A stretch of DNA of 64,000 bases from Candidatus Daviesbacteria bacterium (GTDB lineage: Bacteria > Patescibacteriota > Microgenomatia > Daviesbacterales > UBA10151). The notes under the pieces are model-generated. The model was not told where the DNA came from, did no database searches, and worked only from the letters and a program-made list of their open reading frames with translations. Positions within the stretch are counted from its first letter, which is position 1. Each line of letters opens with the position of its first letter. This document shows positions 1 through 64,000 of the stretch, piece by piece. The position numbers were made by a program, and so were the translations under genes. The stretch spans positions 36,937-100,936 of the forward strand of contig JAUYKM010000011.1 of the NCBI GenBank assembly GCA_030699125.1, given 5' to 3'.

Positions 1-831
1 GGTACTACACCCACAACTGTGGCTTTGGATTTGGCCCTAAATTATATAAAGGAGGATGATTTTGCTGTTTGGTCAGAATTAACAGGACACCTAGCTCAAC
101 TAGATTCACTTTTATCTTATGAAAGCTTTTATGAAAACTTTAGAACTTTTGGCAGAAAAATTTATGTTGGGATTTCGACTAAGATGGATTGGGAAAAAAG
201 GAGTGGAGAAAAACATACTGATGGGCTTTTGCGCGGCATGGTTTTAAATATGTTGGGGAGCTTTGGGGATCAGAAAACTATTAAGAAAGCAAAACTTCTG
301 TTTGGGAAAAAAGTAGATCCTGATATTCGTGGAGTAGTTTACAATCTGGTGGCAGAAAATGGGGGACAATCTGAGTGGAATAATCTGGTTAAGATGTATA
401 AAGATGAAGAAAATCAGCAGGAAAAGGATAGATTAGGCAGAAGCTTAGGTAAATTTAAGAGTAAAACTTTGCTGAAAAAAACTTTAGAGTTTGCAATTTC
501 CAAACATGTCAGGTTTCAAAATACCTTGGGGATTATTTCTTCTGTTTGGGGAAATCCTGAAGGTAGATATTTGGCCTGGGAATTTGTTAAAAAGAATTGG
601 CAGTTATTAAAAGAAAGATATGCCGGCGGGCACTACTTCACCAGAGTTTTTGGTCCGGCAGGGGAGTTTACAAAGAATTCGGATGCAAGAGATATAGAAG
701 AGTTTGTTAAGAAAAACCCGGTCCCGGAGGCCAAAAGAACCATAGCCCAAGCCTTAGAGCAGATTTTTTCAAATGTGGAATGGTTAAAAAGGGATAAAGA
801 AGGAATTAAGAGATTTCTTCAGAAGATCTAG
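1..831 (+). CDS. pepN: Aminopeptidase N (M1 family) C-terminal ERAP1-like domain; 5'-partial, continues upstream of window
   Basis: Frame is open from nt 1. The helical C-terminal region resembles M1 aminopeptidase C-domains. Confidence 0.55.
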   Translation, partial: GTTPTTVALDLALNYIKEDDFAVWSELTGHLAQLDSLLSYESFYENFRTFGRKIYVGISTKMDWEKRSGEKHTDGLLRGMVLNMLGSFGDQKTIKKAKLLFGKKVDPDIRGVVYNLVAENGGQSEWNNLVKMYKDEENQQEKDRLGRSLGKFKSKTLLKKTLEFAISKHVRFQNTLGIISSVWGNPEGRYLAWEFVKKNWQLLKERYAGGHYFTRVFGPAGEFTKNSDARDIEEFVKKNPVPEAKRTIAQALEQIFSNVEWLKRDKEGIKRFLQKI

Positions 832-846
832 TTTAATAAATCTCCC

Positions 847-1206
847 TCAGAGAGAGGATGTGGGAAACATAAGCTTAACTAAGAAATATCCTACAATAAA
901 AGCCCCAACTAATTGTAAAAGTACGGTAATTCTGTATGCATTAATGCCTTCTACTTCATTTTTTGTCATTGAGTAAGTAAGTTTTTCTGCAACTTTCGGA
1001 GGTATTAAAGATAGCAGGAATATAAGCACTAAACCCACAACTAAGAAAATACCAATAATTGGACCAGAGATTCCCCCACCCATTAAAGCACTAAAGCCAC
1101 CAATTAATACAGCCATAATACCAAAAGGAGCTATAAATGCTAATAGTATACTACCAAGAATACTGCATCCAATGATGGTAAACCAGTATTTCACTTTATT
1201 AGACAT
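847..1206 (-). CDS. Small polytopic membrane protein (hypothetical)
   Basis: 119 aa, 3-4 predicted hydrophobic helices, Gly-rich. Confidence 0.4.
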   Translation of the reverse strand: MSNKVKYWFTIIGCSILGSILLAFIAPFGIMAVLIGGFSALMGGGISGPIIGIFLVVGLVLIFLLSLIPPKVAEKLTYSMTKNEVEGINAYRITVLLQLVGAFIVGYFLVKLMFPTSSL

Positions 1207-1221
1207 AATATGACTTTATCA

Positions 1222-1378
1222 TACAGTTATGCTAAAATCTATAAAATATAGCTATTCCGATCCCGGATCGGAAGATATCGCACAACAGGTAATTCTATGA
1301 TAAAATCTGCCAATGGCTTTGAATGTAAATGAGTTAAGAAGCCTCATAATATACCCCTTTAGTAGTGCCTCTTTTTTT
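1222..1378 (+). pseudogene. Diverged duplicate of the efp promoter (TGCTAAAAT + hairpin) and first ~10 codons of efp (MALNVNELR...), terminating after 24 codons
   Basis: nt 1228-1340 align with nt 3398-3500, the true efp promoter and start. Confidence 0.6.
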
Positions 1379-1546
1379 GATTAAACCAGCATCAGTAAGT
1401 TTTTTGATATGATATCGAAGCGTTCGATCCTTTATACCTAAAAATTTTCTTCTAAGCTCTCGCGAACTTATAATTTTATGTTCTCTTATAACTTCCAAAA
1501 TGGCTGCTTGTTTTATAAATAGGGAATCCTCTAAAGACATTACCAT
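1334..1546 (-). CDS. Small winged-helix (MarR/ArsR-like) DNA-binding protein
   Basis: 70 aa with a wHTH-like pattern (SSRELRRKFLGIKDRTLRYHIKKLTDAGLI). Confidence 0.45.
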   Translation of the reverse strand: MVMSLEDSLFIKQAAILEVIREHKIISSRELRRKFLGIKDRTLRYHIKKLTDAGLIKKRGTTKGVYYEAS

Positions 1547-1598
1547 ATATTACCAGATATTACCTAATATTGCCTAATATTGCCAGATATAGAATAAA

Positions 1599-1994
1599 TT
1601 AGGTTAACTCCAGGAGACCTTTTTTAAAATCTAAAGTCAGTTTAAAATGTTTAAGAAAAGATAAACCTAAAAGTCCATCAGCAGGTGTTTCGGGCGGAAG
1701 GTCTTTAACAATAGCCTCCACATTTTTAACTTTCTTTCCTAAAATTCTCATTTCAGGAATAATAATTTTTGATATTGTTTCCACGGTTGAAACAGAAGTT
1801 AGTCTTACAGTATTTTTAGGATCAATAGGTATACCAATTCTAGAAACTAAATCATAGGGGAGTGCAACATAGCTTGCTCCAGTATCTAATATAAGTTTTG
1901 CAGCTGTTGGGAAAGTGGCCTTTATATCTGCAGTGACAATTATAGAAAGAGATTGAGGATTAAATTTTAGCTGGGACATAAAAGAGGAATGCAC
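1599..1994 (-). CDS. Retropepsin-like (clan AA) aspartic protease domain protein
   Basis: LILDTGASYVALP catalytic motif plus GLLGLSFLKHF, typical of bacterial retropepsin-like/TIGR02281 proteins. Confidence 0.7.
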   Translation of the reverse strand: MHSSFMSQLKFNPQSLSIIVTADIKATFPTAAKLILDTGASYVALPYDLVSRIGIPIDPKNTVRLTSVSTVETISKIIIPEMRILGKKVKNVEAIVKDLPPETPADGLLGLSFLKHFKLTLDFKKGLLELT

Positions 1995-2190
1995 CCTTTA
2001 CCTCGCCAGTATATATAGTGGCTATGTGTGTTCCCTTAGGAAGAGTAGGAATCCTCTTATAAAGTTCATAACGATTTTTACTCGCCATAATAGGTTTTAC
2101 ATCTACTAGCTGATTTAGCTTATCCTGTTTTAAAACTTCGGCCAAAACCCAAGTGTTTTTATATTTTTTATTCACTTCGGAGATTTTCAT
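1960..2190 (-). CDS. Hypothetical 76-aa ORF immediately upstream of, and overlapping by 35 nt in the +1 frame, the retropepsin-like ORF
   Basis: The +1 overlap contains U-UUU-U and A-AAA-U runs. It may be the N-terminal part of a frameshifted protease gene. Confidence 0.3.
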   Translation of the reverse strand: MKISEVNKKYKNTWVLAEVLKQDKLNQLVDVKPIMASKNRYELYKRIPTLPKGTHIATIYTGEVKGAFLFYVPAKI

Positions 2191-2212
2191 AATTTCATTA
2201 TAGCACAGAAAA

Positions 2213-2270
2213 ATTCATTCAAATGTGGAATGGTTAAGAAGAGATAAAGAGAGAATTAAATCCTCCTTGA
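2213..2270 (+). pseudogene. Diverged ~58-bp duplicate of the pepN 3' end
   Basis: nt 2213-2270 (ttcaaatgtggaatggttaagaagagataaagagagaattaa) align with nt 776-830. Confidence 0.55.
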
Positions 2271-2303
2271 CAAAGTAGTACCAAATATAGTACCATTTAT
2301 GTA

Positions 2304-2537
2304 GTGACTAAGCGAGAGAAAAGAGTTAGAAAGCTCTTTCAAAATCCAAAAACAGTTCCTTTTAAAGAATTGGATAGAGTTTTAAAAGATGCTGGTTTTA
2401 AAATGAGACAGCCTGGGTCTGGCAGCAGTCACTCTGTTTATACAAAAGGAGAAATTCAAATCTCGGTGCCTTTCAGAAGGCCTTTTGTAAAAGAAGTGTA
2501 TGTTAAAAGAGTTTTGGAATTATTAGGAGAAGAATGA
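2304..2537 (+). CDS. hicA: HicA toxin (mRNA interferase, YcfA-like)
   Basis: 77-aa basic protein with HicA-like SH3/dsRBD pattern (GSGSSHSVYTKG); overlaps the hicB start. Confidence 0.75.
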   Translation: MTKREKRVRKLFQNPKTVPFKELDRVLKDAGFKMRQPGSGSSHSVYTKGEIQISVPFRRPFVKEVYVKRVLELLGEE

Positions 2538-2884
2538 GAAATAAGAATCTTAAATATTATCTCAATTTAGATTACACTATCCGCCTTAAACAAAACGTGG
2601 ATGGAAGTTATTTTGTGGAAATTGAAGAATTACCTGGTTGTATGAGTGAAGGTGATACAAAGATGGATGCTTTGAAGATGATTGAAGATGCCAAAAAAGC
2701 TTGGTTGGAAGTTGCGTTAGCAAGAAAAATAAATATTCCTGAACCGGAAAAAGATGAATTTAGTGGTAAATTAAATGTTAGAATGCCCAAATTCTTGCAT
2801 AGAAAATTGTCATATAAATCAAAACAGGAAGGGGTTAGTTTAAATACCTTAATTTCTACTACTCTAGCTTCCACAATCAGGTAA
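2534..2884 (+). CDS. hicB: HicB antitoxin (UPF0150 fold + C-terminal RHH-like DNA-binding tail)
   Basis: 116 aa. YFVEIEELPGCMSEGDT matches the HicB N-domain. The C-terminal KLNVRMPKFLHRKL is RHH-like. ATGA-coupled to hicA. Confidence 0.75.
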   Translation: MRNKNLKYYLNLDYTIRLKQNVDGSYFVEIEELPGCMSEGDTKMDALKMIEDAKKAWLEVALARKINIPEPEKDEFSGKLNVRMPKFLHRKLSYKSKQEGVSLNTLISTTLASTIR

Positions 2885-2973
2885 AATTCCTAGGTACGAA
2901 CCGTGTGATACATATCCTAGGTGCCTGCCTAATCCACCCCCCAGGTGTACTTCGGACATTGGCAGAATCTACG

Positions 2974-2997
2974 TTTCCACATTCGAAGTGGGAAGCT
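2974..2997. repeat. Family-A palindromic element (TTCCACATTCGAAGTGGGAAGCT), intergenic copy
   Basis: Shares CTACGTTyCCAC...TGGGAAGCT with the copies at 35372, 38300 and 41119. Confidence 0.6.
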
Positions 2998-3048
2998 AAA
3001 TTATAAAGGTGGGGATAGGGAAAAGATTAGAAAATTTTTTTCAGAATT

Positions 3049-3309
3049 TTAAGACTTAGGAGCTTCTTTTATAAAATGTTCTACTAATTGTGAGTCGCCT
3101 TCAAGAAATGTTACAAACAAAGGGGTAGGCATTTGTAGGACTATCTCTCCTTTAGAGTTTTGTAGAACCACTTCAAGATCAGCTGCTGATATTATCTTTA
3201 ATCCTCTCCGAAGAGATAAAGATTGTCTAGTCAGATCACTTACAGATTTTTGTTCTGCCTTTGCTTCAGCTTTCAGAGCAGTTAATTCAGATGAGGATAC
3301 ATCTACCAC
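3049..3309 (-). CDS. Hypothetical 86-aa protein
   Basis: ORF only; no recognisable motif. Confidence 0.3.
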   Translation of the reverse strand: MVDVSSSELTALKAEAKAEQKSVSDLTRQSLSLRRGLKIISAADLEVVLQNSKGEIVLQMPTPLFVTFLEGDSQLVEHFIKEAPKS

Positions 3310-3397
3310 TACTCTTGGTCTATCATTTCTTTCAGACTTTTTTATATTATAGGATAAAGGGTAAAAATTGTCAAGTTTATTGTCCTAAAATCTTTTA

Positions 3398-3465
3398 TTA
3401 TGCTAAAATCTATAAATTAGATCCTTCTCCCGCCTTTGGCGGGATCAGGATGACAGGAGGGGTAT
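3398..3465 (+). promoter_or_regulatory. Putative efp promoter: extended -10 (TGCTAAAAT) followed by GC-rich hairpin CCCGCCTTTGGCGGG
   Basis: TGn+TAAAAT sits 60 nt upstream of the efp ATG. The same module is duplicated at 1228-1290. Confidence 0.45.
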
Positions 3466-4029
3466 ATGGCACTAAATGTAAATGAATTAAGAAATGGGAC
3501 GTTTTTTAAAGAAGGGAAAGATATTTTTTTGGTGGTTACTTATGAACATATGAAAACTGGCCGGGGATCCGGCAATATTAAACTAAAGGTGAGGAATTTA
3601 AGATCCGGGGCAGTGGTGGAGAAATCCTTTATTACCGGAGCCCGGGTGGATGAAGCAAATGTAGAGAAAAAAAAGGCCCAGTTTTTATACCGGGATGGAG
3701 ACATTTTTAATTTTATGGATCCTGTCAGTTTTGAGCAGTTTTCAATTTCTGCCAATGTAGTAGGTGATCAGGCCAAATATTTAAAAGACGGGTTGGAGGT
3801 AACTTTGATTGTTTCTGAGGATGAGGCCTTGGGAATAGAACTTCCTTTAAGTCTGGTATATGAAATCTCGGAAACAGGCCCAGGTGAGCGGGGAAATACT
3901 ATTTCTAATGTTTTTAAAGAAGCAACACTGGATAATGGATTGGTTGTAAAAGTCCCTATGTTTATTGGTGTTGGAGAACATGTTAAGATTGATATCAGGT
4001 CAGGAGAATATGTGGAGAGAGTAAAATGA
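3466..4029 (+). CDS. efp: Elongation factor P
   Basis: 187 aa with full-length EF-P architecture and motifs (KTGRGSGNIKLKVRNLRSG, OB folds). Confidence 0.9.
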   Translation: MALNVNELRNGTFFKEGKDIFLVVTYEHMKTGRGSGNIKLKVRNLRSGAVVEKSFITGARVDEANVEKKKAQFLYRDGDIFNFMDPVSFEQFSISANVVGDQAKYLKDGLEVTLIVSEDEALGIELPLSLVYEISETGPGERGNTISNVFKEATLDNGLVVKVPMFIGVGEHVKIDIRSGEYVERVK

Positions 4030-4913
4030 CAAAAAAGATAACTAAAGCTTTAATACCTGCTGCCGGGTTTGGAACCAGGTTTTTACCCCAAACCAAGGCC
4101 ATGCCTAAGGAGATGTTGCCCATTGTAGATAAGCCAGTCATCCAATATGTGGTGGAGGAGGTGGTAGCCTCCGGAATAGATAACATAATTATTGTCACAG
4201 GAGCCACCAAGAGAGCGATTGAGGATCACTTTGATGAACCTAACGAGGATTTGGTACAAAATTTGGTCAATGGTAAAAAAGAAGAACTCCTAAAGCAAAT
4301 CAAACATATTTCTGATATGGCCAATTTTATTTATGTCAGACAAAAAGGTCCTTACGGCAATGGTACCCCTGTTTTGGCAGGAGAACCTGTTATTGAGGAT
4401 GAACCATTTGCCGTAATCTGGGGAGATGAGTTTATTCTGGCAGATCCACCAAGGTTAAAACAGATGATTGATGTGTATGAAAAATACGGCGGGATGATAA
4501 TATCCGGTGTAAAAATAGAAAAAAAAGAAGATTTAAAAAGATATGGTATTGCTGATTTGGAGAGCGTTGAGGGAAATGTTTTTAAGATTAAAAAGATTGT
4601 GGAGAAACCTGATCCGGAGCATGCTCCATCAGACATTGCCACTCATGGCGCCTATATTTTGCCTCCGGAAATCTTTGGGGCTCTTAAGAGTTTAACTCCA
4701 ACTCAGGGTGGAGAAATTTGGCTTACAGATGCCATTAACAAGCTTAAAGAAGAAGGCGTTCCTCTTTATACAGTGGTAATTGAAAATGGCAAATATTATG
4801 ATACCGGTAATAAGTTAGAATATATGAAAACTGTGGCTGAGCTGGCTTTACAACACCCTGAAGTGGGAGAAGAATTTAAAGCATACCTCAAAGAATTAGT
4901 GGGCAAATCTTAA
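4026..4913 (+). CDS. galU: UTP--glucose-1-phosphate uridylyltransferase
   Basis: N-terminal [34 protein letters not shown] signature. ATGA-coupled to efp. Confidence 0.9.
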   Translation: [295 protein letters not shown]

Positions 4914-5336
4914 AGCAAAAACAACTCCTCCCACTGTAGCTGCCTGGGTTAAAATCCCCCAGGGAAGTCGTGCTTTTCCGTTGATTTCGTGCTGAATTTT
5001 ATAGAAGATGTAGAAGGGGAATTTCCAGCCCCAAAGAAGGTAGGGCATCTGTAGGATATCCCAAACCTCAGATAAAAATATGGCAAAAAGCAAATATGTT
5101 AAATCAGTGACCTTTCCGAATATCAGCAAAGTGACAGCCACCCCAAAGACAAGATCAAAGATTGACTGAGTAAAAAGTAATGCTTTGGATTTTTTCCTCC
5201 AACCCCAGCCAAAATCCCAGTGAGGAATCATATCTAAAAGGGGGTGGGAGGCTGCTGCCAGGGGTAAACCAATGGCGGGATTAGAAATGGAGGCAGCGAT
5301 TGCTCCTCCTACTAATGCATGTGCTGTTGCGGTCAT
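4896..5336 (-). CDS. Hypothetical integral membrane protein
   Basis: 146 aa, multiple hydrophobic helices, Trp-rich. Confidence 0.4.
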   Translation of the reverse strand: MTATAHALVGGAIAASISNPAIGLPLAAASHPLLDMIPHWDFGWGWRKKSKALLFTQSIFDLVFGVAVTLLIFGKVTDLTYLLFAIFLSEVWDILQMPYLLWGWKFPFYIFYKIQHEINGKARLPWGILTQAATVGGVVFALRFAH

Positions 5337-5385
5337 AAATTGGGCCCACTATTCAGTATAGCAGATTGTGTCAATTATTTATTAT

Positions 5386-7341
5386 TTATTGGCTAGTTAC
5401 TTTGACAGTAGCTGATGATTGGTTATTGGAGGGATCATAAGCTTTGGCAGTTATGGTATAAGTTGTTCCGGCTTTACCTGATACTTTCCAGTTACAGGTA
5501 TAAGGAGAGGTGGTATCGCTACATTTAGGTTTACTGCCACTACCAATGTAAAACTCCACCTTGGATACTTTGACATTATCAGCTGCATTTACTTGGATAT
5601 TAATGGTTGAGTTTCTTTGGACGATACTTCCATCAGATAGATTAGTTATGGATACTGTGGGAGGAGTGGTATCAGAGGAGATTGGAGCAGGAGTTGAAGT
5701 TGGAACTGGAGTTGGAGTGGGAGTAGAAACTGGATTATTAACTATCACAGTTACAGCAGTAGAGTTACCTGTATTATTAGCCAAATCATATGCTTTAGCT
5801 GATAAATTATGTGATGAACCATTAACTAAAACTGTAGTATCCCAGGATGCAACATAGGGTGAGGAAATATCAGAACCAAGTAATACTCCATCCACATAAA
5901 ACTCTACTTTAGTAACCCCCACATTATCTGAAGCATCCACATTGATATCTACCGGTTCTGAAACTGTTGATCCTGAAGATGGTGCAGTAATAGAAACAGT
6001 GGGAGCAGTTGTATCCGGTGGAGGAGCAGTAGAACCTGTGGCTTTTTGCAATGCTTTATCTGCTTGTATTCTTCCGTAGCCTGTATATTGATCCCATCCA
6101 GCATCCTGCATATCCAAAGTGGTTGAAGTAATAATATCTACCACTTGCTGATTTGTTAAATCAGGATTGGCAGACATGATTAAACCTGCCAAACCTGCCA
6201 CGAAAGGTGAGGCAAAAGAAGTACCAGACACATAAGCATAAGTACCTGTGGCAGTAGTTGAACGAACTCCTACCCCAGGAGCCATCATATCAAGTCCTTC
6301 ACCATAATTAGAACCACTCCACCTATTATCATTTTGATCTGTAGCTCCCACTGCAATCACCACAGGTTCTGCTGCAGGATATAAAATTGGGCTGGTATTA
6401 TAATTCCCGGCAGACGCTGCTAATATTAAACCTTTATTCCAGGCATAAGTTATGGCATTTTTCAAAGTAAAATCTGAGCCTGATCCACCTAAACTCATAT
6501 TAATCACTTTTGCCCTATGATCAGTAGCATAAATAACTGCTTGTGCCACATTATAATAACTACCAGAAAGAGTGGAATCATCTAAGACCTTTAAAGGTAG
6601 AATAGGACAAAGAGGGCAGACACTGGCTATGCCTACCCCATTATTAGTTAAAGCTCCTATAATACCACTGACATTGTTACTATGCCCGCTAGTTCCAGCT
6701 ACATCTGTAGTGTTTGTTAAAAAGTTAAATCTAGGTAAAATTTTACCTTCTAGATCTGGATGAGGAGCTATACCAGTATCTAATACTGCTACTATGGTAG
6801 TAGATGAACCTTTTGAAATATCATAAGCAGCTGGTAAGCCGATTTTATTTACAGCCCATTGTCTGTTAGCTGTATATTCAGGATCATTGGGAACTTCTTG
6901 AGCAGTAATAATATAATTTGGTTCAGCAAACTCCACTCTAGGGTTTTTGTTTAGAGCTTCCAGCACTTTCCCTTTTTTATCTTCAGGAACTTTAAATCTT
7001 TCTACTCCAAGTTGTTCAATCTCATCAAGTTTAGAAAGTCCATGTTCATTCTTGACATTATCTTTAGCTTTATCTGGAACTCCAGCTTTGAATTTAATTA
7101 ATATCTCATCAGCTATAGATTCTACCCCTTGTGCTTTGGAGGAGGGTTTGGGATAAAGGAAATTAAATACGCCGTTGTTAAAAGGAAAAGTTTGAGAGAT
7201 TATCAAATAGGCAATTACCCCAACAGATGCCAGCAGTATTAAAATAACAGGTGCTAAGCCTTTTTGATTGGACATTAATCCTGCTCTTAATTTAGTAGAA
7301 CATATAAAAAAATTCCCGTCAAGGGGTAGGTGATTTGCCAA
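5386..7341 (-). CDS. Secreted subtilisin-like serine protease (S8) with N-terminal I9 propeptide and two C-terminal Ig-like (Big) domains separated by Pro/Thr linkers
   Basis: VAVLDTGI (Asp), GTSFASPFVAGLAGL (Ser), TM/signal N-terminus, PTPTPVPTSTP linkers, repeated V(S/T)KVEFY(V/I) domains. Confidence 0.85.
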   Translation of the reverse strand: MANHLPLDGNFFICSTKLRAGLMSNQKGLAPVILILLASVGVIAYLIISQTFPFNNGVFNFLYPKPSSKAQGVESIADEILIKFKAGVPDKAKDNVKNEHGLSKLDEIEQLGVERFKVPEDKKGKVLEALNKNPRVEFAEPNYIITAQEVPNDPEYTANRQWAVNKIGLPAAYDISKGSSTTIVAVLDTGIAPHPDLEGKILPRFNFLTNTTDVAGTSGHSNNVSGIIGALTNNGVGIASVCPLCPILPLKVLDDSTLSGSYYNVAQAVIYATDHRAKVINMSLGGSGSDFTLKNAITYAWNKGLILAASAGNYNTSPILYPAAEPVVIAVGATDQNDNRWSGSNYGEGLDMMAPGVGVRSTTATGTYAYVSGTSFASPFVAGLAGLIMSANPDLTNQQVVDIITSTTLDMQDAGWDQYTGYGRIQADKALQKATGSTAPPPDTTAPTVSITAPSSGSTVSEPVDINVDASDNVGVTKVEFYVDGVLLGSDISSPYVASWDTTVLVNGSSHNLSAKAYDLANNTGNSTAVTVIVNNPVSTPTPTPVPTSTPAPISSDTTPPTVSITNLSDGSIVQRNSTINIQVNAADNVKVSKVEFYIGSGSKPKCSDTTSPYTCNWKVSGKAGTTYTITAKAYDPSNNQSSATVKVTSQ

Positions 7342-7366
7342 AGTGCTAAAACTTTGATACCCTTTT

Positions 7367-8272
7367 GTGTGTATGATTCCGATACTTTTTTCAGTTAGTG
7401 GATTTAGCGTTTCATCCTATGGAGTTTTCTTGGCGGCCGGGTTTTTATATGGCATCTTTTTAATCTGGAGACTTGCTAGAGCCTGGGATCTGGATCAGGA
7501 AAAAGTCTTGGATCTGACACTGGTTACTTTTGTGGGAGGACTCATTGGAGCGCGGATCTATTTTGCCCTGGAAAATCCGGCTTTGCTTTCGTTACCTCAA
7601 ATATTCCTTATTCATAAATTTCCCGGTTTTTCTTTTTGGGGAGCCATTTTGGGAGGATGGCTAACACTTTTTTTATTTGCCAAAAGATTTAAATTGGAAT
7701 TTTTACAGGCTGCTGATATTGCTTCAGTTGGGCTTCTATCCGGGATGATTTTTGCGAATATGGGATGTCTTTTGGGAGGATGTAATGTGGGTATACCAAG
7801 TAATCTATTTTTTGCTTTATATATGAGCGGTGCAGTGGGAAAAAGAATTCCCGTTCAAGGAATAGAAGCATTTCTTTTAGTTTTGTCTCTGAGAAATATT
7901 TGGCATAAAGCCACCCACTTTCATCTTCAAGGAACGGTGGTCAGCTTAAGTCTGATTTATATAGGAATAATTAAATTATTAACGGAACCATTAAGAGAAA
8001 CACACAGAATGAATTATTTTTTGGCTTTAACCTTGGTGATATTGGGAATTGTATTATTCTATAAAGTTACCAAAAGACAAATAGTTAAAGATTTAGGTGA
8101 TTTTGTCCTTATGGGAGTAGAAATTATAAAAAGCGGTGAGAAAAGAAAATTAATGTTGTTTGTTTTTAAAAAGAACTGGTATAATTTTAAAGTTAGTTTA
8201 TGGTGGAGAGTAAAAAGGATAGCTAAATTACTAAGGAGGTTAAATGTTAGATTTTCCCACAAGACAAATTAG
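7367..8272 (+). CDS. lgt: Prolipoprotein diacylglyceryl transferase
   Basis: GARIYFAL and PGFSFWGAILGG align with Lgt signature GxRxxYVL / GGxSFHGGLIG. Polytopic. Confidence 0.65.
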   Translation: MCMIPILFSVSGFSVSSYGVFLAAGFLYGIFLIWRLARAWDLDQEKVLDLTLVTFVGGLIGARIYFALENPALLSLPQIFLIHKFPGFSFWGAILGGWLTLFLFAKRFKLEFLQAADIASVGLLSGMIFANMGCLLGGCNVGIPSNLFFALYMSGAVGKRIPVQGIEAFLLVLSLRNIWHKATHFHLQGTVVSLSLIYIGIIKLLTEPLRETHRMNYFLALTLVILGIVLFYKVTKRQIVKDLGDFVLMGVEIIKSGEKRKLMLFVFKKNWYNFKVSLWWRVKRIAKLLRRLNVRFSHKTN

Positions 8273-8612
8273 AGCCATCAAAAATTTATTGCTCAAACAA
8301 CAAAAAGAGGTAGAGCAAAATATTGAGGAAATAGAAAAAGATGATCCGGCTAAAGATAAGGTTTTGGCAGAATCCTCAGAACCCGGAACAGATTCTTATA
8401 TTGCGGATATCCATACAAAATCTTTAGTCATTCTGGATAGTCTAAAAAGGATTAGTCTGAGTATAAGGTCAGCTCTCTTAAAAATTAGAAAAGGCACTTA
8501 TGGAAAATGCGAGCGCTGCAGTAAACAAATAGAGGCCTTGCGCCTTTGGGCCATGCCTACTGCCCGGTATTGTTTATCCTGCTCGAAAATAAAAGAAAAG
8601 TTATCTAATTAA
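8244..8612 (+). CDS. DksA/TraR-family C4 zinc-finger protein
   Basis: C-terminal CERCSKQIE...YCLSC four-Cys finger after a coiled-coil region. Confidence 0.7.
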   Translation: MLDFPTRQIRAIKNLLLKQQKEVEQNIEEIEKDDPAKDKVLAESSEPGTDSYIADIHTKSLVILDSLKRISLSIRSALLKIRKGTYGKCERCSKQIEALRLWAMPTARYCLSCSKIKEKLSN

Positions 8613-8615
8613 TTT

Positions 8616-10094
8616 ATGTTGCCCGATCTTTTTAATCAGGAATATTTTTTGGCATCAAATGCATTTCTCATTTTCCTTTTAGCCATCATCTTGTCTCTTT
8701 ACATATCATTCAGAAGAAAAACTCAAGATCTTCAAGAGAGGAATAGAAAATTATCTGCTTTGAGAAAATTAGATCAGGTAATGATGTCTTACTATACTGA
8801 TTTAGAGGAAGTCGCGCAAAAAATTACCGATGCTTTTGCTCTGGAATTGGGATATGAAAATATTACGCTTTTGGTACTGGATGAAAAAAGGCGCTTGTTA
8901 AAAAGTGTGGCCATGTCTAATTTGATGGCGGGTTCAAAAAGGGGAAAGATTGAAATCCCTCTTTCTGATTCTCAAAATATAGCAGTCCAGACAGTTTTAG
9001 AGGGTCAAGTTAAACTTACCCAAAGTTCCCAGAATGTATTTATCCCCCTTTTAGAGCAAGGCAAAGGAGGAAATCTGAATCAGGTTCAGCGCCCCAAAAC
9101 TACAGTCGTTCATCCCATCAAAGCCAGGAATAAAGTGATTGGAGCGATGAGTATGACACTGAATAAAGCCAGCAGTCTTGATGTCCATAAAGAAAATATG
9201 GAGGAGCTTCTGGATGTGATCGGGGCTTCTTTAAATAATGCCATACTTTATCAGGATCTAAAGGTGATGGGTTGGCATCTTGCCGAGGCCAATAAAAAAA
9301 TGCAGGATCTGGATCAAATGAAGGATGATTTTGTCTCTGTTACTTCTCATGAGCTGAAAACTCCCATGACGGCCATCCGCTCATATGCCTGGATGGCCCT
9401 GAATAAATCAGATGTTGTCCTCTCTGACAGATTGAAAAAATACCTTGTCAGAGTTCTTATTTCAACGGAAAGATTGATCAATCTGGTCAATGATCTGCTT
9501 AATATCTCGCGCATCGAATCAGGAAGAATTGAAATAAACCCTGAAAGCGTGGATTTAATTTCCCTTAGCAAAGATATCCTTGACGAAATCTATTATTCAA
9601 AATCCACTCAGAAAAATATAAATTTTGTTCTTCTGGAACAAAAATTGCCCAAAGTATTTGCTGATGGAGAAAAATTAAGGCAGGTATTTTTAAATCTAGC
9701 AGGAAACGCTGTTAAATTCTCACCAGAGGGCGGTAAAATTGCCATTGGCTTTTTTACCGATGGAAAAATAGTAGAAACCTATATTAAAGATGAAGGCCCG
9801 GGTATTGATCAGGAGGATTTAGGAAGGTTATTCACAAAATTTGGCAGATTAGATTCCTCATATGAGGCTACTGCCGCAACCGGAGGGTCAGGATTAGGTC
9901 TTTATATTTCCAAAAATTTAATTGAGCTCATGCATGGTAGGATTTGGGCAGAGTCAGAAGGATTGGGGAAGGGAACCATTTTTAAGTTTTCCCTGCCCAT
10001 TGCAACAGAAGAGGTATTGGCGCATCCGGAGCAATTTAAGGTACGGCCCAAAGGAGAGGCCAAAGGTTTGGAGCCGGCAGCTATGCCATTGTAA
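8616..10094 (+). CDS. Sensor histidine kinase (TM, GAF-like, HisKA, HATPase)
   Basis: H-box VSVTSHELKTPMTAIRSY; N, G1 (DEGPGI), G2 (GGSGLGL) boxes. Confidence 0.85.
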   Translation: MLPDLFNQEYFLASNAFLIFLLAIILSLYISFRRKTQDLQERNRKLSALRKLDQVMMSYYTDLEEVAQKITDAFALELGYENITLLVLDEKRRLLKSVAMSNLMAGSKRGKIEIPLSDSQNIAVQTVLEGQVKLTQSSQNVFIPLLEQGKGGNLNQVQRPKTTVVHPIKARNKVIGAMSMTLNKASSLDVHKENMEELLDVIGASLNNAILYQDLKVMGWHLAEANKKMQDLDQMKDDFVSVTSHELKTPMTAIRSYAWMALNKSDVVLSDRLKKYLVRVLISTERLINLVNDLLNISRIESGRIEINPESVDLISLSKDILDEIYYSKSTQKNINFVLLEQKLPKVFADGEKLRQVFLNLAGNAVKFSPEGGKIAIGFFTDGKIVETYIKDEGPGIDQEDLGRLFTKFGRLDSSYEATAATGGSGLGLYISKNLIELMHGRIWAESEGLGKGTIFKFSLPIATEEVLAHPEQFKVRPKGEAKGLEPAAMPL

Positions 10095-10097
10095 TAT

Positions 10098-10475
10098 ATG
10101 AAAAGGATTTTAATCGTTGAAGATGATCAATTTTTAAGAGAATTTTATCAGGAGCTTTTAGAGGCTGAAGGTTATATTCTTGATACAGCATCAGAGGGAG
10201 AGACCGGTTTAAGGAAAATCCAACAAAATGAATATGATCTGATTCTTTTGGATATAATGCTTCCCAAATTAAACGGCATCCAGATTTTGTCGCAGCTAAA
10301 AACGCAAAGGGCTAAAAATGCTAAAGCTCCCATTGTGGTGTTAACTAACCTGGGCCAGGATGTTACCATAAAACAGTGTTTTGATTTGGGAGCGGCAGGT
10401 TATCTGATTAAATCAGCTCTAAACCCCGATGAGGTTCTAAATGAGGTAAAAAGCTATCTCCAAAAAACAACTTAA
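10098..10475 (+). CDS. Single-domain response regulator (CheY-like receiver)
   Basis: ILIVEDD...DLILLDIMLP...K motif set; adjacent to the kinase. Confidence 0.85.
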   Translation: MKRILIVEDDQFLREFYQELLEAEGYILDTASEGETGLRKIQQNEYDLILLDIMLPKLNGIQILSQLKTQRAKNAKAPIVVLTNLGQDVTIKQCFDLGAAGYLIKSALNPDEVLNEVKSYLQKTT

Positions 10476-11218
10476 TGAAAATTATTTTCCAGGATGAGTT
10501 TTTAATGGTTATAGATAAAGAGGCGGGTTTGGTGGTGGATCGTTCCAACACTCAAATAGGGGATACTTTGGAAGATATTTTAAAAAAAGAATATGCTATA
10601 GAGCTAGAAAGAGGAGGAATTGTACATAGGTTAGATAAGGATACATCAGGAGTATTGCTGGTTGCCAAAACCCAGGAAGCTTTGGAGAATTTACAAAAAC
10701 AATTCAAAGAAAGAAAAACTAAAAAAGAATATGTGGCTTTGGTCCACGGAGTGTCGAGAGAGGCAGGTAAGGTAGAAGGTAATATCGGTAGGAACCCCAA
10801 AAAGAGGGAGAAGTTTGTTGTACTGGAGGAGGGCAAGGAGGCGGTAACTGAATATAGTCCAGAGGGGAATTTTCAATTTTCAATTTCCAATTTTCAATCA
10901 ATCTTCAATGACTTAAACAAGATACAAATGAGAAAGCTGGAAAGGATGAATTACAATCAGTTTACACTACTCAAGTGTAAACCCCTGACTGGACGGACAC
11001 ACCAGATTAGGGTACATTTAAAATATATCGGACATCCGGTTGTTTCAGATGAGAAGTATGTGGGTAGAAAGATATATAGATTAGATAAGAGGTGGTGTCC
11101 GAGATTGTTTTTGCATGCTGAAAGGTTGGGGTTTTATCATCCCAAGTCCGGCGAATGGATGGAATTGGAAGCTAAGTTGCCGGAAGATTTGATGGCGGCT
11201 TTAGATAAATTACAATGA
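10475..11218 (+). CDS. RluA-family pseudouridine synthase (no S4 domain), carrying an in-frame tandem-repeat insertion
   Basis: Catalytic HRLDKDTSG; TGRTHQIRVH. An AATTTTCAATTT repeat encodes NFQFSISNFQ in the middle. Confidence 0.8.
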   Translation: MKIIFQDEFLMVIDKEAGLVVDRSNTQIGDTLEDILKKEYAIELERGGIVHRLDKDTSGVLLVAKTQEALENLQKQFKERKTKKEYVALVHGVSREAGKVEGNIGRNPKKREKFVVLEEGKEAVTEYSPEGNFQFSISNFQSIFNDLNKIQMRKLERMNYNQFTLLKCKPLTGRTHQIRVHLKYIGHPVVSDEKYVGRKIYRLDKRWCPRLFLHAERLGFYHPKSGEWMELEAKLPEDLMAALDKLQ

Positions 11219-12921
11219 ACAATGTTTTTGTACAGCTGGCTATAATTTTGGGATTGGCTTCATTTTTGGGATTTTTTATCCATAAAATGAAGCTGCCGCT
11301 TCTGATTGCTTATCTTTTAGGAGGATTGTTAATAGCTCTTTGGGGTATTTTTGATATTAGAACTTCTGAGGCCTTATCATTTTTACCGGAAGTGGGATTA
11401 GCCTTTTTACTGTTTTTAGTAGGTATGGAGTTGGATTTAAGAGAGATCAGAAGCTTTGGTAAACCTATTATAATCAGTGGAATATTGCAGGTGGTCATTA
11501 CCACTATTCTGGGAACATTCATTGCCCAGAGTTTTAACTTTTCCTTAATTGAGGCAATTTATCTGGGGGTGGGATTGTCTTTTTCCTCAACCATTGTGGT
11601 AGTTAAGCTCCTCTTGGATAAAAAAGATTTAGGATCTTTATATGGAAAACTCTCCCTTGGGATCCTGCTTTTAGAAGATTTATTGGCTGTGGTGATTCTT
11701 CTGGGGTTAACCTCCACCACCTCTGTCTTGGGTTTGGGATTAACCCAAAGCCTGCCGATAGTCTCATTTATGGGGAAAGCTTTAATTCTTTTTTCTTTGG
11801 CTCTTCTTTTAAGCCATTATATTTTAGGGACTATTTTTAAAGCAGTTTCCGAATCTTCCGAACTGCTGTTTTTATCAGCATTGGCCTGGTGTTTTACTTA
11901 TGTGACTTTCTCACTCCTGTTGGGGTTTTCTGTTGTGATAGGGGCTTTTTTGGCAGGGGTGGCTTTGGCTAACTCGCCTTATCATTTTCAAATTCAGGGC
12001 AAAGTGAAGCCAATGAGAGATTTTTTTGTGGCTTTGTTTTTTGTTTATCTGGGAACGAAAGTCAACTTTGCCCATATCGGTGAAACATACCAGCTGATTT
12101 TGGCATTTACCCTGTATGCCGTCTTTGTAAAACCCGTCCTCTTTTTACTGCTTCTGGGCAGTTTTGGCTTCAGAAAACACACCATTTTCCAGTCAGCCAT
12201 AAATTTATCTCAAATCTCGGAATTTTCCCTGATTATTATTTTGGTGGGAGCGGAGCAGGGATTGGTGGGGGAAGGCGCTCTAAGTGTGATTGCATCTTCA
12301 GCTCTTTTGTCCATCATCATCTCGTCGGTATTTATCTCCCAAGGGAGAAAAATCTATAAATTAATCGAGAGTTTTGTAGGATTTTTTGAAAGGGGACATC
12401 AGGCCATCATTGGAGAGGAAGCACAACATGAGCTTAAAGAGCATGTGGTGTTAATCGGCTCACATCAGGTGGGCGAGTTTTTGATCCGGTTTTTGCAAAA
12501 GGAGAAAACCCCCTTTGTTATTTTGGATTTTAACCCATATCAGGTGGAAAAATTAATTGCGGAAAAGATTCCGGTTATTTTTGGAGATATGGGGGACCCG
12601 GAAGTGTTAGATGTACTTAATCTGGAAGAGGCCCACCTCGTAATCTCCACAGTGCCGGATCGGGAGAATAATGAACTTTTGATTGAGGATTTAAGAAGCA
12701 GAAGTTTAAAAATACCGATCATTGTCCGCTCTGACAGCTTTAAGGAAGCTAAGCTGCTTTATAAACTGGGGGCTAATTTTGTATTCTTGCCGGATGTGGT
12801 ATCAGGGGAATTCTTGGTGGAAATGTTAAAAAATCATCTCAGTGACCGGGATTATTTTGAGGAAAGGCCCAAAATTGAGATGGAAAAGCTGTCGCGCAAA
12901 AACCTAGCCTGGCAAGGATAA
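11215..12921 (+). CDS. Kef-type monovalent cation:proton antiporter (CPA2) with C-terminal RCK/TrkA-N domain
   Basis: ~12 TM N-domain; Rossmann VVLIGSHQVGEF at the C-terminus. Confidence 0.8.
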   Translation: MNNVFVQLAIILGLASFLGFFIHKMKLPLLIAYLLGGLLIALWGIFDIRTSEALSFLPEVGLAFLLFLVGMELDLREIRSFGKPIIISGILQVVITTILGTFIAQSFNFSLIEAIYLGVGLSFSSTIVVVKLLLDKKDLGSLYGKLSLGILLLEDLLAVVILLGLTSTTSVLGLGLTQSLPIVSFMGKALILFSLALLLSHYILGTIFKAVSESSELLFLSALAWCFTYVTFSLLLGFSVVIGAFLAGVALANSPYHFQIQGKVKPMRDFFVALFFVYLGTKVNFAHIGETYQLILAFTLYAVFVKPVLFLLLLGSFGFRKHTIFQSAINLSQISEFSLIIILVGAEQGLVGEGALSVIASSALLSIIISSVFISQGRKIYKLIESFVGFFERGHQAIIGEEAQHELKEHVVLIGSHQVGEFLIRFLQKEKTPFVILDFNPYQVEKLIAEKIPVIFGDMGDPEVLDVLNLEEAHLVISTVPDRENNELLIEDLRSRSLKIPIIVRSDSFKEAKLLYKLGANFVFLPDVVSGEFLVEMLKNHLSDRDYFEERPKIEMEKLSRKNLAWQG

Positions 12922-12940
12922 GATAGGGTAAAATACCCCA

Positions 12941-14176
12941 ATGGTTCAGTTTAAAATTCTACAAAAAAGTGGGCGCTCCAGAGTGGGGAAGTTGACCACA
13001 CCCCATGGAGTAATTGATACACCCAATTTTATTCCGGTAGGGACACAGGCCACTGTTAAGGCGCTCTCAGTACGTGATTTAGAGGAAATTGGGGTGCAGG
13101 TAGTTTTAGGTAATACCTATCATTTAATGCTCAGACCTGGGGCGGATTTGATAGAAAAGTTTGGCGGACTACACAAATTTATGAGTTGGGATAAGCCCAT
13201 CATGACGGATTCCGGAGGATTTCAGGTTTTTTCACTTGGTGTGGGTTTAGAGAGCGGAGAGGGTAAAGTTTTAAAAGAGGTGGGAAATGAGGATTTAGTT
13301 AAAGGACAAAAAGTAAGACTTGCTAAAGTAGAAGAAAAGGGTGTGACTTTTCAATCCCATTTGGATGGCTCTAAACGCTTTTTAGGCCCTAGGGAGTCTA
13401 TAAAAATTCAACACCAGCTGGGAGCAGATTTAATAGTGGCTTTTGATGATCATGAGTCCTCAAAACATACAAAAGAAGAGATGAAAAGATCCTTAGAGCT
13501 GACAGAAAGATGGGCTCTGAGGAGTTTGGATGCGTATCGCCGTTGTCATTCTGAGCCGAAGGCGAAGAATCTCCCGCGTATGCGGGACTCAAACAATAGG
13601 CCATTAATGTATGGTGTTGTTCACGGAGGTACTAATAAAGAGCTCAGAATTAGATCTGCCCGCTTTACAGATGAGAATTTTGAAGCTATAGCCATTGGAG
13701 GGATTTATGGTAAAAGGCGGGATCTTTATCAAATTGTGGATTGGGTGGTGGAAAATATTTCAGAGGAAAAGATACGCCATCTTCTGGGAATAGGGGAGGT
13801 GGAAGATTTATTTAATGGAGTGGAAAAGGGGGTGGATTTGTTTGACTGTGTGGCGCCAATGAGACGCGCCAGAAATGGCTCTTTATATATTAGTCCCAAA
13901 AACAGTGGCAGTGTAAAAAATAGCTTTACCTTAAATATCAGGCTTTCCAAATATGCTCTGGATAAAAAACCAATTGATCATGGATGTCTCTGTTATACTT
14001 GTGGAAACTTTAGTCGGGCTTATCTAAATCATTTATATCGGGCCAATGAGATTTTATTTCATAATTTAGCCACATATCATAATGTCTATTTCATCACTAA
14101 TTTATTAAAGAAAATAAGAGAAGCGATTGGGAATAAGCAATTTGACAAATTAAGGGGAGCATTTTGCCCCCCTTAA
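12941..14176 (+). CDS. tgt: Queuine tRNA-ribosyltransferase (tRNA-guanine transglycosylase)
   Basis: TPHGVIDTPNFIPVGTQATVK, catalytic Asp region, Zn site CLCYTCGNFSRAYLNHL. Contains an in-frame GC-rich hairpin insertion at 13545-13590. Confidence 0.9.
   Translation: MVQFKILQKSGRSRVGKLTTPHGVIDTPNFIPVGTQATVKALSVRDLEEIGVQVVLGNTYHLMLRPGADLIEKFGGLHKFMSWDKPIMTDSGGFQVFSLGVGLESGEGKVLKEVGNEDLVKGQKVRLAKVEEKGVTFQSHLDGSKRFLGPRESIKIQHQLGADLIVAFDDHESSKHTKEEMKRSLELTERWALRSLDAYRRCHSEPKAKNLPRMRDSNNRPLMYGVVHGGTNKELRIRSARFTDENFEAIAIGGIYGKRRDLYQIVDWVVENISEEKIRHLLGIGEVEDLFNGVEKGVDLFDCVAPMRRARNGSLYISPKNSGSVKNSFTLNIRLSKYALDKKPIDHGCLCYTCGNFSRAYLNHLYRANEILFHNLATYHNVYFITNLLKKIREAIGNKQFDKLRGAFCPP
13545..13590. repeat. 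Family-B GC-rich hairpin element (GTCATTCTGAGCCGAAGGCGAAGAATCTCCCGCGTATGCGGGAC) in frame within tgt
   Basis: Homologous to the gyrA copy (GTCATTGCGAGCGAAGCGAAGCAATCT...). Encodes extra CHSEPKAKNLPRMRDS. Confidence 0.55.
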
Positions 14177-14202
14177 AGTTTTCAAAATTCTTTGCAAAGA
14201 AT

Positions 14203-14436
14203 TTACATTGCAGGCGCACCACCTGGTGCTCCACCTGGCTGTTCACCTCCACCTTGTTCCTCACCTGTACCAGCTTCTGGAGCAGGTACTGATGGTGATG
14301 GTTCAGGAGATGGTTCAGGAACTGTTTGATCAGTTGGAGTAGCTGGAGCGTTTGGATCTGCTGTCGGTACTCCTGCATTTGGATCAGTTGGCATTCCTCC
14401 ACCCATCCCGCCTTGATTTGGATCATTTGGATTCAT
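14203..14436 (-). CDS. Small Pro/Gly-rich low-complexity protein
   Basis: Perfect SD AAGGAGGTGA 8 nt upstream of the ATG. GC-rich, PxP repeats. Confidence 0.5.
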   Translation of the reverse strand: MNPNDPNQGGMGGGMPTDPNAGVPTADPNAPATPTDQTVPEPSPEPSPSVPAPEAGTGEEQGGGEQPGGAPGGAPAM

Positions 14437-14513
14437 TAAAATATCACCTCCTTTTTTGCAGTGTACATGAAAATCCCTTGCATGGTCAAGGCCCTAATGA
14501 GTACAATGTGGTT

Positions 14514-15587
14514 ATGCCCAAAAAATCTGCCCGAGGGCCCAAGCCACTCCATGGATGGAGACAAAAACAGTCTCGTACTAAACTAAATAACAAAGTTAAA
14601 CTGGGGTTTATTATCCTGACATTTCTAGCGCTGATACTAATCTCAGGCCAGATTATCAGGATTTTCAATACTGTTTTTATAGACTCCTGGAAATTATCAT
14701 CAGATCACACTAAATCTTTGAACTTTAAGTTTAATACCAATTTTATCTTAAGCTCTGATTCCATCTCCCTAGTCTCTTTTAATATTAAAGAGAAAAAAGT
14801 CACCCAAATTAGGATTCCACCAGAAACTTATCTTCAGGCAGGTCAGTTTGGACGCTGGCAAATAAGATCCTTATATAGCCTGGGGGAATCAACTCAGTCA
14901 GGCCTTGGACAGCTACTTTTAAGAGAGTCGATCTCAACACTATTTGGTGTGCCTATAGACGGATTTATCGGTTGGAATGATGAATCATCTACAAAAGATT
15001 CTGATCAGATCTTATCTGATATGAGACAAAAAATATTCGGTTGTTTGGGTTTATTTGCTCATATCGAGACAAATTTTACTCCTTGGGAACTAAACCGTCT
15101 TTGCTGGGAAATTTCCGGTGTCAGATTTGATAAAGTGGTAAATATTGATCTTGACGACTTTAATCTTTTAGATCAAACTAAACTGCCGGATGGCACCGGG
15201 ATCTTTACAATTGATCCGATTAAAGTTGATAGTGTGATCGATCAATTTGTGGACCCAACCTTAAGAGGTGAGAATATCTCTATTGCCATCTTTAATGCTA
15301 CTCAATATCCAAGTTTGGCCCAACACGCCAGAAGAATGATTGCCAACTTGGGAGGAAACGTTATTTTTATTGGTAATTTTAACAAAGAGCTAAAAACTAG
15401 TTTAGTAATGGGGGATAATTCAGAAACTTACAAATACCTTAAACAAATCTTTGTTTTGTGTGAAAAAACAAAAGATTGTGATAAGATTGAGCCGAAGGAG
15501 TTAGCGGCTTTATTTTCCAGAGCAGAGGTAAACATATTTTTAGGAGAGGATTATTATCAAAAAATTCAGATCCAGCCTAAAAATTAA
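14514..15587 (+). CDS. LytR-CpsA-Psr (LCP) family protein, membrane anchored
   Basis: IRIPPETYLQ (cf. IPRDTYV) and YSLGESTQ...LFGVPIDGFI match the LCP core. Start taken at internal Met to avoid overlap with the upstream convergent gene. Confidence 0.6.
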   Translation: MPKKSARGPKPLHGWRQKQSRTKLNNKVKLGFIILTFLALILISGQIIRIFNTVFIDSWKLSSDHTKSLNFKFNTNFILSSDSISLVSFNIKEKKVTQIRIPPETYLQAGQFGRWQIRSLYSLGESTQSGLGQLLLRESISTLFGVPIDGFIGWNDESSTKDSDQILSDMRQKIFGCLGLFAHIETNFTPWELNRLCWEISGVRFDKVVNIDLDDFNLLDQTKLPDGTGIFTIDPIKVDSVIDQFVDPTLRGENISIAIFNATQYPSLAQHARRMIANLGGNVIFIGNFNKELKTSLVMGDNSETYKYLKQIFVLCEKTKDCDKIEPKELAALFSRAEVNIFLGEDYYQKIQIQPKN

Positions 15588-15595
15588 AATCAATT

Positions 15596-16291
15596 ATGCT
15601 TATTTTATGGATAATCTTATTTCTTTTAATTTTAGGAATATCTTTTGCGCTGGCCTACTCCTCTATGAAGGATTATCAGCTGACTCCACAGGCTAATAGG
15701 ATTCATGAGCATGGTCTTTATCTTATCAGAAATCCCTCACTTTTTAATATCAACTTTTTAACTAATCTACATAAAATTCTTGTCGAAGACAAACAGATTA
15801 TCAGTTTTGAAAGGTTATTTAAGGGAGGGGAGTCAGCACTGGTTGTTTTTGGTTCTCAGGAGTTTCTTAAACCTTTGACAGATCAACTATCTCTTGTGGA
15901 GTTGGAAGATTATAGTGATATCAATAAAAATCTTGTTTATGCCTGGGAAGTGGATTTGAAGAATGAGGAGACATTTTTACAAGAGCCGGGGGATATTTTT
16001 AAGGATTTTCCTCACCTTTTGCCCCAAGAACAATTCTTCTGGCAGGTGGTTATAATGGCTGGAAATGAGAATGAATTCAGAATTCAAATAAGAGCCGTAT
16101 TTGTTTCTAATGATTCCAAGAGAAGAAAAGAGATTGGAGAAATCCTACAAAATTTCAATCCCAATATGATTAAATTACCTAAGGATTTTTCCTCAATCCA
16201 GATCTTGGAGCTATACCAAAAAAGAAGTCTGTCTCAAGAAAAAGCAATTACTCTCAAAACTGCCTCGATTATCAAACTTTTGAAGTTGTAA
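15596..16291 (+). CDS. Hypothetical N-terminally anchored protein
   Basis: ORF with N-terminal TM helix. Confidence 0.4.
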   Translation: MLILWIILFLLILGISFALAYSSMKDYQLTPQANRIHEHGLYLIRNPSLFNINFLTNLHKILVEDKQIISFERLFKGGESALVVFGSQEFLKPLTDQLSLVELEDYSDINKNLVYAWEVDLKNEETFLQEPGDIFKDFPHLLPQEQFFWQVVIMAGNENEFRIQIRAVFVSNDSKRRKEIGEILQNFNPNMIKLPKDFSSIQILELYQKRSLSQEKAITLKTASIIKLLKL

Positions 16292-16298
16292 TGCCTTT

Positions 16299-17021
16299 TT
16301 AAGATTCTTCTGATTCCTCATCTATCTGGTTATCTTCTTCATTATCAAAAGCGGTCAAAATCTCGTTTGAGTGAATCCTAGAGGAACCTTCCAAAAAGGA
16401 AGCCTGGTTTTTGAATCTTTTGGAGCGAAAAATTTCTCTGATTAAAACAGATAGACCGTTAACTCTTATAGATTTAATATAAAGTGTATACTTATTGCCG
16501 CCTCTTAGGAGTCTTAATAGATGATGACAGATATCGTCCGGTAGAACCCCTAAATAATTGCCTTCGTGATCGGCTACGGTCAGTTTTCGGTTCTTAACAA
16601 TCATTTCAACTGCCATTCCACAATAGATTTGGGACAATTTTTGGGGTTCAGCCACTTTTAAAAGGCTGACTATTTTGGTTTTTCCAGGCTCCTGTAAAAA
16701 GAGAGCCGGGGATAGTCTCATATCCCCATTTGTGATATGTGGTTTGCCACTAGATTTAAATGATCTTAAAATCTTTAAATTTTTTTGAGCTATGGGATTA
16801 TATGGGTCTACTTTTAAGACTTCACTATAAACTTTTTTGGCCAAATTTAGTTTACCCAGTTCAGTATAGGCTTTGGCTTGACGGTTTAGAGCATCAATAT
16901 TTTGGGGATCAAGTTTGATAATTTGTTTATTAATCCTTAAAGCTTCTTCCCATTTGCAATCTAGGGCCGCATCAATAGCTTTGTGATTAAGGGTTGAAGG
17001 AACTTGTGAGGTGGCATCCAT
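16299..17021 (-). CDS. TPR-repeat protein with acidic C-terminal tail
   Basis: N-terminal TPR-like helices (ALRINKQIIKLDPQNIDALNRQAKAYTELGKLNLAKKVYSEVLKVDPYNPIA). Confidence 0.5.
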   Translation of the reverse strand: MDATSQVPSTLNHKAIDAALDCKWEEALRINKQIIKLDPQNIDALNRQAKAYTELGKLNLAKKVYSEVLKVDPYNPIAQKNLKILRSFKSSGKPHITNGDMRLSPALFLQEPGKTKIVSLLKVAEPQKLSQIYCGMAVEMIVKNRKLTVADHEGNYLGVLPDDICHHLLRLLRGGNKYTLYIKSIRVNGLSVLIREIFRSKRFKNQASFLEGSSRIHSNEILTAFDNEEDNQIDEESEES

Positions 17022-17121
17022 TTAATGGTAAGCAAGTATAGATTGATAGCTCAAACTTGTCAATGTTTCGCAAATCCTTTGGGTAATGAATTTGCATTTT
17101 AAATGTTGAGTATATATAATC

Positions 17122-18060
17122 ATGCCTAATATGGGACAGCTCGAACACTTTATTGCTCCAGATATAAAATACCAGCAACTTTATCAGGATATATTAACAA
17201 AGAATCCTCTATCTGCTGGTGCTGCACTTTGGGAGGTAGGACAGACTCTGACTCAAGCAGGCTTACAGTTAGAGGCTGAATTAAAGGAGATATTTATCCA
17301 AACGCAACAAGTAAATCAGGATTGGGCAGAGGGTAGGTTTAGAGTTTTGCGAGAGGGGGAGGGAAAACAATTATTGGATGGTATGGTTGTTGATGAAGAG
17401 GGGAGAGCTGTGATTAGACCGTGGTCTAGCTTTGCAGATTACACTAGAGGAGATGATTTACCACCTACACTTGGGGAAATGAGGAATCTAATAACAGCGC
17501 AAGGCCGGTTACTTTTTCCTGTTACACCTTCTAGGGACAGTTTCCTTTTTTGGTTATATAGTGATCAAGCTTCAGTATTACAGCTTCTTGTAGAGGAAAG
17601 GTTGGATCAAGGATTGGAAACTAAACCTTATGCGATAGAACCGTCTATTGCACAAGCCATGCCTGATATGGTTATGACGGTAAGTATTAAAAGAGGTAAG
17701 GTTGGCATAGGAAAGTTTGCTCAAAAAGGGATGGTTTTGGGAATTGTAGGTTTTTGGGAACATACACATAGCGATTTGAGTGAAGGTAGAGGTTATATCG
17801 GAAAGGTACGCGTTGAGGCGTCAAAATTAACAGAGCACATAGAACTTTCCCCCTTGGAGAAGAGGGAAGTTATTCTTTCGGGTGGTTTACCAATGGATGA
17901 GAAACACAACGTCACTGTTTTAAGAATGGACCCGCAGATTGCCAGAAGAGATCTAATCGCAGCGGCTTTCCAAAAGTTTACCGGAGAATCTAAGCATCCT
18001 CTTGTGTTAAGGTTTAATGCTTACAGACCCTGGTTGGGTGAATTTCCTAAACACGGATGA
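17122..18060 (+). CDS. Hypothetical protein
   Basis: 312-aa ORF; no recognised motif. Confidence 0.4.
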   Translation: MPNMGQLEHFIAPDIKYQQLYQDILTKNPLSAGAALWEVGQTLTQAGLQLEAELKEIFIQTQQVNQDWAEGRFRVLREGEGKQLLDGMVVDEEGRAVIRPWSSFADYTRGDDLPPTLGEMRNLITAQGRLLFPVTPSRDSFLFWLYSDQASVLQLLVEERLDQGLETKPYAIEPSIAQAMPDMVMTVSIKRGKVGIGKFAQKGMVLGIVGFWEHTHSDLSEGRGYIGKVRVEASKLTEHIELSPLEKREVILSGGLPMDEKHNVTVLRMDPQIARRDLIAAAFQKFTGESKHPLVLRFNAYRPWLGEFPKHG

Positions 18061-18104
18061 TCCTCCTCTAGCATAATAAAAAGACAAAGGGGTGCTTTAG
18101 ATTA

Positions 18105-18194
18105 TTACTTTTTAGGAATCAAAAAGAAAACTATATAAAGATCCACCAACGTTAATATTATTGCAATGGTGAGGAGAAGTCCATTCATGTTCAT
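18105..18194 (-). CDS. Small single-TM peptide 3 (29 aa)
   Basis: ATG 6 nt after the peptide 2 stop; hydrophobic with a KK end. Confidence 0.3.
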   Translation of the reverse strand: MNMNGLLLTIAIILTLVDLYIVFFLIPKK

Positions 18195-18200
18195 ATTTCA

Positions 18201-18323
18201 TTACCTTTTTCTTTTTGCTTTTTTTTGAGAGTAAACAGTTAATGCACCAAACAAAGTTATTATACCGCCAACAATTAAGAAAAGATACGCAACAGTAATG
18301 ATATCGTTTTGAGATATATTCAT
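18201..18323 (-). CDS. Small single-TM peptide 2 (40 aa, C-terminal KKAKRKR)
   Basis: SD GGAGGAGG upstream; hydrophobic core plus basic tail. Confidence 0.35.
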   Translation of the reverse strand: MNISQNDIITVAYLFLIVGGIITLFGALTVYSQKKAKRKR

Positions 18324-18514
18324 TTAACCTCCTCCAAAAGACTCAAGCCGATTCTTAGACATGTGTATGCTAAGAATACGCTTACAAATACCATTATCAA
18401 TCGTACTTCAAAAGGTGTCACCACTGCAAGACCAAGACCACCCAGTATTAAACCCTTAGCTACATCAAAGAAAAAGCCTGCCAAACTTTTAGATTGCTCC
18501 ATATTAAGACTCAT
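18320..18514 (-). CDS. Small membrane peptide 1 (64 aa), first of a three-gene micro-operon
   Basis: Two hydrophobic helices. Stop overlaps the next ATG (ATGA). Confidence 0.35.
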   Translation of the reverse strand: MSLNMEQSKSLAGFFFDVAKGLILGGLGLAVVTPFEVRLIMVFVSVFLAYTCLRIGLSLLEEVK

Positions 18515-18543
18515 TACAAAATTATACTCCAGATGTTAAAATA

Positions 18544-19344
18544 GTGCACATGAGCGGGCATTCCAAGTGGTCAACTATTAAGAGGGCTAAAGGTGTGGCA
18601 GATATCAAGCGCGGCCAGACCTTTACCAAGGTAGCCAATGCTATCACCATTGCTGCCAAACTGGGTGGATCAGGGGATCCGGAAGCCAACCCCCGTTTAA
18701 GAATGATTATGGATACAGCCCGCGCTGTCAATATGCCCAAGGAAAATATTCAGAGGGCCATAGATAGGGGATTGGGTAAGCTGCCTGGTCAGACTTTGGA
18801 AGAAGTTCTGTATGAAGGTTTTGGTCCAGGTAGTGTAGCCTTTATAGTAGAAGGCGTTACAGATAATAAGTTAAGAACTTTGCAAGAGGTAAAAAATATT
18901 TTCGAAAAAAATGGAGGGTCATTGGCAGGGCAGGGTAGTGTCTTGTATATGTTTGAGAGATGTGGGGAATTAAGGGTAAAGGGGAAAGGGCTCGCTTCGC
19001 GAAGCGAGGGAAGTATGGAAGATGAGATGTTAGAACTTATTGATTTGGGGTCAAAAGATGTAGAGTCCTTCGACTTCGCTCAGGATTTCGCTGACGCTCA
19101 AGAAAAACAAGGATATTTAGTATATGTAGAAGGCTCAGAATTAAATACTATGGGTACAAAAATTACTCAAGCAGGATTTGGGGTAGAGAGTCAGGAATTG
19201 GTCTATAAACCGCTTAATATGGTGGAAATTACTGATAAAGAAACAGCTGAAAAAGTATTGGATTTTGCAGGGAAGTTGGAAGAGTTAGATGATGTGCAAA
19301 AAGTATATGCTAATTTTGATATTCCGGAGGATTTGGTGCAATGA
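18544..19344 (+). CDS. yebC: YebC/PmpR-family transcriptional regulator
   Basis: MSGHSKWSTIKRAKG...; full length. Probable start at 18550. Contains an 18-bp perfect GC palindrome in frame. Confidence 0.85.
   Translation: MHMSGHSKWSTIKRAKGVADIKRGQTFTKVANAITIAAKLGGSGDPEANPRLRMIMDTARAVNMPKENIQRAIDRGLGKLPGQTLEEVLYEGFGPGSVAFIVEGVTDNKLRTLQEVKNIFEKNGGSLAGQGSVLYMFERCGELRVKGKGLASRSEGSMEDEMLELIDLGSKDVESFDFAQDFADAQEKQGYLVYVEGSELNTMGTKITQAGFGVESQELVYKPLNMVEITDKETAEKVLDFAGKLEELDDVQKVYANFDIPEDLVQ
18991..19008. repeat. Perfect palindrome CTCGCTTCGCGAAGCGAG (family-B-related) in frame within yebC
   Basis: Encodes GLASRSEG. The CTTCGC motif is shared with the other GC-rich elements. Confidence 0.55.
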
Positions 19345-19874
19345 TAATCCTTGGCATTGATCCTGGAACAGCTACCACCGGATACGGGGTAATTAAAATA
19401 CCCGATGATATTTTGGGTAGGGAATTCAAATATGATATTGAGCTGATTACTTATGGAAATATCCATACTCCTAAGGAGAAGTTGATGGAACATAGGTTGC
19501 ATATGATTCATTCCGAGCTTAGCAAAATTATCAGGGAATATAAACCTGATCAGATGGTGTCTGAGATGTTATTTTTTGGAGCAAATACCAGAACTGCTAT
19601 CATGGTAGGACAGGCCAGGGGAGTGATCATGCTCGCGGCAGCTCAGCACAAAATCCCTATTCAAGATTATACAGGTTTGCAGGTAAAATTAATGGTGGCA
19701 GGTTCCGGCAGAGCAGATAAGGATCAGGTGCATGAGGGGGTGAGGAAGTTTTTAGGGACCAGTGGGAGGAAAAGAAGAAGATTAACAGTCAACTGGAAGG
19801 GAGGGCATCTGGATGATGCCACCGATGCCTTGGCTATTGCCATTTGTCATGTACTGAAGTTGGTGGCAAAATAA
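19341..19874 (+). CDS. ruvC: Holliday junction resolvase RuvC
   Basis: MIILGIDPGTATTGYGVI N-terminus with RuvC catalytic Asp. Confidence 0.85.
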   Translation: MIILGIDPGTATTGYGVIKIPDDILGREFKYDIELITYGNIHTPKEKLMEHRLHMIHSELSKIIREYKPDQMVSEMLFFGANTRTAIMVGQARGVIMLAAAQHKIPIQDYTGLQVKLMVAGSGRADKDQVHEGVRKFLGTSGRKRRRLTVNWKGGHLDDATDALAIAICHVLKLVAK

Positions 19875-19875
19875 G

Positions 19876-20658
19876 ATGAATTTAAATATCAGCAAACGCC
19901 AAAAGATAGTAGTAAGCTCAATTCTAATAACTATAGGGCTATTATCAACTCAGTTGGTGAACTTCAATCTTCGTTTTCACTTTATTGCGGGCTTAGGGAT
20001 ATTGGCATATGCTCTTTCGCTTTGGGCTCTTTGGGAAGGTATAAATCTTACTAAAGCAATAATCCTTATGATTCTACCCACTTTTTTTGCAGTGGCTGTG
20101 GCCAGTTTCTATTTTCTTTTACCCGTCAGATGGTTAACTAGGCTGCCTGTGGCACTCTTTTTTGGACTGCTATTTTATTTGCTTTTGCTATCTCAAAACG
20201 TATTTAATGTGGCTGCCATCAGAACAATTCCGCTATATAGAGCAGCCTCAACAGCTGCTTTTCTTTTTACTTTGCTGTCAGCCTTCTTTATATATAACGT
20301 AATTTATGCTTTTAATTTACTGTTTATCTGGAATGGTATCTTAGTAGGACTTATTAGCTTTCCGCTTATTTTACAGGTAATTTGGTCTATCAGGATGGAG
20401 GATAATTTAAATTTGGGGGTGGTTCTGCAAAGCTTCATTTTGAGTCTGATGCTGGGGGAGCTAGCTTATGTCTTTTCTTTCTGGCCTATGCCTACCACCA
20501 TCTGGTCCTTGGCTCTTTCTTCTAGCATGTACATAATTTTAGGTTTAACTACGCAGGTTTTAAGGGGTAGGGAAAGCAAAAGGGTAGTGTGGGAGTATTT
20601 GGGAATAGGGGCAGCAGTTTTGGTAATCAGTTTCCTGGCTACCTCTTGGACAGGATAG
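19876..20658 (+). CDS. Hypothetical polytopic membrane protein
   Basis: 260 aa, ~7 hydrophobic helices. Confidence 0.4.
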   Translation: MNLNISKRQKIVVSSILITIGLLSTQLVNFNLRFHFIAGLGILAYALSLWALWEGINLTKAIILMILPTFFAVAVASFYFLLPVRWLTRLPVALFFGLLFYLLLLSQNVFNVAAIRTIPLYRAASTAAFLFTLLSAFFIYNVIYAFNLLFIWNGILVGLISFPLILQVIWSIRMEDNLNLGVVLQSFILSLMLGELAYVFSFWPMPTTIWSLALSSSMYIILGLTTQVLRGRESKRVVWEYLGIGAAVLVISFLATSWTG

Positions 20659-20699
20659 GGACACAATTTTCAATTTACAATTTTCATTGTTAGAAATAA

Positions 20700-21525
20700 G
20701 CTAAAGTAGGGAAGAGAGTAGTTTACACTGAGGAGCAATTGCAACGGAAAGTGTGAAAACTATAAGGAATTTTCGTGAAAAGAGATAATGATGTAGAATG
20801 ATACAGTAGACAGGCACGAATGTGGAATACTATGGGGTCTATATAAGCATAGGGATGTACACCTCCATCACCATCTGTGGATAACTGCTTATCTGCGTGA
20901 AAAATACCCGAAGCTCTATGGAGGAGGGTATTCACTTCTCGGGTCTTGCTTATATCGGATGAAAGCTGATTAGATAGGATACATTAAGTTAAATATTGTT
21001 GAGCTTTCTGGACTTCACTACTCTCGGACGATTTACTAAACTTCCCTGCATTTTAATGTCGGACAATATGGGGGTGAATAATTTGGCCGGAGGAGACCCA
21101 AACCTGATAAAGTTAATTTAAATAAACAAAAAAGGAACATTTTATCTAAAATTTAGTGGTGCATATTTTGGGAGGTTCCCGATCAATTTTTTTCAAGTTA
21201 TAGATTCATTTCTTATTAATTTTGTTTTCATTAGATTGGGTCTCTATAACAATCTAAACATAGGATAACTCAGTATACCTCTTATCCCCCAATCAGCCGT
21301 TTTTGGGGCGTTTACGGGGCTTGTGCCTGGATAGGCTCAATAAGGGAGATAAAGGGGTTGGACGAGAAGCGTTAATGGTTTCACTCCGTTAGGATCTACC
21401 CGTTGGTAATAAGCTAACGTTACTTCAGCCCTAAAATATTATAACTCTTTGAGCTCATTTATGTACTTGACAGCCAGTTTTAAGCCTGGTATTATTCTTG
21501 TAATCAGCATTACACGAAGTCACAA
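20700..21525. other. ~800-bp non-coding region with locally elevated GC and predicted stems (possible structured ncRNA or decayed sequence), upstream of a recombinase gene
   Basis: No ORF over 70 aa. Stems such as AATACCC...GGGTATT. No tmRNA/RNase P/tRNA signatures found. Confidence 0.3.
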
Positions 21526-22519
21526 TATGCCTACTCCAACCAATAAAAATTTAAAAAATCAAACACCGCCCTCCTCTTTAAATTTAATAGATGATTTTTA
21601 TTTATTCCTGCAAACCAACAACTATTCCCCTGCTACGATTTATCATTACAAAAATGATTTAGCAATTTTTGATAATTTTTTAAAATCCAGAAATTTAAAA
21701 GTTAATGATTTGGATAAACGGTCTATATTTGAATTTAAGGCTTATTTATCATCAGATAATAGGCAAACTGCAACTACTCACCTTGAGTCTGCTCAAAGGT
21801 TATCCTCAGCAAGTATAAACAGGTGTCTTTCTGCGGTTAGGGCTTATATTCGTTTTTTGATAGATCAGGATTATCAAACACCGGTTTTTCCTGAACAGTT
21901 TAAGATGGTTAAAAGAGAGCGTTCTCACCCGAACGTTGCAGAGTTTAGCGAGTTAGTTTCTCTTATTGAATCTCCATCAACTATTGAACAAGACCCGATA
22001 ATCGCTGCACGCAATAGGGCAATTCTGGAAGTTTTATTTGCAACGGGTATGCGGATATCAGAGCTGGTTTCCTTAAACAGGAGAGATTTAAATGTTGAGG
22101 GGAAAATATTTATAACAGGAAAAGGGCGGAAACAAAGGTTTGTTTATCTGACAGAGCGGGCTCAGTCTTACTTGGATCAATATTTGTTAATTAGGAAGGA
22201 TAACCAGCAGGCTTTATTTGTTCCAACGAAAACAAGAAGTAAAGATAAACTTTCCTCCAGATTAACTCCCAGATATGTTCAGGAGAGACTTAAGACTTAC
22301 AGGGAAAAACTAAGAATAAACCTGCCAACTACACCGCATTCTTTCCGTCATGGTTTTGCAACATATTTAGCAGAAGAAGGAGCCTCCCCTGCTGCAATAC
22401 AAATTTTACTGGGCCATGAAAGTTTGAATACTACTACCAGATATGTAAATGCATCTGATAAGTTTGCTCAGGAATCACACCGTAAGTATCATCCTCTGGC
22501 TGAAAGATCTGGTAAATGA
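21526..22519 (+). CDS. Tyrosine recombinase (XerC/XerD-like integrase) with N-terminal SAM-like core-binding domain
   Basis: C-terminal HSFRHGFATYLAEEG...LLGHESLNTTTRYV (R-H-R-Y catalytic set). Start taken at MPTPTNKNL. Confidence 0.75.
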
Positions 22520-23052
22520 CAAGTGAAGATTTTGTAAGAATTTTCTACAGTAATTTTAGTCCGGGTATAGATTGGGCCAATATTGATGAAATAGCCTGGA
22601 TGTTTGAAGAAGGGTTATTTGGTTTGAATTCTCAGGCTATAGCTACAAATGATCAATTTTTAGAAAGAGTTGATCTAGTTGTTAATCCTAAGTATGGCTT
22701 AATAAAAAATGGTGAGAGTTTTGAGCATATGGCCTTGAAATCCCTCGCCAAAGATTACTTAGTTGAATATTTTGATATAGCTGAAAATAAAATTAAAATG
22801 GAATATCCATTAATAGGATTTGAGGTTGATGTAATAGATGAAGATTTATGCTTTCCAACTGAGTGTGGAGATACAAGTGCCCTTAAGTTAGAAAAGTACC
22901 TTTCTCTTTCAAATACTAAGAAGATGTTGATTCTTCCCTATCCTCATTCTGAAGATATAAAAGTCTTTGAGTTTGTTGCCAATCCCAGATTTTTTGAATA
23001 TATTAATCATAAACATCAATTTTTAAATCAGAAAAATGCTAAGTTACGTTAA
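22516..23052 (+). CDS. Hypothetical protein translationally coupled to the recombinase; possible PD-(D/E)xK-like nuclease fold
   Basis: ATGA overlap with the integrase. IGFEVDVIDED...ECGDT acidic motif (weak). Confidence 0.3.
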   Translation: MTSEDFVRIFYSNFSPGIDWANIDEIAWMFEEGLFGLNSQAIATNDQFLERVDLVVNPKYGLIKNGESFEHMALKSLAKDYLVEYFDIAENKIKMEYPLIGFEVDVIDEDLCFPTECGDTSALKLEKYLSLSNTKKMLILPYPHSEDIKVFEFVANPRFFEYINHKHQFLNQKNAKLR

Positions 23053-23099
23053 ATCTAATATCTTCTGATTGTCGGACAATACTGTAGAGCTTCGGAGTC

Positions 23100-23786
23100 T
23101 TACTTTTTAACAATTTTTATTCCCAGTCTGGGTATTGGTCCGTTTCTGGTTTGTTCTAAAGATGTAAATAATTGGAAGTTCTGGATCCCTATCTCCCCCA
23201 CCAACCCACTTATTCTATTTTTGCTTATATTAAATCTTTCATTTGGATCCTCTATTAATGCTTCTATATATAAATCCAATGGATAAATATTTATCTGAGA
23301 GTCTGGGCGGGTAATTCTAAGGAGTTCTCCAAGATAATTTTTTAATTCTTTAGGATCATTGGGAAAATACATAAATGCTCCGTGGTTATCAAATATGTAA
23401 TCAAAGCTATCATTTTTAAACGGTAAATCAGGAGCCATAGCAGCAATTACTTGGCTTGATTTTTTCAATCTGCGTTCAGTTTTTTCCCCTCTTGTAATGG
23501 GTCTAATTTTTCCTGTTTCGTCTTGTATTTCATAATCTGCAATAAATAAGGATGGATCTATACTAACTACATCAAGATCAGGTCTCATGTTTCTCAATTT
23601 CTTAGCAAAGGCTTGATAAGTGCCGCTTCCTACATCTAAAATACGAGCATTTTGTTTAAAATCCCCCGGAGTAAAAGAAAAAATTTCCTGGTATTCTTGA
23701 AGATTGCGCTCAGTGGATCTAAAATAACCAACTTTTTCCTTTGGGGTTTCCCCTACTTTAACTGGTGTTTCTTTTACTTCATCCAT
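23100..23786 (-). CDS. Class I SAM-dependent methyltransferase
   Basis: Motif I ILDVGSGTY and acidic motif II. No DPPY/NPPY, so not obviously a DNA methyltransferase. Confidence 0.65.
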   Translation of the reverse strand: MDEVKETPVKVGETPKEKVGYFRSTERNLQEYQEIFSFTPGDFKQNARILDVGSGTYQAFAKKLRNMRPDLDVVSIDPSLFIADYEIQDETGKIRPITRGEKTERRLKKSSQVIAAMAPDLPFKNDSFDYIFDNHGAFMYFPNDPKELKNYLGELLRITRPDSQINIYPLDLYIEALIEDPNERFNISKNRISGLVGEIGIQNFQLFTSLEQTRNGPIPRLGIKIVKK

Positions 23787-23921
23787 TTTGAAATCTTCCT
23801 TCTAATAAAGGCAGATATTGTTTAATATATCATACAGTCTATCACTAGTCGCACAATATTTCCTCCCTGCTTGACAAACCTAGCCAAATTCCTCTATTGT
23901 GAAAATAGTGACGATTTATTG

Positions 23922-24191
23922 ATGAACGATAATCTCTTTTCTAAGAAAAACCTTATCACTTACCTACTCCTGGCTATCTTGGCTGTGGCTATCCCCTTAG
24001 GAATACAGATGGTCCAACAGCAAATTGAGCTTAGAACCAAAGCCACCGGAGAGGAGATTAAGTTTTCCGGAACGGGGGTCAGCTGTGACCCTTCTATTCC
24101 TGCCAGCGGGGTTCAATGTACCACAACCAATCCGACTATCACTGTGGAGTTAACTTCCCCATTTGGAGGGCCACTGATACAGGAAAATTAA
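23922..24191 (+). CDS. Small N-terminally anchored protein sharing the N-terminal motif of the downstream giant protein
   Basis: TM helix then QQQIELRTKATGEE (cf. QQQQDIRSKAAGPT in the next gene). Confidence 0.35.
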   Translation: MNDNLFSKKNLITYLLLAILAVAIPLGIQMVQQQIELRTKATGEEIKFSGTGVSCDPSIPASGVQCTTTNPTITVELTSPFGGPLIQEN

Positions 24192-24192
24192 T

Positions 24193-27100
24193 ATGGGAAA
24201 TTTATTAAATATGATTAATATTAAAACCGTGGTGGCAGTACTGGTGGTGGCAATCCTTGTTGCCGCCATCCCGGTAACTACCAGATTAACCCAGCAGCAG
24301 CAGGATATCAGATCAAAAGCGGCTGGTCCTACCATAGCCACTTCCCCCACAACATTAACTAATACCGGTTCAGGATATCCAGTAATGAGTATTTTTGTAA
24401 CTGCTGATCCAGGGGTTTCCTGGAAGGTATATTACTGTACTGTTGCAGGTACCAGCTGTCCAAATGCTTGGTTTGCAATACCTAACGGATCAGGTTCAGG
24501 AAATGCTCAATCGTTAACTTATCAATTTCCATCCAATGAAACTGGAACTCACATTCTGGCTCTTTTTGATGGGAATAGTGTCACACAACTTGCCTCAACA
24601 ACTATCACCTTTCAAACTTCAGGTGGTGGTGGAGAAGTTGCCTTGACAGGATCCATTGCCATTTCTCAAAATCCAGTTGTTAAATCCGGAGGGAGTTACC
24701 CAAATGTAAAAGTATCCATTAATAATGCCAATACCAATTGGGTTGTCTATTACAATAACAATAATGGGGCAAATTGCGGAGGTACTTGCAGCGCAACCGG
24801 AAGTTGGACACCATTTAAGGATATATCAGGAGTTTCCGGAAATACGAGCGGTTCAGCAGGTTCATATTCCTTTAACTGGACTCCTCCTTCTTATATAACA
24901 GGTACACATACCATTGCCCTGTTTGATAAAAACGTTTCAGGAATTGCCAGTAAAGTGGATGTTACTTTTCAGGACGGTGGCGGAGGTAGTTCAGGAGGAG
25001 TTTGTATCGGCCAAATTGGCTTAAATACAACTACAACTGCATGTGGATTTACTGCTAGCTGGAATTTAGAAGCAAAATATGGGGCCAACACTTGTAACGT
25101 TTTTATTAGAGATAAGGATGGAGATCATAGAATTAGTTTAAATAATGAATGTTCTGGGGAGAGATTCTTATGGACTGATGATACTGGTAGTATAAAAGGC
25201 ATAAATATAGTGAATGGTCAGAGTTATGAACTATTTGTTAGTAATGGTGATCCCAATGGGGGTTGTTATAACCAGAGTAAAGGTAAAATAACTCTTAATT
25301 GTCCTGGTACTGGTGGTACAGGAGGTAGTCGTCCTATAGAGGATGTGCCCTCAACTTGTAAAACTTCTCAAACTTGTACAGCTTCCGGTAAGGATACTAC
25401 CTGTCCGGCAGGATCTCAATGGTGTTATGACGGATTCTGCATTAATGAATATTATGACCCTGAAACTAAAACTTGTAAGGCTCCTGTCAGCGATACAACT
25501 TGTATTTCCCCGGGTCCTGTCACAAACTTAAGGCCGGTTGACGGAACTGAGTATCCGGCAGGCAAGAGAACTGTGACTTTACAATGGGATGCTCCTTCAG
25601 GCGGTGGTCCCCTGTCTCACTATAATGTTAGATTGGATGATCCGACCACAACAGGGACTGGTAAAGAGCCGGATGTAGTAGCTGATAATTATTCAAGCAC
25701 CTCTTTGCAAATTCCTGATCTGGATAATCCCACTCTTTATTCTTGGTGGGTAGATGCAGTTTCTTCTTGCGGAGCTCTACCGTCCAGAGCCGGTGCCAGT
25801 TTCACTATCTTGGGGGGAAGTGCCAACGTCAATTACATAATTGAAGGAGATGTGTTAAATGAGACCAGTAATCCGGTGGGAGGAGCCACCGTCTGTCTGG
25901 ATCCACCTGCAGGCGATACTACATGTTCCAGCGCAGGTCTTCTTAAAAGTACCACCAGCTCAACTGATCAGTCAGAATTAATGGCCGGAAAATATCATAT
26001 TGAAAACGTGCCTCCGGCTGAATCAGGACATAATGTATTTATCTTCCCTCCTCAAGGATATATAGTTACTTCTGAAAATCCGGTGTTAGTTAATCAAGGA
26101 GGGATTAGTCAATCTAAATATGTTGGTTTTAATCTGCAGAGTCCTGCAGGTACAACTTGTGAGCAGGTTGTCACCAGGGCCAGGAATACCGCTACCAATG
26201 AATGTAAAGACTTCCCCACCACCTGTTTGGATGCTGGTTGGGAGGCTGATCCAAGTTGCACCGCCACTACTGGTCAGGGTACTACCTGCTACCTTATCAC
26301 CGATGAGCTCTTGGAAAAGGAAAGATGGGATGAGGAGGGATTTGCAGATTGTGACGACTCCAAAGCTATTCCTTATGACGAGCATCCGGAAGAATTCTCC
26401 TTTGCCTTTACAGATCAGACAGCAGGACTAAAGACCATTTATACTAAATTTATTGCCACAGATGGATCATCACAAAATTTCCAGAAAGCAATTCTCTTTA
26501 AACCAGGATCAGCTCTAACCAATATTACCTGTTCTTATGCTCCGGAAGGGACAGCCACCAATATTACTGTTACAGGTACTAATTTGGGCTCGCATACCCA
26601 GCTAGGTTCTGGCGGAATTACCGTGGGCGGCAAGAAAACTCAAGTGACTTGGACTGAGGGCCAGACTGAAATTAGTATCCAGGTGCCGGAAAGGCTGCAA
26701 TCTGAAATCCCCATTCTTTTCCAGTCGGATGGGGGTACTGTGATTCGTGGCTCTTGTGTAGTAAATTTGGCTACCATGAATTTTACTGCCAATATCCAGT
26801 GTCGTCCCCCTGGCAATTTAGGGGCCCAGGATGTGCAAGTGCAAATTTATGAGAATTTAGCCACTTCATCAGCTACTCCCCGACCGATTATTTCACAGGA
26901 AATAGTTTTGGATAAAGATGGTTTGCCCACCCGTTTCACTCCCCAGCTGGAAACAGGTAAAAGTTATACTATGATTATCAAAGCTCCGGGAACAGTGGCC
27001 AGAAAAGTAAACTTTATAGCCTCAAATGGTACGGTGATTGTGCCAGGGCCTATACTTTTGCCCGTGGGAAATATTGCTCCGGTGGCTTTGGCTGATGATC

Positions 27101-27939
27101 AGGTTAATGCTTTTGATAAATCCGAGCTGATCAGACAATGGACTCTAATATCGGATGTAGTAAGAAGCGGTGATTTTAACCTGGATAAAAGAGTCAATTC
27201 TATTGATTATGCTTGTATGAGACCGAATCTGGATACCTCCTCCCCCACTCATCAGGATGAGGTATATACTTTACAATCCCTTTCGTCAACACCCGTAAAT
27301 TCCAACTCTTCTTCGAGTTTCACAGTTCCTGCCTCCTTTGGCACTGCCGACATCTTTCGGGATGTAATACTTTCTGCATATGGATTTACTGATAATGCCT
27401 CAAAATTTATTAAAGATAACTCAAAAATATCCGTTACTGACCTAAGCGGTTCTTGTGCTGGAGGAGGAGGCTGGCAGCCCCAATCTCAGACTGTAACATT
27501 AAATTGCGCCCAACATGAAGCGGCAGTGCATGAATTGGCACACGTTTGGTGGCATACATTTAGATTACAGAATCCGGAGATGGCCAAAGGTTTGGCCCGT
27601 GATTTAGTCAGACTGGCAAATGGGGATGGGTCGGCCACAGCAGTGGCCTTTGCCAAAACTTACGTCCAGGGAGATGGAGGAAGTTTTGAGGGTATGTACT
27701 GTACAGATAACGGTTGCGCTGATGTTCAAAACATTAAGGATAGCGATTTTGATTTGACTGAGGCAGCATCGAATGCCAAAATTATTGATTGGGAGATCTT
27801 TGCCGGACTTTCCAGTTGGACAATGGGCCAATTTAAGAGTGGTACCAGAGCGCTTCCTTCCTATCTTTGGAAGTATTTCGAACCGATGTTTACAGGGGTT
27901 ATACAAGTAACCCCATATTATTCTGGAGGATATCGATAA
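24193..27939 (+). CDS. Giant (1248 aa) Cys-rich surface protein: N-terminal TM anchor, Gly/Thr/Ser-rich beta-rich repeats, FN3-like segment, dockerin-like Ca-binding repeat, C-terminal HExxH (zincin-like) domain
   Basis: SGDFNLDKRVNSIDYACMR (dockerin-like), AAVHELAHVWWH (HExxH), many Cys pairs, and TVTLQWDAPSGGGPL (FN3-like). Confidence 0.55.
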   Translation: MGNLLNMINIKTVVAVLVVAILVAAIPVTTRLTQQQQDIRSKAAGPTIATSPTTLTNTGSGYPVMSIFVTADPGVSWKVYYCTVAGTSCPNAWFAIPNGSGSGNAQSLTYQFPSNETGTHILALFDGNSVTQLASTTITFQTSGGGGEVALTGSIAISQNPVVKSGGSYPNVKVSINNANTNWVVYYNNNNGANCGGTCSATGSWTPFKDISGVSGNTSGSAGSYSFNWTPPSYITGTHTIALFDKNVSGIASKVDVTFQDGGGGSSGGVCIGQIGLNTTTTACGFTASWNLEAKYGANTCNVFIRDKDGDHRISLNNECSGERFLWTDDTGSIKGINIVNGQSYELFVSNGDPNGGCYNQSKGKITLNCPGTGGTGGSRPIEDVPSTCKTSQTCTASGKDTTCPAGSQWCYDGFCINEYYDPETKTCKAPVSDTTCISPGPVTNLRPVDGTEYPAGKRTVTLQWDAPSGGGPLSHYNVRLDDPTTTGTGKEPDVVADNYSSTSLQIPDLDNPTLYSWWVDAVSSCGALPSRAGASFTILGGSANVNYIIEGDVLNETSNPVGGATVCLDPPAGDTTCSSAGLLKSTTSSTDQSELMAGKYHIENVPPAESGHNVFIFPPQGYIVTSENPVLVNQGGISQSKYVGFNLQSPAGTTCEQVVTRARNTATNECKDFPTTCLDAGWEADPSCTATTGQGTTCYLITDELLEKERWDEEGFADCDDSKAIPYDEHPEEFSFAFTDQTAGLKTIYTKFIATDGSSQNFQKAILFKPGSALTNITCSYAPEGTATNITVTGTNLGSHTQLGSGGITVGGKKTQVTWTEGQTEISIQVPERLQSEIPILFQSDGGTVIRGSCVVNLATMNFTANIQCRPPGNLGAQDVQVQIYENLATSSATPRPIISQEIVLDKDGLPTRFTPQLETGKSYTMIIKAPGTVARKVNFIASNGTVIVPGPILLPVGNIAPVALADDQVNAFDKSELIRQWTLISDVVRSGDFNLDKRVNSIDYACMRPNLDTSSPTHQDEVYTLQSLSSTPVNSNSSSSFTVPASFGTADIFRDVILSAYGFTDNASKFIKDNSKISVTDLSGSCAGGGGWQPQSQTVTLNCAQHEAAVHELAHVWWHTFRLQNPEMAKGLARDLVRLANGDGSATAVAFAKTYVQGDGGSFEGMYCTDNGCADVQNIKDSDFDLTEAASNAKIIDWEIFAGLSSWTMGQFKSGTRALPSYLWKYFEPMFTGVIQVTPYYSGGYR

Positions 27940-28058
27940 TACTTGTAAAAGGTAAAAAAATGTCATAGGCTAAATATATATGATTAACCTAAAATATTAT
28001 AATGTAATTTACTATTTAAGGAAGGTTAACCATATAATTTTTCGTATAACTCAAAATT

Positions 28059-28697
28059 ATGGAAAATAATCCGCAAGTAATGCAAAGTGAGAATCAGACT
28101 TCCAGAAATGGAGGTTTTAAGAAGCTCTTAACCAGAAGGAATATTTTTCTTCTGCTGGGGCTGATTGTGATAGCGGAGGTAATCTGGGCCTTCTGGGCTT
28201 TGGTCCTCTCCCCTTCTCAAGGCTTAATTATCCCGCAATTTGGAGCGCCAAAGCCTCAAGCAACTTCAGTTTCCCTACTATCCCCCACTCAAAGCTTAAA
28301 AGTGGGAGATATTGTGACAGTCACAGCTAAAATTGAATCTGATAAGTTTACTGATGGCGCAGATTTAGTCATTATTTACAATCCCCAAGCTTTGGAGGTG
28401 CAGACAACTTCCGGTGATAAACCATTAGCTGCCGGATTACTTTATGATGACTATCCTTTTAATAACGAGGAGGAGCCGGGAAGAATTACTGTTTCTGGAA
28501 TCACCACCCGGGCAAATGGTACTTTAGCTAGCGGCATTTTTGGTACTGTTACCTTTAGAGCTTTGTCTGAGGGAGAGGCTAAGGTTTCCCTACTATTTAA
28601 TGTGGGTGATACCACTGACTCTAATGTGATTGAAACAGGCACAGGTAATGATGTGTTGGATGAGGTAAATAATTTAGAGCTAAAAATACTGCCATGA
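28059..28697 (+). CDS. Secreted/membrane-anchored cohesin-like beta-sandwich domain protein (paralog 1)
   Basis: N-terminal TM. GDIVTVTAKIESD...GRITVSGIT...GTVTFRAL is shared with the next gene and resembles cohesin/CARDB-type folds. Confidence 0.4.
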   Translation: MENNPQVMQSENQTSRNGGFKKLLTRRNIFLLLGLIVIAEVIWAFWALVLSPSQGLIIPQFGAPKPQATSVSLLSPTQSLKVGDIVTVTAKIESDKFTDGADLVIIYNPQALEVQTTSGDKPLAAGLLYDDYPFNNEEEPGRITVSGITTRANGTLASGIFGTVTFRALSEGEAKVSLLFNVGDTTDSNVIETGTGNDVLDEVNNLELKILP

Positions 28698-29491
28698 TGG
28701 GAATTAGAATTAAGCTATTAGAATCAAGAATTAAGCTTTTTAGTGCGCTACTTGTTATGATGCTTTATTCTTTATTCTTACCGCTTACTGCCCCTGTCTT
28801 TGCCCAGCAGGCTACCCTGTCTGTTTCTCCTTATGATGGAATTGTCAATAGAGGTTGTAATTTTTCCCTGGATATTAGACTTGATACCGGTGGTGCCCAG
28901 ACTGATGGCACTGATGCTATTTTAAAGTATGATCCTTCCCGGCTTTCCGGCGTATCTATTATTTCCGGCGCCATCTATCCTGATTATCCGGGCAATAATA
29001 TTGATCAGCAAAACGGTAGGATTACTGTGTCCGGTTTGGCCTCGGTCACGCAACCCTTTACCGGTCAGGGGGTTTTGGCAACTGTTAATTTTAGAGTAGC
29101 TGATAATGCTCCCGCCGGACTTACCCAGGTGACCTTTGATTTTGATCCTCAGAATAAAAGTAAAACTACAGATTCAAATGTGGTGCAAAGACAGACTGTG
29201 GTAGATATTTTAAATTCGGTGGTAAACGGTAATTATACTGTTGGTACTGGAACGTGTGGTGGTGGAACAGGAGTGAGCGGATCAACAGACCCAACAGCAA
29301 CAGGAACTGGAACAGGAACCGGAACAGGAACCGGGTCTCAAGGCGGCGGAACTATCGGCTCATCTACCCCATCCGGTCAAATTATTTATAAAACTTTACC
29401 TCAAGGAGGAACTGCCGAGTTGACAGCCACTCTGGTAATTGTGGGATCAATTCTGACTGTTTTGGGAATAATGGGACTGGCACTGCTTTAG
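28694..29491 (+). CDS. Cohesin-like domain protein (paralog 2) with (GT)n linker and C-terminal LPQGG + hydrophobic anchor
   Basis: Signal peptide, GRITVSGLA...ATVNFRVA, GTGTGTGTGTG linker, and KTLPQGGTAELTATLVIVGSILTVLGIMGLALL tail. Confidence 0.4.
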   Translation: MMGIRIKLLESRIKLFSALLVMMLYSLFLPLTAPVFAQQATLSVSPYDGIVNRGCNFSLDIRLDTGGAQTDGTDAILKYDPSRLSGVSIISGAIYPDYPGNNIDQQNGRITVSGLASVTQPFTGQGVLATVNFRVADNAPAGLTQVTFDFDPQNKSKTTDSNVVQRQTVVDILNSVVNGNYTVGTGTCGGGTGVSGSTDPTATGTGTGTGTGTGSQGGGTIGSSTPSGQIIYKTLPQGGTAELTATLVIVGSILTVLGIMGLALL

Positions 29492-29493
29492 AC

Positions 29494-30411
29494 ATGCAAC
29501 TTTCTACCCTTATAACTGACTTTTTGGAATATCTGGAACTGGAGCGGAATGCTTCACAACTAACCATTAAAAACTATGACCATTATCTAAAGCGCTTCCA
29601 AGATTTCACAGGCGAAATTGATCCCAAAGATATTGATCTGAATTTGATCAGAAAATACCGCTTGTATCTTTCCCGCTGGAGCGATCCATTAACCAAAAAG
29701 CCTTTAAAAAGAATCACTCAGAATTATTTTATGATTGCTCTAAGAGCTTTTTTAAAATACTTAGCCTGGAAAGATATCGCCACTCTCTCAGCTGAAAAAG
29801 TGGAATTGGGAGAGCAGGATCCCAGACCTTTAAAAATTCTGGACGAGGTAGCGCTTAAGCAGCTTTTGGATGCTCCGGATGTATCAAAAAAAGATGGCAT
29901 AAGAGATAGAGCCATACTGGAAACTTTATTTTCCACCGGGCTGAGGGTGTCTGAGTTAGCATCTCTAAATACAGATACTATTAATTTAGGAAGACGCGAG
30001 TTTGGCATAATTGGCAAGGGCGGAAAGGAACGGGTGGTGTTTATATCTGATGTTGCTGCTTCTTGGTTGGAAAAATATCTTAACGTGAGAAAAGATACAT
30101 TCAAGCCTTTATTTATCAGGTTTCAAGGTAAAGTAGACCCTGCTGAGAGTGGTGAGGCCATGAGGCTTACTTCCCGCTCCATTGAGCGGATTGTGGAAAA
30201 ATACGTTAAAAAGTTAGGCTTGAGTGTTAAAGCTACACCGCATACCCTACGTCACTCATTTGCCACAGATTTACTGATTAACGGAGCAGATATCCGCTCA
30301 GTACAAGAGATGTTGGGTCATTCTAATATTGCTACCACCCAAATTTATACCCATGTCACTAATGCCCATTTAAAAGATGTCCACAAAGCTTTCCACTCAG
30401 GCAATAAATAA
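29494..30411 (+). CDS. xerD: Tyrosine recombinase XerD/XerC
   Basis: N-terminal FLEYLELERNASQLTIKNY and C-terminal HTLRHSFATDLLINGADIRSVQEMLGHSNIATTQIYTHV. Confidence 0.85.
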   Translation: MQLSTLITDFLEYLELERNASQLTIKNYDHYLKRFQDFTGEIDPKDIDLNLIRKYRLYLSRWSDPLTKKPLKRITQNYFMIALRAFLKYLAWKDIATLSAEKVELGEQDPRPLKILDEVALKQLLDAPDVSKKDGIRDRAILETLFSTGLRVSELASLNTDTINLGRREFGIIGKGGKERVVFISDVAASWLEKYLNVRKDTFKPLFIRFQGKVDPAESGEAMRLTSRSIERIVEKYVKKLGLSVKATPHTLRHSFATDLLINGADIRSVQEMLGHSNIATTQIYTHVTNAHLKDVHKAFHSGNK

Positions 30412-30418
30412 TAGAGCT

Positions 30419-30778
30419 CTATTTCAGCTTAAGTTTGGCCAAATCACCCAATAACATGGACAGGGCTGTTGCCACAACCGATAAAACTACTGCTGCTAAA
30501 ATAGCCGGTACAAAACCGGCAATGGTAATCCCCGGTACAAAATAAGCCACAATATATAGCATCAAAGCATTGATGACAAAAGCAAACAACCCCAGACTGA
30601 TAATAGTCAATGGAGCTGTAATAAAGGCCAAAACCGGCCTGATAAAGGTATTAACAATTCCCAATACTATGGCAGCTAAGAGGGCTGTGGTGAAATCAGC
30701 CACCTCAAATCCTGGAACAACATAGGCAGTGACAATTAAAGCCAAAGCGTTAAGTGCCAAGGCTACAATAATTTGCAA
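30419..30778 (-). CDS. PF04020 (Phage_holin_4_2/DUF360) family 4-TM membrane protein
   Basis: LALIVTAYVVPGFEVADFTTALLAAIVLGIVNTFIRPVL pattern is typical of this family. Confidence 0.7.
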   Translation of the reverse strand: MQIIVALALNALALIVTAYVVPGFEVADFTTALLAAIVLGIVNTFIRPVLAFITAPLTIISLGLFAFVINALMLYIVAYFVPGITIAGFVPAILAAVVLSVVATALSMLLGDLAKLKLK

Positions 30779-30880
30779 ATCTTCTCACCTCCTTTTTGTT
30801 TTGGATATATCTTAATTATTGGATTAAAAAATTGGGGATGTCAAGTTGACTAATTCTTCTGATGGTATACAATTTAAGAT

Positions 30881-31396
30881 ATGGAAAGTCAAGAGGGTCC
30901 GCCCCAAGGGAAAACTGGAGTCATCAAAAGAATAGGTGAAGGTTTAAGAAGTTTTAGAAGTTATTTAAAAGAAGTCACAACATTTAACTACCAAATGCCT
31001 CTAGAGGAAATTAACGATCAATCTGTGGCAGAATCGATTCGAACAGGTATTTGGCTTGAAGGAATGAGGATAGGTATTGATAGAAGTGATCAACTATTCT
31101 CAGTAACCACCATTTTGAATCAGATACATCAAAAAGGGACCCCAGACATGTTAGGACGAGATAAATATAGGAGGGAACTTCCGCTAAAAAGGGAAGCTGT
31201 CCAAAAAATATTGTCAAATTGGGTGAATGAAGACATCGTGGAAATGGAACATCGCCCGCAACCTGATGCAGCGGGAGATGTTATTTTTTATACGGTGAAA
31301 GATAAGGCTGCTTTTAGAAGAATATCCCAGGGTGATCAAATAGGCTTGCCTGTCAAACCAAAGGTGAGAAGATCTCCTAAAAATCCCCCCATCTGA
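30881..31396 (+). CDS. Hypothetical protein
   Basis: ORF with a promoter-like TTGACT-16-TACAAT upstream. Confidence 0.35.
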   Translation: MESQEGPPQGKTGVIKRIGEGLRSFRSYLKEVTTFNYQMPLEEINDQSVAESIRTGIWLEGMRIGIDRSDQLFSVTTILNQIHQKGTPDMLGRDKYRRELPLKREAVQKILSNWVNEDIVEMEHRPQPDAAGDVIFYTVKDKAAFRRISQGDQIGLPVKPKVRRSPKNPPI

Positions 31397-31545
31397 AACG
31401 GCCAGGTTAAAATAACGCTATAAAAATTGGGAGATAAAAATGACAAAAATGGCCACTTATAATAAAGAGCAAACAGGGCGGCAAAAATAAATCCCGCTAT
31501 AAAATAAATAATGGCAATTGAGGAGATGATTTTTTCTTTGCTCAT
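31336..31545 (-). CDS. Small membrane protein downstream of gyrA
   Basis: ATGA-coupled to the gyrA stop; two hydrophobic helices. Confidence 0.35.
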
Positions 31546-34106
31546 TCTACTCTTTCTTTTGATGAAACTACTGTGGCTGCAGCCACCTTTTCTCCGTCTC
31601 TCACCCTCATCAGAATCACCCCTTGTGTTTGTCTTTGCAGAGTTGGTACTTGTTTAAGATCCATCTTTATCAGCTGACCTTTGGTGGAGGTTAAAACTAA
31701 AATATCCATATTTTCATCAATGACCTTGGCTGTGACAATCTCGCCTGTTTTAGCAGTGATTTGGGCGGCTTTAACTCCCTGTCCTCCCCTGCCCTGTTTA
31801 CTCCAAGAGGATGTTTTAGTTTTCTTGCCCAATCCTTTTTCCATCACTACCAAAAGTTCTCCTTCTTCCTTTTTTTTGATGATATTTAAAGAAACCACAC
31901 TATCATCTTTGCCTAATTTAATCCCCCTCACACCAGATGTATCTCTGTGAGTTGATTTGACTCCAGCTTCTGAGAATCTGATGCTTTTTCCCATTCTGGA
32001 GACAATGATAATATCATCAGTGCTACTAGTTGGTTGAACCCATCCTAATATGTCGCCAGCATCCAATTTAATAGCCACCAACCCGTTTCTTCTGATGTTG
32101 GCATATTCACCTAAAGTGGTTTTTTTGACAGTGCCTCTTCCCGTACACATGAAGAAGAATTTAGACTCGGTTTCCTTCTCTCTTCGGGTTAGGACTGCAG
32201 TCACCTTTTCACTCTGTTCAACGCTAATTAAGTTAACAATGGCCTGACCCTTAGCTGCTCTTTGGGTTTCCGGAATATCCCAAACCTTAATCTGAAATAC
32301 CCTGCCCCTGTCAGTGAAAAAAAGAATATTGTCATGAGTCTGGGTATAGAAAATATGGGAAACAGCATCGGTTTCCTTGGTGGATATTCCCATCACCCCT
32401 TTGCCTCCTCTTGCCTGAGTTCGGAAAGAGTGAGGAGATTGGCGTTTAATATAGCCTCCTTCGGTGATGGTGACAATAGTCACCTCATTAGGCACTAAAT
32501 CCTCTTCAGAGAACTCCCCCACTTTTTGTTTATAAACCCGGGTTCTCCTGTCATCTGCATACTTTTCTTTAATCTTGATGAGTTCATCCTTAACAACTTT
32601 AAGAATCTTTTCCGGATGAGCTAGAAGGTCCTCAAGATAAGCTATTGTTTCCCTGACCATTTTCAACTCATCTTCTATTTTTTGTCGCTCCAGTGCAGCC
32701 AGCCTCCTTAGCTGCATGTCCAAAATAGCCACAGATTGAATTTCGGTTAATTCAAACTTCTTCATCAAATTAATCTTAGCCTCTTCGGAATCTTTGGACT
32801 TCTTGATAGTTTCAATTACAGCATCAATTGAATCAACGGCAATTTTTAATCCTTCTAAAATATGTTCACGCGAGCGGGCCTCCGAAAGTTCAAACTCCGA
32901 TCTTCTCACGATAACTATCTGTCTGTGGTGAATAAATTGCTCCAGGATATGTTTGAGAGTTAACAGATGAGGCACGCCGTCTGAGAGCGCCACCAGATTA
33001 ACATTAAAAACCGACTGCATGGCAGTGTATTTATAAAGGCTGTTTAAAATAGACTGGGGTCTGCCGTCTCTTTTGAGATCAAAAACAATCCTCACCATCT
33101 GTTTTCTGTCTGACTCATCCCTGATATCAGCAATCCCCTCTAACTTTTTATCTTTAACCAATTCGGCAATTCTGGCAATTAAAGTGGCTTTATTAACCTG
33201 ATATGGTAGTTCTGAAACGATAATTTGCATTTTACCTTGTGCTGTTTCATCAATCTCGGCCTTTGCTCTCATCACAATTCTGCCCTTGCCTGTAGCATAA
33301 GCTGCCAAAATTTCGGATTGGTCATAAATTGAGCCTCCTGTGGGAAAATCAGGACCCTTAATGTGTTGAATGAGATCCTCCACAGTGGCTTCAGACTGGA
33401 AAACACTGTCATTGCGAGGACCCTGTACCATTACGGTACTGGGGGACGAAGCAATCTCTTTATCCGGGCCAGATTGCTTCGCTTCGCTCGCAATGACGGA
33501 TTTTGTTGGATGTTCTATCATGTAGATTAACCCGTCACATACCTCCCCCAAATTATGAGGTGGGATTTGGGTGGCCATGCCTACAGCAATACCAGAGGCT
33601 CCATTTAAGAGTAAGTTGGGTATAACCGATGGCAAGACCACCGGTTCTTGTGTAGTTCCGGAATAGTTATCAATAAAATTAACTGTGTTTTTGGAAATAT
33701 CCCGTAGTAACTCATCAGAGATGACAGCCAGTCTGGCTTCGGTATAGCGCATAGCAGCTGGAGAATCCCCATCTATCGAGCCGAAATTTCCCTGTCCGTC
33801 AATCAGCATATATCTCATGGAGAAATTTTGAGCCATTCTGACCATCGCCTCATAAACCGGAGCATCTCCGTGTGGGTGCAAATTTTTCAAAACCTCACCT
33901 ACCACTGCCGCAGACTTTTGATATCTAGATGTATGGTGAAGGCCTTGCTCATGCATGGCATAGATGATTCTTCTTTGAACCGGTTTTAAGCCGTCTCGGA
34001 CATCAGGCAGAGCCCGGGAAACAATTACAGACATGGCATAGTCAAGGTATGACCTTTGCATCTCTTCTATGATGGGTGTTATTTGAATTTTGCCGATATT
34101 ACTCAT
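31542..34106 (-). CDS. gyrA: DNA gyrase subunit A
   Basis: Full-length GyrA with the active-site Tyr region (AAMRYTE), GPDFPTGG, and C-terminal beta-pinwheel repeats. Carries an in-frame ~100-nt palindromic insertion. Confidence 0.95.
33411..33507. repeat. Family-B nested GC-rich palindromic element inserted in frame in gyrA (encodes [31 protein letters not shown])
   Basis: Outer arms CATTGCGAG/CTCGCAATG and inner arms CGAAGCAATCT/AGATTGCTTCG. Region is ~34 aa longer than E. coli GyrA between the HNL and GPDFPT motifs. Confidence 0.6.
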
Positions 34107-34189
34107 AAAGAAGCATGAAAAAAGAGCTTATCGCTCCCCTAAATTATACCTTTTTTAGCCTACCTTAAGCAAGAGGACTTTTTAAAATT

Positions 34190-34984
34190 ATGCTATACTT
34201 TGGTCAAATGAACACATACCCTCAATTACCAGCTGGGCGGCCTGAAAGGGAGGTTGGTTTTTCTAGGGAGGTACATGGAGAGGCCAATACAAGGGAGGAA
34301 GTAACTCTTCTAGGTATCCAGCAGGATATTCTACAGAAGGCTTGTGATTTTGTGGCTAAAGTAGATGATATAAATCCTTTTAATATGGTATTTACAGATG
34401 GATTTAATGGAGAAATAGCTAGAGTTGCTATTCTACGGTTTCTGGGATTGATGGATATACCTAAAAGTGCACTTTATCTGCAAGGAGTAAGAATTGGTCA
34501 GGATGAACTAATCCGCCAGAGTATAGAGAGTTACTCCTCTAATCGTTCTTTTCAAGAAGGAGTTAGAGCGTCAAAAGGTATACTGGCAAGTTTAACCCCA
34601 TTTATTGTTAGTTCAAAGGAGCTAAAGGCCACAAACCAACATGGTCAAATTCAGCTAGGAATCTATTGGTTCCCTGTTGATTATGTCAAATATGAATTGG
34701 AGAAAGACCCTACAGGACTATCCTTTATGCAAACACTTAGGCTTCGAGGATTAAATACTGATCAGGACCAGGGACTTTCAATGATAGCTGATATGTATAC
34801 TGGTGCGCATACTTTCTTTACAGATATGGAGCTGGATAAGATTGTTAGAGTGCGTAGATATGACGCTTATTATGTAAATGAAGTTTTTTTAAAGCAGGTA
34901 GATGATCTAATAACTAAGTTAAAACCACCTGAGCCGGATTTACAGATGGAGGATCCTAAGCTTTTTTCAAAGCTGACTTTATAA
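34190..34984 (+). CDS. Hypothetical protein
   Basis: 264-aa ORF; no recognised motif. Confidence 0.4.
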   Translation: MLYFGQMNTYPQLPAGRPEREVGFSREVHGEANTREEVTLLGIQQDILQKACDFVAKVDDINPFNMVFTDGFNGEIARVAILRFLGLMDIPKSALYLQGVRIGQDELIRQSIESYSSNRSFQEGVRASKGILASLTPFIVSSKELKATNQHGQIQLGIYWFPVDYVKYELEKDPTGLSFMQTLRLRGLNTDQDQGLSMIADMYTGAHTFFTDMELDKIVRVRRYDAYYVNEVFLKQVDDLITKLKPPEPDLQMEDPKLFSKLTL

Positions 34985-35053
34985 TTTTATCCAAAAGTTT
35001 GGGAAAGGAAATTCTTCTTTCAGAAGATGAGCCACCAGTAATAACTAATACTT

Positions 35054-36388
35054 TCATTTAAAAACTTTTTGGACAGCCTCATTAAATTTTCTTCCCCTGT
35101 CAAATTCGTTTTGGAATAAATTAAAGGAGGTGGCAGCTGGAGAAAATAGGACTATGTCACCTGGTTTAACTTCAGCCTTTACATCAGATAGCAACTTTTC
35201 GAGATCATTATAGAGACCAAATATTTGAACCTGCAAACCGGGTTTGTAGCTTCGTATTAGGTCAGTAGCGTCTCCTTCCAGGAAAAAAACTTTTTTACAA
35301 TTTTTACTGACAACTTTGGTGAATGCTTTATAATCCATTCCTTTATTCATCCCCCCACAGACTAAAACTACGTTCCCACTTCCGATATGGGAAGCTGTTT
35401 TTATGGCCTGGATACCTGCTTCAGGAGAAGTGGCTGTGGTGTCATTGATGATTTTTACACCATTCCATGTTTTTATAAGTTCCATCCTAAACGGAACACC
35501 CTTAAATTTGGCCATCGTTTGCAATGCCTGCCTTTGTGGAATTTTAAAAATCTTTGCCACTGATAAAGCTGCTGCTATATTTTCCCGATTATGTTGTCCT
35601 AATAAGTTTGGATGAAAGTCTTTGGGTAAATCATCAGCTGAAAAATAAATAATTTGACCCTTTAATCCTTTTAAGAAATGATTTTTAGTAGTTACTGGTT
35701 CATTTTTTCTTAAGAATAAGAAATCTTGTGCAGTCTGATACTTACCAATAATTCTTTTGGCAGCAACATACTCCTTCATGTTGGAGTAATAATTAAGGTG
35801 ATCCGGAGTGATGTTTGTTATTACCGCCCACCTGGGAGAAACTCCATGTTTATCAAATGCTTCCAGTTGAAACGATGATATCTCCAAAGCCACCAAAGAG
35901 TTTGGGCTAACATGTTTAGTAATGTCTAAAACACTTTTACCAATGTTTCCAGCCACTATTACATCTTCCCCCCCTGCTTTGAGAGTCTCAAATATTAATG
36001 AGGTAGTGGTGGATTTGCCTTTGGTACCTGTGACACCAATAATTTGTGAAGGGTTAACATGCTCCAAAAATATTCCCATATCCATCTCCACTCTTTTCCC
36101 GATTTTGGTGGCATATTCAATGTATGAGTTATTAGGTTTTACAGCTGGGTTTTTAATGATCAAATCAGCCCAGTCAATATCCTTATTTTCATGTTCACCT
36201 AATGTGTATTCAATATCGGGAAACCTTTTGAGTTTATCAATTGATGGCTTCAAAACTTTAGCATTCTTTAAATCGGTTATCCTCACCCGGGCACCCAAAG
36301 ATGCAAAAAACCTGGTAGATCCCACTCCTCCTTCATTTAATCCTAGCCCGAAGATAAGGACTTTTTTATTCTTAAACTTATTATCCAT
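35054..36388 (-). CDS. murD: UDP-N-acetylmuramoylalanine--D-glutamate ligase
   Basis: GTKGKSTTTSLI P-loop and Mur ligase domains. In-frame family-A element at 35372-35394. Confidence 0.9.
   Translation of the reverse strand: MDNKFKNKKVLIFGLGLNEGGVGSTRFFASLGARVRITDLKNAKVLKPSIDKLKRFPDIEYTLGEHENKDIDWADLIIKNPAVKPNNSYIEYATKIGKRVEMDMGIFLEHVNPSQIIGVTGTKGKSTTTSLIFETLKAGGEDVIVAGNIGKSVLDITKHVSPNSLVALEISSFQLEAFDKHGVSPRWAVITNITPDHLNYYSNMKEYVAAKRIIGKYQTAQDFLFLRKNEPVTTKNHFLKGLKGQIIYFSADDLPKDFHPNLLGQHNRENIAAALSVAKIFKIPQRQALQTMAKFKGVPFRMELIKTWNGVKIINDTTATSPEAGIQAIKTASHIGSGNVVLVCGGMNKGMDYKAFTKVVSKNCKKVFFLEGDATDLIRSYKPGLQVQIFGLYNDLEKLLSDVKAEVKPGDIVLFSPAATSFNLFQNEFDRGRKFNEAVQKVFK
35372..35394. repeat. Family-A palindromic element in frame in murD (encodes ASHIGSGN)
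   Basis: TTCCCACTTCCGATATGGGAAGC on the + strand. Confidence 0.6.
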
Positions 36389-36402
36389 GGTATGTTATTA
36401 TA

Positions 36403-37214
36403 TCGCCCATATGAATAACAATCCAATCGGCGTTTTTGATTCCGGCATTGGCGGTTTAACCGTGGTGAAAGCCATAACTGAAAAACTTCCCCATGAAAGC
36501 ATCATCTATTTAGGGGATACTGCCAGAGTACCTTATGGTACCAGATCCAAAGAAATTATCACCAAATTCGCTCTCGATTTAGCTCAATTTCTGATCAAAA
36601 GAAAAGTTAAATTTTTGGTAGTTGCTTGTAATACTATTTCAGCTGTAGCCTACGATGCTATAAAAAATTCATCTCCGGTACCCATTATAGGAGTAATTAC
36701 CCCGGCTGTAATTCAAGCATCAAGGGTTAGCAAAAATGGCAAGATCGGTGTGATTGGAACTGTTGGTACCATCAAAAGTGATACTTATGGAAAACTGATT
36801 AGGGTTCTTAATCCTGATGCCGAAGTTTATAGTGTGGCCTGTCCATTATTTGTTCCTTTAGCAGAAGAAGGTTTTGCAAATAACCTAATTAGCGAACTGG
36901 CGACTCAAGAGTATCTTAAAAGTTTAAAAAAAGCCAAAGTAGATACTTTAATTTTAGGTTGTACACATTATCCAATCCTTTATAAGGTGATACAAAGAGA
37001 AATGGGAAATCGAGTAAATTTAGTAGATTCATCACATACCACAGCAGAAATGCTGGAAAAAAGGTTAAAAAATTTAAAACTGTTGGGAAATAATACTCAT
37101 CCAAAATGGGAATTTTATGTCACGGATGCACCGGAAAGAGTTTATCAAGTGGCAGGCAGGTTTTTTGGAGAGGCTTTAAATGGTAAATTAAAGAAAATCA
37201 GTTTATCTGAATAA
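36403..37214 (+). CDS. murI: Glutamate racemase
   Basis: IGVFDSGIGGLTV and VVACNT(I)S motifs. Start chosen at MNNNP; the upstream extension overlaps murD. Confidence 0.85.
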
Positions 37215-38481
37215 ATTCTCTGGCCATTTTATCTATATCCCCTGCTCCCATAAAGAAAATAATTTCTCCACTTTGCACATGTAGTTTTAGCATTGGTAGG
37301 AGTTGATCCTTACTGTGATACACTAGAGTATCTCTGCCTACAGTATCTGCCAGTTGTTTAGATGTGATTAGTCCAGTATCTACTTCCCTGCTGGGATAAA
37401 TATCTGTAATAATGATTTTATCAACCGGGAGACTTTTAAAAACTCTGACAAAGTCATTAAATAGAACTTTGGTTCGGGAGAACATATGTGGTTCATATAT
37501 GAGGATAATTCTTTGATCAGGAAATTTTTCCCTGGCAGCTTGCATGGTTTTTTCAATTTCACTGGGGTGATGTCCAAAATCAGAATAAACTTTGGCTCCA
37601 TGGTAGGAGCCGATATACTCAAATCTTCTCCCTACCCCCTCATATTTGGACAAACTTTTCTTGATGGTTTGTGGATCAATTTTAAGTAGTAGTCCAACCT
37701 GGAGGGCAGCTTGAGCATTTAACCTATTAAACTGGCCAGGAATTTTTAGCTTAAAATCTATAGGTTTTTTAGAATAGTCTAAATTTGTATTGACACCCTT
37801 GGGGTGTACAGTCAAAATTTCAGAAACTACAAGGTCAGAAAGATTGGCGACAATTTTCTCTCTTGTTTGAGCCAAAAACTTTTTAAAGCTTTCTTTATAA
37901 GCTTCAAAATCCTTAAAATATTCCGGGTGGTCCATTTCAATATTGGTGACAACTGTAATCTCAGGATAGAGAGATAAAAAATTATCGTTAAATTCATCTG
38001 CCTCAATAACAAAATATTTAGGCTTCCCTGCCCTGTAATTTGCCTTCCACTTTGGGTATATTGCACCTAATAAAACAGTGGGATCTAACCCCGAGTCCTC
38101 CAGAATTTGAGCAATCATGGCTGTGGTGGTAGTTTTTCCATGTGTTCCGCATACAGCGATCACAAATTTATCTTTGACTAAATACTTCCCCACAAACTGT
38201 TGCCAGGTAAGGATGGGTATCCCCATTTTTTTTGCCTGCAATAACTCTGGATTTTGTGGATCTAAAGAAAAGATAGCAGGAGTAACTGTCAATAAATCTA
38301 GCTTCCCACTCGACATGTGGGAAGCTGAATGACCTTTTAAAAACTGGGAGGATTTAAATTGAGTGGTAAATTCATTATGAGGTTCAAGGTCACAGCCAGT
38401 TATTTCAAATCCTTGGGCTTGAGCAATGGCTGCCGCAGCAGATGCCCCGGATCCACCTATCCCCAAAAAATGCACTTTCAT
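37198..38481 (-). CDS. murC: UDP-N-acetylmuramate--L-alanine ligase
   Basis: HFLGIGGSG and AVCGTHGKTTTTAM motifs. In-frame family-A element at 38300-38326. Confidence 0.9.
   Translation of the reverse strand: MKVHFLGIGGSGASAAAAIAQAQGFEITGCDLEPHNEFTTQFKSSQFLKGHSASHMSSGKLDLLTVTPAIFSLDPQNPELLQAKKMGIPILTWQQFVGKYLVKDKFVIAVCGTHGKTTTTAMIAQILEDSGLDPTVLLGAIYPKWKANYRAGKPKYFVIEADEFNDNFLSLYPEITVVTNIEMDHPEYFKDFEAYKESFKKFLAQTREKIVANLSDLVVSEILTVHPKGVNTNLDYSKKPIDFKLKIPGQFNRLNAQAALQVGLLLKIDPQTIKKSLSKYEGVGRRFEYIGSYHGAKVYSDFGHHPSEIEKTMQAAREKFPDQRIILIYEPHMFSRTKVLFNDFVRVFKSLPVDKIIITDIYPSREVDTGLITSKQLADTVGRDTLVYHSKDQLLPMLKLHVQSGEIIFFMGAGDIDKMAREFIQIN
38300..38326. repeat. Family-A palindromic element, perfect 10-bp arms (AGCTTCCCAC-TCGACAT-GTGGGAAGCT), in frame in murC (encodes ASHMSSGK)
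   Basis: Direct reading of the sequence. Confidence 0.65.
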
Positions 38482-38534
38482 ATGAAGATTTTACTATATT
38501 AGGGAGTTTTTTTGGGGGGAAAATTGTCAGACCT

Positions 38535-38954
38535 CTACTGCTCGTCGCGAAATAAGCGTTCGAGTAGTCTTCTAACTCTTAAGGCTAATATTTGTGTTGA
38601 ACTATCTGATGCTGATTCTTGTTTTGAATAAACATCATCTATCACCCCACTATTTAATATTGAAGCAGCGGTTGCTTGATCTGCATTGGATCTGATTGTA
38701 ACCGCTGTATGCGGGAAAAGGCGTTTAATTTGTTCAGCTAGGGAGATGAGTTCCTCCACACTGGTGGACGGACTATGACTTAAACAGGTCATATGAAAAT
38801 CTGATTCAGGACCCATCAGAACCTCTAAAACCTGTGCATTTTCAGGAACCATCCTTAAGTCAATGTTTCCTGGCGGTGGTGTTAATTTACCGGAAAGGAT
38901 ATCTGAAATGTCAGGATTCTCCTCCACAATTAAAATTCTACGTGCTTTTTCTAC
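38535..38954 (-). CDS. Receiver-like (degenerate CheY fold) domain protein
   Basis: RILIVEENPDI...IDLRMVP pattern. Start moved to an internal Met to avoid overlap with gyrB. Confidence 0.35.
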   Translation of the reverse strand, partial: VEKARRILIVEENPDISDILSGKLTPPPGNIDLRMVPENAQVLEVLMGPESDFHMTCLSHSPSTSVEELISLAEQIKRLFPHTAVTIRSNADQATAASILNSGVIDDVYSKQESASDSSTQILALRVRRLLERLFRDEQ

Positions 38955-39000
38955 CATAAAATAATTATAGGATAAATTCTGGAAAATGTCAACTATGGGT

Positions 39001-40998
<1,998 letters not shown>

Positions 40999-41001
40999 TT
41001 A

Positions 41002-41715
41002 TCATAATTCCTTTGGCATAGATAGCATTAAATATTCCAGAATGGCTCGGATATTAACATTTTGAGCAGCCCACTGCTCAGCTTGCAAAAGTTCCTTCAA
41101 GAAATTCTTATAATCCGTGTTCCCACTTGTCAAGTGGGAAGCTAGATTTTGGTGAAAGTAGCTCACCAAAGAGTGTAAAAATTCTTTCCTGTCTTTTAAT
41201 TTTTCAATATATTCAAATCTTTGCTCAACAGAAATCCTTAAAAGCCTTTCTACGTCCTGAGAATAATCTTTTTCCTGTAAACTGCCGCCTTTGGCGAGCC
41301 TCGCCTCTGGCGGGTAACCTGTAACCTGTAACCTGATTATTTGGCATCTAGACAGAACCGTGGGTAAAAGTTTGGACTCAGAATCTGTGGCCATGATAAA
41401 TATAGCATCTTCGGGCAGTTCCTCCAAAGTTTTTAATAAGGCATTTTGAGCCTCTTCAGTTAGATTGGAAGCCTCTTCTAAAACTACTGCTTTGCCCTTT
41501 GATTGCAAAGGCTTAAAAGAGAGGTGTTTTTTGATTTCTCTGGCTTGTTCTATACCCATTTTTTGAGTTGAATCCAGATAAAGCAGATCAGAATGAGGGT
41601 TGCTCGTACCAGCTTCTTTCAAGATCTCTCCAATCTTTCTATTTATTTTTTCTAAATCAGCTGAAATTAAAAGTTTGGCAATCACATTTTGGATAATACT
41701 TGATGATTGACACAA
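41002..41715 (-). CDS. holB: DNA polymerase III delta' subunit-like protein (short form)
   Basis: IFIMATDSESKLLPTVLSRCQI (SRC sensor motif). Carries an in-frame family-A element and a CCTGTAA x3 tandem. Confidence 0.6.
   Translation of the reverse strand: MCQSSSIIQNVIAKLLISADLEKINRKIGEILKEAGTSNPHSDLLYLDSTQKMGIEQAREIKKHLSFKPLQSKGKAVVLEEASNLTEEAQNALLKTLEELPEDAIFIMATDSESKLLPTVLSRCQIIRLQVTGYPPEARLAKGGSLQEKDYSQDVERLLRISVEQRFEYIEKLKDRKEFLHSLVSYFHQNLASHLTSGNTDYKNFLKELLQAEQWAAQNVNIRAILEYLMLSMPKEL
41119..41143. repeat. Family-A palindromic element in frame in holB (encodes ASHLTSGN)
   Basis: GTTCCCACTTGTCAAGTGGGAAGCT. Confidence 0.6.
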
Positions 41716-41768
41716 AGATCAACCTTTGCCCATAATAAAGATAATACCCTGGAAAAAATACAGGGATA

Positions 41769-43493
41769 TTGTTTATGGCTACACAAACTGCCCAAAATGC
41801 CCCAGCCAGTACACTGGAAGAGATTCTGTTTAAACAAGGACTGATCAATCCCGAACAACTTTCTGCCATCAAACTGGAAAGTATTAACTCCGGTCAGGCT
41901 ATTGAAGATATCATAATCCAGCATAATTTATTGCCGGCAGAAAAAATTACTCAAGCCAAAGCTCAGCTTTTGGGTGTGCCTTACATCAAACTGGAAGGTC
42001 AAGCCATTTCCACTGATGTACTAAATCTCATCCCCGAGGCAGTGGCCAGGCGCTACATCCTGATTCCCTTTGAGAAACAAAATGATGTTTTGTTTGTGGC
42101 TATGGCAGATCCTCTAGACATCCAGGTGATCCAGTTTATTGAGAAAAAGAGTGGCATGAGGATTAAGGCTTTCCTGGGTCTGTCACAGGATATCTTAAAG
42201 GCTGTTAATGATCAGTATGCCCAGAATCTAACAGCAGAGGTCACCTCTGCACTCAGAGAAGTAGCTGCCTCTAAGCCTATTGAGGTAGCTGGAGAGGGTC
42301 CTCAGGTCATCAGGGAGGCGCCTGTTTCCAATATCATCGATCAGCTTCTGGAATACGCTATAAAAGTAAGAGCTTCGGATATTCATATTGAGCCTCAAGA
42401 GGACAAAACCAGGGTGCGTTATAGAGTTGATGGTGTTTTGGCGGAGAAAATTATTTTGCCAAGAGGCGTTCATGAGGCCTTAGTTTCCAGAGTGAAAATA
42501 TTGTCTGTTCTAAAAATAGATGAAAAAAGACTGCCTCAAGACGGCAGGTTCACTTTTAAATATGGTAAAAACATCATTGACCTTCGTGTATCAATTATTC
42601 CTACTATTTTTGGGGAGAAAGTGGTCTTGAGACTTTTGCCCAAAACAACTGCTGCACCCACGCTTTTAGAATTGGGTTTAAGAGGAGTATCCCTAAAAAA
42701 TATAGAGATACAGCTTTTAAGGCCTCACGGAATCATCCTCATTTGTGGTCCCACTGGTTCCGGAAAAACTACCACTCTATATTCTCTGCTGACCAAAATT
42801 TCTACCACCAGAGTTAATATTTTAACTATCGAGGATCCGGTGGAGTACCAAATTCCCGGAGTTAATCAGGTTCAGGTAAATCCTACCATCGGGCTTACCT
42901 TTGCCTCGGCTTTGCGCTCTTTTTTAAGGCAGGATCCTAACATCATGATGGTGGGAGAGATTCGTGATACAGAAACAGCAGAATTGGCAGTACAGGCGGC
43001 TCTAACTGGCCACCAGGTATTTTCCACAGTTCATACCAACTCATCTGCAGGAGCTGCTCCCAGACTGCTTGATATGGGGGTTGAGCCGTTTTTGCTCTCT
43101 TCTGCTTTGAATGCAATATTAGGACAACGAGTGGTCAGAAAGATTTGTCAATACTGTAGAACTACTTATAGTCCTCCCCCGGAAATTTTGGATAATATTA
43201 AAACTACCCTCAGTAAATTGACCCCGCAAAATATTGGTACTAACATAAAGTTATATAAGGGTAAAGGCTGTCAGAAGTGCAACAATACCGGTTATTTGGG
43301 TAGGGTGGGTATCTTTGAAGTTTTGGTGGTGAGCTCAAATATGGCGAGATTGATATTGGAGAGGGCTACTTTGCAAGGGATTGAAAAAGCGGCCGTCTCC
43401 GAAGGTATGATTACCATGAAACAGGACGGTTATTTAAAGGTGTTAGAAGGGGTTACTACCATGGAGGAGGTGTTAAGGGTAGCACAGGATTAA
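41769..43493 (+). CDS. pilB: Type IV pilus assembly ATPase PilB (GspE family, with N-terminal T2SE_N domain)
   Basis: Walker A GPTGSGKTTT, Asp/His boxes, tetracysteine CQYC...CQKC. Confidence 0.9.
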   Translation: MFMATQTAQNAPASTLEEILFKQGLINPEQLSAIKLESINSGQAIEDIIIQHNLLPAEKITQAKAQLLGVPYIKLEGQAISTDVLNLIPEAVARRYILIPFEKQNDVLFVAMADPLDIQVIQFIEKKSGMRIKAFLGLSQDILKAVNDQYAQNLTAEVTSALREVAASKPIEVAGEGPQVIREAPVSNIIDQLLEYAIKVRASDIHIEPQEDKTRVRYRVDGVLAEKIILPRGVHEALVSRVKILSVLKIDEKRLPQDGRFTFKYGKNIIDLRVSIIPTIFGEKVVLRLLPKTTAAPTLLELGLRGVSLKNIEIQLLRPHGIILICGPTGSGKTTTLYSLLTKISTTRVNILTIEDPVEYQIPGVNQVQVNPTIGLTFASALRSFLRQDPNIMMVGEIRDTETAELAVQAALTGHQVFSTVHTNSSAGAAPRLLDMGVEPFLLSSALNAILGQRVVRKICQYCRTTYSPPPEILDNIKTTLSKLTPQNIGTNIKLYKGKGCQKCNNTGYLGRVGIFEVLVVSSNMARLILERATLQGIEKAAVSEGMITMKQDGYLKVLEGVTTMEEVLRVAQD

Positions 43494-43497
43494 ATTT

Positions 43498-44550
43498 ATG
43501 ACCATTCATCAATTTTTAGAATTAACCATTGCCAGAGATGCATCTGATTTACATTTAATTGTGGGCTTTGAACCGCAGCTGAGGATTCATGGAGAACTAT
43601 TGCCTGTTCCAGGAACCTCGCCCCTAACAACTGAGGACGTTCAAAACTTGCTTGAGCCTTTAATGAATTTAAATCAGAAAAAAACTTATCTAAATAATTT
43701 GGAATTGGATTTTTCCTACCAGCTGGAGAATAAAGGCAGGTTTAGGATTAATGCCTATTTTCAAAAAGGGGCTCCGGCAGTTGCCCTCAGATTAATCCCC
43801 TTTCATATCAGACCTTTGGATGAGTTGGGATTTCCACAGGTGATTAGCAAGTTGCCGGATTTGGAACAAGGTTTTGTCTTAATTACCGGTCCCACCGGTC
43901 ATGGTAAATCCACTACCCTGGCTGCCTTTATTAATCAAATAAACCACAACCGGGCCGCACATATCATCACTATTGAGGACCCTATTGAATATGTCTACCC
44001 TAAGGGGAAGTCAATTATTTCTCAAAGGGAGATGTATAGGGATTCTCGCGATTGGCCGTATGCCTTAAGGGCCGCATTAAGGGAAGATCCTAATGTGGTG
44101 TTGATTGGCGAGATGAGGGATTTGGAAACCATTGCATCTGCCATGACCATTGCCGAAACCGGACATCTGGTCTTTGCCACACTGCATACCAACTCGGCCG
44201 CCCAGTCAGTTGATAGAATTGTGGATGTTTTCCCAGAGAATCAGCAGCCGCAAATAAGATTGCAGCTGGCTGCGACCCTTGAGGCAATTATCTCTTTAAG
44301 ACTCGTGCCAACTATTAATCCGGGTAGAATTTTGGCGGTGGAGATTTTGTTTGCCTCAGCAGCAGTCAGAAACATCATCAGGGAAGGCAAGACGCACCTG
44401 ATTGATAATCTGATTCAAACATCAGGCGAGTTAGGTATGACTACCTTGGAAAACTCCCTGGCATCATTAGTTAAATCAGGCAAAATTTCCCGGGAGGTAG
44501 CTTTAAGGCATGCACTTAGACCAGAGCTTCTAAGCAAGCTGATAAGATAG
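43498..44550 (+). CDS. pilT: Twitching-motility (retraction) ATPase PilT
   Basis: GPTGHGKSTT, AIRNIIREGK PilT signature. Confidence 0.9.
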   Translation: MTIHQFLELTIARDASDLHLIVGFEPQLRIHGELLPVPGTSPLTTEDVQNLLEPLMNLNQKKTYLNNLELDFSYQLENKGRFRINAYFQKGAPAVALRLIPFHIRPLDELGFPQVISKLPDLEQGFVLITGPTGHGKSTTLAAFINQINHNRAAHIITIEDPIEYVYPKGKSIISQREMYRDSRDWPYALRAALREDPNVVLIGEMRDLETIASAMTIAETGHLVFATLHTNSAAQSVDRIVDVFPENQQPQIRLQLAATLEAIISLRLVPTINPGRILAVEILFASAAVRNIIREGKTHLIDNLIQTSGELGMTTLENSLASLVKSGKISREVALRHALRPELLSKLIR

Positions 44551-44554
44551 AATA

Positions 44555-45757
44555 ATGGCTATTTTCATTTACAAAGGTAAGGATAAACAAAGTGTTGAGA
44601 GGTCCGGTGAAATTGAGTCTTCTGATCCCAGAAGCGCAGCTTCAATATTAAGAAAACGGGGTCTGATTGTGGTATCTGTTAAGGTTAAAGAAATTCCTTT
44701 TGGTTCAGGTATTGAGAGCATTTTCAACAAAGTATCATTTTCCGATTTGGTCAGATTTACCAGACAACTTGCTACCATGATTGGGGCAGGTTTGGTTTTA
44801 TCAGAGGCTTTGGATATCTTAGATGAACAGGAGGAAAATAAAAAACTTAAAAAAGCCCTGGGAGAGATCTCGGATGCGGTCAAAGGAGGGATGACTCTGG
44901 CCCAATCATTTTCCAGACATCCGGAGATTTTCCCTGCCATCTACGTAAACTTAGTCAAAAGCGGTGAGGCTTCCGGTAAATTAGACCAGGTGCTTTTAAA
45001 GATGGCAGATAATCTGGAAAAAGAAAGGGAATTTAGGGCAAGAATTAAAGGAGCCCTTATTTATCCAATGGTGGTAATTATTATGATGGTGGCGGTGATA
45101 GTATTAATGATTACTTTTGTCATCCCGCGACTCACTGCTCTTTATACTGATGCCCAAATCGATCTGCCGCTGCCCACCAAAATTCTAATTGCGGTGTCTT
45201 CCTTTTTTACCACTTTTTGGTGGGCCTTACTGATTGCTTTAGCAGCAGGTATTTATGGACTCAGACGCTGGGGAAAAACCCAGGAGGGAAAATTGGTTTT
45301 AGACAAGCTGCTCTTAAAAATGCCTATTGTAGGTAAAATTATCACTTCAGTTACATTAACTAATTTTACCAGAACCTTTGGCTTATTGGTTTCAGCAGGC
45401 ATTCCCCTACTTGAGGCCATCAATATTGTTTCCGATATTACCGATAACTCTGTTTTTAAAAGGTCCTTAAAAGAATCATATATTGGTGTGGAAAGGGGTT
45501 TGCCTTTTTCCACTCTTCTCCCCTCCCCGCTTTTCCCCAGAATTGTAGGTCAGATGGTTAAAGTCGGCGAAGAAACAGGAAAAGTGGATGAGATATTTTT
45601 TAAGCTGTCAGATTATTTTGAGTCAGAGGCAGACCATATGGTGAAAAACTTGACTGTTGCCATTGAGCCAATCATTCTGATCATTTTGGGAATTGGAGTA
45701 GGGTTTTTAGTCATATCAATCATTTTGCCAATATATAAGTTGACAACGTCATTTTAA
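44555..45757 (+). CDS. pilC: Type IV pilus platform protein PilC (GspF family)
   Basis: Two GspF repeats, 3 TM. Confidence 0.9.
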   Translation: MAIFIYKGKDKQSVERSGEIESSDPRSAASILRKRGLIVVSVKVKEIPFGSGIESIFNKVSFSDLVRFTRQLATMIGAGLVLSEALDILDEQEENKKLKKALGEISDAVKGGMTLAQSFSRHPEIFPAIYVNLVKSGEASGKLDQVLLKMADNLEKEREFRARIKGALIYPMVVIIMMVAVIVLMITFVIPRLTALYTDAQIDLPLPTKILIAVSSFFTTFWWALLIALAAGIYGLRRWGKTQEGKLVLDKLLLKMPIVGKIITSVTLTNFTRTFGLLVSAGIPLLEAINIVSDITDNSVFKRSLKESYIGVERGLPFSTLLPSPLFPRIVGQMVKVGEETGKVDEIFFKLSDYFESEADHMVKNLTVAIEPIILIILGIGVGFLVISIILPIYKLTTSF

Positions 45758-45828
45758 TTTATTTGGCTACTTGACTAACTATATAATTTTATGAATACAA
45801 TGGATTAGATAGAAAATCCTGAAGGGAG

Positions 45829-46389
45829 GTGAAGTTTTTGAAGAAATCTGCTCAACCATTTAAAGGTTTTACTTTGGTAGAGCTTTTGGTGGTTATTGCT
45901 ATTATTGCTATTTTGGCAGCAGTGGTGGTACTTATTATTAATCCTTTGGAGTTGACCAGAAGAGGAAGGGATGCAGCTAGACTGCAAGACTTGGCTCACC
46001 TTCAACAAGCCATTAACGTGGCCGTACAGGAAGCTACTCAGTCAGGTTCAGACATTCTTTGTAGCGGATCCAGTTATCCTTGCACAGGTGCTTCTCATAC
46101 AGGAACCAGGGATTCTGATGGAACCGGTTGGGTTTTAGTTAATCTAGGATCACAACAAGCTGTATCAGTTCCTACTTTGCCTGCAGATCCGACCAACAGT
46201 ACTGCTTTTCATTATACGTACTGCGCGGATGATGCACCAGGCACCGATGCTTGGGAAATCGACACGGCTTTGGAATCTGACCAACAGTCAGATAAGATGA
46301 CCACAGATGGTGGGAATGAGGATACCAGGTATGAGGTTGGTTCTAATTTGACCATTATTGCCGCCTCAGGTGGAAGTTGCGCATATTAA
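45829..46389 (+). CDS. Type IV (major?) pilin, class III leader
   Basis: MKFLKKSAQPFKG|FTLVELLVVIAIIAILAAVV; Cys pairs in the C-terminal domain. Confidence 0.8.
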   Translation: MKFLKKSAQPFKGFTLVELLVVIAIIAILAAVVVLIINPLELTRRGRDAARLQDLAHLQQAINVAVQEATQSGSDILCSGSSYPCTGASHTGTRDSDGTGWVLVNLGSQQAVSVPTLPADPTNSTAFHYTYCADDAPGTDAWEIDTALESDQQSDKMTTDGGNEDTRYEVGSNLTIIAASGGSCAY

Positions 46390-47305
46390 AGTGGTAGTAA
46401 TAGGTTTTTTATGGGGAACAGTCCTTGGTAGTTTTGTCAAGGCACTGGCCGATCGCAGCTTAACCAAAAGGACTTTTTTGGGAAGGTCATACTGCCCTAA
46501 TTGTAAGAAGGTTTTACGCTGGTATGACCTTCTTCCTATCCTGTCCCATCTTCTTTTAAAAGGTAGATGCAGGTATTGTCATAGGAAGATTGGCGTGGAG
46601 TATGTGGTAGTAGAGGTAGTGATGGGAATTCTGGTGGGCTATCTGTTTTTCCAGACCTTCAATAATTTTCAATCCTTCGACTCACTCAATTCGCTCAGGA
46701 CAAGTTTTCAATTTCTAAATTTATTATTTGAGCTTGTATATAAGGTTTTCTTTATCATCGTTTTGGCAATTCTTTTCCTGACAGACTTGAAAAAAATGAT
46801 AATTCCAGACAGGATTGTTATCCCTTCTATTATTATTGCTTTTTTGGCTTTGTTGGTCATAACCGGCTATAAAATTGGTTACCTTTATTATTATCTTTCA
46901 GCGCATCCCGTTGGTCAGTATCTACTTCCTCCCCACAGCCTGTATTTTCAGGAACATGCTTTAGTTCATTTACAATCATCTGCTTTGGCAGTAGTTTCCG
47001 GTTTGGTTTTGGCATCATTTTTTCTGCTCCTGATTATTATTACCAAAGGTAAGGGTATGGGAGGAGGAGATGTTAAACTGGCCCTCTTCATGGGCTTGGG
47101 ATTGGGTTTTCCTAATATAATAGTAGCAACCATGTTATCTTTTATAATAGGAGCCGTTTTTTCAGTGGGACTAATTATTTTTGGCAAAAAAGGTTTTAGG
47201 TCAGTTATTCCTTTCGGACCATTTCTGGTCATCGGATCTCTCCTGGCCTTATTTTGGGGAGAGGAAATTATTGATTGGTATTTTCAATTATCCCTACTCT
47301 TTTGA
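46358..47305 (+). CDS. pilD: Prepilin peptidase PilD (A24)
   Basis: CPNC...CRYC zinc motif, GGGDVKL catalytic Asp motif, polytopic. Confidence 0.85.
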   Translation: MPPQVEVAHIKVVVIGFLWGTVLGSFVKALADRSLTKRTFLGRSYCPNCKKVLRWYDLLPILSHLLLKGRCRYCHRKIGVEYVVVEVVMGILVGYLFFQTFNNFQSFDSLNSLRTSFQFLNLLFELVYKVFFIIVLAILFLTDLKKMIIPDRIVIPSIIIAFLALLVITGYKIGYLYYYLSAHPVGQYLLPPHSLYFQEHALVHLQSSALAVVSGLVLASFFLLLIIITKGKGMGGGDVKLALFMGLGLGFPNIIVATMLSFIIGAVFSVGLIIFGKKGFRSVIPFGPFLVIGSLLALFWGEEIIDWYFQLSLLF

Positions 47306-47359
47306 ATTAACTCTTGACAAATAAGTTACCATATATCAATAATTAAATATAGATTATAA

Positions 47360-47917
47360 ATGAAAAAGTTACTGCCCAATTTTATTAGACCTCACGGTTT
47401 CACCCTAATTGAGTTAATGGTGGTGGTGGCAATTATTGCTATATTGGCTGTTATTGGATTTGCTATTTTCCAAAATGCTCAAAAAAACGCCAGAGATGGG
47501 ATAAGAAGAGGTGAAATTAATAATTTATCCAAATCCATTGAGTCCTCCAGAGATCCAACGCTAACAACAGGATATTATATATATAATGCTGCTAATTTTA
47601 CTGCGGATTATCCCACCCATACACCAAAGGATCCCCGCAAAGATGCGGCTCGTCCTAAGTATTGCGTATCTACATCTAATTCAGCTACTAATCCATTTAC
47701 CGTTAATCCGACTATATGGTCAGATCCAACTGTTTGTCCAAGCGGCGGGCCTGCTGGCTCTACAGCTTATGCAGCTATTGTAAGCGAGAGTGGGGTTTAT
47801 CAGACCATAGGTAACGCCTTGGCAGGTGCCGGAGGAGCAAGGCACTGGGAAATTTGTGCCTTATTGGAGGTACCTACTGGTGCCAATAGCATATTCTGTA
47901 TTAGTAATTCTCAATAA
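47360..47917 (+). CDS. Prepilin-type protein
   Basis: PHG|FTLIELMVVVAIIAILA. Confidence 0.75.
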   Translation: MKKLLPNFIRPHGFTLIELMVVVAIIAILAVIGFAIFQNAQKNARDGIRRGEINNLSKSIESSRDPTLTTGYYIYNAANFTADYPTHTPKDPRKDAARPKYCVSTSNSATNPFTVNPTIWSDPTVCPSGGPAGSTAYAAIVSESGVYQTIGNALAGAGGARHWEICALLEVPTGANSIFCISNSQ

Positions 47918-47928
47918 CGTCCTATATC

Positions 47929-48495
47929 TTGACACTAGAGTCAAACTCTTTCATACTAATATTAGTGAATATTTTACTGCCCCTGAGCGAGACTTCGACG
48001 GTGAGCTCAGTCGAACCGCGAAGTGAGTCGAAGGGTTTTACCCTGATAGAACTGTTGGTGGTGATCTCCATAATTTCCATTTTGGCTACCATCGGTATTG
48101 CTTCTTACCAAGGAGCCCAGAAAAACGCCCGGGATGCCAGACGTAGAAATGATGTAGATGTAATTGCCAAATCATTGGAGGTAAACAAGGCTCAAAATAC
48201 CCTTTATTACCCTATAATTGATCCCACCTGGTTTGAATCAGGTGCTGTACCCATAGATACCACTACTGCCAAATATTGCATTCTGTATAGAGAAAGTGGA
48301 ACTATTGCCAAACCCAATACCTGGCTGACGACTGCTTCCTGTCCTCCGGCGGTAGAGGGAGATACAAATGTGGCGGCTATTCCTGCAACCGGTAATGTGC
48401 CGGTTGTTGTTCCCGGCTATGCTGTCTTTAAAATTTGCGCCAGACTGGAACAAGGTACCCAACCTAATATTTTCTGCCGCAGCAATATCCAATGA
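47929..48495 (+). CDS. Prepilin-type protein with atypically long leader containing a GC-rich hairpin sequence
   Basis: ...SESKG|FTLIELLVVISII. The 5' region carries GAGCGAGACTTCGACGGTGAGCTCAGTCGAACCGCGAAGTGAGTCGAAG. True start uncertain (in-frame GTG at ~47989). Confidence 0.65.
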   Translation: MTLESNSFILILVNILLPLSETSTVSSVEPRSESKGFTLIELLVVISIISILATIGIASYQGAQKNARDARRRNDVDVIAKSLEVNKAQNTLYYPIIDPTWFESGAVPIDTTTAKYCILYRESGTIAKPNTWLTTASCPPAVEGDTNVAAIPATGNVPVVVPGYAVFKICARLEQGTQPNIFCRSNIQ

Positions 48496-49031
48496 AAGTT
48501 AGTAGCGGTTTTACTTTAATAAGGACCTGCTTCGCTTCGCGATATGAGAAATTGTATCACTCACTCGCAGAACCCTGTAAGGGTTTTACCCTTATAGAAC
48601 TTCTCATAGCCGTATCCATTATTGCTCTGCTTATGACGATTGGCGCTATCTCTTATATGGGGTTTTTAAGAACAACCAGAGATACCTCCAGACAAACTGA
48701 TTTAAAAACTATCCAGTCTGTTTTGGAGCAATACCATGCTGATTTACACTTTTACCCCACTGCCCAATTTACTTTTGCCGGTCAAAGGTTTACCAATGCT
48801 TCAGGCAGAGCCGGAAACCCCCAGGTAACTAAAACTTATTTAAACAACACACCTAAAGAACAATGGACTCAAACTGCACCTTATTTATATGTGCCACTTC
48901 CCGCAGGATGCGGTGAAGTTGCTCCGCTTTGTTCCAACTACTGTTTATATGCTCGTTTAGAAGGAACAAGCCCTGGATTAGGCAGCTGTGCTACTCAGAC
49001 AGTTTATAACTATGCCGTCAGCCAACCATGA
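48492..49031 (+). CDS. Prepilin-type protein whose leader is interrupted in frame by a 51-nt MITE-like element plus ~19-bp duplication
   Basis: MKVSSGFTLI-[RTCFASRYEKLYHSLAEPCK]-GFTLIELLIAVSII. Removing the element plus one repeat restores a canonical prepilin. Confidence 0.7.
   Translation: MKVSSGFTLIRTCFASRYEKLYHSLAEPCKGFTLIELLIAVSIIALLMTIGAISYMGFLRTTRDTSRQTDLKTIQSVLEQYHADLHFYPTAQFTFAGQRFTNASGRAGNPQVTKTYLNNTPKEQWTQTAPYLYVPLPAGCGEVAPLCSNYCLYARLEGTSPGLGSCATQTVYNYAVSQP
48523..48573. repeat. Family-B MITE-like element GGACCTGCTTCGCTTCGCGATATGAG...CTCGCAGAACC with imperfect TIRs (GGACCTGC/GCAGAACC), flanked by direct repeats GGTTTTACYYTAATAGAA
   Basis: ~75% identical inverted copy at 58792-58846. 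Confidence 0.65.
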
Positions 49032-49567
49032 AAAATTTTGGTTATACTTTAATAGAACTAATGGTAGGAGTGTCAATTCTAGCTATTTTTTCCGTAGTGG
49101 CTCTTTTGCAATTCCGCACCTTTGGTGAAGATAAAATTCTTACCTCAGCTGCAAATGATGTTCAATCTTTTATCCGGACAGCACAGACCAATGCTTCAAC
49201 AGGAGTACTTTGTACCGGCAATGGTGGGGCATCCTGGAGTGTGGTTATAAATACCAACCAGATAAATATGGACCATCTATGTAGCTATGGAGACCCGCCT
49301 GTAACATTTACTCCCCCCAATAATCTAAAGCTGCCTCCCAATATTATAATAAACTCCATGGTTTCCCCTTTTTGTCAGTCTGTTTATCCCCAGATGGGTG
49401 GAGCTTTAACTTTAATCTATGCTCCGATAACCGGAGGAGTAACATTTGAAACACAAGAACAATGCATTAAAGACGGAGTGAATCTGACTATTACTTTGGT
49501 AAACACCAAAACAAGTACTTCTAAAGATGTTATTATAGATAAAGGAGGTGCGGTGGATGTTAAATAG
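49028..49567 (+). CDS. Pseudopilin/minor pilin
   Basis: MKNFG|YTLIELMVGVSILAIF. Confidence 0.7.
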   Translation: MKNFGYTLIELMVGVSILAIFSVVALLQFRTFGEDKILTSAANDVQSFIRTAQTNASTGVLCTGNGGASWSVVINTNQINMDHLCSYGDPPVTFTPPNNLKLPPNIIINSMVSPFCQSVYPQMGGALTLIYAPITGGVTFETQEQCIKDGVNLTITLVNTKTSTSKDVIIDKGGAVDVK

Positions 49568-50075
49568 TAGAGGGCAGACTTTAATTGAGCTTTTGGTGGT
49601 GGTGACTGTGGCGATTATCGTCATCACAGCCTTAGTTTTTGCCACTATCACCTCCCTCCGCAATGCCGAGCTTTCCAAAAATCAGATTCAAGCTTCCAAG
49701 TATGCTCAAGAAGGTATAGAAAAGGTCAGATCAATCAGGAATAGAGATGGTGAGCTCATCTTTACTGACGGCGGAGGTCCTATTGATAAATTTTCCGGTC
49801 TCTGGAATAAACAGCTGAACAGCTCCTGTGTAGATTATTGTTATTTTAAGCTTTACAGACAGGATAGGGATGCAGATGGGAATCCTGATGATTACCTAAA
49901 CTCCGAGACAATCAGCTCTTTTGAGGATTTAACTGGTGAGTTTCAAAGACAGGTTCAAATGATAGATAATTCTACTACATATAGTTTGGAAAAAACTATC
50001 AATGTGATAGTTAAATGGAGAGATTTTGCCGGAGAGCATGAGTCGAAACTGACAACTGTTTTAGGGAAAATATGA
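49548..50075 (+). CDS. Pseudopilin/minor pilin
   Basis: NSRG|QTLIELLVVVTVAIIV. Confidence 0.7.
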   Translation: MRWMLNSRGQTLIELLVVVTVAIIVITALVFATITSLRNAELSKNQIQASKYAQEGIEKVRSIRNRDGELIFTDGGGPIDKFSGLWNKQLNSSCVDYCYFKLYRQDRDADGNPDDYLNSETISSFEDLTGEFQRQVQMIDNSTTYSLEKTINVIVKWRDFAGEHESKLTTVLGKI

Positions 50076-50623
50076 GAAAAGGGTTCACTGTGGTAGAGAT
50101 TTTGGTAGTGGTGGGAGTTTTGACTGTGACGAGTGTAATTTTTGTGGAGATTTTTTTCAGATCTTTAAGAGGAGGCAATCAGGCTCAAACTTTAGGAGTG
50201 ATTAAACAGAATGGCCAGCAAGCCATTGAGCTTATGGATAAAAATATCAGACTGGCAGATAATGTAGTTTGTATTGGTAGTATTGGCAGTGGCGCTGATA
50301 ATACTTTGGTGATTGAAAAGGAAAAAAATTACACCAGATTCAGATTTATTTCCCCCACTTCCAGTAAGAATGGTTATATCTCGCAGGATAATGTAGATAA
50401 CTGCACTGCTCCCTCTCCTGCCGGCAGTTTGATTATCTTGACAAATACTAATCCCGTAGGTGGTGTATCAGTATTATCCGGAAGTTTTCAAAAGGATACA
50501 CAAGCCGGTTTTAAGGATGTTATTCTGATTAATTTTACGATTGGCCCTGGCGTAGGTGTGCCTAAGAGTTTAACCGACAATATTGACCCACTGGAATTTA
50601 CCACCAGTGTGGAGTTAAGATAA
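50072..50623 (+). CDS. Pseudopilin/minor pilin
   Basis: MRKG|FTVVEILVVVGVLTV. Confidence 0.7.
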   Translation: MRKGFTVVEILVVVGVLTVTSVIFVEIFFRSLRGGNQAQTLGVIKQNGQQAIELMDKNIRLADNVVCIGSIGSGADNTLVIEKEKNYTRFRFISPTSSKNGYISQDNVDNCTAPSPAGSLIILTNTNPVGGVSVLSGSFQKDTQAGFKDVILINFTIGPGVGVPKSLTDNIDPLEFTTSVELR

Positions 50624-50630
50624 AAAAAGT

Positions 50631-51494
50631 ATGTTTAGAATTAAATTTGAGGGAGGACAAGTCATTCTACTTTTGCTTTTGGCTATCACAGTGGGCCTGG
50701 GGGTAGGACTGTCCATCGTGCAAAGATCGATCTCCAATGTTTCAACCTCCACCAAGGTGGAAGAATCCCAAAGGGCATTTTCGGCAGCTGAGGCGGGTAT
50801 TGAGAGGGCACTTTTGGGTGATTATTCCGGAGCAGACTTCATAAGCGAGAATCTATCTGAGGCCAGTGTGGAAACAACTGGTCAGATTCCAGGCTCCCAG
50901 CAGGCTTTTGAGGAACCGAATAATTCTAAAGAAGATACAGCTCAAATGTGGCTGGCATCCCCGGCCGACTTGTCTCCTTTTTATACCCAGGGTAGCTTTG
51001 ATGTATATTGGGGTAAGTCGGACGTAGTAGATGATAACGATAAACCAGCTATCTCCTTAAGGGTGATCTATTATCTTGGGGGAAGTTATCAGGTTAAACA
51101 ATTCTTTTTTGACCCGGTTGGAAGTAGGAGAACTGTTAACGGCTTTAGCGCTCCAGGTAGCTGCAGCAATAGTCTATCAGCCATCACTACCTCTTCAGGG
51201 ACAGGAAGAACTTTTTATTGTAAAACGACCATATCTGGATTGAGACCAGGAGGGGAGAATTTAATTGTGGTGCGGGCTAGGTTGTCATATAGTGACAGTT
51301 CGCACCCAATAGCTTTTGTTCCCACAGTTACAGGAGGTTGTGTAGGTTGTTCCTTCCCTCCGCAGGCTAGAATTATCACATCCACCGGTCAATCAGGTTC
51401 AACTCAAAGGAGACTGCAGCTTTTTGTGCAAGATGACGTGGTACCTTGGTATTTTGATTATGCTCTTTTTTCCCTAGGTGAGATTAGCAAATGA
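50631..51494 (+). CDS. PilX-N-like minor pilin
   Basis: GGQVILLLLLAITVGLGVGLSIVQRS N-terminal helix without the G-F-T-L-I-E motif. Confidence 0.5.
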   Translation: MFRIKFEGGQVILLLLLAITVGLGVGLSIVQRSISNVSTSTKVEESQRAFSAAEAGIERALLGDYSGADFISENLSEASVETTGQIPGSQQAFEEPNNSKEDTAQMWLASPADLSPFYTQGSFDVYWGKSDVVDDNDKPAISLRVIYYLGGSYQVKQFFFDPVGSRRTVNGFSAPGSCSNSLSAITTSSGTGRTFYCKTTISGLRPGGENLIVVRARLSYSDSSHPIAFVPTVTGGCVGCSFPPQARIITSTGQSGSTQRRLQLFVQDDVVPWYFDYALFSLGEISK

Positions 51495-51895
51495 TAAATG
51501 AAAGAAGAAAAGGAATCTCCACAATTGAAATGCTCATTGTTATTGCCATTGTCGGATTTTTGGTTATCCTTATTGCCGCCATTCCCAATTCAATAAGGCT
51601 GATCTCTCGCGCAAGACACCAAAGCTTGGTCAGAGAAATTATTAATAAAGAATTGGAAACAAAAAGAAGTATAGGGTATATTAACCTTGCCAATGGAACC
51701 CAAACTATTGGTGACCAAAGACTTTCCACTCTCCCCGGTGGCGTTGGTGAGACTTTAATTGAGGATTGTGACGAACTAATTTGTACAGATAATGAAGATG
51801 TTAAAAAAATTACCGTCACAGTCAGCTGGAATGAAGCAGGCAGCGCAAAGCAACAAGCAGTCGTTACTTTTATCTCAGAAGGAGGCTTGAATTAA
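51491..51895 (+). CDS. Pseudopilin/minor pilin
   Basis: RRKG|ISTIEMLIVIAIVGFLV. Confidence 0.65.
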   Translation: MINERRKGISTIEMLIVIAIVGFLVILIAAIPNSIRLISRARHQSLVREIINKELETKRSIGYINLANGTQTIGDQRLSTLPGGVGETLIEDCDELICTDNEDVKKITVTVSWNEAGSAKQQAVVTFISEGGLN

Positions 51896-51897
51896 AA

Positions 51898-52479
51898 TTG
51901 AAACTGCCCCAAAAAGGTTTTTCTCTGATAGAAGTTTTGGTTTTGACAACAGTGGGGATTCTGGCAGGAGGATTATTGGTGGCAATCCTTGTAAATAATA
52001 CAGGGGTTGTTTATCATCAGACGTCCCGGGTTTCTCAAGGACTTAATATTAATGACGCCCTGATTAAAATCAGAAGCTTAGTTAAAGAATCATCAGCTGT
52101 TGCCTCAGAATATCCTGAAGGCTCCTCCACTCCTGACTATCAGACCTCAAATTCTCAATTGGTCTTAAAAATGAATGTTATTGATTCTCAAGGATCTGTT
52201 GTAGCGGATGTTTTTGATTATGCTATTTTTTTCAAAGATGAAAACAGACTAAGAATGATCATTTTTGCCGACCCTCAAAGTATAAAAGGGAGTGAGGATA
52301 TGGTTTTGGCAAAACAAGTGCTTTCAATAAATTTTGACTATTTAGATGATGAAGGAGTGAATGTTTCCCCATCCACACTGGCCCAGAAAGTAAAAGCGAC
52401 AATTGTTTTACAAGAGAAGGCAGGCTACAGTCTGGAAACCGGAGTAGCCACCTCGGAGGCTAGTTTAAGAAATGATTAA
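51898..52479 (+). CDS. Pseudopilin/minor pilin
   Basis: PQKG|FSLIEVLVLTTVGILAG. Confidence 0.65.
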   Translation: MKLPQKGFSLIEVLVLTTVGILAGGLLVAILVNNTGVVYHQTSRVSQGLNINDALIKIRSLVKESSAVASEYPEGSSTPDYQTSNSQLVLKMNVIDSQGSVVADVFDYAIFFKDENRLRMIIFADPQSIKGSEDMVLAKQVLSINFDYLDDEGVNVSPSTLAQKVKATIVLQEKAGYSLETGVATSEASLRND

Positions 52480-54247
52480 AAAAGAGTTGGGTCAAATTTT
52501 TCCTTTGATGTTGATTGCCATCTCGGTAGTATTAGTGGGAACTCTAGCTTTAATTGGAGGTTCACAACTTTATTATCAAACTGCCAACTATTCTCAAGAT
52601 GTGGAAAAAGCCACAGCTTTGGCAGAAGCCGGAGTGGATAAAGCCATCGATTCTTTAAACAAGACTGGTGGAGCTTACTCTGGTGAAGCAGAGATTTCTT
52701 TAGGAGATGGTTCTTATTCTGTAGCCATCACCTCCAAGGATGCCGGAACCAAGATGATCACCTCAACAGGTTACATACCAAATAAGGATGACCCAGAAGT
52801 TACGCGAACAATTAAGATTCAGGCATCCTTAGGGGTGGGAGTGGCATTTGTTTACGGTGTTCAAGTGGGAGAGGGCGGGATTGAGTTGGGTAACAGTAAC
52901 ATCATCACCGGAAGCATCTATTCTAATGGCAATGTGACCGGTATTAATCAAAACAGGATTACCGGTGATGCCTGGGTGGCCGGGGCTCCCCAATCTGATC
53001 CGGATCAGGAGACAGAATGTGTGGGGGTTAATTGTGATGATTTTATATTTGGTAAAAACGTTGGCAGTGAGGATAGAATGGATATTGCCCAAAGCTTTCA
53101 ACCCTCCGTGGGAGGTATTTTAAATAAGACATCTTTGAAGCTTAAAAAAGTGGGCAATCCCTCGGATGTTGTAGTGAGGATTTTAAGAGATGCTGGAGGC
53201 AAGCCGGATAAAAATGGTGTTTTAACACAAGGAACCCTGTATGGTAGTTTAGTGACAGCTATTTATGGTTGGATTGATGTGACTTTTGCCACTTCCCCAG
53301 TGGTTTCTGCCGATACCACCTATTGGATAATGATTGATACCACCTCAGATGCTAACAATTACTGGGTGTGGGAAAATGACAGTGCTCAATCATATACCAG
53401 AGGTTTTCCGGCCTGGTCGCCAAATTGGTCTACCGGCAATGCTGTATGGAATAATTTTAACGGGGATTTGGGTTTTAGGGCATACTTAGGTGGAACGCCC
53501 ACCTCAATCAGAGCTCTAAATAATATGACAGTGGAAGGAAACGTGCATGCCAATACGATTGAGAGTTTGAGTATAGGTGGAGATGCCTACTTTCAAACTA
53601 TTGTTTCATCAACTGTTGCTGGCAGCTCTAATCCCGGATCAGCTGATCCTCCCCCCAAGGTTTTCCCCATCTCTTCGGCCAATATTGATCAGTGGAGAAT
53701 AGAGGCTTTTGATAATGGCGGAGAATACACTGGAGATATCACTACTTGCCCCACTACTGTAGTGTCTCAGAGAATCAATGGTAGTGTCATCTTAGGATCT
53801 AACTGTAACATCACTATCCATTCCCCGATCCATATTACTGGTGATCTGACCCTAAATAGTAATAATGATTTAATTTTAGCATCTTCCTATGGCACTTCCT
53901 CAGGGGTAATTGTGGTTGATGGAAAAATTACTATCAACAGCGATAATAGATTCTTAGGAACAGGTCAAGGTTCAAGCGTGCTGATGGCCCTATCTGCTTA
54001 TGATTCCCGCACTGATGGAATAGCTGCCATTGTGGTTAATAGTGAAGGCAATACCGGGGTATTTTATGCTGGGGAAGGGATTATCGAACCTGGAAATAGG
54101 AATAATTACAAAGAATTAACTGCCTGGGGAATCAGGCTTATCAATAATTCCAACGTTAATTATGAAACAGGTTTGTCCTCCACCCTATTTTCATCCGGAC
54201 CAGGAGGCGCCTTTACCCTAACCAAAGGGACATACCAAGTTGAGTAA
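52472..54247 (+). CDS. Large (591 aa) PilX-N-like minor pilin / putative pilus-tip adhesin with beta-helix-like repeats
   Basis: N-terminal IFPLMLIAISVVLVGTLALIGGSQ helix; a long Gly/Asn/Thr-rich C-terminal domain with repeated IT/GD motifs. Confidence 0.5.
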   Translation: MIKKELGQIFPLMLIAISVVLVGTLALIGGSQLYYQTANYSQDVEKATALAEAGVDKAIDSLNKTGGAYSGEAEISLGDGSYSVAITSKDAGTKMITSTGYIPNKDDPEVTRTIKIQASLGVGVAFVYGVQVGEGGIELGNSNIITGSIYSNGNVTGINQNRITGDAWVAGAPQSDPDQETECVGVNCDDFIFGKNVGSEDRMDIAQSFQPSVGGILNKTSLKLKKVGNPSDVVVRILRDAGGKPDKNGVLTQGTLYGSLVTAIYGWIDVTFATSPVVSADTTYWIMIDTTSDANNYWVWENDSAQSYTRGFPAWSPNWSTGNAVWNNFNGDLGFRAYLGGTPTSIRALNNMTVEGNVHANTIESLSIGGDAYFQTIVSSTVAGSSNPGSADPPPKVFPISSANIDQWRIEAFDNGGEYTGDITTCPTTVVSQRINGSVILGSNCNITIHSPIHITGDLTLNSNNDLILASSYGTSSGVIVVDGKITINSDNRFLGTGQGSSVLMALSAYDSRTDGIAAIVVNSEGNTGVFYAGEGIIEPGNRNNYKELTAWGIRLINNSNVNYETGLSSTLFSSGPGGAFTLTKGTYQVE

Positions 54248-54281
54248 TTTACAATTTACAATTTACAATTTACAATGAAGA
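54246..54281. repeat. Tandem AATTTACAA x4 immediately upstream of pilM
   Basis: Direct reading. Related CAATTTWCAATTT arrays at 10861-10905 and 20661-20690. Confidence 0.6.
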
Positions 54282-54290
54282 TACTGTCCT

Positions 54291-55328
54291 ATGGCTAAAA
54301 TTTCTGTTGGTCTAGATATTGGCTTTTCCTCAATTAAAGTGGTGTCGCTCTCCTTTGAAGGAGATAAAGCCCACCTACTGTCTCTGGGATCCATTGCTAC
54401 TCCCCAACCCGGAGTTTTATCTGATAATGACATTGATTTGGAAGCGGTTGCTCAAGCTATCAAAAAATTACTTGCAGCTGCCAAAATCAACGAAAAAGAA
54501 ATGTCTTTAGCTCTACCTGAATCAAAAATATTTACCAGAGTAATAGATGACCTGCCTTACTTGACTAATCAGGAGCTTGACTCAGCCATACGATATGCCT
54601 CGGAGGAATTCATCCCATTGCCCATCACCGAGGTTAATTTAAACTGGCAGGTAATTTATAGAGGAAACAAAGGAGAAAAAAATGCCAAAACTATGGTATT
54701 TGTGGTAGCTTCGCCTAAAAATTTGGTTAATAAATATATGAAAACAGTCCTCTTGGCAGGATTAAAGCCTAAACTGATGGAAACTGAGATAATTGCCACT
54801 ACCCGATCCTTGGTTGGCAATAATCCCTTCTCCCCTACCACTTTAATTATTCAGATGGGAGCCTCTAATACGGATTGCGCAGTAGTTTCTAAGGGAATGA
54901 TCTGGTTGACTCGTTCCATTGCCACCGGCGGTTTGGCGCTCACCCGGGCCCTGGCCCAGCAATTTAATTTTGAAATCAATCAGGCAGAAGAATATAAAAA
55001 AGTTTACGGTTTACAAGAGGACCAGCTGGAGGGAAAAGTGTATGAGGCTTTGCGGGGGGTGGTGGATATTATAGCTCAAGAGTCTAAAAGAGTTATTCAA
55101 GCCTTTGAAACAAAATATCCGCAAAATCCCATCAAGCGGGTAGTTTTATCCGGAGGAGGCGCCAAATTACCCGGCCTGGTGGTATACCTTGCCAATATCT
55201 TAGGACTGGAGGTCCAGGAAGCAGATCCCTGGTATCTTATTAGTAAAGATGCGGCTATGCAGCAAAAATTATCTCAGGATGCACCATCTTTTTCTGTGGC
55301 AGTGGGACTGGCTTTAAGAGAAGAATAG
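54291..55328 (+). CDS. pilM: Type IV pilus assembly protein PilM (actin-like ATPase)
   Basis: SVGLDIGFSSIKVV N-terminus; two actin-like subdomains. Confidence 0.85.
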   Translation: MAKISVGLDIGFSSIKVVSLSFEGDKAHLLSLGSIATPQPGVLSDNDIDLEAVAQAIKKLLAAAKINEKEMSLALPESKIFTRVIDDLPYLTNQELDSAIRYASEEFIPLPITEVNLNWQVIYRGNKGEKNAKTMVFVVASPKNLVNKYMKTVLLAGLKPKLMETEIIATTRSLVGNNPFSPTTLIIQMGASNTDCAVVSKGMIWLTRSIATGGLALTRALAQQFNFEINQAEEYKKVYGLQEDQLEGKVYEALRGVVDIIAQESKRVIQAFETKYPQNPIKRVVLSGGGAKLPGLVVYLANILGLEVQEADPWYLISKDAAMQQKLSQDAPSFSVAVGLALREE

Positions 55329-55331
55329 AAA

Positions 55332-55886
55332 ATGGATAGAAATTTTAAAATAACAATCAATCTGCTTCCCCATTTGGAGCCCAAGAATGTGGCTGCTCAA
55401 AGAAGATTTCAGAAGGTTCAGCTAATCTCCACTTTGGTGATACTGCTACTTTTTTTTGCTGTATCTACCAGCTTTGCTCTGACTATTTTGCAAAAAGCTA
55501 ATTTGGATAAAGCAACCAGACAAGTCTCAGATTCAGAGAAGGCGGTGAGTCAACAGCAATCAAAGGAGGTTTCTTTAACTGTTCTAAAAAACAGATTGGT
55601 CTCAATTGATCAAATCCAATCTGTACCCTCAAAGCACAGGGAGATCTTTACACTTGTTAACAATTTGACACCTCAATCCATCTTTGCCAACTCACTCTCA
55701 ACAGATAAGTCAGGTAATCTGATAGTCTCATTTATCTCAGCTAGCATTGTTGATCTTGATTTATTCATAGAAGATCTGATTAACAAAGATAAGAATGAGG
55801 GGAAAATTGCCTCCGTTGATGTTGATAGTTTATCTAGAGGAAGGGATGGAATTTATCGGATTAGCTTAAAAATAAGTACCAAATAA
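55332..55886 (+). CDS. pilN: PilN-like bitopic protein
   Basis: Position after pilM; single TM plus coiled coil. Confidence 0.55.
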   Translation: MDRNFKITINLLPHLEPKNVAAQRRFQKVQLISTLVILLLFFAVSTSFALTILQKANLDKATRQVSDSEKAVSQQQSKEVSLTVLKNRLVSIDQIQSVPSKHREIFTLVNNLTPQSIFANSLSTDKSGNLIVSFISASIVDLDLFIEDLINKDKNEGKIASVDVDSLSRGRDGIYRISLKISTK

Positions 55887-55895
55887 TATATTTAT

Positions 55896-56600
55896 ATGAA
55901 TAAATCTGTCATTCTACTTTTTTATCAAAAATATAAATTAATTCTTTTTCCCCTGGCGGTGATTTTATCTTCTCTTGTCCTGATCTTTTTTGTGATCAGC
56001 CCACAGATAAGCAGGCTGCTGGATACCAATCGCAATATTGATGAATTAAGTAAAAAGAATGCATTTCTGGATGCAAAAGCTCAGGAACTGGAAGTTTTGG
56101 ATGGTGAAGATTTACAAACTAAACTTAATTTGGCTCTTTTGGCTCTACCCCAGGAAACGGATTTTGCCAACTTGATAGGTGTTATTCTTAACCTGAGTTC
56201 CCAGGCTCAATTTAGTTTGGTAAGTTTCCAAACAGATAGAGTTGATCCTAAGGCCGGATCTAAAGCATCAGCTTACGGGATAAGGCTGATCCTGAGTGGT
56301 CCAAAAGAGACTCTGGAGACACTTCTTTCTGATATTGAACAAAATTCCAGGGTGATGAAGGTGACATCAGTAGAATACACCGCTGTCAGATCAGATGAAC
56401 CAATAGATGTTCAGCTGGGCGTTGAGGTGTATTATTCGCCTATTCCCTCATCCTTGGGGGCAGTTGATACACCTTTACCTAAACTGAGTGATAAGGATGA
56501 GACAATTATTGCAACCCTGGCCAGAAATGTTCAACAATCTGCATCAGTATCTCAGATTAGTGTCAGCGGCCCCAGAGGAAAAGCTAATCCGTTTGAGTAA
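55896..56600 (+). CDS. pilO: PilO-like bitopic protein
   Basis: Position after pilN; single TM plus coiled coil. Confidence 0.5.
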   Translation: MNKSVILLFYQKYKLILFPLAVILSSLVLIFFVISPQISRLLDTNRNIDELSKKNAFLDAKAQELEVLDGEDLQTKLNLALLALPQETDFANLIGVILNLSSQAQFSLVSFQTDRVDPKAGSKASAYGIRLILSGPKETLETLLSDIEQNSRVMKVTSVEYTAVRSDEPIDVQLGVEVYYSPIPSSLGAVDTPLPKLSDKDETIIATLARNVQQSASVSQISVSGPRGKANPFE

Positions 56601-57273
56601 GTAGCTCAGGCCTGGTTTTTCTGGTTTTTTTAATACTTTGTTCCATTCTCCATTTGGCAATCTCTGCATGATTCCCTGAAAGCAAAACATCTGGAACTTT
56701 CTGGTCTTCAAACTTCTCAGGCCTGGTGTATTGTGGATATTCTAGAAGAAGTGATGAGTCAGAAAAAGATTCGTTTTCTGTTGCCTCTGGTTTTTCCAAA
56801 ACTCCTGGGATCAATCTGGTGACAGAATCTACAATCACCATGGCCGGGATTTCACCACCAGTTAAGACATAATCTCCGATGGAGGCTTCCTCGTCTATAT
56901 ATTTGTCAATAAATCTTTGATCAACTCCCTCATAGTGGCCGCAGACTATTATCAGCTGATCTAGTTTGGAAAATTCCTGAGCCTTTTTTTGTTTATATGG
57001 AGTCCCAGAGGCGGACATGAGAATAGTTTTAAGTTTTAAGTTTTCAGTTTTAAGTGATCTAACTGCTTTAGCTAACACATCAGCTTTTAATATCATTCCT
57101 GCTCCCCCGCCATATGGCCGCCCGTCTACCACCTGGTGTTTTCCCTCTCCAAATTCCCTTAAATTAATAAGCTCAAATTTGACTTTGCCTTTAGCCTGGG
57201 CTCTTTTGAGAATAGATGAATTTAGGATAGGTTCAAAAACTTCCGGGAAAAGGGTGATGATGGAAATGCGCAT
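56584..57273 (-). CDS. trmD: tRNA (guanine37-N1)-methyltransferase
   Basis: MRISIITLFPEVF and the SPOUT knot motifs. Contains an in-frame GTTTTAA tandem (LKTENLKLKTIL). Confidence 0.9.
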   Translation of the reverse strand: MRISIITLFPEVFEPILNSSILKRAQAKGKVKFELINLREFGEGKHQVVDGRPYGGGAGMILKADVLAKAVRSLKTENLKLKTILMSASGTPYKQKKAQEFSKLDQLIIVCGHYEGVDQRFIDKYIDEEASIGDYVLTGGEIPAMVIVDSVTRLIPGVLEKPEATENESFSDSSLLLEYPQYTRPEKFEDQKVPDVLLSGNHAEIAKWRMEQSIKKTRKTRPELLTQTD

Positions 57274-57348
57274 AATAACAAGTAACTAGTACAGTAAAGG
57301 TAACAAGTTATTTCTACTTGTCACTTGTTACTTCTGTACTTGTTACCC
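57274..57348. repeat. Iterated GTAACAAGT / ACTTGTTAC inverted repeats spanning the KH-gene stop codon to the trmD start (potential hairpin/attenuator or operator)
   Basis: Five copies in 75 bp; two copies encode VTS...VTS at the KH protein C-terminus. Confidence 0.5.
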
Positions 57349-57583
57349 CAGTCGGTTCTGCCAGAGTCAAATTCACTCTGACGTTTTCCGTAATTGCCCT
57401 CACTGTTAAAAGTCTTCTGATTGATCTGATGGTTTGTCCCCCTTTACCAATGATCAGGCCCATATCTTGAGGGTCCACTGTTAGTGTAAGATTGATTGAG
57501 CCATCCTCTTTTTGTTCATCAATTGTGATAGCATCAGGTTTAGAAACTAGGTTTTTAACAATAAACTCAAGCAGTTCCTTCAT
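57314..57583 (-). CDS. KH-domain RNA-binding protein (YlqC/UPF0109-like)
   Basis: LIIGKGGQTIRSIRRLL KH GXXG motif; sits between rpsP and trmD as in the rpsP-ylqC-rimM-trmD operon. Confidence 0.75.
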   Translation of the reverse strand: MKELLEFIVKNLVSKPDAITIDEQKEDGSINLTLTVDPQDMGLIIGKGGQTIRSIRRLLTVRAITENVRVNLTLAEPTGVTSTEVTSDK

Positions 57584-58034
57584 TTTTTATTTCCTCTTTC
57601 GGTGCTTCGGCCTCCTTCTGATCCACTGATTCAGTGGCTTCTGATTCTACCTCTTTTGCAGGGGCTTCTTTTGTTTTTTGTTCATCTGCGGGTTGTTCTG
57701 ATGAGGTTGGTTCAGCTGTTTCTGTCTTTTCTGCTATCTGAGGACTGATAGCTGCTGGCTGTTCTTCTTTCTTTTCCTTCTTAGGCTTTCTGGGTAGCCT
57801 TTGGGGGGCTTTGCCAATAATTCTTAAAAATCCAGTACTCATCTGGGCTCCCTGCTTTGTCCAATGATCAATTCTATCTTGCTTAAGCTTGATATCTTTT
57901 GGTTCGGTTAAAGGATTATAAGTTCCCAAAAGTTCCAAATAAGCACCGGTTCTTTTGGCCCGTTCATCAACCACTACCACCCGATAGAATGGCCTCTTCT
58001 TTGCCCCTATTCTCATTAAACGGATTTTTAACAT
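57567..58034 (-). CDS. rpsP: 30S ribosomal protein S16 with Ala/Glu/Lys-rich C-terminal extension
   Basis: MLKIRLMRIGAKKRPFYRVVVVD... Confidence 0.9.
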   Translation of the reverse strand: MLKIRLMRIGAKKRPFYRVVVVDERAKRTGAYLELLGTYNPLTEPKDIKLKQDRIDHWTKQGAQMSTGFLRIIGKAPQRLPRKPKKEKKEEQPAAISPQIAEKTETAEPTSSEQPADEQKTKEAPAKEVESEATESVDQKEAEAPKEEIKNEGTA

Positions 58035-58052
58035 GGAGGTAAGTATAAAGGA

Positions 58053-58466
58053 TTAGTGGATATCTTTCAATAGCTGAACGAACTTGAATTTTGTAGCTCC
58101 AGCAAACTTTTCATCAGCCGTGATCAACCTTGCCTTATATTTCTTAGCAACAACTGCATATAACATATCATAAACTGAAGTATGATACTTTTTAGCTAGG
58201 CGCGATGCATCTTTTAGATCTTTTTCCACCGGATGATAAATATGTAAGTCTATCTGATAAAGTCTGGTTAAGGCGTTGGTTATTTTCCAAAGGCTAATAA
58301 TACCTTTTGTCACTAAGGTATTGGCAACCTCATAAAAAAGAAATTCAGGAACAAGAGTTTCCTGGGTTTGTAATATGTGGTTTCGAAAGATTTTAGAAGC
58401 GAGGAAGTGACCCTCTTCATGAGGTAGAAACAGTTTGTTAGCAACCGAAGCATCTATGACGGTCAT
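58053..58466 (-). CDS. vapC: PIN-domain ribonuclease toxin (VapC-like)
   Basis: MTVIDASVANKLF N-terminal Asp plus downstream acidic residues in a PIN arrangement. Confidence 0.7.
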   Translation of the reverse strand: MTVIDASVANKLFLPHEEGHFLASKIFRNHILQTQETLVPEFLFYEVANTLVTKGIISLWKITNALTRLYQIDLHIYHPVEKDLKDASRLAKKYHTSVYDMLYAVVAKKYKARLITADEKFAGATKFKFVQLLKDIH

Positions 58467-58736
58467 TTAGGAATACCTGATCTCGCGTAGGGCTTTCACA
58501 GAGTCAAAATCCTTACCTACCTCTTTGGAAATTTCTCTGCCAAGTTGTTCTAGCTCTTTCATGAATTTATCTACGTCTTTGATTTTCCTGTTTTTAACTT
58601 CCTTTTCTTTGTCGATGTTTTTAGAAGTAGCTTCACGTACTATTTTTGCCAGACTTTTTCTTTCTTTGAAAGCCTTAAGCTTGAGCTTCTTATATTGATC
58701 CTCAGGAAACCTGATGTTGGTGGATACCCAGTTCAC
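58467..58736 (-). CDS. Ribbon-helix-helix (CopG/VapB-like) antitoxin
   Basis: Abuts vapC. STNIRFPEDQYKKLKLKAFKERKSLAKIVREA is an RHH pattern. Confidence 0.55.
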   Translation of the reverse strand: MNWVSTNIRFPEDQYKKLKLKAFKERKSLAKIVREATSKNIDKEKEVKNRKIKDVDKFMKELEQLGREISKEVGKDFDSVKALREIRYS

Positions 58737-58791
58737 GTTTTTAATTCCTCCTTAAAAATATAATAGCCTTAGAATTAAAAAGGCAAGGTTC

Positions 58792-58846
58792 TGCAAGCAC
58801 GAGCTAAAATATCTCATAGCGAAGTGCGAAGCAGGTCCTTATAGTA
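58792..58846. repeat. Family-B MITE-like element, intergenic inverted copy of the 48523-48573 element
   Basis: GGTTCTGCAAGCACGAGC...GCGAAGTGCGAAGCAGGTCC; ~75% identity to the reverse complement of the pilin-leader copy. Confidence 0.6.
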
Positions 58847-58868
58847 TATTGGTATTATTATACCATTA

Positions 58869-58946
58869 TATAATGATACTAAAATTAGTCAAACCACTGA
58901 ATGGCCTCTTCTTTGTCCCTATTCTCATTAATCTAATTTTTAGCAT
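58869..58946 (-). pseudogene. Diverged duplicate of the rpsP 5' end (MLKIRLMRIGTKKRPFS...)
   Basis: nt 58899-58962 are ~85% identical to nt 57987-58050. Confidence 0.6.
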
Positions 58947-59271
58947 GGACATAAGTATAGCTTAAGCTGGATCAAGCGTCAATAAAGAAACTAGAATTAT
59001 AAACGACCTATAATATTGATATTTAAATTCAAATTTGATAAAATTAACAATAATATGGTTGAAAATAAGGATAATATTTATTTTGGAGGTATTTACTTTG
59101 ATCAAAGAAAAGGTTTGGAAGGTGTCGTGAAGCTCCTTGTTTCTAGCCTGCTTGCACCTGGTGTAGCCCAACTGCCAGATCCTCCACGCTTACCAGATAC
59201 TAGGGAATATTTGTATTTAAAAAATATCTATGATTTATGCCAGACCTACCAAAAAAAAGGTGGTAGAGTAA

Positions 59272-60434
59272 TGAGTCAATATAGTCCTGTTGATCGACTG
59301 TTCGGCGACAATGATCAAGAGTATTTTATTAATAGGTATGTTCATGAGGTAGTAGGTTCTTCAGACTATATAAAGAAAAGAAGAGCATATCCTTTATTAT
59401 CATCTTTATCAAAGAGAGTAGAAGAATTAACTCGTAGAAGTCAGAACCAGTTAGTAATAACTGTATACAACCGTGCCTTAGAAGCTCTTTATAGTCAAGT
59501 TTGTACTCCCGATAGGGTTTTGGTAAGTGTTGATAAAAGGCCTCTTTGGAGGCTGGTTAACTTAAGGCAAGTTACAAATGAGGAATTTGATACCCAATGG
59601 AGCGAGATTATAACTCAAATACCAAGAAGGCTACATGAGTTAACGCCATCAATGTTACCAGTTATTCCGGATTATTTTCTCACAAAGGACGATTTAAGGA
59701 ACTTATCTATTCCACACCCACTTACTCCAGTGGAGGACTCTTTGGAAGAGGCATATTACAGAAAACATTTTATTGTACCTCCAGAGGGTGCTCAAGTTTT
59801 CCTAAGGAATGGTGGAGATTTAGAAGGGTTTGTCTTAATGGAAAAAGATAATAACATTTGGGCTAAAGCTCAGACCACAAAAGGTGAATATATCATTCGC
59901 TTAAATCTCGATGATGCAACAATAGAGAGGCAAGAATTAGAAGGACAAGGAAGATTAATTCCTGAAAAGATGAATGATCTAACTAGAATGTTAGCATTAG
60001 TTTATAGAGATCTGGTAGTTTCAGAAGATGTGCTGTCACAAAGAAGGTCTAAAACTTTGAGAACTTCAGAAGAAACTAAAGAACAGGAACCCAAAAAGTA
60101 TGAATGGGTTTATATTCCCAGAAAAAGAAGAATTAAACCATTAATCAGATCTACCGATAAAGACAACGATCAGCATCATCGATCTCCAAGACCTCATAAA
60201 GTCTCCGGATTTAAGAGAAAAGGGGATATTACTGCTAAACATGAGATAGAGATTAGAGATTTTGAGAAGGAAACAGGTATAGCCATACTTAAAAATCTTC
60301 CTGAGGGTTACACATTTGTTAGACCACATGTTAGACCTAAAAATTCACTCGAAAGCGAATTAGCAAAATTACCGAAATTTATCAAAAGGAAAATTGAGGA
60401 AGATATTAAGGGGCCTATTACTATTCAACTCTAG
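59272..60434 (+). CDS. Hypothetical basic protein
   Basis: SD AAGGTGG 7 nt upstream of ATG 59272. The six-frame ORF extends to 59016, but that extension has a weaker start context. Confidence 0.4.
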
Positions 60435-60497
60435 AAATTATTTGGTCTACCTCTTCAAATGCCTCTTTGGCTGATTTTTATGCTATTTTTGGCAATT

Positions 60498-61961
60498 TTA
60501 CAATCTTATTGAGGTAACCTTATTTCCTCCATTTTCAGGGGGAAGGGAATTTTTATAAAATTCTCTTTCAGCTGCACTTATTTTTTGTAAGATCCTGGTA
60601 ATAAAGACCTTGGTATTGCCTTTTGTCAAAACATTAATGGAGCATTGTACATTATCCCAGAGTTTCTCATCCTGTTCACTCCAAAGACTTCTCAATTCTT
60701 CTGACTGCGCCTCTCCCTCCACCTTTCTAAAGGCCGATCTAAACATATCCTTAAGTTCGGCGGCCTGATATACCTTAAGTCTTTTGCCACCTTCGGGTGC
60801 GTCAGTAATCCTTTCGTCAGAAAAAAGCTCTTTTTGCAGAGTTTCGAAATGTAATCTTTTCTTGTCAAGAATAGTAGAGGTAATATAATTTAATAACTTA
60901 TTCTCCAGTCCGGTTCTGGGATTATCCTTAATTTGTTCAGTTGAGTTCGTTGGTTCTTCAGGCGGGTTAATTAACTGGATTTGAGCTTTTAGTAAATAAC
61001 CCTTATTGGTAGTTACCAGAATTGTTGGATGTTTAGGATCCCGCTCCAGTTTCTCACGCAGCCTGGAAATAGTTACTCTTATGGATGCTGGTTTTACGGA
61101 GCTGGTCTGTGACAGGAGATCCGGGTCAAATGGAGTTTGGGGATGTTTGTTAAATGATATTAATACTGCCTTCTCATTCCGGCTAAATCTCACGGGTCTC
61201 CTATCAAAGGAATTCCTTCCATTCTTTTGTTGATCTATGATGATCAGGGGTAATTGTCTTGCCAATTCCTTGAGGGTAAATCTTGTCTCCCCTTTTTGTT
61301 TTTCTTGAAGAGTATATTCTTTGTCCGGGGCAATCAATATACCTGCATCTTCTAAATTTTTATTAGTTCTTTTTTTGAGAGATTCTACTGCGGTTTTTGA
61401 TAAACTTAATTCCTGAGACATTTGCTCCAAAGTTAAGGATGGACCACTATTAAGCAACAGAATCATTCTCATCTGTTGCGCAGATGAGAATTGAACTTTC
61501 CTGCCATCGGGCAGTTGAATAGTTTTACCATCTGCAATGAGCATGGGAAAAATCGGTTCTTGAGCTGTTTTTATAGTCCCTAATATTTGGGTTGCTGCCT
61601 CTTTGGCAAATCTGGCTTGTTCGGGGCTCAGTCGATTGGATCTCTCCAATTGAGAGACTTGTTTAAGAGAGATCTCTAATTTAGATATCTGAGAAAGTCT
61701 TTCCCATAGGATATCTCTTTGTTTCTCCAGATAAGGTAAAGTTTGTGTTGCATATCTCTCAGAAGAGTTCCCTACTCTGATTGTTCTTGAGACTATCTCA
61801 AGAGGATCTTTAGTATGTTCGGGATTGAGTCCGGGTGGAAGTTGGCTGTTATCTCTAAGCCTTCCTAAAGTAGCATCCTTTCTGCCTAAGGCAGATTGAT
61901 ATTGATCATATTTTCTCTCCAGCTGCTTTTTGGGTAAAGAAAACAATTCCTGCTCTTTCAT
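60498..61961 (-). CDS. DNA-binding protein with C-terminal-type OmpR/PhoB winged helix (no receiver domain) plus additional HTH
   Basis: SIRVTISRLREKLERDPKHPTILVTTNKGYLL matches the OmpR trans_reg_C consensus. Confidence 0.5.
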   Translation of the reverse strand: MKEQELFSLPKKQLERKYDQYQSALGRKDATLGRLRDNSQLPPGLNPEHTKDPLEIVSRTIRVGNSSERYATQTLPYLEKQRDILWERLSQISKLEISLKQVSQLERSNRLSPEQARFAKEAATQILGTIKTAQEPIFPMLIADGKTIQLPDGRKVQFSSAQQMRMILLLNSGPSLTLEQMSQELSLSKTAVESLKKRTNKNLEDAGILIAPDKEYTLQEKQKGETRFTLKELARQLPLIIIDQQKNGRNSFDRRPVRFSRNEKAVLISFNKHPQTPFDPDLLSQTSSVKPASIRVTISRLREKLERDPKHPTILVTTNKGYLLKAQIQLINPPEEPTNSTEQIKDNPRTGLENKLLNYITSTILDKKRLHFETLQKELFSDERITDAPEGGKRLKVYQAAELKDMFRSAFRKVEGEAQSEELRSLWSEQDEKLWDNVQCSINVLTKGNTKVFITRILQKISAAEREFYKNSLPPENGGNKVTSIRL

Positions 61962-61997
61962 ATGGTAGTTAGAGCTCGGATTATATCAACCTATAAA

Positions 61998-62690
61998 TTA
62001 AAAAGTCAACTTTCTTAAAGCTTCTTTGGCACCCTTTTCTTCTGCTTCCTGTTTGGAAGAGCCTTCCCCCCTCCCCATCTCTTTCCCTTCCAAATATACA
62101 CCCACCAAAAACTGCTTAGCATGGTCAGGGCCATAAGTTTTTAAAGTTTTATAAACGGGAGATTGTTTTAATTTTTCCTGAGCCAGTTCTTGCAAAGAAG
62201 ATTTGGCATCCTGAGGTGGGCCATGTTTGATTTCATCCTCAAATATAGGTAGAAGAATCCTATCCACCATTTTTTTGGCTCCTTCCATGCCTTGGTCTAA
62301 ATAAACTGCACCCAAAAGTGCCTCAAAAGTATTGGCCAGAAGCTGAGGATTTTCCCTTCCTCCTCCCATCTCCTCACCTTTAGAAAGTTTTAAATATTTG
62401 CCCAAATTCAACCTTTGAGCTGCCTGAGCCAGCGACTTTGTTTTGACAATGTAAGCTCTTAAATTGGTTAAATCCCCCTCAGCATCAGCCTCCCTTACCA
62501 AAAATAAATACTGTGATATTAAAAGAGATAAAACAGAATCCCCTAAAAACTCCAGCCTCTCATTGGATTTTAAAGGGGCCTTGACCTCATTTAAAAAAGA
62601 TCTGTGAATAAAGGCCTGACTAAGTAATTGGGTATTTTTAAAGCGGATCTGAAGAAATTTTAACAGGTTGGAAAAATCATCATTTGCCAT
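61998..62690 (-). CDS. rnc: Ribonuclease III
   Basis: ERLEFLGDSVLSL signature plus C-terminal dsRBD. Confidence 0.9.
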   Translation of the reverse strand: MANDDFSNLLKFLQIRFKNTQLLSQAFIHRSFLNEVKAPLKSNERLEFLGDSVLSLLISQYLFLVREADAEGDLTNLRAYIVKTKSLAQAAQRLNLGKYLKLSKGEEMGGGRENPQLLANTFEALLGAVYLDQGMEGAKKMVDRILLPIFEDEIKHGPPQDAKSSLQELAQEKLKQSPVYKTLKTYGPDHAKQFLVGVYLEGKEMGRGEGSSKQEAEEKGAKEALRKLTF

Positions 62691-62927
62691 CTAATCTATA
62701 AGATTATCCTCTACCAGGACAATCAAATCCTCAACTGTTTGTAGATCCTCCACCTGATCTGATTCAATGGTGATATCAAATTTTTGAGAAAGACTATTTA
62801 GCAAATCATTTAACTCAATGGGCCCCAGAGCCAAATCATCTCTTAAGCTAGCCCCGCGGTCTACATCCTCGGGGGAGATAGCCAGATGTTCAGCAATAGC
62901 TTTAATAATTTCTGCTTCTTTATTCAT
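62691..62927 (-). CDS. Acyl-carrier-protein-like small acidic protein, apparently lacking the phosphopantetheine-attachment Ser
   Basis: Aligns with ACP (ASLRDDLALGPIELNDL vs ASFVEDLGADSLDTVEL), but Pro replaces the Ser. acpP-rnc linkage is conserved. Confidence 0.45.
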   Translation of the reverse strand: MNKEAEIIKAIAEHLAISPEDVDRGASLRDDLALGPIELNDLLNSLSQKFDITIESDQVEDLQTVEDLIVLVEDNLID

Positions 62928-62993
62928 GTATTTTCTTTAGGTAATTTAATATTTAACTATTTGAGAAATTATGTCCAGTACCAAAATGAATCC

Positions 62994-63359
62994 TTATGTG
63001 ATGATATTTTCAATCTGAACAGCCTTTCCCAAGACTCCATTTACAAAGCCGGGTGAGGAATCCGATCCAAACTCCTTACCTAACTCCACTGCCTCATCAA
63101 TTACCACCTTGGGCGGGGTGTCTTTTTTTATTATTAACTCACAAACAGATAAACGCAAGATAGCCAAATCAATCTTATTTATTTTATCAATCGGTCTATC
63201 AGGTGCGCATTTGGCAATCAGAGAGTCAATGACGCCTAAGTTAGCAGTAATTTCTTGAATATAACTTTTAGCTTTACTCTTGATATGAAAGTTCCAAGAA
63301 AAAAGCTCTTGCATTATTTTAATGCGCTTCAAGTGTCTGGGATCAGATTTTCTCTTCAT
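62994..63359 (-). CDS. nusB: Transcription antitermination factor NusB
   Basis: VVIDEAVELGKEFGSDSSPGFVNGVLGK C-terminal NusB signature. Confidence 0.85.
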   Translation of the reverse strand: MKRKSDPRHLKRIKIMQELFSWNFHIKSKAKSYIQEITANLGVIDSLIAKCAPDRPIDKINKIDLAILRLSVCELIIKKDTPPKVVIDEAVELGKEFGSDSSPGFVNGVLGKAVQIENIIT

Positions 63360-63550
63360 GCTTTTGTGACTTGAGCTTTTTCTCCCCTGACTTTCTGACC
63401 ATTATAAAAGCCGCAACTGCCACAGACTATGTGGGGCAAAGTAGGTTTGCCACAATTTTTGCAAGCCACATATGATTGAGCTAAGCTTATACTAGCTCTT
63501 CTGACTCTTTTTCTTGATTTTGAGTGTCTTCTTTTAGGTTCTCCAGCCAT
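63356..63550 (-). CDS. rpmF: 50S ribosomal protein L32
   Basis: PKRRHSKSRKRVRRA...CKNCG...CGSCGFYNG. Confidence 0.85.
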   Translation of the reverse strand: MAGEPKRRHSKSRKRVRRASISLAQSYVACKNCGKPTLPHIVCGSCGFYNGQKVRGEKAQVTKA

Positions 63551-63559
63551 AGTTTTAGA

Positions 63560-64000
63560 CTAATCCGGCATAGCTTGTGCCGATAGCTCATCCAATTTTC
63601 GCTTGAGGAGCGGGTATTTGTCAAGAGTAGGATTAGTTTTAAGTAAATTTTGGGCAGCTAATTTGGTTTTCTCCAGTAATGTCAGGTTGGAAAATGAGGC
63701 TATTTTAAAATCAAACCTGCCTGATTGTTTTTTACCAAAAATTTCTCCTGATCCTCTTATTTTTAGATCCAGCTCAGCCAATTTGATCCCTTCATGAATT
63801 TTTTCTAAGTTTTTCAGCCGGCTGATGGATTGAGAATCTCTTAGTTCACTAAAAAGCAGACAATAAGATTGTTTATAACCTCTGCCTACCCTGCCCCTCA
63901 GCTGATGAAGTTGGGCTAAACCGAATCTTTCTGCTGATTCTATGACCATGATGGTGGCATTGGCAATATCCATCCCTACCTCTACAACAGAGGTTGATAC
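63560..64000 (-). CDS. recG: ATP-dependent DNA helicase RecG, C-terminal end (3' partial in window; gene continues beyond nt 64000)
   Basis: Helicase motif VI QLHQLRGRVGRG and the RecG-type C-terminal tail LDLKIRGSGEIFGKKQSGRFDFKIASF. Confidence 0.7.
   Translation of the reverse strand, partial: VSTSVVEVGMDIANATIMVIESAERFGLAQLHQLRGRVGRGYKQSYCLLFSELRDSQSISRLKNLEKIHEGIKLAELDLKIRGSGEIFGKKQSGRFDFKIASFSNLTLLEKTKLAAQNLLKTNPTLDKYPLLKRKLDELSAQAMPD

Follow-up and report, generated by a model that had tools for sequence, protein, structure and literature searches.

Copies of both flanking gene ends in the pepN–efp spacer

How did the spacer between pepN and efp in the genome of a tiny uncultured bacterium, Candidatus Daviesbacteria, come to hold several cassettes together with extra copies of the ends of both flanking genes? 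The spacer measures 2.6 kb in the window, the 64,000-nt stretch of contig JAUYKM010000011.1 analysed here, and an earlier note had attributed it either to site-specific integration of a circular element or to repeated recombination at this site. What we found is a recombination hotspot of an already known kind, of which the locus is a clear natural case, and not a new type of mobile element: the stacked cassettes are small, of toxin–antitoxin type and derived from related genomes, and their seams carry copies of the neighboring gene ends.

The left core gene is the 3′ part of pepN (19–831, plus strand), encoding an M1 aminopeptidase whose ERAP1_C domain (Pfam, E=1e-59) stops matching at residue 249 of 270. 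Its genuine tail, A (757–831, plus strand), consists of the conserved core AATGTGGAATGGTTAAAAAG (772–791) and, after it, the final ~15 codons, which vary between alleles; this core is the final well-conserved block of pepN, with a pairwise identity of 0.89 that then falls through 0.73, 0.59 and 0.57 to 0.29. A displaced tail, A′ (2203–2275, plus strand), has its own core (2222–2241) and stop codon (TAG, 2273–2275). The earlier note had placed this copy at 2213–2270; the copy itself was confirmed, but it is slightly longer, its start at ~2203 being set by comparison with other genomes. The two tails match without gaps over 47 nt (763–809 versus 2213–2259, 87% identity), with a local alignment score of 64 compared to a mean of 16.5 (sd 2.4, maximum 26) for shuffled sequences.

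On the right, the functional efp region, B (3376–4029, plus strand; CDS 3466–4029, Pfam EFP_N/EFP/Elong-fact-P_C), contains the promoter TGCTAAAAT (3401–3409, plus strand), a GC hairpin in the 5′-UTR (~3428–3444, z = −2.2) and the Shine-Dalgarno sequence AGGAGG. Its displaced counterpart, B′ (1227–1340, plus strand), comprises the promoter block TTATGCTAAAATCTATAAA (1227–1248, plus strand), a GC hairpin (~1255–1273), a leaderless-type −10 element TGATAAAAT (1298–1306, plus strand) and efp codons 1–9 (1313–1340), which encode MALNVNELR, identical to the genuine protein. The promoter blocks, both including TGCTAAAAT, are 95% identical over 22 nt (1227–1248 versus 3398–3419; score 39, with shuffled sequences averaging 17.3 and reaching at most 32) and the codons 86% identical over 28 nt (1313–1340 versus 3466–3493). 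A GC hairpin was indeed present between the matching blocks of each efp copy, as had been claimed, but the hairpin sequences differ. With scores far above those of shuffles, the duplicated pepN 3′ and efp 5′ fragments are real.

The window belongs to a metagenome-assembled genome, and strain-variant hotspots are prone to mis-assembly, so that an assembly or binning artefact joining strain variants of the locus had to be considered. The repeats (22–47 nt, 86–95% identity) are too short and too diverged to have misled the assembler, and a different assembler, applied to run SRR13727534, recovered every junction at 100% identity on two contigs, L158 (window 1–2360) and L001 (2333–4067). Arrays of equal complexity occur in independent datasets (L065 and L066; L014, L088 and L089), making an artefact exceedingly improbable.

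Separable cassettes of toxin–antitoxin type

Reading rightward from pepN, the first cassette is a predicted 119-aa membrane protein (847–1206, minus strand), for which no Pfam or NCBIfam match and no homologue among the related loci was found. Beyond B′ lies a 70-aa winged-helix ORF (1334–1546, minus strand; Pfam HTH_20/HTH_24), which is 56–59% identical to the C-termini of 337–380-aa Fic proteins (L014, L015, L094, L146) and whose DNA is homologous to positions 6819–6978 of L015. These similarities identify it as a predicted C-terminal remnant of a Fic-family protein from which Fic_N and the Fic core have been deleted. Upstream of the ORF, five to six tandem 10-nt repeats resembling ATTACCAGAT (1539–1599) probably serve as an operator of the winged-helix/Fic gene; homologous repeats precede Fic in L014, L015, L087, L094, L103 and L146.

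The clan AA (retropepsin-like) aspartic protease (1599–1994, minus strand; Asp_protease_2, E=1e-14; TIGR02281), likely starting at the ATG at 1979, is 78% identical to the protease of L074 and is accompanied by an upstream 76-aa ORF, orf76 (1960–2190, minus strand). We recovered 77 homologue clusters of orf76, all source-named matches being from Daviesbacteria or Patescibacteria. It adjoins the protease in all ten contexts inspected, at pepN–efp and at five or more unrelated sites, and the pair is thus a mobile two-gene module. No Pfam domain was detected in orf76, and its AF2 model (pLDDT 89.9) had no fold match in the PDB.

A′ carries the hicAB-linked allele ending SSLTK, and the hicAB promoter −35 element TTGACA (2267–2272) lies within its last codons; a promoter scan placed the promoter-like site at 2267–2296, across the end of A′. 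The toxin gene hicA (2304–2537, plus strand; HicA_toxin, E=1e-4) is followed by hicB (2534–2884, plus strand; HicB, E=4e-11), with which it forms a toxin–antitoxin pair. A conserved hairpin spacer element (CCTAGGTG...CCACCCCCCAGGTG; TTCCACATTCGAAGTGGGAA; 2885–3003, plus strand), homologous to sequences in L006 and L021, comes next. In L002, L003, L017, L018, L065, L092 and L103 the pepN stop is immediately succeeded by this element, which has no Rfam match and folds with an energy no better than that of shuffles. The last cassette is an 86-aa orphan ORF (3049–3309, minus strand), weakly ribbon-helix-helix/RelB-like (NikA-like in Pfam, E=0.011; RelB_antitoxin in NCBIfam, E=0.03, both weak), with a perfect TTGACA-17-TATAAT promoter found by the scan at 3374–3346 on the minus strand. 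The gene content named in the earlier note (winged-helix protein, aspartic protease, HicAB) was correct; orf76, the ribbon-helix-helix-like ORF and the hairpin element are additional to it.

A hotspot with empty and singly occupied junctions

Synteny comparison revealed 56 related Daviesbacteria loci in which a single contig carries both pepN and efp, with spacers of −11 to 3,747 nt, and 17 of these loci have "empty" junctions of 200 nt or less, bearing out the proposed hotspot. The cassettes are separable, as had been suggested: the sole occupant of the junction is the protease with orf76 in L074 and L149, Fic in L015 and L087, and hicAB in L011 and L098, while hicB stands by itself in L071 and L108. 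L011, L065 and L098 each have a hicAB pair, 84–91% identical to that of the window, placed directly between pepN and efp; in L070 the pair abuts efp, preceded by other cassettes. Order also varies. L146 reads pepN, hicAB, orf316, Fic–protease–orf76, A′, compared to Fic remnant–protease–orf76, A′–hicAB in the window, and the junction of orf76 with A′ is identical in both despite the permutation. No integrase or transposase was seen among the spacer ORFs scanned, which were part of those in the 56 syntenic loci and in the orf76 and vapC context loci.

The gene-end fragments recur as cassette seams in other genomes. Extra pepN tails were found in at least 15 loci (L012, L014/88/89, L015, L017, L094, L065/66, L067, L070, L016/L112, L145 and L146), with two extra copies in L065/66, and extra efp heads (codons 1–15) in two, L065/66. 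Gene-end repeats were absent from all seven non-toxin–antitoxin insertions checked in the region (L005, L009, L013, L019, L083, L096, L102). Since the hotspot is real, its cassettes are separable and gene-end seams recur, the earlier reading of repeated recombination at this site is right.

Foreign alleles at the seams

Allele comparison indicated where the displaced fragments came from. The genuine pepN tails in L065 and L071 match A′ at 88% identity, whereas A matches it at 78%, and B′ is 82–88% identical to the efp 5′ regions of L112, L065, L074 and L010 and 63% to that of the window, whose own efp upstream allele is also found in L016 (85.7%). These values mark both duplicates as foreign alleles. 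The A′ sequence is the genuine pepN end leading into hicAB in L011, L065 and L146, and window positions 2203–2874 (A′ plus hicAB) are colinear with 7027–7712 of L011. An in-situ tandem duplication of the segment from pepN tail to efp head, after which each copy acquired its own insertions and deletions, would yield the observed fragment order and agrees with the 95% identity of the promoter blocks. However, the copies are nearer to alleles of other genomes than to each other, A and A′ are unrelated beyond 47 nt, the direct B′–A′ junction was found neither in the window nor in any locus, and every cassette is known singly elsewhere; we regard such a duplication as very unlikely.

The seams fall at microhomologies of 4–7 nt. 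The 3′ end of B′ is TTAAGAA, common to efp codons 8–9 and to the end of the Fic cassette, and that Fic end abuts the pepN stop in L015; ATTC and TTTAAA lie at seams in L065. In L103 a copy of the post-pepN hairpin element stands on either side of the Fic cassette, in place of pepN tails, so that the join position is not fixed. Across six junction families, the start of every extra pepN-tail copy falls between −20 and +2 nt relative to a single conserved core; no copy started further upstream, and none lacked the core with a start within the detectable range of +2 to +22. At this boundary lies a 6-3-6 palindrome, ATTCCA-ATG-TGGAAT. The exact core is present in all scar-bearing genomes, and synonymous variants of it in many scar-free ones. 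Such clustering of starts is not obviously expected from random illegitimate joins.

Proposed one-sided recombination and its rivals

The explanation we favor, with a confidence slightly better than even, is repeated one-sided homologous plus illegitimate recombination, which would stack foreign alleles while displacing the resident gene end. Small self-contained "addiction-type" modules of related genomes would be swapped into the spacer and at times stacked. DNA of a relative, bringing a single core gene complete with its end and the adjacent cassette, would pair homologously on one side only, within pepN or efp, and its far end would be joined through a few bases of microhomology beside the resident allele without replacing it. 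The incoming DNA would thereby supply an intact core-gene end, and the resident gene-end fragment and cassettes would be shifted inward as a scar. Uptake would presuppose natural competence of these organisms. Short (<100 nt) and diverged repeats would escape deletion, and the toxin–antitoxin cargo may add a penalty on loss.

For the window, we infer an L011/L065-like initial state of pepN (hic-type tail)–hicAB–hairpin–orf86–efp. Incoming DNA with a pepN tail and Fic–repeats–protease–orf76 would have displaced the old tail to become A′, an internal deletion would have shrunk Fic to the 70-aa winged-helix ORF, and incoming pepN tail–membrane gene–efp promoter–efp codons 1–9 would have been joined at TTAAGAA to the overlap of pepN stop and Fic stop, leaving B′. 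Other orders of events, or a circular intermediate, would give the same product.

Because the pepN-tail starts cluster at one partly palindromic block, a trans-acting site-specific system retains some plausibility, although we consider it unlikely. Its tyrosine or serine recombinase would be encoded elsewhere or on a phage or ICE and would act on a site centered on the pepN-tail core ATTCCAATGTGGAATGGTTAAAAAG; cassette circles would integrate serially, each leaving an identity segment from core to pepN stop, as in integrase-less CIME-type accretion or integron arrays. Besides the clustering, the palindrome and the shared exact core, such capture could account for arrays with up to three tail copies (L065) and for the truncated core (AAAT or AAATG) that precedes the left end of the protease cassette in both the window and L145. 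The cores of A′ and B′ are identical at 15 of 20 positions, one of only two such non-self matches in 128,000 positions, but this similarity is partly made by the junction itself. No motif is common to the cassette-side sequences adjoining A′, where a conserved attP or attC arm would be expected, the seams vary by up to 20 nt at varied microhomologies, and the inspected spacers and contexts yielded no recombinase. The hairpin-bracketed Fic cassette of L103, the protease module without a nearby core at five other sites, and the same signature with unrelated sequence at rpsP (see below) also argue against such a site.

The circular element of the earlier note corresponds to a Campbell-type insertion, in which a circularized fragment of a relative, carrying cargo, pepN tail, spacer and efp head, recombines by a single crossover in short homology that becomes duplicated on both sides. 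This predicts the permuted order A ... B′ ... A′ ... B; L065 holds a complete embedded "empty junction" (A′–spacer–B′), and direct repeats flanking the cassettes could loop out circles. RecA-type insertion of this kind would, however, leave a product no different from that of linear one-sided recombination, from which sequence alone cannot separate it, so that nothing specifically favors the circle. The available homology (50–100 nt, ~85% identity) is a poor substrate for RecA, and no circular or extrachromosomal contig carrying the window cassettes was found. The cargo between B′ and A′ is composite, a Fic remnant with its 10-nt repeats plus the separate protease/orf76 module; A′ goes with hicAB, and B′ with the membrane-protein side. 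Site-specific integration of one efp 5′–cargo–pepN 3′ element was thus unsupported as the primary reading, given the lack of any integrase or transposase among the spacer ORFs scanned, the motif-free A′ side and the microhomology seams, and we judge a Campbell-type insertion improbable.

A similar scar at rpsP

In the same window, vapBC is bracketed by two copies of rpsP codons 1–16 with 13 upstream nt (57987–58047 and 58899–58959, 89% identity). The duplication is also present in L154 and absent from L156 and L157. This is a second, independent locus with the same scar signature as pepN–efp.

Comparison with known systems

The cassettes of integron arrays and CALINs are small and often promoter-poor, with toxin–antitoxin genes abundant among them. 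Those of the pepN–efp spacer are alike in this, and they too are separated by a recurring sequence and shuffled in order among genomes; unlike in integrons, that sequence is a host-gene fragment rather than an attC hairpin, no intI lies nearby, and the cassettes, whose ends lack a common motif, lie in both orientations. ICE/CIME arrays, and repeated tRNA 3′ halves in genomic islands, reflect tandem accretion at one att site. The pepN–efp locus shares with them direct-orientation copies of the target-gene 3′ end, one per unit, but none of its units, 0.4–1.3 kb in size, was seen to carry an integrase, unit boundaries are not nucleotide-precise, and an analogous scar exists at 5′ ends (efp, rpsP).

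C-terminal displacement and orphan arrays at Rhs, CDI and T6SS effector–immunity loci have been put down to homology-facilitated illegitimate recombination (Kirchberger et al. 2017, PMC5361080; Jackson et al. 2009, cited therein). There, as here, a conserved gene body has a variable 3′ tip, incoming DNA brings a new tip together with small genes linked to it, the former tip and its genes are moved downstream as orphans with a short conserved stretch, and repetition builds arrays; the pepN conservation profile, a last conserved block followed by a variable tail, fits this pattern. In contrast to those systems, pepN is a housekeeping peptidase and its tail no toxin domain, the genes linked to it form autonomous toxin–antitoxin-type cassettes mostly on the opposite strand, and displacement also occurs on the efp side, leaving 5′ fragments.

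Restriction–modification genes inserted with long target duplication (Nobusato et al. 2000; Furuta, Abe & Kobayashi 2010, PMC2853133) are flanked by duplications of 46–423 bp spanning gene starts or stops, without mobility genes, and occur mostly in competent species (PMC2853133). Our locus differs in its Patescibacterium host, its toxin–antitoxin-type cargo with several stacked insertions, its fragments of both flanking genes in permuted order, and repeat copies that are different alleles (63–78% versus 88%) rather than near-identical target copies. Common to both are small selfish or addiction units flanked by direct repeats tens to hundreds of bp long, repeats that are single-copy in the "empty" relative and often lie over the start or stop of a flanking gene, and units devoid of transposase and integrase genes; vapBC/rpsP (61 nt) and the pepN-tail pairs (47–75 nt) match this pattern.

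Displaced gene ends in the pepN-efp spacer

The 3′ end of pepN (19-831, ERAP1_C) and efp (3466-4029) are separated in the window by 2,634 nt, and comparison with related loci gives good support to the view that this spacer is a real recombination hotspot holding stacked toxin-antitoxin (TA)-type cassettes and displaced gene-end scars. From pepN onwards the spacer encodes a membrane protein of 119 aa (847-1206, minus strand) and a winged-helix ORF of 70 aa (1334-1546, minus), followed by tandem 10-nt repeats (1539-1599). Next come an aspartic protease of clan AA (1599-1994, minus) with its 76-aa partner orf76 (1960-2190, minus), the plus-strand pair hicA/hicB (2304-2884), a spacer element rich in hairpins (2885-3003) and an 86-aa, weakly RHH-like ORF (3049-3309, minus). 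Two contigs produced by a different assembler (run SRR13727534) matched positions 1-2360 and 2333-4067 at 100%, indicating that the structure is not an artefact of a single assembler. The window comes from a genome of Candidatus Daviesbacteria (Patescibacteria): its efp product is 79-88% identical to those of many Daviesbacteria MAGs, and orf76 is named as a Daviesbacteria protein in its source record. An exact-protein look-up of the window efp returned one short contig only, and thus no near-identical strain with a different spacer for comparison.

Both gene-end duplications claimed in the earlier note were confirmed. The pepN-tail segment 763-809 recurs at 2213-2259 with 87% identity over 47 nt, well above chance (the alignment scores 64, and none of 500 shuffles exceeded 26). 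A copy of the efp promoter block (3398-3419) lies at 1227-1248 (95%) and one of efp codons 1-9 at 1313-1340 (86%), the peptide MALNVNELR being encoded in both places. A GC hairpin, also reported there for both efp copies, does sit between the two repeat blocks (22 and 28 nt) in each, but the hairpin sequences differ. In folding, the efp 5′-UTR hairpin alone exceeded its shuffles, modestly, and Rfam searches at the gathering threshold (whole window) and in E-value mode (700-3600) detected no known RNA, so that the hairpins do not belong to a described family. The displaced efp head (B′, 1227-1340) keeps its promoter and start codon and opens a 23-aa ORF, MALNVNELRSLIIYPFSSASFFD (1313-1384), which extends, in antisense orientation, into the 3′ part of the winged-helix (wHTH) gene; transcription from B′ would oppose the wHTH-protease-orf76 genes.

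The displaced ends resemble alleles of other genomes

The displaced pepN tail (A′, 2203-2275) shares, over 69 nt, 88% identity with the genuine pepN tails of the related loci L065 and L071, compared to 78% with the window's own tail (A, 757-831). The final 20 nt of A′ bear no relation to A and match the hicAB-linked tail ending in "...LLTK*", whose final codons form the −35 element TTGACA of the hicAB promoter, and window positions 2203-2874 are colinear with hicAB of L011 together with the genuine pepN end there (79%). Similarly, B′ (57 nt) shares 82-88% identity with the efp 5′ regions of L112, L065, L074 and L010, compared to 63% with the window's own. The functional efp of the window has a different upstream allele, common to L016, with a promoter, GC hairpin and AGGAGG instead of the leaderless-type TGnTAAAAT box found in most relatives (L002, L004, L023, L025, L028, L070, L074) and at window 1296-1315. 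Judged from these identities, A′ and B′ would represent different alleles rather than local copies, and in-situ tandem duplication was rejected on the same grounds. Allelic replacement of one copy at a later time could equally yield the foreign-allele identities of A′ and B′.

Empty, single-cassette and stacked forms of the junction

Retrieval around efp relatives yielded 63 genome and 80 metagenome loci, with pepN and efp on one contig in 56 Daviesbacteria-like loci. In these 56 the pepN stop and the efp ATG were between −11 nt (an overlap) and 3,747 nt apart, the window being the second longest. An empty junction, for which the earlier note suggested looking in related genomes, exists in 17 of the 56 loci, where the spacer is ≤200 nt and contains one pepN tail and one efp head. 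Where the spacer is short, a conserved hairpin element comes after pepN, and a TGnTAAAAT −10 box then stands only 6-10 nt ahead of the efp ATG, a layout of the leaderless type. In L070, L071 and L108 the stop codon of hicB falls inside the efp −10 box or just upstream of it.

Each of the following cassette classes of the window was also found alone at pepN-efp in some genome: protease plus orf76 in L074 and L149 (78-84% aa identity), hicAB in L011 and L098 and hicB in L071 and L108, and a full-length Fic protein with matching upstream 10-nt repeats in L015 and L087. The wHTH gene of the window corresponds to the C-terminal domain of that Fic protein; ~840 nt coding for Fic_N and the Fic core, which would lie between the wHTH and the repeats, are deleted. 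All Fic/wHTH genes of the family (window 1539-1599; L014 4463-4534; L146 1238-1288) are immediately preceded by five to seven 10-nt units in tandem (ATTACCAGAT / ATTGCCTAAT), which have a period of one helical turn and probably constitute the wHTH operator.

The hairpin element, comprising AAAATCCnnAGGTG...CCACCyc..GGTGG and, in some loci, TTCCCACATCCGAAGTGGGAA, is located just past the pepN stop in L002, L003, L006, L017, L018, L065, L092 and L103, with an additional copy in L006 (6743-6773); the window copy (2885-3003) follows hicB. The element has no Rfam match and may act as a terminator or represent a REP-like repeat. In L010, L016, L024, L026, L027 and L099 a minus-strand tRNA-Leu(caa) lies upstream of efp instead of pepN. 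Integration linked to a tRNA was considered and rejected: the whole window contains no tRNA, and tRNA-Leu(caa) upstream of efp represents an alternative synteny, not an att site. A 55-nt pepN-tail fragment is still there in L016 and L112, both with tRNA-Leu upstream, which would imply that a tail-plus-efp segment was transferred or that pepN was lost or relocated.

Extra pepN tails in direct orientation between pepN and efp were identified in L012; in L014, L088 and L089; and in L015, L017 and L094. They were also present in L065 and L066 (two extra copies each), L067, L070, L145 (truncated) and L146, and at the tRNA-Leu-linked efp of L016 and L112. L065 and L066, the closest relatives by efp (88%), carry in addition an extra efp head (codons 1-15) and contain a whole embedded "empty junction", in the order pepN with hic-type tail, hicAB, A′-hairpin-promoter-B′, a DUF2283/PBECR nuclease cassette, a further extra tail (A″), orf151 and efp. 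The order in L146 is pepN, hicAB, orf316, Fic-repeats-protease-orf76, A′, orf118 and efp; the Fic-protease-orf76 block joined to A′ is common to L146 and the window, with an identical junction sequence, and in the window hicAB lies on the efp side. L103 has its Fic cassette bracketed by two copies of the post-pepN hairpin element and not by pepN tails.

Short sequence matches occur at several seams. The heptanucleotide TTAAGAA is shared by the end of B′ and the start of the Fic-cassette end, and the cassette end carrying it overlaps the pepN stop in L015. In L065 the efp −10 box (TGATAAAATTC, as in L070/L071) follows hicB and is joined to A′ at ATTC, and B′ joins the next cassette at TTTAAA. 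These microhomologies are short and any single one could be due to chance. No attC- or attP-like motif was conserved on the cassette side of the junctions, and no integrase or transposase was seen among the subset of ORFs scanned in the spacers and immediate flanks of the inspected loci. Seven non-TA insertions of this region, with no recognisable TA genes, had no gene-end repeats around them. Insertions of 1.4-3.4 kb, again without gene-end repeats, occupy the efp-galU and galU-orf146 junctions of some genomes (L009 8561-11964; L013/L085 between galU and orf146; L096 812-2244).

Scar boundaries cluster at a conserved block of pepN

Relative to a conserved 20-nt core, AATGTGGAATGGTTAAAAAG, all six junction families of extra tails start within −20 to +2 nt, and for three families the start lies at −14 to −16. 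No family starts further upstream than −20, and no shorter, core-less pepN-tail fragments were found over the detectable starts of +2 to +22. The core, present in every extra tail with 0-4 mismatches, is also the last conserved block of pepN, in which pairwise identity of 0.8-0.89 up to the core (peak of 0.89 in the core) drops to 0.29 at the tail end. The palindrome ATTCCA-ATG-TGGAAT falls at the scar boundary. The core is exact in genomes that carry scars and is replaced by synonymous variants in many others, and a truncated core (AAAT or AAATG) precedes the protease cassette in two contexts. Such tight clustering at one conserved block provides a testable hint of sequence preference in recombination. 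Shared ancestry of the junctions, the position of the core as the last homology block, and co-option of the tail as a promoter for adjacent cassettes could all contribute to it. The cores of A′ and B′ match at 15 of 20 positions, a similarity rare in the window; it is made partly by the junction base and allele-specific substitutions, and genuine pepN and efp match at only 12 of 20. A dif/Xer-like site was also considered and seems unlikely: the resemblance to dif consensus sequences is weak, and the cumulative GC skew is still rising over the first 8 kb, with no sign of a terminus.

A second case at rpsP

A repeat scan of the whole window detected a 61-nt direct repeat (57987-58047 and 58899-58959, 89%) consisting of rpsP codons 1-16 and 13 upstream nucleotides, including a TATACT −10 box. 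The repeat brackets a VapC/PIN toxin (58053-58466, minus) and its antitoxin (58467-58736, minus), a vapBC pair inserted at the 5′ end of rpsP (S16; 57567-58959). The same rpsP duplication is found in L154 (VapC 81% identical), and in L156 and L157 vapBC adjoins rpsP without duplication. rpsP/vapBC is a second locus with the same signature as pepN-efp. The distal rpsP copy retains its native upstream sequence and starts an ORF of 26 aa; five of its six differences from the distal copy of L154 are synonymous.

The protease-orf76 module

orf76 has 77 homologue clusters, and every source-named match is from Daviesbacteria or Patescibacteria. It adjoins the protease in 10 of 10 contexts inspected, comprising pepN-efp and at least five unrelated sites. 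The pair (window 1599-2190; L147, L148, L150-L153) occupies several unrelated chromosomal positions, sometimes beside Fic. From its distribution it appears to behave as a mobile two-gene module, restricted to Patescibacteria and moving like a TA system, and may be a candidate new TA- or defence-like pair. The confident AF2 model of orf76 (pLDDT 89.9) matched no PDB fold at E<0.001, and no Pfam or NCBIfam family matched the protein. Flanking repeats around the module at other sites amounted to unconvincing, promoter- or RBS-like matches of 13-22 nt. Elsewhere in the window (45862-51957), five genes share a 45-nt start motif (KGFTLIELLVV..., a type IV pilin-like N-terminus) and are likely a cluster of pilin or pseudopilin paralogues.

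A model for the growth of the array

The simplest account would be that one-sided homologous recombination took place repeatedly, each time with an illegitimate joint at the far end, as in homology-facilitated illegitimate recombination (HFIR) or 3′/5′-end displacement. Such a process would require uptake of DNA and pairing on one side mediated by RecA. The junction allele of a relative would have been stacked beside the resident allele rather than replacing it, and a three-step history of this kind would account for the window. Short, diverged repeats would have survived, and TA cargo may penalise their loss. In Patescibacteria (Candidate Phyla Radiation), whose genomes are tiny and streamlined, the acquisition of accessory genes is poorly understood. 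Here TA-type modules enter at one constant position, the gap between two housekeeping genes, and no mobility gene is seen close by; more than 60 genomes and metagenome contigs provide a well-resolved natural series from empty site through single cassette to stacked, permuted arrays, with the displaced gene ends as scars recording the order of arrival.

Comparison with known systems

Site-specific integration by a tyrosine or serine recombinase, or at an integron attC, differs from the hotspot in several respects. No recombinase was seen in or next to the array among the ORFs scanned in the loci inspected; the boundaries range from −20 to +2 instead of marking a nucleotide-precise crossover, with no shared motif on the cassette side; and the bracket in L103 consists of hairpin-element copies rather than pepN tails. 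A trans-acting site-specific enzyme at the core seems unlikely. We consider quite improbable the fuller scheme of an integron-like, attC-less cassette capture in Daviesbacteria, in which the partly palindromic pepN-tail core (ATTCCAATGTGGAATGGTTAAAAAG), and possibly a related efp-head sequence, would be recognised by a recombinase whose gene lies elsewhere; the enzyme would insert and shuffle TA-type cassettes, each with a replacement gene end. If true, the scheme would give the Candidate Phyla Radiation a site-specific gene-capture platform of a new kind.

Restriction-modification (RM) gene complexes, mostly in competent bacteria, are flanked by 46-423-bp target duplications that span gene starts or stops, without mobility genes (PMC2853133). 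Insertion with long target duplication (Furuta et al. 2010) shares with our loci repeats longer than 30 bp (A/A′, 47 nt, 87%; rpsP pair, 61 nt, 89%), empty relatives with a single repeat copy (17 of 56 loci at ≤200 nt), and an insert below 20 kb lacking mobility genes (2.6-kb spacer, no Pfam/NCBIfam integrase or transposase). However, the cargo here is HicAB, a Fic remnant, protease plus orf76, an RHH orphan and a membrane protein rather than RM genes, and A′ and B′ are nearer to alleles of other genomes instead of both copies deriving from one target. Orphan arrays at T6SS, Rhs and CDI loci have been attributed to HFIR (PMC5361080). Like their anchor genes, pepN has a conserved body and a variable tip; all extra tails keep the conserved core and A′ matches alleles elsewhere (88% to L065/L071); and microhomology is present at the non-homologous joints (TTAAGAA between B′ and the Fic end, ATTC and TTTAAA in L065). 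Taken together, the pepN-efp hotspot is not a new kind of element and extends known phenomena: "insertion with long target duplication" and "C-terminal displacement", two patterns described at RM and polymorphic-toxin loci, are broadened to TA cargo and to ordinary housekeeping genes.

Follow-up and report, generated by a model that had tools for sequence, protein, structure and literature searches.

An overlapping gene pair in a Daviesbacteria genome encodes a retropepsin-like protease and a small conserved upstream protein

Introduction

Single-lobe retropepsins must act as homodimers, and the aspartic protease APRc (ApRick) of Rickettsia conorii is a longer, membrane-anchored protein which, to our knowledge, has no dedicated small upstream partner. 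The protease described here shares with APRc (PDB 5C9B, 5C9D, and 5C9F) a single lobe, the clan AA type, and the D-T-G motif, but unlike APRc it is a minimal soluble domain of 126 amino acids. Two other kinds of genetic system resemble the locus in part. In gag-pro (-1) and prfB (+1) recoding, an upstream open reading frame (ORF) overlaps a downstream ORF in another frame, as it does here, and the downstream product of the present pair is, as in gag-pro, a retropepsin-type protease; programmed frameshifting is rare in bacteria, and recoding at this locus would therefore have been notable. Type II toxin-antitoxin systems are similarly small, tightly coupled, and co-directional, with the small gene first, and likewise show a patchy distribution in bacteria and archaea, multiple copies in a genome, and a location in toxin-antitoxin-rich regions. 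Typical type II antitoxins, however, carry a DNA-binding domain, whereas the small protein of this pair has no DNA-binding fold and the "toxin" would be an aspartic protease; we know of no aspartic-protease toxin among toxin-antitoxin systems. The nearest catalogued entry is PDC-M08, a two-gene cassette (CAS_00054, FAM_03167>>FAM_00414) with 381 occurrences, which is one of 145 phage-defence candidates and was proposed as such because it occurs within BREX, DISARM, or type I restriction-modification (RM) systems (Payne et al., bioRxiv 10.1101/2024.01.29.577857). The pair has so far been known just as this entry in a defence-candidate list, and a literature search on DUF5678, COG5550, Asp_protease_2, and retropepsin with toxin-antitoxin returned nothing on it.

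The locus analyzed here lies within a window of 64,000 nucleotides from a Candidatus Daviesbacteria bacterium, the term denoting the whole stretch of DNA that was examined. Its small gene, ORF-A, is located immediately upstream of the protease gene on the same strand, the order in which the A and B components of PDC-M08 occur, and profile comparison indicates that the pair matches this candidate, strongly for B and weakly for A. The PADLOC profile PDC-M08B aligns with the window protease at 7.5e-12 (residues 14-122 on profile positions 13-122 of 127), and PDC-M08A aligns weakly with ORF-A (E = 1.9e-4), over residues 1-27 alone against an 86-position profile; the latter profile is also matched by 10 of 20 diverse ORF-A relatives (best 1.6e-6), which match no other family. 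In both cases, a small A protein is followed on the same strand by a B protein of ~127 residues. The settings differ: PDC-M08 was defined from RefSeq genomes, inside BREX, DISARM, or type I RM systems, whereas the window pair occupies the interval from efp to an M1 peptidase gene, with a HicAB pair next to it. A small DUF5678-like partner and a minimal retropepsin constitute one widespread module conserved across bacteria and archaea, and the window locus is an ordinary operon junction belonging to a member, from the candidate phyla radiation (CPR), of this catalogued but uncharacterised two-gene family. To the PDC-M08 entry, the survey of related loci adds a much wider taxonomic range, the almost invariable stop-start coupling of both genes, natural fusion and tandem-partner variants that argue for a physical complex, and a specific candidate contact, the conserved C-terminal tail of ORF-A.

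The protease gene

The protease gene (1599..1979, minus strand) encodes a single-domain retropepsin-like aspartic protease of 126 amino acids, counted from the ATG at 1979-1977. Its catalytic motif D32-T33-G34-A35-S36, located from the sequence and from an alignment with 26 relatives, is encoded at 1872..1886 on the minus strand, with the codon of the catalytic Asp at 1886-1884. Scores exceed the Pfam cut-offs for Asp_protease_2 (PF13650, 55.1 bits vs 24.3) and gag-asp_proteas (PF13975, 51.3 bits vs 28.2) and fall below the NCBIfam cut-offs for TIGR02281 (clan_AA_DTGA, 38.8 bits vs 57.95) and TIGR03698 (23.2 bits vs 57.35). In the 26 aligned relatives, D32, T33, G34, and the block D-G-L-L-G-L-S-F-L are invariant and the N-terminal residues F6 and P8 are at least 90% conserved, and D-T-G-A/S was found in 152 of 162 related protease ORFs. 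The AlphaFold2 (AF2) model has a pLDDT of 92.7, and its closest match by Foldseek is Rickettsia APRc (TM 0.74, E = 1.6e-6), followed by the HIV and SIV proteases and Ddi2. A sequence-profile search of the PDB agrees with the fold search in returning APRc as the best solved relative (7.3e-5), and the fold also matches Ddi1; a PHROGs profile search gave a weak, generic "protease" match and nothing else. The identity of the product as a single-domain retropepsin-like protease of clan AA, already recognized in a preliminary description of this DNA, is solid.

With the first GTG as start codon, the ORF would extend from 1994 to 1599 and encode 131 amino acids, including L-I-L-D-T-G-A-S. The protease homologs, however, are 123-132 amino acids long and mostly 126 (among the 120 best of 605 homologs), and they align starting at M-S-x-L-K-F. 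For these two reasons, the true start is placed by comparison with the homologs at the ATG at 1979-1977 rather than at GTG 1994. The preliminary description had correctly reported that the D-T-G-A-S ORF overlaps an upstream 76-amino-acid ORF on the minus strand and lies in the +1 frame; the overlap of 35 nt that it counted from GTG 1994 becomes one of 20 nt.

The small protein ORF-A

ORF-A (1960..2190, minus strand) starts with ATG, encodes 76 amino acids, and ends at a TAA at 1962-1960; a protein identical to it has been deposited separately (P0001). Its conserved core comprises residues 1-70 and ends in G-A-F-L-F, after which the last six residues, Y-V-P-A-K-I, form a tail without conservation in the alignment of its homologs. 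In the relatives, the segment Y-T-G-E-I-P-K-K-G-Y-A-V-A-F at the C-terminus is strongly conserved and predicted to be unstructured; beyond this end the residues are variable, and many relatives terminate right there. The 77 homologs collected are 70-88 amino acids long, and a profile search with the ORF-A alignment against 1.84 billion representative proteins returned 134 clusters, almost all of 46-108 amino acids. Four exceptions are informative: the fusion P0345, the tandem-domain proteins P0294 and P0313, and the chimera P0272. The AF2 model (pLDDT 90.7) has an alpha-beta-beta-alpha-beta core followed by a C-terminal coil of lower confidence.

Neither a Pfam domain in the 77 homologs nor a Pfam or NCBIfam match to ORF-A of the window itself was found, and comparison with solved structures gave no significant match. 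The sole matches returned by the PDB sequence-profile search, designed TIM barrels, were rejected as spurious. Profile and structure searches recognized no DNA-binding domain (RHH, HTH, AbrB, etc.) in ORF-A.

A distant relationship of ORF-A to DUF5678 (PF18929, cut-off 23.2 bits) is probable from profile scores. Weak matches of 12.6-17 bits occur in seven of 10 ORF-A relatives, an ORF-A-protease fusion protein (P0345) scores 18.8 bits, and one protein with two ORF-A domains (P0294) scores 23.7 bits, just past the cut-off; the ORF-A of the window has no match at E <= 0.1. Membership is withheld because direct comparison of the ORF-A profile with one genuine DUF5678 protein by hhalign was not significant. 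A comparable arrangement exists in locus L175 (8782-9494), where a genuine DUF5678 protein (108 amino acids, 48.2 bits) is encoded by a gene that overlaps a second, divergent retropepsin gene (132 amino acids) by 13 nt. Like the window pair, this is a small protein gene overlapping a retropepsin gene, and it lies 2.5 kb from an ORF-A-protease pair. The surrounding region of L175 contains repeated ABC substrate-binding genes, among which toxin-antitoxin pairs are scattered.

Geometry of the junction

The overlap of ORF-A and the protease gene spans 1960..1979 on the minus strand. The slippery-looking strings near the stop codon that had drawn attention to the locus, CUC-UUU-UAU and GCU-AAA-AUU-UAA, are present in the ORF-A frame. 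The TAA of ORF-A arises within TTT-AAT, the conserved Phe6-Asn7 codons of the protease, and the A/T-rich runs are accordingly what the L-K-F-N codons of the protease (CUA-AAA-UUU-AAU) look like in the ORF-A frame. Nothing special is needed to explain two same-strand genes that overlap to this extent.

The homologs were compared in a survey of 160 loci with protease relatives, 80 of them from species-representative genomes and 80 from metagenomes, in which the translated ORFs were searched by profiles of both proteins. An ORF-A homolog was located immediately upstream in 118 of the 137 proteases having at least 300 nt of upstream sequence, and none of the 160 loci contained a single ORF matching both profiles. 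At the 108 non-redundant junctions, the spacing between the ORF-A stop and the protease start covers almost all values between -37 and +15 nt, and a few gaps are larger; the most frequent spacings are -1 (TAATG/TGATG, 13 loci), -4 (ATGA, 10), -11 (eight), -13 (11), -14 (16), and -20 (11), and three junctions have zero gap. The -20 geometry of the window, where it recurs, always occurs at the conserved F-D/N codons (tTGAt, tTAAt). Relative to ORF-A, the protease gene occupies the +1 frame in 50 of the 108 loci, the +2 frame in 44, and the same frame, behind the stop codon, in 14; in 105 it starts with an ATG that aligns with profile position 1.

That the two ORFs are separate genes expressed without frameshifting is, from this comparison, almost certain, and the "two overlapping genes" that the preliminary description listed as an alternative is the correct description. 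Its main suggestion was expression in the manner of gag-pro, by which programmed +1 frameshifting in the 20-35-nt overlap would yield an ORF-A-protease fusion and an autoprocessing polyprotein. The +1 frame of the protease and the U- and A-runs beside the stop codon are what this reading would lead one to expect, and one lineage does have the two proteins joined covalently in a single polypeptide (P0345), so that a fused product can be viable; yet that fusion stems from an in-frame arrangement without a stop codon and not from recoding. Against recoding, too, the frame relation and the length of the overlap vary among the loci, the protease gene has a conserved ATG of its own, and the junctions share no slippery motif, the nucleotides differing even within the -20 class to which the window belongs. 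Stimulating elements were likewise not found at the window junction: there is no Rfam element, the RNA is not more stable than shuffled sequence (z = 0.25; the predicted hairpin includes the protease AUG), and no Shine-Dalgarno sequence lies next to the A/T runs of the overlap, where one 3 nt upstream would be expected by analogy with prfB. In lacking a conserved slippery site, stimulator, or frame, the pair differs from the known recoding systems. The homolog comparison that the preliminary description had itself named as decisive has thus refuted a gag-pro-style frameshift, because the homologs are two separate genes with their own starts, and programmed frameshifting is now very improbable. 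The overlap might instead be an artefact or a product of decay, in which a homopolymer-length error or a real indel split one ORF, or in which the pair is a pseudogene. The source is a metagenome-assembled genome with T4 and A4 runs inside the overlap, and decayed copies do exist elsewhere, including a protease frameshifted just past the catalytic D-T in a Patescibacteria genome (L013/L099, 3900-4279) and a 135-amino-acid deletion chimera (P0272), which joins ORF-A to the C-terminal half of the protease and has lost the catalytic half with D-T-G. In the window, however, both ORFs match their families collinearly over the full length, with catalytic and core motifs intact, the combination of 76 and 126 amino acids with a 20-nt overlap is found in 11 independent loci and in the syntenic relatives L165-L168, and the deposition of the identical 76-amino-acid protein was separate. 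The separate-gene architecture seen in the junction survey excludes a sequencing indel or decay for the window copy, both of which had been raised earlier, to the extent that an artefact of either kind is judged extremely improbable. A coupled two-gene operon, in which each gene has its own start, the overlap has no recoding role, and ORF-A would serve as partner or regulator of the protease, is very probably the full explanation.

Fusions, expression, and proposed function

Rearranged forms of the pair occur in nature. P0345 (203 amino acids) is an in-frame fusion of ORF-A with a complete protease (...E-G-Y-V-A-M-F-G-C-M-D-V...D-T-G-A-S...), and contigs of at least two samples carry it (L176, 2072-2683; L177, 519-1130), with the internal ATG kept. 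Immediately downstream of the fusion gene lies a gene for a tRNA synthetase (class II core; Pfam tRNA-synt_2). Fusion is rare and arises through loss of the stop codon in an in-frame arrangement. By the Rosetta-stone argument, this natural fusion favours the view that ORF-A and the protease work together physically, and physical partnership of the two is likely. In addition, P0294 (207 amino acids) and P0313 (172 amino acids) each contain two tandem ORF-A domains, a possible sign that ORF-A functions as a dimer.

A putative extended -10 promoter, TGC-TATAAT (TGCTATAAT), read from the sequence at 2197..2205 on the minus strand, ends 6 nt before the ORF-A ATG; the consensus promoter scan did not list this box because it has no -35 match. 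A TGn plus -10-like box located 6-10 nt before the ATG, without a Shine-Dalgarno sequence, recurs in 12 CPR relatives (L002-L005, L008, L088, L089, L095, L097, L161, L162, and L165), and this recurrence suggests that the ORF-A mRNA is leaderless or near-leaderless. Similarly, the window has no Shine-Dalgarno sequence at a useful spacing before the protease ATG, which together with the near-universal apposition of stop and start codons suggests that translation of the protease is coupled to that of ORF-A. Transcription would start at the extended -10 promoter immediately before the ORF-A ATG, and the ORF-A frame, once past the end of its core at G-A-F-L-F, would run to the first stop that chance provides inside the protease codons and so acquire a junk tail of six residues. 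Ribosomes translating or terminating on ORF-A would probably reach the protease ATG, and the two proteins would be co-produced. The protease is predicted to be catalytically competent and would act as a homodimer, while ORF-A would be its dedicated binding partner, most likely holding it in check, with the conserved unstructured C-terminal segment as the probable contact. The pair would then behave like a toxin-antitoxin or defence-type accessory module.

For ORF-A, the role of an inhibitor or antitoxin, rather than of a substrate or activator, is proposed tentatively from the sequence comparisons, at somewhat less than an even chance. In a different account, the genes are likewise separate and ORF-A is a substrate or precursor, for example a small effector or a pro-segment, that the protease would mature or release by cutting at or near the G-Y-A-V-A-F end. 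Retropepsin cleavage sites are typically hydrophobic and aromatic, which the conserved C-terminal motif also is; the motif is predicted to be unstructured in the ORF-A monomer (AF2), the variable tails that follow it would be removable, and in P0345 it coincides exactly with the boundary between the two domains (...G-Y-V-A-M-F-G-C-M-D-V...), the place expected of an autoprocessing site. Many ORF-A proteins, however, end exactly at ...A-F and leave nothing to remove, as at the 13 TAATG/TGATG and three zero-gap junctions, and neither a transmembrane segment nor an enzyme motif, as an effector might have, was found in ORF-A, so that cleavage of ORF-A as a substrate appears distinctly unlikely. 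A related and rather unlikely possibility is that ORF-A is a separately encoded pro-segment or pseudo-substrate whose ...K-G-Y-A-V-A-F tail would occupy the substrate cleft of the dimer; the protease would stay inactive until this tail was removed in response to, for example, phage infection or stress. If so, this would be the first aspartic-protease-based toxin-antitoxin or abortive-infection switch, common in small CPR and DPANN genomes, and it might be the prokaryotic counterpart of autoprocessing by retroviral proteases. A protease-based switch of any kind would add a new class of effectors to the toxin-antitoxin or defence field.

Distribution and neighbourhood of related pairs

According to the labels of the source records, the pair occurs in CPR bacteria (Daviesbacteria, Gottesmanbacteria, Roizmanbacteria, WWE3, and Saccharibacteria), in DPANN archaea (Nanoarchaeota, Woesearchaeota, Pacearchaeota, Aenigmatarchaeota, and Micrarchaeota), in other archaea (Thermoplasmata, Methanophagales, and Methanosarcinales), and in other bacteria (Omnitrophota, Bipolaricaulia, Dehalococcoidia, and others). 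Three contigs labelled "uncultured Gammaproteobacteria" (L002, L003, and L009) contain modules that are 50-55% identical to the Daviesbacteria protease and have CPR-style promoters; these bins may be mislabelled, or the module may have been transferred. Multiple copies are found in some cases, for example, two in tandem in L023 and two on one contig in L034/L035. The neighbours in relatives are often toxin-antitoxin genes, of several types, namely AbiEii with HTH/PIN, PIN, PemK with DUF433/DUF5615, HepT/MNT, FitA/PIN, and MazE/PIN. In the window, L161, and L165, the pair is located among housekeeping genes and not within a restriction or BREX system. A scan for protease relatives on viral contigs found none, and it is the patchy distribution of the pair that points to its mobility.

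The gene island around the window pair

In the syntenic relatives L165-L168, efp and the M1 peptidase gene are separated by nothing but the ORF-A-protease pair, whereas additional genes are present in the window. A gene for a winged helix-turn-helix (wHTH) protein (1546..1334, minus strand; HTH_20 match 6.2e-8) follows the protease gene, and a gene for a 119-amino-acid membrane protein (1206..847, minus strand) is a further extra specific to the window. On the other side, a HicA/HicB pair (2304-2884, plus strand) with a 4-nt overlap is divergent from ORF-A; HicA scores 22.4 bits, under the Pfam cut-off of 27, and HicB scores above its cut-off. Beyond it, an ORF of 86 amino acids (3049-3309, minus strand) has weak RelB/NikA-like (ribbon-helix-helix) matches and no partner gene, and it is preceded by a sigma-70 consensus promoter (3346-3374, minus strand) with a perfect 12/12 match (TTGACA, 17-nt spacer, TATAAT). 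None of the 160 related loci has the wHTH gene, the membrane protein gene, or the ribbon-helix-helix-like ORF as a neighbour; HicAB alone recurs, as a close copy beside the module in one other Daviesbacteria genome (L001). The preliminary description had regarded a retropepsin paired with a wHTH protein on a mobile cassette as unusual, but the wHTH gene is not conserved beside the pair elsewhere, and the pairing is therefore incidental, a local adjacency; nor does the cassette hold in the form proposed, since the wHTH gene is an extra of the window.

In the 64-kb window, there is no tRNA gene, no Rfam family at the gathering threshold, and no second copy of ORF-A or of the protease gene; the GC content is 39.6%. 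Between the protease stop codon and the wHTH gene, 5.2 tandem copies of a 10-bp unit (ATTACCAAAT, plus strand) occupy 1539-1590 and extend into the wHTH start codon (1546), and these repeats may be operator sites for the wHTH protein. The promoter and first codons of efp are partly duplicated, with 86-95% identity between 1227-1340 and 3398-3493, and the copy in the island sits between the membrane-protein and wHTH genes. Similarly, the M1 peptidase gene has its final ~47 nt duplicated with 87% identity (763-809 vs 2213-2259), the second copy being located just upstream of ORF-A, which suggests that repeated duplication or insertion events built the island.

Follow-up and report, generated by a model that had tools for sequence, protein, structure and literature searches.

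Probable Ssn-linked, CGTC/TGTC-tagged REP units within the gyrA and tgt genes of a Candidatus Daviesbacteria bacterium

Described repeat systems and the tagged units of the window

REP sequences with a CGTC tag have been described by Di Nocera, De Gregorio and Rocco (2013, BMC Genomics 14:522; PMC3733652), and the family was defined by an unpaired CGTC tag at the 5' end, for which TGTC or CCTC is allowed, by a stem whose first two pairs are A-T, and by a short unpaired 3' tail with the consensus CCA. The family is also known as Ssn-related motifs, and as NTS or dRS3 in Neisseria, and the Rickettsia palindromic elements (RPE) RPE-4 and RPE-6 are CGTC-4 and CGTC-1 units (PMC3733652). The DNA analyzed here, referred to as the window, was a stretch of 64,000 nucleotides from a Candidatus Daviesbacteria bacterium. 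Its units share with the published ones the CGTC/TGTC tag, a stem starting with AT, a C or CCA tail, the mostly head-to-head dimeric arrangement including dimers of unlike units, the distribution over many phyla, and the presence of in-gene copies, often in genes for DNA replication and RNA modification. The stems were 5 bp and interrupted by a variable mini-hairpin, whereas those in PMC3733652 are 8-9 bp with a loop of 4-5 nt; other loop lengths are given there for Bradyrhizobium units, and bulged classes were possibly missed. In addition, the CPR copies end in CT instead of CCA, Patescibacteria are absent from the phyla given in PMC3733652, and the peptide type of the gyrA insert is absent from its in-gene examples.

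The small GIY-YIG nucleases Ssn, which cut single-stranded DNA, are cognate to the motif (Chenal et al. 2025, Nat Commun 16:2388; PMC11893778), and both the bracketing of the ssn gene by motif units and the single-strand cleavage activity have been published. The units studied here agree with these motifs in the order of HGTC tag, hairpin and C, and an ssn-like gene between inverted units occurs in six further genera besides a Daviesbacteria relative. In the relative (L255; GCA_016176405.1), the 91-aa GIY-YIG gene at 6163-6438, showing 46% identity to the Neisseria gonorrhoeae locus, is bracketed by TGTCATTCTGAG...AGAATC upstream and TGTCATCCTGA...AGGATC downstream, which are subtypes found in the window. 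Homologs in Planktothrix, Azospirillum, Neisseria, Novosphingobium, Spirosoma and Sinorhizobium are bracketed likewise, each by the host's own subtype. No ssn homolog was detected within the 64-kb window. The published SRM string (HGTCWY-N0-2-YYVSBRH-N0-5-WNVSBRG-N0-2-RNCYNB) matched no unit of the window, and its sole match there (3672-3703) had no hairpin and was probably due to chance. It also failed to match the units on either side of the Daviesbacteria and S. meliloti ssn homologs, and the Planktothrix units. Neither CPR nor in-gene copies are mentioned in PMC11893778.

REPINs and RAYTs (Bertels and Rainey 2011; PMC3116915) are similar in that an inverted REP pair folds into a long hairpin, the enzyme gene is present once and lies between repeats of its own, and non-autonomous copies are proposed; they have GTAG and a Y1 HUH transposase in place of CGTC and a GIY-YIG nuclease. 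RPE are likewise palindromic repeats that interrupt housekeeping genes in frame and thereby encode additional loop residues, but differ in sequence type and host. QueA of Rickettsia conorii carries an RPE, and the unit found here is carried by Tgt, which acts just before QueA in the queuosine pathway. Seven translations had no NCBIfam or Pfam match at E <= 10, although these libraries may no longer hold RPE models.

An earlier reading of the sequence, the original prediction, had assigned five GC-rich sequences of the window (in gyrA, tgt and yebC, a pilin leader, and an inverted pair) to one family of MITE-like elements. The sequences in gyrA and tgt and that at 3420 are probably CGTC/TGTC-tagged REP units linked to Ssn, the two in-gene copies surviving selection as translated loop inserts. 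Membership comprises two of the five flagged sequences (gyrA and tgt) and an unflagged one (3420), while the remaining three cannot be shown to belong. The units consist of an unpaired (C/T)GTC tag, an AT-initiated stem, an internal loop with a variable mini-hairpin, and a C directly after the stem. Stems in the window are only 5 bp long (ATTGC/GCAAT, ATTCT/AGAAT or ATCCT/AGGAT), the first type being written CGTCATTGCGAG...GCAATC and the second TGTCATTCTGAG...AGAATC. The tag is CGTC in the minus-strand unit of gyrA and TGTC in its plus-strand unit and in the tgt and 3420 units, and the C following the stem is present in all four, each reading CT. With a generic unit grammar, four units were counted in the 64-kb window against 0.48 expected (at most two in 200 simulations), arranged as one head-to-head dimer and two single units (table), and two of the four had no significant fold when taken alone. 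The 3420-3455 unit contains the inner hairpin TCCCGCC-AAA-GGCGGGA (DNA fold -11.3 kcal/mol, z -3.7) and resembles the tgt unit (z 3.9). This unit was not on the list of the original prediction.

Table. Coordinates of the probable REP units and of the other GC-rich features in the window
Feature	Position	Strand	Sequence or location
Probable REP unit	3420-3455	minus	TGTC tag, ATCCT/AGGAT subtype; intergenic, just upstream of efp (3466)
Probable single REP unit	13544-13571	plus	TGTCATTCTGAGCCGAAGGCGAAGAATC; TGTC tag, ATTCT/AGAAT subtype; in frame in tgt, peptide CHSEPKAKNL
Small hairpin	13572-13587	plus	TCCCGC-GTAT-GCGGGA; adjoins the tgt unit, unrelated to it, peptide PRMRDS
Perfect 18-nt palindrome	18991-19008	plus	CTCGCTTCGCGAAGCGAG; adds six codons (LASRSE) to a variable yebC loop
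Probable head-to-head REP dimer	33407-33498	minus	92-nt nested palindrome; in frame in gyrA (31542-34106, minus)
Unit 1 of the gyrA dimer	33472-33498	minus	CGTC-ATTGC-GAG-CGAAGC-GAA-GCAAT-C
Unit 2 of the gyrA dimer	33407-33456	plus	TGTC-ATTGC-GAG-(28-nt side hairpin)-GAA-GCAAT-C
51-nt GC-rich in-frame insert	47983-48033	plus	Leader of pilin gene 47929/47965-48495
15-nt direct repeat	48507-48521 and 48582-48596	plus	Encodes GFTLI; brackets copy A
Copy A of the 59-nt repeat	48519-48577	plus	In an in-frame insertion of 60 nt (48522-48581); pilin leader, gene start at 48492
Copy B of the 59-nt repeat	58784-58842	minus	5' untranslated region of the vapB/PIN-vapC pair

Many further copies exist in other genomes. 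The unit pattern was found in at least 120 genome contigs outside the window and also in at least 120 IMG/VR viral contigs, and the matches listed included Alphaproteobacteria, Gammaproteobacteria, Bacteroidota, Chloroflexi, Cyanobacteria, Planctomycetes, Ignavibacteriota and Patescibacteria. Among the matches listed, 213 units at 120 genome loci had C (76%) or T (21%) as the base preceding GTC, and CCA as the tail in 66%. As these features were not part of the search pattern, and the tag and the tail define the family in PMC3733652, the frequencies support the family identity. Single units were as frequent as dimers, seven units were located within 11 kb of the relative L134, and the copies in other phyla were mostly intergenic. 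With the covariance models of Rfam 15, neither the window nor six loci had a match reaching the gathering threshold; the gyrA element had none at E <= 10, and around the 48519/58784 pair and the pilin-leader insert the only matches were at E > 1, a chance level.

The copies in gyrA and tgt

The nested palindrome that had been predicted at 33411-33507 was indeed present and in frame in gyrA between the motifs HNL and GPDFPTGG, with coordinates slightly offset from those of the table. It adds approximately 37 residues to GyrA, and the insert peptide ends in ...PRNDSVFQS. The two inverted units, separated by a 13-nt loop, together make up one long hairpin, and they were recognized by nhmmer with E-values of 6e-10 and 1e-7 using a profile HMM built from 202 units. 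Its computed fold energy was -46.9 kcal/mol for RNA (z -7.0) and -28 to -31 kcal/mol for DNA (z -8.4). The inner "nested" hairpin is a variable side arm normal for the family, not a second element.

The gyrA element lies opposite a 78-nt gap in the closest ortholog (L001; 92% amino acid identity in GyrA), and the solved GyrA structure 4DDQ has no counterpart for the 37 extra residues. Among GyrA homologs with readable motifs, 32 had a basal loop of 26 residues and 12 had the VIASEAKQS...PRND peptide. These 12 carriers were scattered over a neighbour-joining tree, in which repeated gain is not separable from gain followed by loss because the tree has no support values. In the relative L134, the same dimer occurs in both murD and gyrA with 93% identity, while orthologous gyrA dimers from different genomes are only about 68% identical, which argues for copying within a genome.

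The tgt unit aligned with the arm of the gyrA element (z 4.8, p 0.004 against shuffles). The predicted homology and the use of another frame (1, against 0 in gyrA) held. The tgt copy is a single unit of a sister subtype and not a palindrome. The unit and the adjoining small hairpin belong to one lineage-specific insertion, and the unit is absent from the closest ortholog (L002; 85% amino acid identity in Tgt). Another relative (L256) has a full head-to-head dimer of the ATTCT/AGAAT subtype at the insertion site.

Other GC-rich insertions and competing explanations

The yebC palindrome was also present as predicted and is a real six-codon insertion, LASRSE being found in only two of the 119 orthologs listed. 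The 31-nt stretch around it is identical in one ortholog, in which yebC is otherwise 74% identical at the nucleotide level. It may be related to the REP family, but membership is unproven, as the palindrome has neither tag nor tail, was missed by the profile HMM, and is weakly similar to the gyrA element (z 2.5). The inverted repeat proposed at 48523-48573 and 58792-58846 proved to be real, extending over 59 nt with 76% identity (z 19) and representing the longest inverted pair in the window. Copy B follows a promoter-like site (58892-58865) and precedes the start codon at 58736, and its RNA fold was -18.7 kcal/mol (z -2.8). The two GFTLI-encoding repeats around copy A are identical at 12 of 15 positions, with all differences synonymous. 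Copy A and the gyrA element have only the 13-nt core TGCTTCGCTTCGC in common (z 6.3). As for the pilin leader, where a related sequence had been placed at 47980-48030, the GC-rich 51-nt insert is present, standing where a paralogous leader (47360) has an NFIRPH segment; the relation was not confirmed, since the insert had no significant similarity to the other flagged sequences (p 0.03-0.64), and no significant fold was obtained. Both the 59-nt pair and the insert in the pilin leader are probably GC-rich insertions of their own, distinct from the tagged REPs.

The grouping of all five sequences into one family was thus not upheld. The yebC palindrome, the 59-nt pair and the pilin insert could be decayed or minimal relatives of the tagged REPs, for which the core TGCTTCGCTTCGC common to copy A and the gyrA arm, the similarity of the yebC palindrome to copy A (z 5.5), and the position of all three as GC-rich in-frame insertions in variable regions can be adduced. 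We regard this as rather unlikely: none of them has the tag, the AT-initiated stem or the tail, the profile HMM missed them even at E <= 100, the pilin-leader insert matches nothing, and the core is a low-complexity pentamer repeat in sequences that had been chosen for CTTCGC. As to the gyrA and tgt copies, the extra residues might instead be functional, selected, lineage-specific loops with incidental palindromy. Orthologous sites do share a frame (three gyrA genes are read in frame 0, two tgt genes in frame 1), and the inserts fall in loops of variable length across the group. Such an origin is nevertheless highly improbable, as a single DNA family uses frame 0, 1 or 2 depending on the gene, lies chiefly between genes in other phyla, and is missing from the closest GyrA and Tgt orthologs, and unrelated hairpin sequences fill the loop in other lineages. 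The use of three frames indicates that insertion is primary and not peptide function, as originally claimed; the intact reading frames suggest that the inserts are translated as extra residues.

The label "MITE-like" did not hold for these REP-type units. Classical MITEs, that is, IS deletion derivatives moved by a DDE transposase and having terminal inverted repeats and target-site duplications, would fit the palindromic ends, the multiple copies, the GC content unlike that of the host, and the 15-nt direct repeat around copy A. However, neither such terminal inverted repeats nor target-site duplications occur at gyrA and tgt, the duplications being absent also at 3420 and from 131 copies of other genomes; the surroundings of the elements show no enrichment of any protein family, single units are as common as dimers, and the tag and tail that define the family mark the elements as REP-type units. 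The label was rejected also because the enzyme linked to the units is a GIY-YIG single-strand nuclease and not a transposase (PMC3733652, PMC11893778), and a MITE origin is scarcely credible. Mobilization as REPINs by a RAYT (REP-associated Y1 tyrosine transposase) appears quite improbable as well, although L130 and L134, the two relatives examined whose gyrA has a CGTC dimer, possess a Y1_Tnp gene 0.6-1.4 kb downstream of gyrA, and three relatives lacking CGTC units have none at this position. The hairpins on either side of the Y1_Tnp gene are of another kind (CACCT-NNN-AGGTG) and not CGTC units, neither the window nor loci L004-L123 contain such a gene, no CGTC-flanked Y1 transposase was found in PMC3733652, and the gene bracketed by the units encodes a GIY-YIG protein.

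A possible route of insertion and its consequences

By analogy with the Neisseria work, an Ssn-family single-domain GIY-YIG nuclease would bind the folded unit in single-stranded DNA and would cut a few nucleotides upstream of the tag. A nuclease gene between two inverted units would be like a minimal insertion sequence, and as the nuclease gene itself is bracketed in this way, the dispersed units would be its non-autonomous copies. Copies whose length is a multiple of three and that enter a permissive surface loop would survive selection and become extra loop residues, since the unit is stop-free in five of six reading frames.

In Daviesbacteria, the loops of GyrA, Tgt and YebC hold different hairpin repeats depending on the lineage, or stand empty. 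It is conceivable, if doubtful, that Ssn/CGTC hairpins and other palindromes bounded by GTC...GAC replace each other at the same codons of these three proteins through site-directed turnover. An existing hairpin would then act as a landing or gene-conversion site, with single-strand cleavage next to it followed by copying from another copy in the genome.

The new aspects are the host of the probable CGTC/TGTC-tagged REP units, a CPR bacterium, the interrupted-stem units missed by the published search motif, and the repeated occupation of identical protein loops by different hairpin repeats across Daviesbacteria. If it takes place, site-directed turnover would lead to hypervariable loops in essential proteins. 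The motifs may also mark incoming single-stranded DNA, as in Neisseria, with uptake via the type IV pilus system encoded in the window, in which case they would modulate natural transformation in a CPR bacterium.

Tagged hairpin units in gyrA, tgt and upstream of efp

At the protein level, GyrA, Tgt and YebC encoded in the window match a Candidatus Daviesbacteria metagenome-assembled genome at 100% identity. The palindrome in gyrA had originally been predicted to lie in frame and to lengthen the protein, and this was borne out. On the mRNA strand, the first arm of the element reads C-CGTC-ATTGC-GAG-CGAAGC-GAA-GCAAT-CT, followed by a 13-nt loop and the second arm AG-ATTGC-TTC-TCCCCCAGTACCGTAATGGTACAGGGTC-CTC-GCAAT-GACA. 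The calculated fold is a three-way hairpin, with an energy of -46.9 kcal/mol (z -7.0) for RNA and between -28 and -31 kcal/mol (z -8.4) for DNA. The element, judged from the intact reading frame, would add ~37 residues to GyrA, which have no counterpart in the solved structure of Bacillus subtilis GyrA (4DDQ); the alignment covers query residues 7-201 and resumes at 239-302. The AlphaFold model of residues 1-530 was poor (mean pLDDT 58.5, below 30 in the insert) and is of little weight here. The comparison with relatives proposed in the original prediction showed the insert to be missing in the closest ortholog (L001, 92% identity), with a 78-nt gap opposite the element. A basal loop of 26 residues is present in 32 of the GyrA homologs whose motifs could be read; the remaining ones have inserts at this very position, between 3 and 54 residues long.

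The tgt sequence, TGTC-ATTCT-GAG-CCGAAGG-CGA-AGAAT-C, was confirmed as a homologous copy by its alignment to the full gyrA arm (z 4.8, p 0.004). The 5-bp stem shows compensating changes from ATTGC/GCAAT in gyrA to ATTCT/AGAAT in tgt. The element is missing from an 85%-identical Tgt ortholog, and the loop carrying it is variable in length across the group. In the tgt gene of another relative (L256), the same site is occupied in the same frame by a complete head-to-head dimer that pairs one ATTCT with one ATCCT unit. A scan of the window (G+C ~40%) with a generic unit grammar, namely [CT]GTC, AT plus three bases, the complement of those, and C, detected four units versus 0.48 expected. Besides both units of gyrA and the one in tgt, these included a unit upstream of efp that was new relative to the original list.

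Five GyrA homologs of 1263-1346 aa from Daviesbacteria and Microgenomates (P0053, P0066, P0075, P0096 and P0106) contain the extra domains PF14528 and PF14890, which we take to be intein or homing-endonuclease domains. If this reading is true, both inteins and hairpin repeats invade gyrA in these groups.

Coordinates of genes and repeats in the window
Feature	Position	Strand	Remark
gyrA	31542-34106	minus	gene identity confirmed
gyrA dimer	33407-33498	minus	tagged units
tgt	12941-14176		gene identity confirmed
tgt unit	13544-13571	plus	tagged unit
Unit upstream of efp	3420-3455	minus	tagged unit
yebC	18544-19344		gene identity confirmed
yebC palindrome	18991-19008
Type IV pilus cluster	41769-50623		PilB, PilT, PilC, prepilin peptidase, at least five pilins
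Pilin-leader insert	47983-48033
59-nt repeat, copy A	48519-48577
59-nt repeat, copy B	58784-58842		inverted
Second hairpin family	2955-3002, 35354-35401, 38284-38331, 41101-41148		four copies
vapB-like and PIN-domain (vapC) genes	58053-58736		upstream of rpsP
Direct repeats	57987-58047, 58899-58959		61 nt, 89% identical
GC-rich hairpin with heptamers	41273-41326
ORF	41002-41715
AT-rich repeat	10873-10899, 20663-20689, 54251-54277

Other palindromes and repeats in the window

Three further sequences had been assigned to the same family as the gyrA element. The yebC palindrome is a real insertion, which two orthologs have and the closest ortholog does not; in the alignment with one of the two (74% identical overall), the 31-nt stretch around the palindrome was the longest identical run. 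It may be related to the gyrA/tgt family; it has neither tag nor tail, and a profile HMM from 202 units detected only the two gyrA arms. The 59-nt pair is a genuine repeat (z 19) and probably falls outside the family of the gyrA element, the only part common with the gyrA arm being a low-complexity 13-mer. Copy A lengthens the leader of a pilin gene by 60 nt, in frame, and has a 15-nt repeat encoding GFTLI on both sides; copy B is located ahead of a vapBC pair, within its 5' untranslated region. The pilin-leader insert, standing in place of six codons of the paralogous leader, gave no match and no significant fold; its interpretation as a tandem repeat was not supported. The search of metagenome contigs with PilC detected one contig of 99% identity that ended before the pilins, along with distant loci, and an exact-protein look-up for the pilin cluster returned the same strain only.

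Several other repeats were observed in the window. A different hairpin family, of approximately AGCTTCCCAC-loop-GTGGGAAGCT, includes two copies 93% complementary to each other. The vapB-like and vapC genes lie between direct repeats that include the rpsP promoter-proximal region and the first 16 codons of rpsP, as if a cassette had been inserted here with duplication of its target. By coordinates, an ORF contains a GC-rich hairpin, in which CCGCC...GGCGG enclose GCGAGCCTCGC, and after it three TAACCTG heptamers in tandem. The AT-rich repeat ACAATTT(T/A)CAATTTACAATTT directly follows a stop codon in two of its three copies.

Relation to CGTC-tagged REPs and Ssn nucleases

The family pattern GTCATTGCGAG-N4-20-AAGCAATC-N5-35-GATTGCTT was found in at least 120 contigs of species-representative genomes, the matches listed including Bradyrhizobium and other Alphaproteobacteria, Gammaproteobacteria, Bacteroidota, Chloroflexi, Nostoc, Planctomycetes, Ignavibacteriota and Patescibacteria. 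It was also present in at least 120 IMG/VR viral contigs, with a mean G+C of 63% among the matches listed. The 131 elements have a common architecture of tag, outer stem, variable mini-hairpin, inner stem and variable loop, followed by the mirror image. Positions outside the search pattern are conserved as well: GTC was preceded by C in 76% of the units and by T in 21%, and the stem was followed by a CCA tail in 66%. In tag, AT start of the stem and tail, this grammar follows the definition of the CGTC-tagged REPs (Di Nocera et al. 2013, PMC3733652). That study reported head-to-head dimers and copies inside genes, identified RPE-4 and RPE-6 of Rickettsia as CGTC units, and found no dedicated transposase; the type in the window differs from its in-gene peptides (VIPAKAGI, SFPRKRES, DSRFRGND and others). 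Nothing relevant was detected in Rfam by gathering and permissive searches, in NCBIfam and Pfam with the translated elements, or in the literature with the element sequence and peptides. The genes within 400 nt of the 131 elements showed no enrichment of any protein family, as expected for non-autonomous copies. The target-site duplications that the original prediction had proposed to look for were not found at the tagged units.

In one Daviesbacteria locus (L255), a 91-aa GIY-YIG gene lies between inverted TGTCATTCTGAG... and TGTCATCCTGA... units, and its homologs in six other genera (Planktothrix, Azospirillum, Neisseria, Novosphingobium, Spirosoma and Sinorhizobium) have the same flanking arrangement, made up in every case of the unit type of the host itself. 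Chenal et al. 2025 (PMC11893778) had already described the association of this kind of gene with repeats. According to that work, GIY-YIG proteins of the Ssn family bind the Neisseria unit CGTCATTCCCGCGMAVGCGGGAATCYRG solely as single-stranded DNA, cleave a few nucleotides upstream of it, require three bases before the stem and a C after it, and modulate natural transformation; the repeat-ssnA-repeat order was likened to an insertion sequence. CPR bacteria and in-gene copies are nowhere mentioned there. The published SRM string matches no unit in the window and also fails on the units flanking the Daviesbacteria and S. meliloti GIY-YIG genes. A GIY-YIG search of the viral contigs with a single protein query returned no relatives.

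On plasmid AZO_p3 of Azospirillum lipoferum (L258, 2989-3282), an Ssn-type GIY-YIG gene with flanking CGTC dimers lies between sufB and sufC and looks like a selfish insertion into the operon. A RAYT-like Y1_Tnp gene (HUH motif NHFHF) with CACCT-NNN-AGGTG hairpins on both sides was observed just 3' of gyrA in two Daviesbacteria loci (L130, 13195-13869; L134, 10122-10805), and none was present in the window.

Evidence for copying and turnover of the loop inserts

The 11-kb locus L134 contains seven units. Its murD and gyrA carry the same dimer of unlike units, in frame in both and 93% identical, versus only ~68% identity for orthologous gyrA dimers between genomes; murD also has a single unit read in the third frame. 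In a GyrA neighbour-joining tree built after removing the insert, without support values, the 12 carriers of the window's insert type were split among at least seven positions, with sequences that have an empty loop or another insert in between. Three further lineages (L131-L133) have hairpin palindromes of other kinds as inserts, with the same boundaries (AAA..GTC at the left end, GAC..TTT at the right), and peptide signatures of these other types were found again in the Tgt and YebC loops. The L133 insert (10595-10711) begins with four tandem CAGTCAT heptamers and encloses another small GC-rich hairpin, indicating that GyrA loop inserts can be composite.

Odd-looking sequences in a CPR genome are now assigned to an understood family, for which both the recognition grammar and the cognate nuclease have been characterised. 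The CGTC/Ssn family is extended to Patescibacteria, to copies within gyrA, tgt and murD, and to an interrupted-stem unit type, which was missed by the published search motif and is among the most widespread (at least 120 contigs each in the genome and viral collections). For annotation, this accounts for core proteins of CPR bacteria that vary in length or contain segments of seemingly low complexity. The patchy, fast-changing occupancy of the same loops provides a natural system for asking how these repeats spread.

Follow-up and report, generated by a model that had tools for sequence, protein, structure and literature searches.

The pilin gene pil3 raises the question of how a prepilin came to carry the coding sequence for its cleavage motif twice. 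In the window, by which we mean the whole stretch of 64,000 nucleotides of Candidatus Daviesbacteria DNA that was analysed, the gene lies at 48492..49031 on the + strand (179 aa according to the ORF list) and its translation is MKVSSGFTLIRTCFASRYEKLYHSLAEPCKGFTLIELLIAVSII. The ORF 48492-49031 reads MKVSSGFTLI-RTCFASRYEKLYHSLAEPCK-GFTLIELL, exactly as the initial annotation had described it. The first GFTLI-coding copy (GGTTTTACTTTAATA, 48507-48521, + strand) lies inside the leader, where the hydrophobic helix does not come next and N_methyl finds no match. It is followed by an inserted block of 60 nt encoding RTCFASRYEKLYHSLAEPCK (48522..48581, + strand) and then by the second GFTLI-coding copy (GGTTTTACCCTTATA, 48582-48596, + strand), which rebuilds G|FTLIELL directly before the hydrophobic helix. 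Between the two copies 12 of the 15 positions agree, and none of the three mismatches changes an amino acid.

In pil3, Pfam places the N_methyl domain (PF07963) at aa 29-50 only (E=8.4e-10, exceeding its cut-off; sequence KG|FTLIELLIAVSIIALLMTIG) and T2SSG at aa 59-134, and the prepilin signature is present, with G at -1, F at +1 and E at +5 and then a hydrophobic helix some 20 residues long. PilD is predicted to cut after G31, in the second GFTLI copy, since only the second G|FTLIELL precedes the hydrophobic helix. The upstream pilin gene runs into the start of pil3, its stop codon and the ATG overlapping as ATGA, an arrangement kept also in the related contigs L001 and L004, and the gene is still under purifying selection (dN/dS against L001 0.12). 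PilD, PilB, PilT and PilC are encoded in the same cluster, with Pfam matches to A24_N_bact and Peptidase_A24 (PilD), to T2SSE ATPases and to T2SSF.

The uninterrupted allele with a single GFTLI was found in five of five related contigs (L001, L002, L004, L005 and L006). The nearest empty-site leader, MKVSYG|FTLIELLIAVSII in L001 and L002, is of the textbook prepilin kind that had been anticipated from deletion of the element together with one repeat; the other leaders are MKENRG| (L004), MPKESG| (L005) and MPRSRG| (L006). The 60-nt block is missing from all five contigs, and their BLAST alignments to the window stop exactly at 48521/48531 and restart at 48582. Since the five hold the uninterrupted allele, that of the window is derived, and the repeated GFTLI is not due to chance. 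In comparison to the empty site, the extra DNA amounts to 75 nt, consisting of the 60 nt at 48522-48581 and a 15-nt duplicate; the element had first been measured as 51 nt and the duplication as about 19 bp, for which 15 nt is the credible length. A relative with about 92% identity in the adjacent pilin gene lacks the insertion, which is therefore lineage-specific but not fresh. An independent Logan assembly, L003 (SRR13727534), is 100% identical to the window over 12,991 bp, both leader inserts included. When metagenomes were scanned for the pil3 allele with a generic GFTLIELL pattern, the matches listed were distant pilins only, with at most 48% identity.

The block inserted in pil3 is the degenerate first hairpin of a dispersed repeat (core GGACC...GAACC, 48523-48574) followed by CTGTAAG. 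In the family, a hairpin some 56 nt long is as a rule succeeded by another of roughly 20 nt, and a full copy measures 78 nt; the second hairpin is missing from the pil3 copy. The covariance model R1 gave the insert 46.4 bits (E=1.4e-10), the lowest score of the 33 members, and its closest subtype is L013. Near-identical copies of the 60-nt insert were found in the window neither by self-BLAST nor by exact or 3-mismatch searches, and the second window copy was detected only through k-mer matches. That copy (58737..58840, core 58787-58838, - strand) is intact, including its second hairpin (R1 89 bits; fold -17.8 kcal/mol), and reaches as far as the GTG with which a small gene begins; this small gene lies upstream of one with a PIN domain recognized by Pfam. 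A pattern scan with GGACCTGCTTCGC-N20-45-GCAGAACC, made with one genome per species, gave 45 matches, about 30 of them 51-53-nt family members on AT-rich contigs of Daviesbacteria, Microgenomates or Patescibacteria. The hairpin repeat is present in many Daviesbacteria and related CPR genomes (about 30 members in more than 20 genomes, at most three per contig, two in the 64-kb window), and most of its copies are intergenic.

All family members adopt one common hairpin when folded individually. With the structure imposed on the ungapped subtype alignment after each member had been folded singly, 94.8% of the cells paired, against 18-47% with the partners slid. Three pairs in the stem covary (AU/GC 10:7; GC/AU/UA 11:5:2; GC/CG/UA 12:5:1), and the terminal inverted repeats AAGGACCTGC and GCAGAACCTT pair in all members, forming a helix that is 93.8% paired yet invariant. 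Seven G-U pairs indicate that the hairpin is specific to one strand. RNAalifold recovered only the outer helix from a MAFFT alignment, since the two subtypes differ in the placement of their internal loops. Rfam gave zero matches in the whole window at gathering thresholds, and at E≤10 only chance matches around the intact copy, none of them over the hairpin core; a known RNA family was ruled out on the Rfam result. A tRNA or attachment-site origin was likewise rejected, as the window contains no tRNAs, and a single match to a viral contig, in GC-rich DNA and of atypical length, was judged to be chance. Literature searches for the repeat core and for palindromic or in-frame repeats in CPR gave nothing relevant.

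The repeat also supplies the peptide seen in pil3. Both Cys codons of the insert are consensus features of the family, and 19 of 32 members keep open the reading frame that pil3 uses, which yields the same RTCFA...LAEPC peptide. In three genomes, copies of exactly 78 nt lie in frame within the genes of DNA polymerase I, RecJ and a histidine phosphatase; the peptide KDLLRSRSEDSI(T/A)LARRTLP... is common to polymerase I, RecJ and His_Phos_1, corresponding to RTCFASRYEKLYHSLAEPCK in the pilin. Orthologues of the DNA polymerase I lack precisely those 26 aa, and its 78-nt copy was inserted cleanly, without duplicated flanks. Among the 33 copies whose flanks were tested, the 32 other than that of pil3 did not show flanking duplications above the permutation null. 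On these two results the family as such does not duplicate its target site; the 15-nt duplication belongs to the pil3 copy alone and needs a separate explanation. The initial annotation had proposed a MITE-like insertion with a long target duplication. The insertion is indeed derived, in frame and part of a dispersed repeat, but the long duplication is not a property of the element, and with no duplications above the null in 32 members and a clean insertion in polymerase I, the family lacks the target-site duplications expected of MITEs.

The pil3 copy has decayed. Its hairpin carries two pair-breaking G-to-A changes and has a minimum free energy of -10.1 kcal/mol (z=0.0), against -12.8 to -23.1 in other family members. 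Together with the lowest model score of 33 and the three differences in 15 bases between the GFTLI copies, these changes speak against the earlier view of the insertion as recent.

The neighbouring pilin gene pil2 (47965..48495, + strand; N_methyl at aa 22-43) carries an insert of another kind. The long, GC-rich leader earlier noticed in it proved to contain a lineage-specific GC-rich insert, but the start is the conserved GTG 47965 and not TTG 47929. The latter, the mechanical start of the ORF, coincides with the -35 hexamer in a promoter-like site (TTGACA-17-CATACT, 47929-47957), which ends 7 nt upstream of the GTG. The N-termini of the orthologues are V-NIFLPKIFGRR|G in L001, NIFLPKIFSKR|G in L005 and DIFLPTSIKLR|G in L004. 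From GTG 47965 the pil2 leader has 23 aa, of which 17 stand in for 6 aa of the relatives: an insert of 51 nt (47983..48033, + strand), encoding LSETSTVSSVEPRSESK, takes the place of 18 nt (KIFGRR). The 57-nt stretch 47977-48033 containing the insert is 61% GC, and the leader turns net negative with it. The insert represents a repeat type distinct from that of pil3 (CCTGAGCGA...GTCGAAGG); its termini are common to the reverse complement of the insert in PilD and to 19058-19095, and two of its blocks are shared with an insert in L041. In-frame GC-rich repeats of types other than that of pil3 were present within the window in pil2, PilD, GyrA and a YebC-like gene, with one GC-rich repeat in pil2 and PilD and others in GyrA and the YebC-like gene. 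The one in the prepilin peptidase PilD (46358-47305), located at 46674..46702 on the + strand by alignment with the L004 orthologue, reads FDSLNSLRT against three residues in that orthologue, a net gain of six, and falls after the Pfam domain A24_N_bact (aa 19-99) and before Peptidase_A24 (aa 131-269).

We favour, with a probability of roughly 75%, the reading that a selfish hairpin repeat of RPE-like or REP-like character inserted in the pil3 leader, and that the leader is probably cut off so that the mature pilin stays the same. The repeat would have landed in sense orientation in codon 10/11, in an event adding 75 nt, a multiple of three, made up of the 60-nt element and the second 15-nt GFTLI-coding copy. 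Translation presumably starts at the ancestral ATG 48492, coupled through ATGA to the upstream pilin, and would run through the insert to give a leader of 31 residues. The prepilin peptidase would then cut at the second G|FTLIELL, whereby the whole insert would be discarded and the mature pilin of the uninterrupted allele released; the insertion, leaving the mature protein probably unchanged, may be neutral. A cleaved leader might in this way act as a safe harbour, in which insertions survive because maturation removes them, and this would explain also the unrelated GC-rich repeat in the leader of pil2. On the other side, relatives have leaders of 5-12 aa, and among them one of 31 aa that includes GFTLI and two Cys and has a net charge of only about +3 is unusual; this and the net negative leader of pil2 mean that processing or membrane insertion could be impaired. 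At three positions the first GFTLI copy departs from the empty-site allele, each time by a synonymous change, and it may still be constrained or may have been converted from a paralogue.

The duplication bears also on a different and unlikely origin, in which the insert and the duplicate came by recombination and not by transposition of the element into pil3. A patch of the form repeat-AAG-GGTTTTACCCTKATAGAACT from the 5' end of another pilin, in the same genome or in imported DNA, would have been joined on the right by homology of the GFTLIELL codons and on the left illegitimately at ...AATA, leaving two non-identical GFTLI copies. Patch conversion among the N-termini of paralogues has occurred in this lineage, as the identity pattern of pil2 shows: around the Gly codon (-3 to +21) pil2 is identical to the second pil3 copy at 22 of 24 positions and to its own orthologue at fewer than 18 of 24, yet over the next 24 nt it matches the orthologue at 22. 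The first pil3 copy is identical at 14 of 15 positions to the downstream pilin at 49040, the repeat family itself makes no target duplications, and the 3/15 synonymous differences between the GFTLI copies are easier to explain if these were never identical. However, a donor pilin with a repeat-fused leader is absent among 38 homologues, and divergence from the pil3 of L001 is no greater in the second copy than in the DNA downstream of it, a comparison in which 15 nt is too short to separate the two models.

More doubtful is an internal start, by which pil3 would begin inside the insert at TTG 48552 (MYHSLAEPCK|GFTLIELL, a leader of 10 aa) and pil2 at GTG 48001 (MSSVEPRSESK|G), the upstream MKVSSGFTLI... 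being either a relic that is not translated or a short reading frame of its own. The in-frame TTG and GTG codons are at the right distance from G-1, the gene caller applied to L003 gave pil2 164 aa, corresponding to GTG 48001, and family copies normally lie directly upstream of start codons. Yet pil3 still has its ancestral ATGA-coupled start at 48492 intact, as do the relatives, and TTG 48552 is not preceded by any convincing Shine-Dalgarno sequence (GAGAAA only). The insert moreover has no stops and continues the frame of the upstream ATG, neither of which an untranslated sequence would need. For pil2, NI(F/L)LP after GTG 47965 is kept in three relatives, and the promoter-like site 7 nt upstream points to the same start.

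The arrangement of the family as a whole brings up a third possibility, which we consider quite improbable: that the element with its two hairpins functions as an intercistronic RNA module, acting in processing, stability or translational coupling, and that the pil3 copy has been co-opted for pilin expression. Its placement between an upstream stop and a downstream start is regular in many of the 31 members: seven have the end of the upstream ORF exactly at the TAA before GGACC and six more have it within 13 nt, and in 15 the following gene begins 0-51 nt past the core, directly behind hairpin 2. About 24 of the 31 copies are in sense orientation, as judged from the ORF contexts, and the G-U pairs mark one folding strand. 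The genes downstream, which from their N-terminal sequences we take to be CarB, PyrG, DnaK, PheT and S6, are nevertheless unrelated housekeeping genes, and copies occur also within polymerase I, RecJ and the phosphatase. The pil3 copy is without hairpin 2, has two broken pairs, is no more stable in its fold than shuffled sequence (z=0.0) and has the lowest score, and the absence of an Rfam family match counts against the module as well. The identity of the repeat as a riboswitch or cis-regulator was ruled out by the unrelated downstream genes and the copies within ORFs.

Very little weight can be given to ribosome hopping over the pil3 insert, which would produce some textbook MKVSSG|FTLIELL beside the long-leader form, or to the broader idea that the stop-hairpin-hairpin-start layout of the family is a CPR-specific intercistronic translation module. 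Features relevant to hopping are the matching ATA 48519 and ATA 48594, a hairpin from ATA 48519 and AAGGG before ATA 48594, but in pil3 the gap can be read through in frame and has no stop codon, contrary to what programmed bypass calls for. That the block is an artefact of assembly or binning, a chimeric join made through the repeat, is hardly credible even though dispersed repeats can mislead assemblers, as the NCBI MAG and Logan assemblies are identical across 13 kb, the two window copies are only about 78% alike and therefore cannot collapse, and both flanks run on in the same gene, in frame and matching the L001 orthologue on each side.

Among known systems, the rickettsial palindromic elements (RPEs) of Rickettsia are short dispersed palindromic repeats found in intergenic regions and in frame in housekeeping genes, where they add a conserved peptide while the host protein is kept (PMC10969869). 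The Daviesbacteria repeat resembles them in lying in frame in unrelated genes and adding a conserved peptide, a likeness of function with no homology claimed. It differs from RPEs in its CPR/Patescibacteria hosts, in its length (56-78 nt versus about 150 bp for the first-reported RPEs), in its two hairpins, in the many copies that fill the stop-to-start gap between genes, and in the pilin copy situated in a predicted cleaved signal peptide. With Correia, ERIC and other intragenic MITEs it shares small size, non-coding nature, multiple copies and the possibility of in-frame fusions, and the base of its hairpin resembles terminal inverted repeats (AAGGnnCTGC / GCAGnnCCTT); unlike in MITEs, target-site duplications are missing from the family. 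REP/BIME (RAYT) and IS200/IS605-derived palindromes are similar in having a strand-specific imperfect hairpin, a short conserved motif 5' of the hairpin (ATAA in the Daviesbacteria repeat), no target duplication and a mostly extragenic location. The hairpin studied here is longer and rod-like with regular internal loops, and it has intragenic in-frame copies, both in contrast to these elements.

The mobile GC clusters and byp elements of yeast mitochondria and the insert in T4 gene 60 are likewise GC-richer hairpin inserts within coding sequence in an AT-rich genome, and the pil3 insert shares with bypass elements its flanking by matching codons. It differs from them in being open and in frame with no stop after the would-be take-off codon, so that bypass is unneeded, and other in-frame copies of the family are without matching flanks. 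Type IVb pilins and other long-leader prepilins have a leader of about 30 residues before the G|F/M...E site. The leader of pil3, about 30 residues ahead of its G|F site, is comparable in length, but it is a lineage-specific accident in a short-leader family and not a conserved trait.

The distribution of the inserts indicates that the small, streamlined genomes of CPR bacteria contain families of hairpin repeats inside essential genes, here those of gyrase, DNA polymerase I, RecJ, prepilin peptidase and pilins. In-gene repeats are already known from Rickettsia; for CPR, a description was not found in targeted searches of full-text literature or in Rfam. In annotation, such repeats explain unexpected "long leaders" and GC-rich patches of CPR proteins, as well as peptides like RTCFA..LAEPC or KDLLRSRSEDS, and the covariance model R1 is usable for a census of the family. 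The pil3 copy constitutes a natural test of how much extra sequence, a decoy GFTLI included, a class III signal peptide and its peptidase tolerate, and it suggests that cleaved leaders are safe harbours for selfish DNA.

Unusually stable RNA structure was not supported for the leader regions of pil2 and pil3 (z = -1.4 for both). A 10-bp hairpin CTGTAAGGGT-TTT-ACCCTTATAG (48575..48597, + strand), built from the insert's end together with the second FTLI codons, is present in both the MFE and the centroid structures of 48480-48640. The pil3 codons AAG GGT TTT ACC CTT are themselves palindromic.

The metagenome-assembled genome from which the window comes belongs to Candidatus Daviesbacteria (CPR/Microgenomates), and the GC content of the window is 39.6%. 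A type IV pilus cluster at 41.7–56 kb includes two T2SSE ATPases, PilC (T2SSF), a pilin, the prepilin peptidase PilD (46358–47305), and then a run of pilins and minor pilins. In this run the pilin gene pil3 (48492–49031, forward strand) directly follows the pilin gene pil2 (47965–48495, forward strand). The translation of pil3, MKVSSGFTLI RTCFASRYEKLYHSLAEPCK GFTLIELLIAVSII..., includes two GFTLI sites coded by 48507–48521 and 48582–48596, which share 12 of their 15 bases, all three differences being synonymous. The Pfam N_methyl match covers residues 29–50 only, which is the second site. A protein search matched the pil3 product at 100% identity to a Daviesbacteria entry at NCBI, whose contig is 150 kb long. 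Also an independent Logan assembly (SRR13727534) was identical to the window across 12,991 bp, and the pil3 structure is therefore no peculiarity of a single assembler.

The four pil3 orthologues found in the protein search (137–154 aa) were alignable from residue 30 onward only. The leader of the nearest relative (contigs L001 and L002; 91.6% nucleotide identity across the upstream pilin) is ATGAAAGTTAGTTATGGCTTTACTCTTATAGAACTGCTC, i.e. MKVSYG|FTLIELLIAVSII, and those of contigs L004, L005 and L006 are MKENRG|FTLIELL, MPKESG| and MPRSRG|, respectively. When each relative was compared with the window by BLAST, the alignment ended at 48521 or 48531 and resumed at 48582; the window allele thus has 75 extra nucleotides, namely 60 nt (48522–48581) and the second 15-nt GFTLI copy. 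Judged from these alleles, the block in pil3 is a derived insertion. The structure described in the initial annotation is confirmed. The annotation, which proposed an insertion and a search for its empty site, was also correct in its core interpretation, the empty site being present in all five contigs, while the element size of 51 nt it gave falls short of the actual 75-nt excess.

The k-mers of the insert led to a second, intact copy at 58.8 kb on the minus strand (core 58787–58838), the pair aligning at ca. 78% over roughly 58 nt. The pattern GGACCTGCTTCGC-N20-45-GCAGAACC, scanned against one genome per bacterial species, matched 45 loci, of which ca. 30 were obvious relatives of 51–53 nt, located on AT-rich contigs from MAGs of Daviesbacteria, Microgenomates and the 'Patescibacteria group'. 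All members share the rod AAGG(AC)CUGC(UUC)GCAC(UUC)GGUA-loop-UACC(UC)GUGC(UC)GCAG(AA)CCUU, with minimum free energies from -12.8 to -23.1 kcal/mol. When 18 members were aligned without gaps and this structure was imposed, 94.8% of the cells paired, compared to 18–47% with the partners slid. Three rod pairs covaried on both sides, and the invariant outer helix was uninformative in either direction. One pair was G-U in seven sequences, which means that folding takes place on one particular strand, as RNA or single-stranded DNA. The members were used to build a covariance model, which found 33 copies among the sequences collected, the intact window copy scoring 89 bits and the pil3 insert 46.4 bits (E = 1.4e-10), the lowest of all 33. 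No Rfam family matched the repeat.

The full repeat is 78 nt long: hairpin 1 (ca. 56 nt) is usually followed by hairpin 2, composed of CCUUnnnn, a short loop, and nnnnAAGG or ACG, with arms that vary from copy to copy yet remain complementary. Typical copies occupy the whole intergenic gap; the TAA stop of the upstream ORF stands right before GGACC in 7 of 31 copies and at most 13 nt off in six more, and the next gene starts 0–51 nt past the core in 15 of 31. The downstream genes, which to judge from their N-terminal sequences are probably CarB, PyrG, DnaK, PheT and S6, are unrelated housekeeping genes and disfavour a riboswitch reading. Three 78-nt copies lie in frame inside genes, coding for the peptide KDLLRSRSEDSI(T/A)LARRTLP...: in DNA polymerase I (L007, 7055–7132), RecJ (L034, 3204–3281) and a histidine phosphatase (L047, 2523–2600). 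In ten polymerase I orthologues precisely those 26 residues are absent, with no duplication at the junction, and a permutation test on all 33 copies gave no excess of flanking direct repeats over chance. The long target duplication earlier ascribed to a MITE-like element is thus no property of the repeat, which in this respect differs from MITEs. Rickettsia palindromic elements (RPEs) are dispersed and often in frame within genes (PMC10969869), and the hairpin repeat behaves alike. It is an RPE-like in-frame palindromic repeat, a known kind, here in CPR bacteria; what is chiefly of interest is the family itself and how it has spread among the essential genes of streamlined genomes.

The first hairpins of the three genic copies are almost identical; their second-hairpin arms (TTTTTC/GAAAAA, TCGCC/GGCGA and TCTGC/GCAGA in L007, L034 and L047) are unlike, and all are fully complementary. 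The 78 nt of these three copies are a multiple of three, and most full-length members seem to be so too, by a hand count with boundaries drawn by eye.

Relative to its nearest subtype, L013 (RTCFASRYQKFYRSLAEPCF), stem pairs of the pil3 copy are broken by two G-to-A changes. The copy folds at -10.1 kcal/mol (z = 0.0) and lacks the usual hairpin 2. Its place is taken by a 10-bp hairpin of CTGTAAG and the second GFTLI codons, which arises from the palindrome AAG GGT TTT ACC CTT; the leader region as a whole shows no unusual structure (z = -1.4). The broken pairs, the poor fold and the missing hairpin 2 speak for decaying passenger DNA and against a maintained RNA element. They likewise speak against a very recent insertion, contrary to what was first proposed. 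The reading frame of the pil3 copy differs from that of the polymerase I, RecJ and phosphatase copies; it is open in 19 of 32 members with the same peptide type, RTCFALRYE..LAEPC., and the two cysteines of the insert are therefore family features.

The relatives share the ATGA-coupled start at 48492, and the insert is in frame without stop codons, so the simplest expectation is that pil3 would be translated from ATG 48492 straight through the insert. Prepilin peptidases require that the -1 residue be G and stand where the hydrophobic helix begins on its cytoplasmic side. The first GFTLI site is followed by RTCFASRYEK..., and only the second fits as the predicted cleavage site. A cut after G31 would remove the entire insert and leave a mature pilin equal to the product of the empty allele. 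The dN/dS of mature pil3 against L001 is 0.12, indicating purifying selection, and consistent with a working gene. The location in a signal peptide predicted to be cleaved off is a neat twist on RPE-like repeats.

For the origin of the second GFTLI copy, one model has an edge, mainly on parsimony: the repeat would have inserted with a 15-nt duplication, retained by selection because loss of the pilin would follow unless G|FTLIELL was restored beside the helix. One-sided homologous recombination remains as the alternative, in which a patch of the repeat and a paralogue's GFTLIEL codons would have been joined through homology at one side only. It agrees with the family making no duplications of its own and with the 22 of 24 positions around the Gly codon at which pil2 is identical to the second pil3 copy, pil2 matching its own orthologue at fewer than 18 of 24 over this stretch, yet at 22 of 24 just downstream. 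However, no donor gene for such a patch was found among 38 homologues, and 15 nt are too short for statistical power.

AAGGGTTTTACCCTKATAGAACT is near-identical in pil2 (48034–48057) and pil3 (48579–48601) and unlike either gene's orthologue, which is evidence for gene conversion among pilin N-termini. Against L001, dS was 1.30 for pil3 (48582–49031 vs 978–1400) and 0.26 for the adjacent pil2 (48034–48495 vs 505–966), a roughly five-fold contrast suggesting allele replacement or recombination in the pilin array. Both unrelated repeats, in pil2 and in pil3, terminate in AAGG directly 5' of GTTTTACC.

The abnormally long, GC-rich leader noted in the initial annotation for pil2 is borne out as an insert absent from the relatives, with a different start: at TTG 47929, where the mechanical ORF begins, a promoter-like site has its -35 hexamer, and the conserved start is GTG 47965. 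The N-termini V-NIFLPKIFGRR|G (L001), NIFLPKIFSKR|G (L005) and DIFLPTSIKLR|G (L004) correspond to NILLP-LSETSTVSSVEPRSESK-G in the window, where 51 nt (47983–48033; ca. 61% GC) stand in place of 18 nt and the leader is net-negative. Upstream of the orthologue, L001 (410–440) has CTTGACACCA three times in tandem, giving three -35-like boxes, and the window has one TTGACA at the corresponding site. The pil2 insert is a repeat type other than the hairpin repeat. Its termini, CCTGAGCGA ... GTCGAAGG, recur reverse-complemented within PilD, which has FDSLNSLRT compared to three residues in the L004 orthologue, and also in a YebC-like gene. On contig L041 (3335–3391), a pil2-type GC-rich repeat sharing two blocks with the pil2 insert lies nested in a hairpin element, precisely where hairpin 1 (GCAGAACC) gives way to hairpin 2 (TTGCCTTTTT), and each of the two families thus inserts into the other.

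The in-frame repeat VIASEAKQS...EIASS of GyrA is yet another type, presumably one found in hypothetical proteins of many phyla. With these repeats in pil2, PilD, the YebC-like gene and GyrA, in-frame GC-rich repeats are a general trait of this genome. The GyrA gene (31542–34106, reverse strand) has its in-frame hairpin repeat at 33435–33505 (GACGAAGCAATCT...AGATTGCTTCGCTTCGCTCGCAATGACGG, 22 residues). The YebC-like gene (18544–19344) has two in-frame GC-rich repeats (18988–19010 and 19058–19095), one the palindrome GCTCGCTTCGCGAAGCGAG (KGLASRSEG) and the other GTCCTTCGACTTCGCTCAGGAT (ESFDFAQD), a 22-mer of which has an exact match in the genome of another Daviesbacteria member (L031, 6088–6109).

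Several MAGs labelled 'uncultured Gammaproteobacteria' carry the Daviesbacteria repeat (L007, L013, L030, L033, L035–L037, L039, L041, L042, L044, L046), at loci of 36% to 48% GC, several near 36–40%. The best named matches of the L007 DNA polymerase I are Daviesbacteria (71–77% identical), and the label of L007 therefore looks mistaken; this verdict covers L007, the other labelled MAGs sharing only the repeat. In the window, a 61-nt direct repeat (57987–58047 and 58899–58959; 88.5% identical) flanks a module of ca. 900 bp that contains the intact hairpin-repeat copy along with a PIN-domain gene and, upstream of it, a small gene. The module is possibly a toxin-antitoxin cassette that is mobile or has been duplicated.
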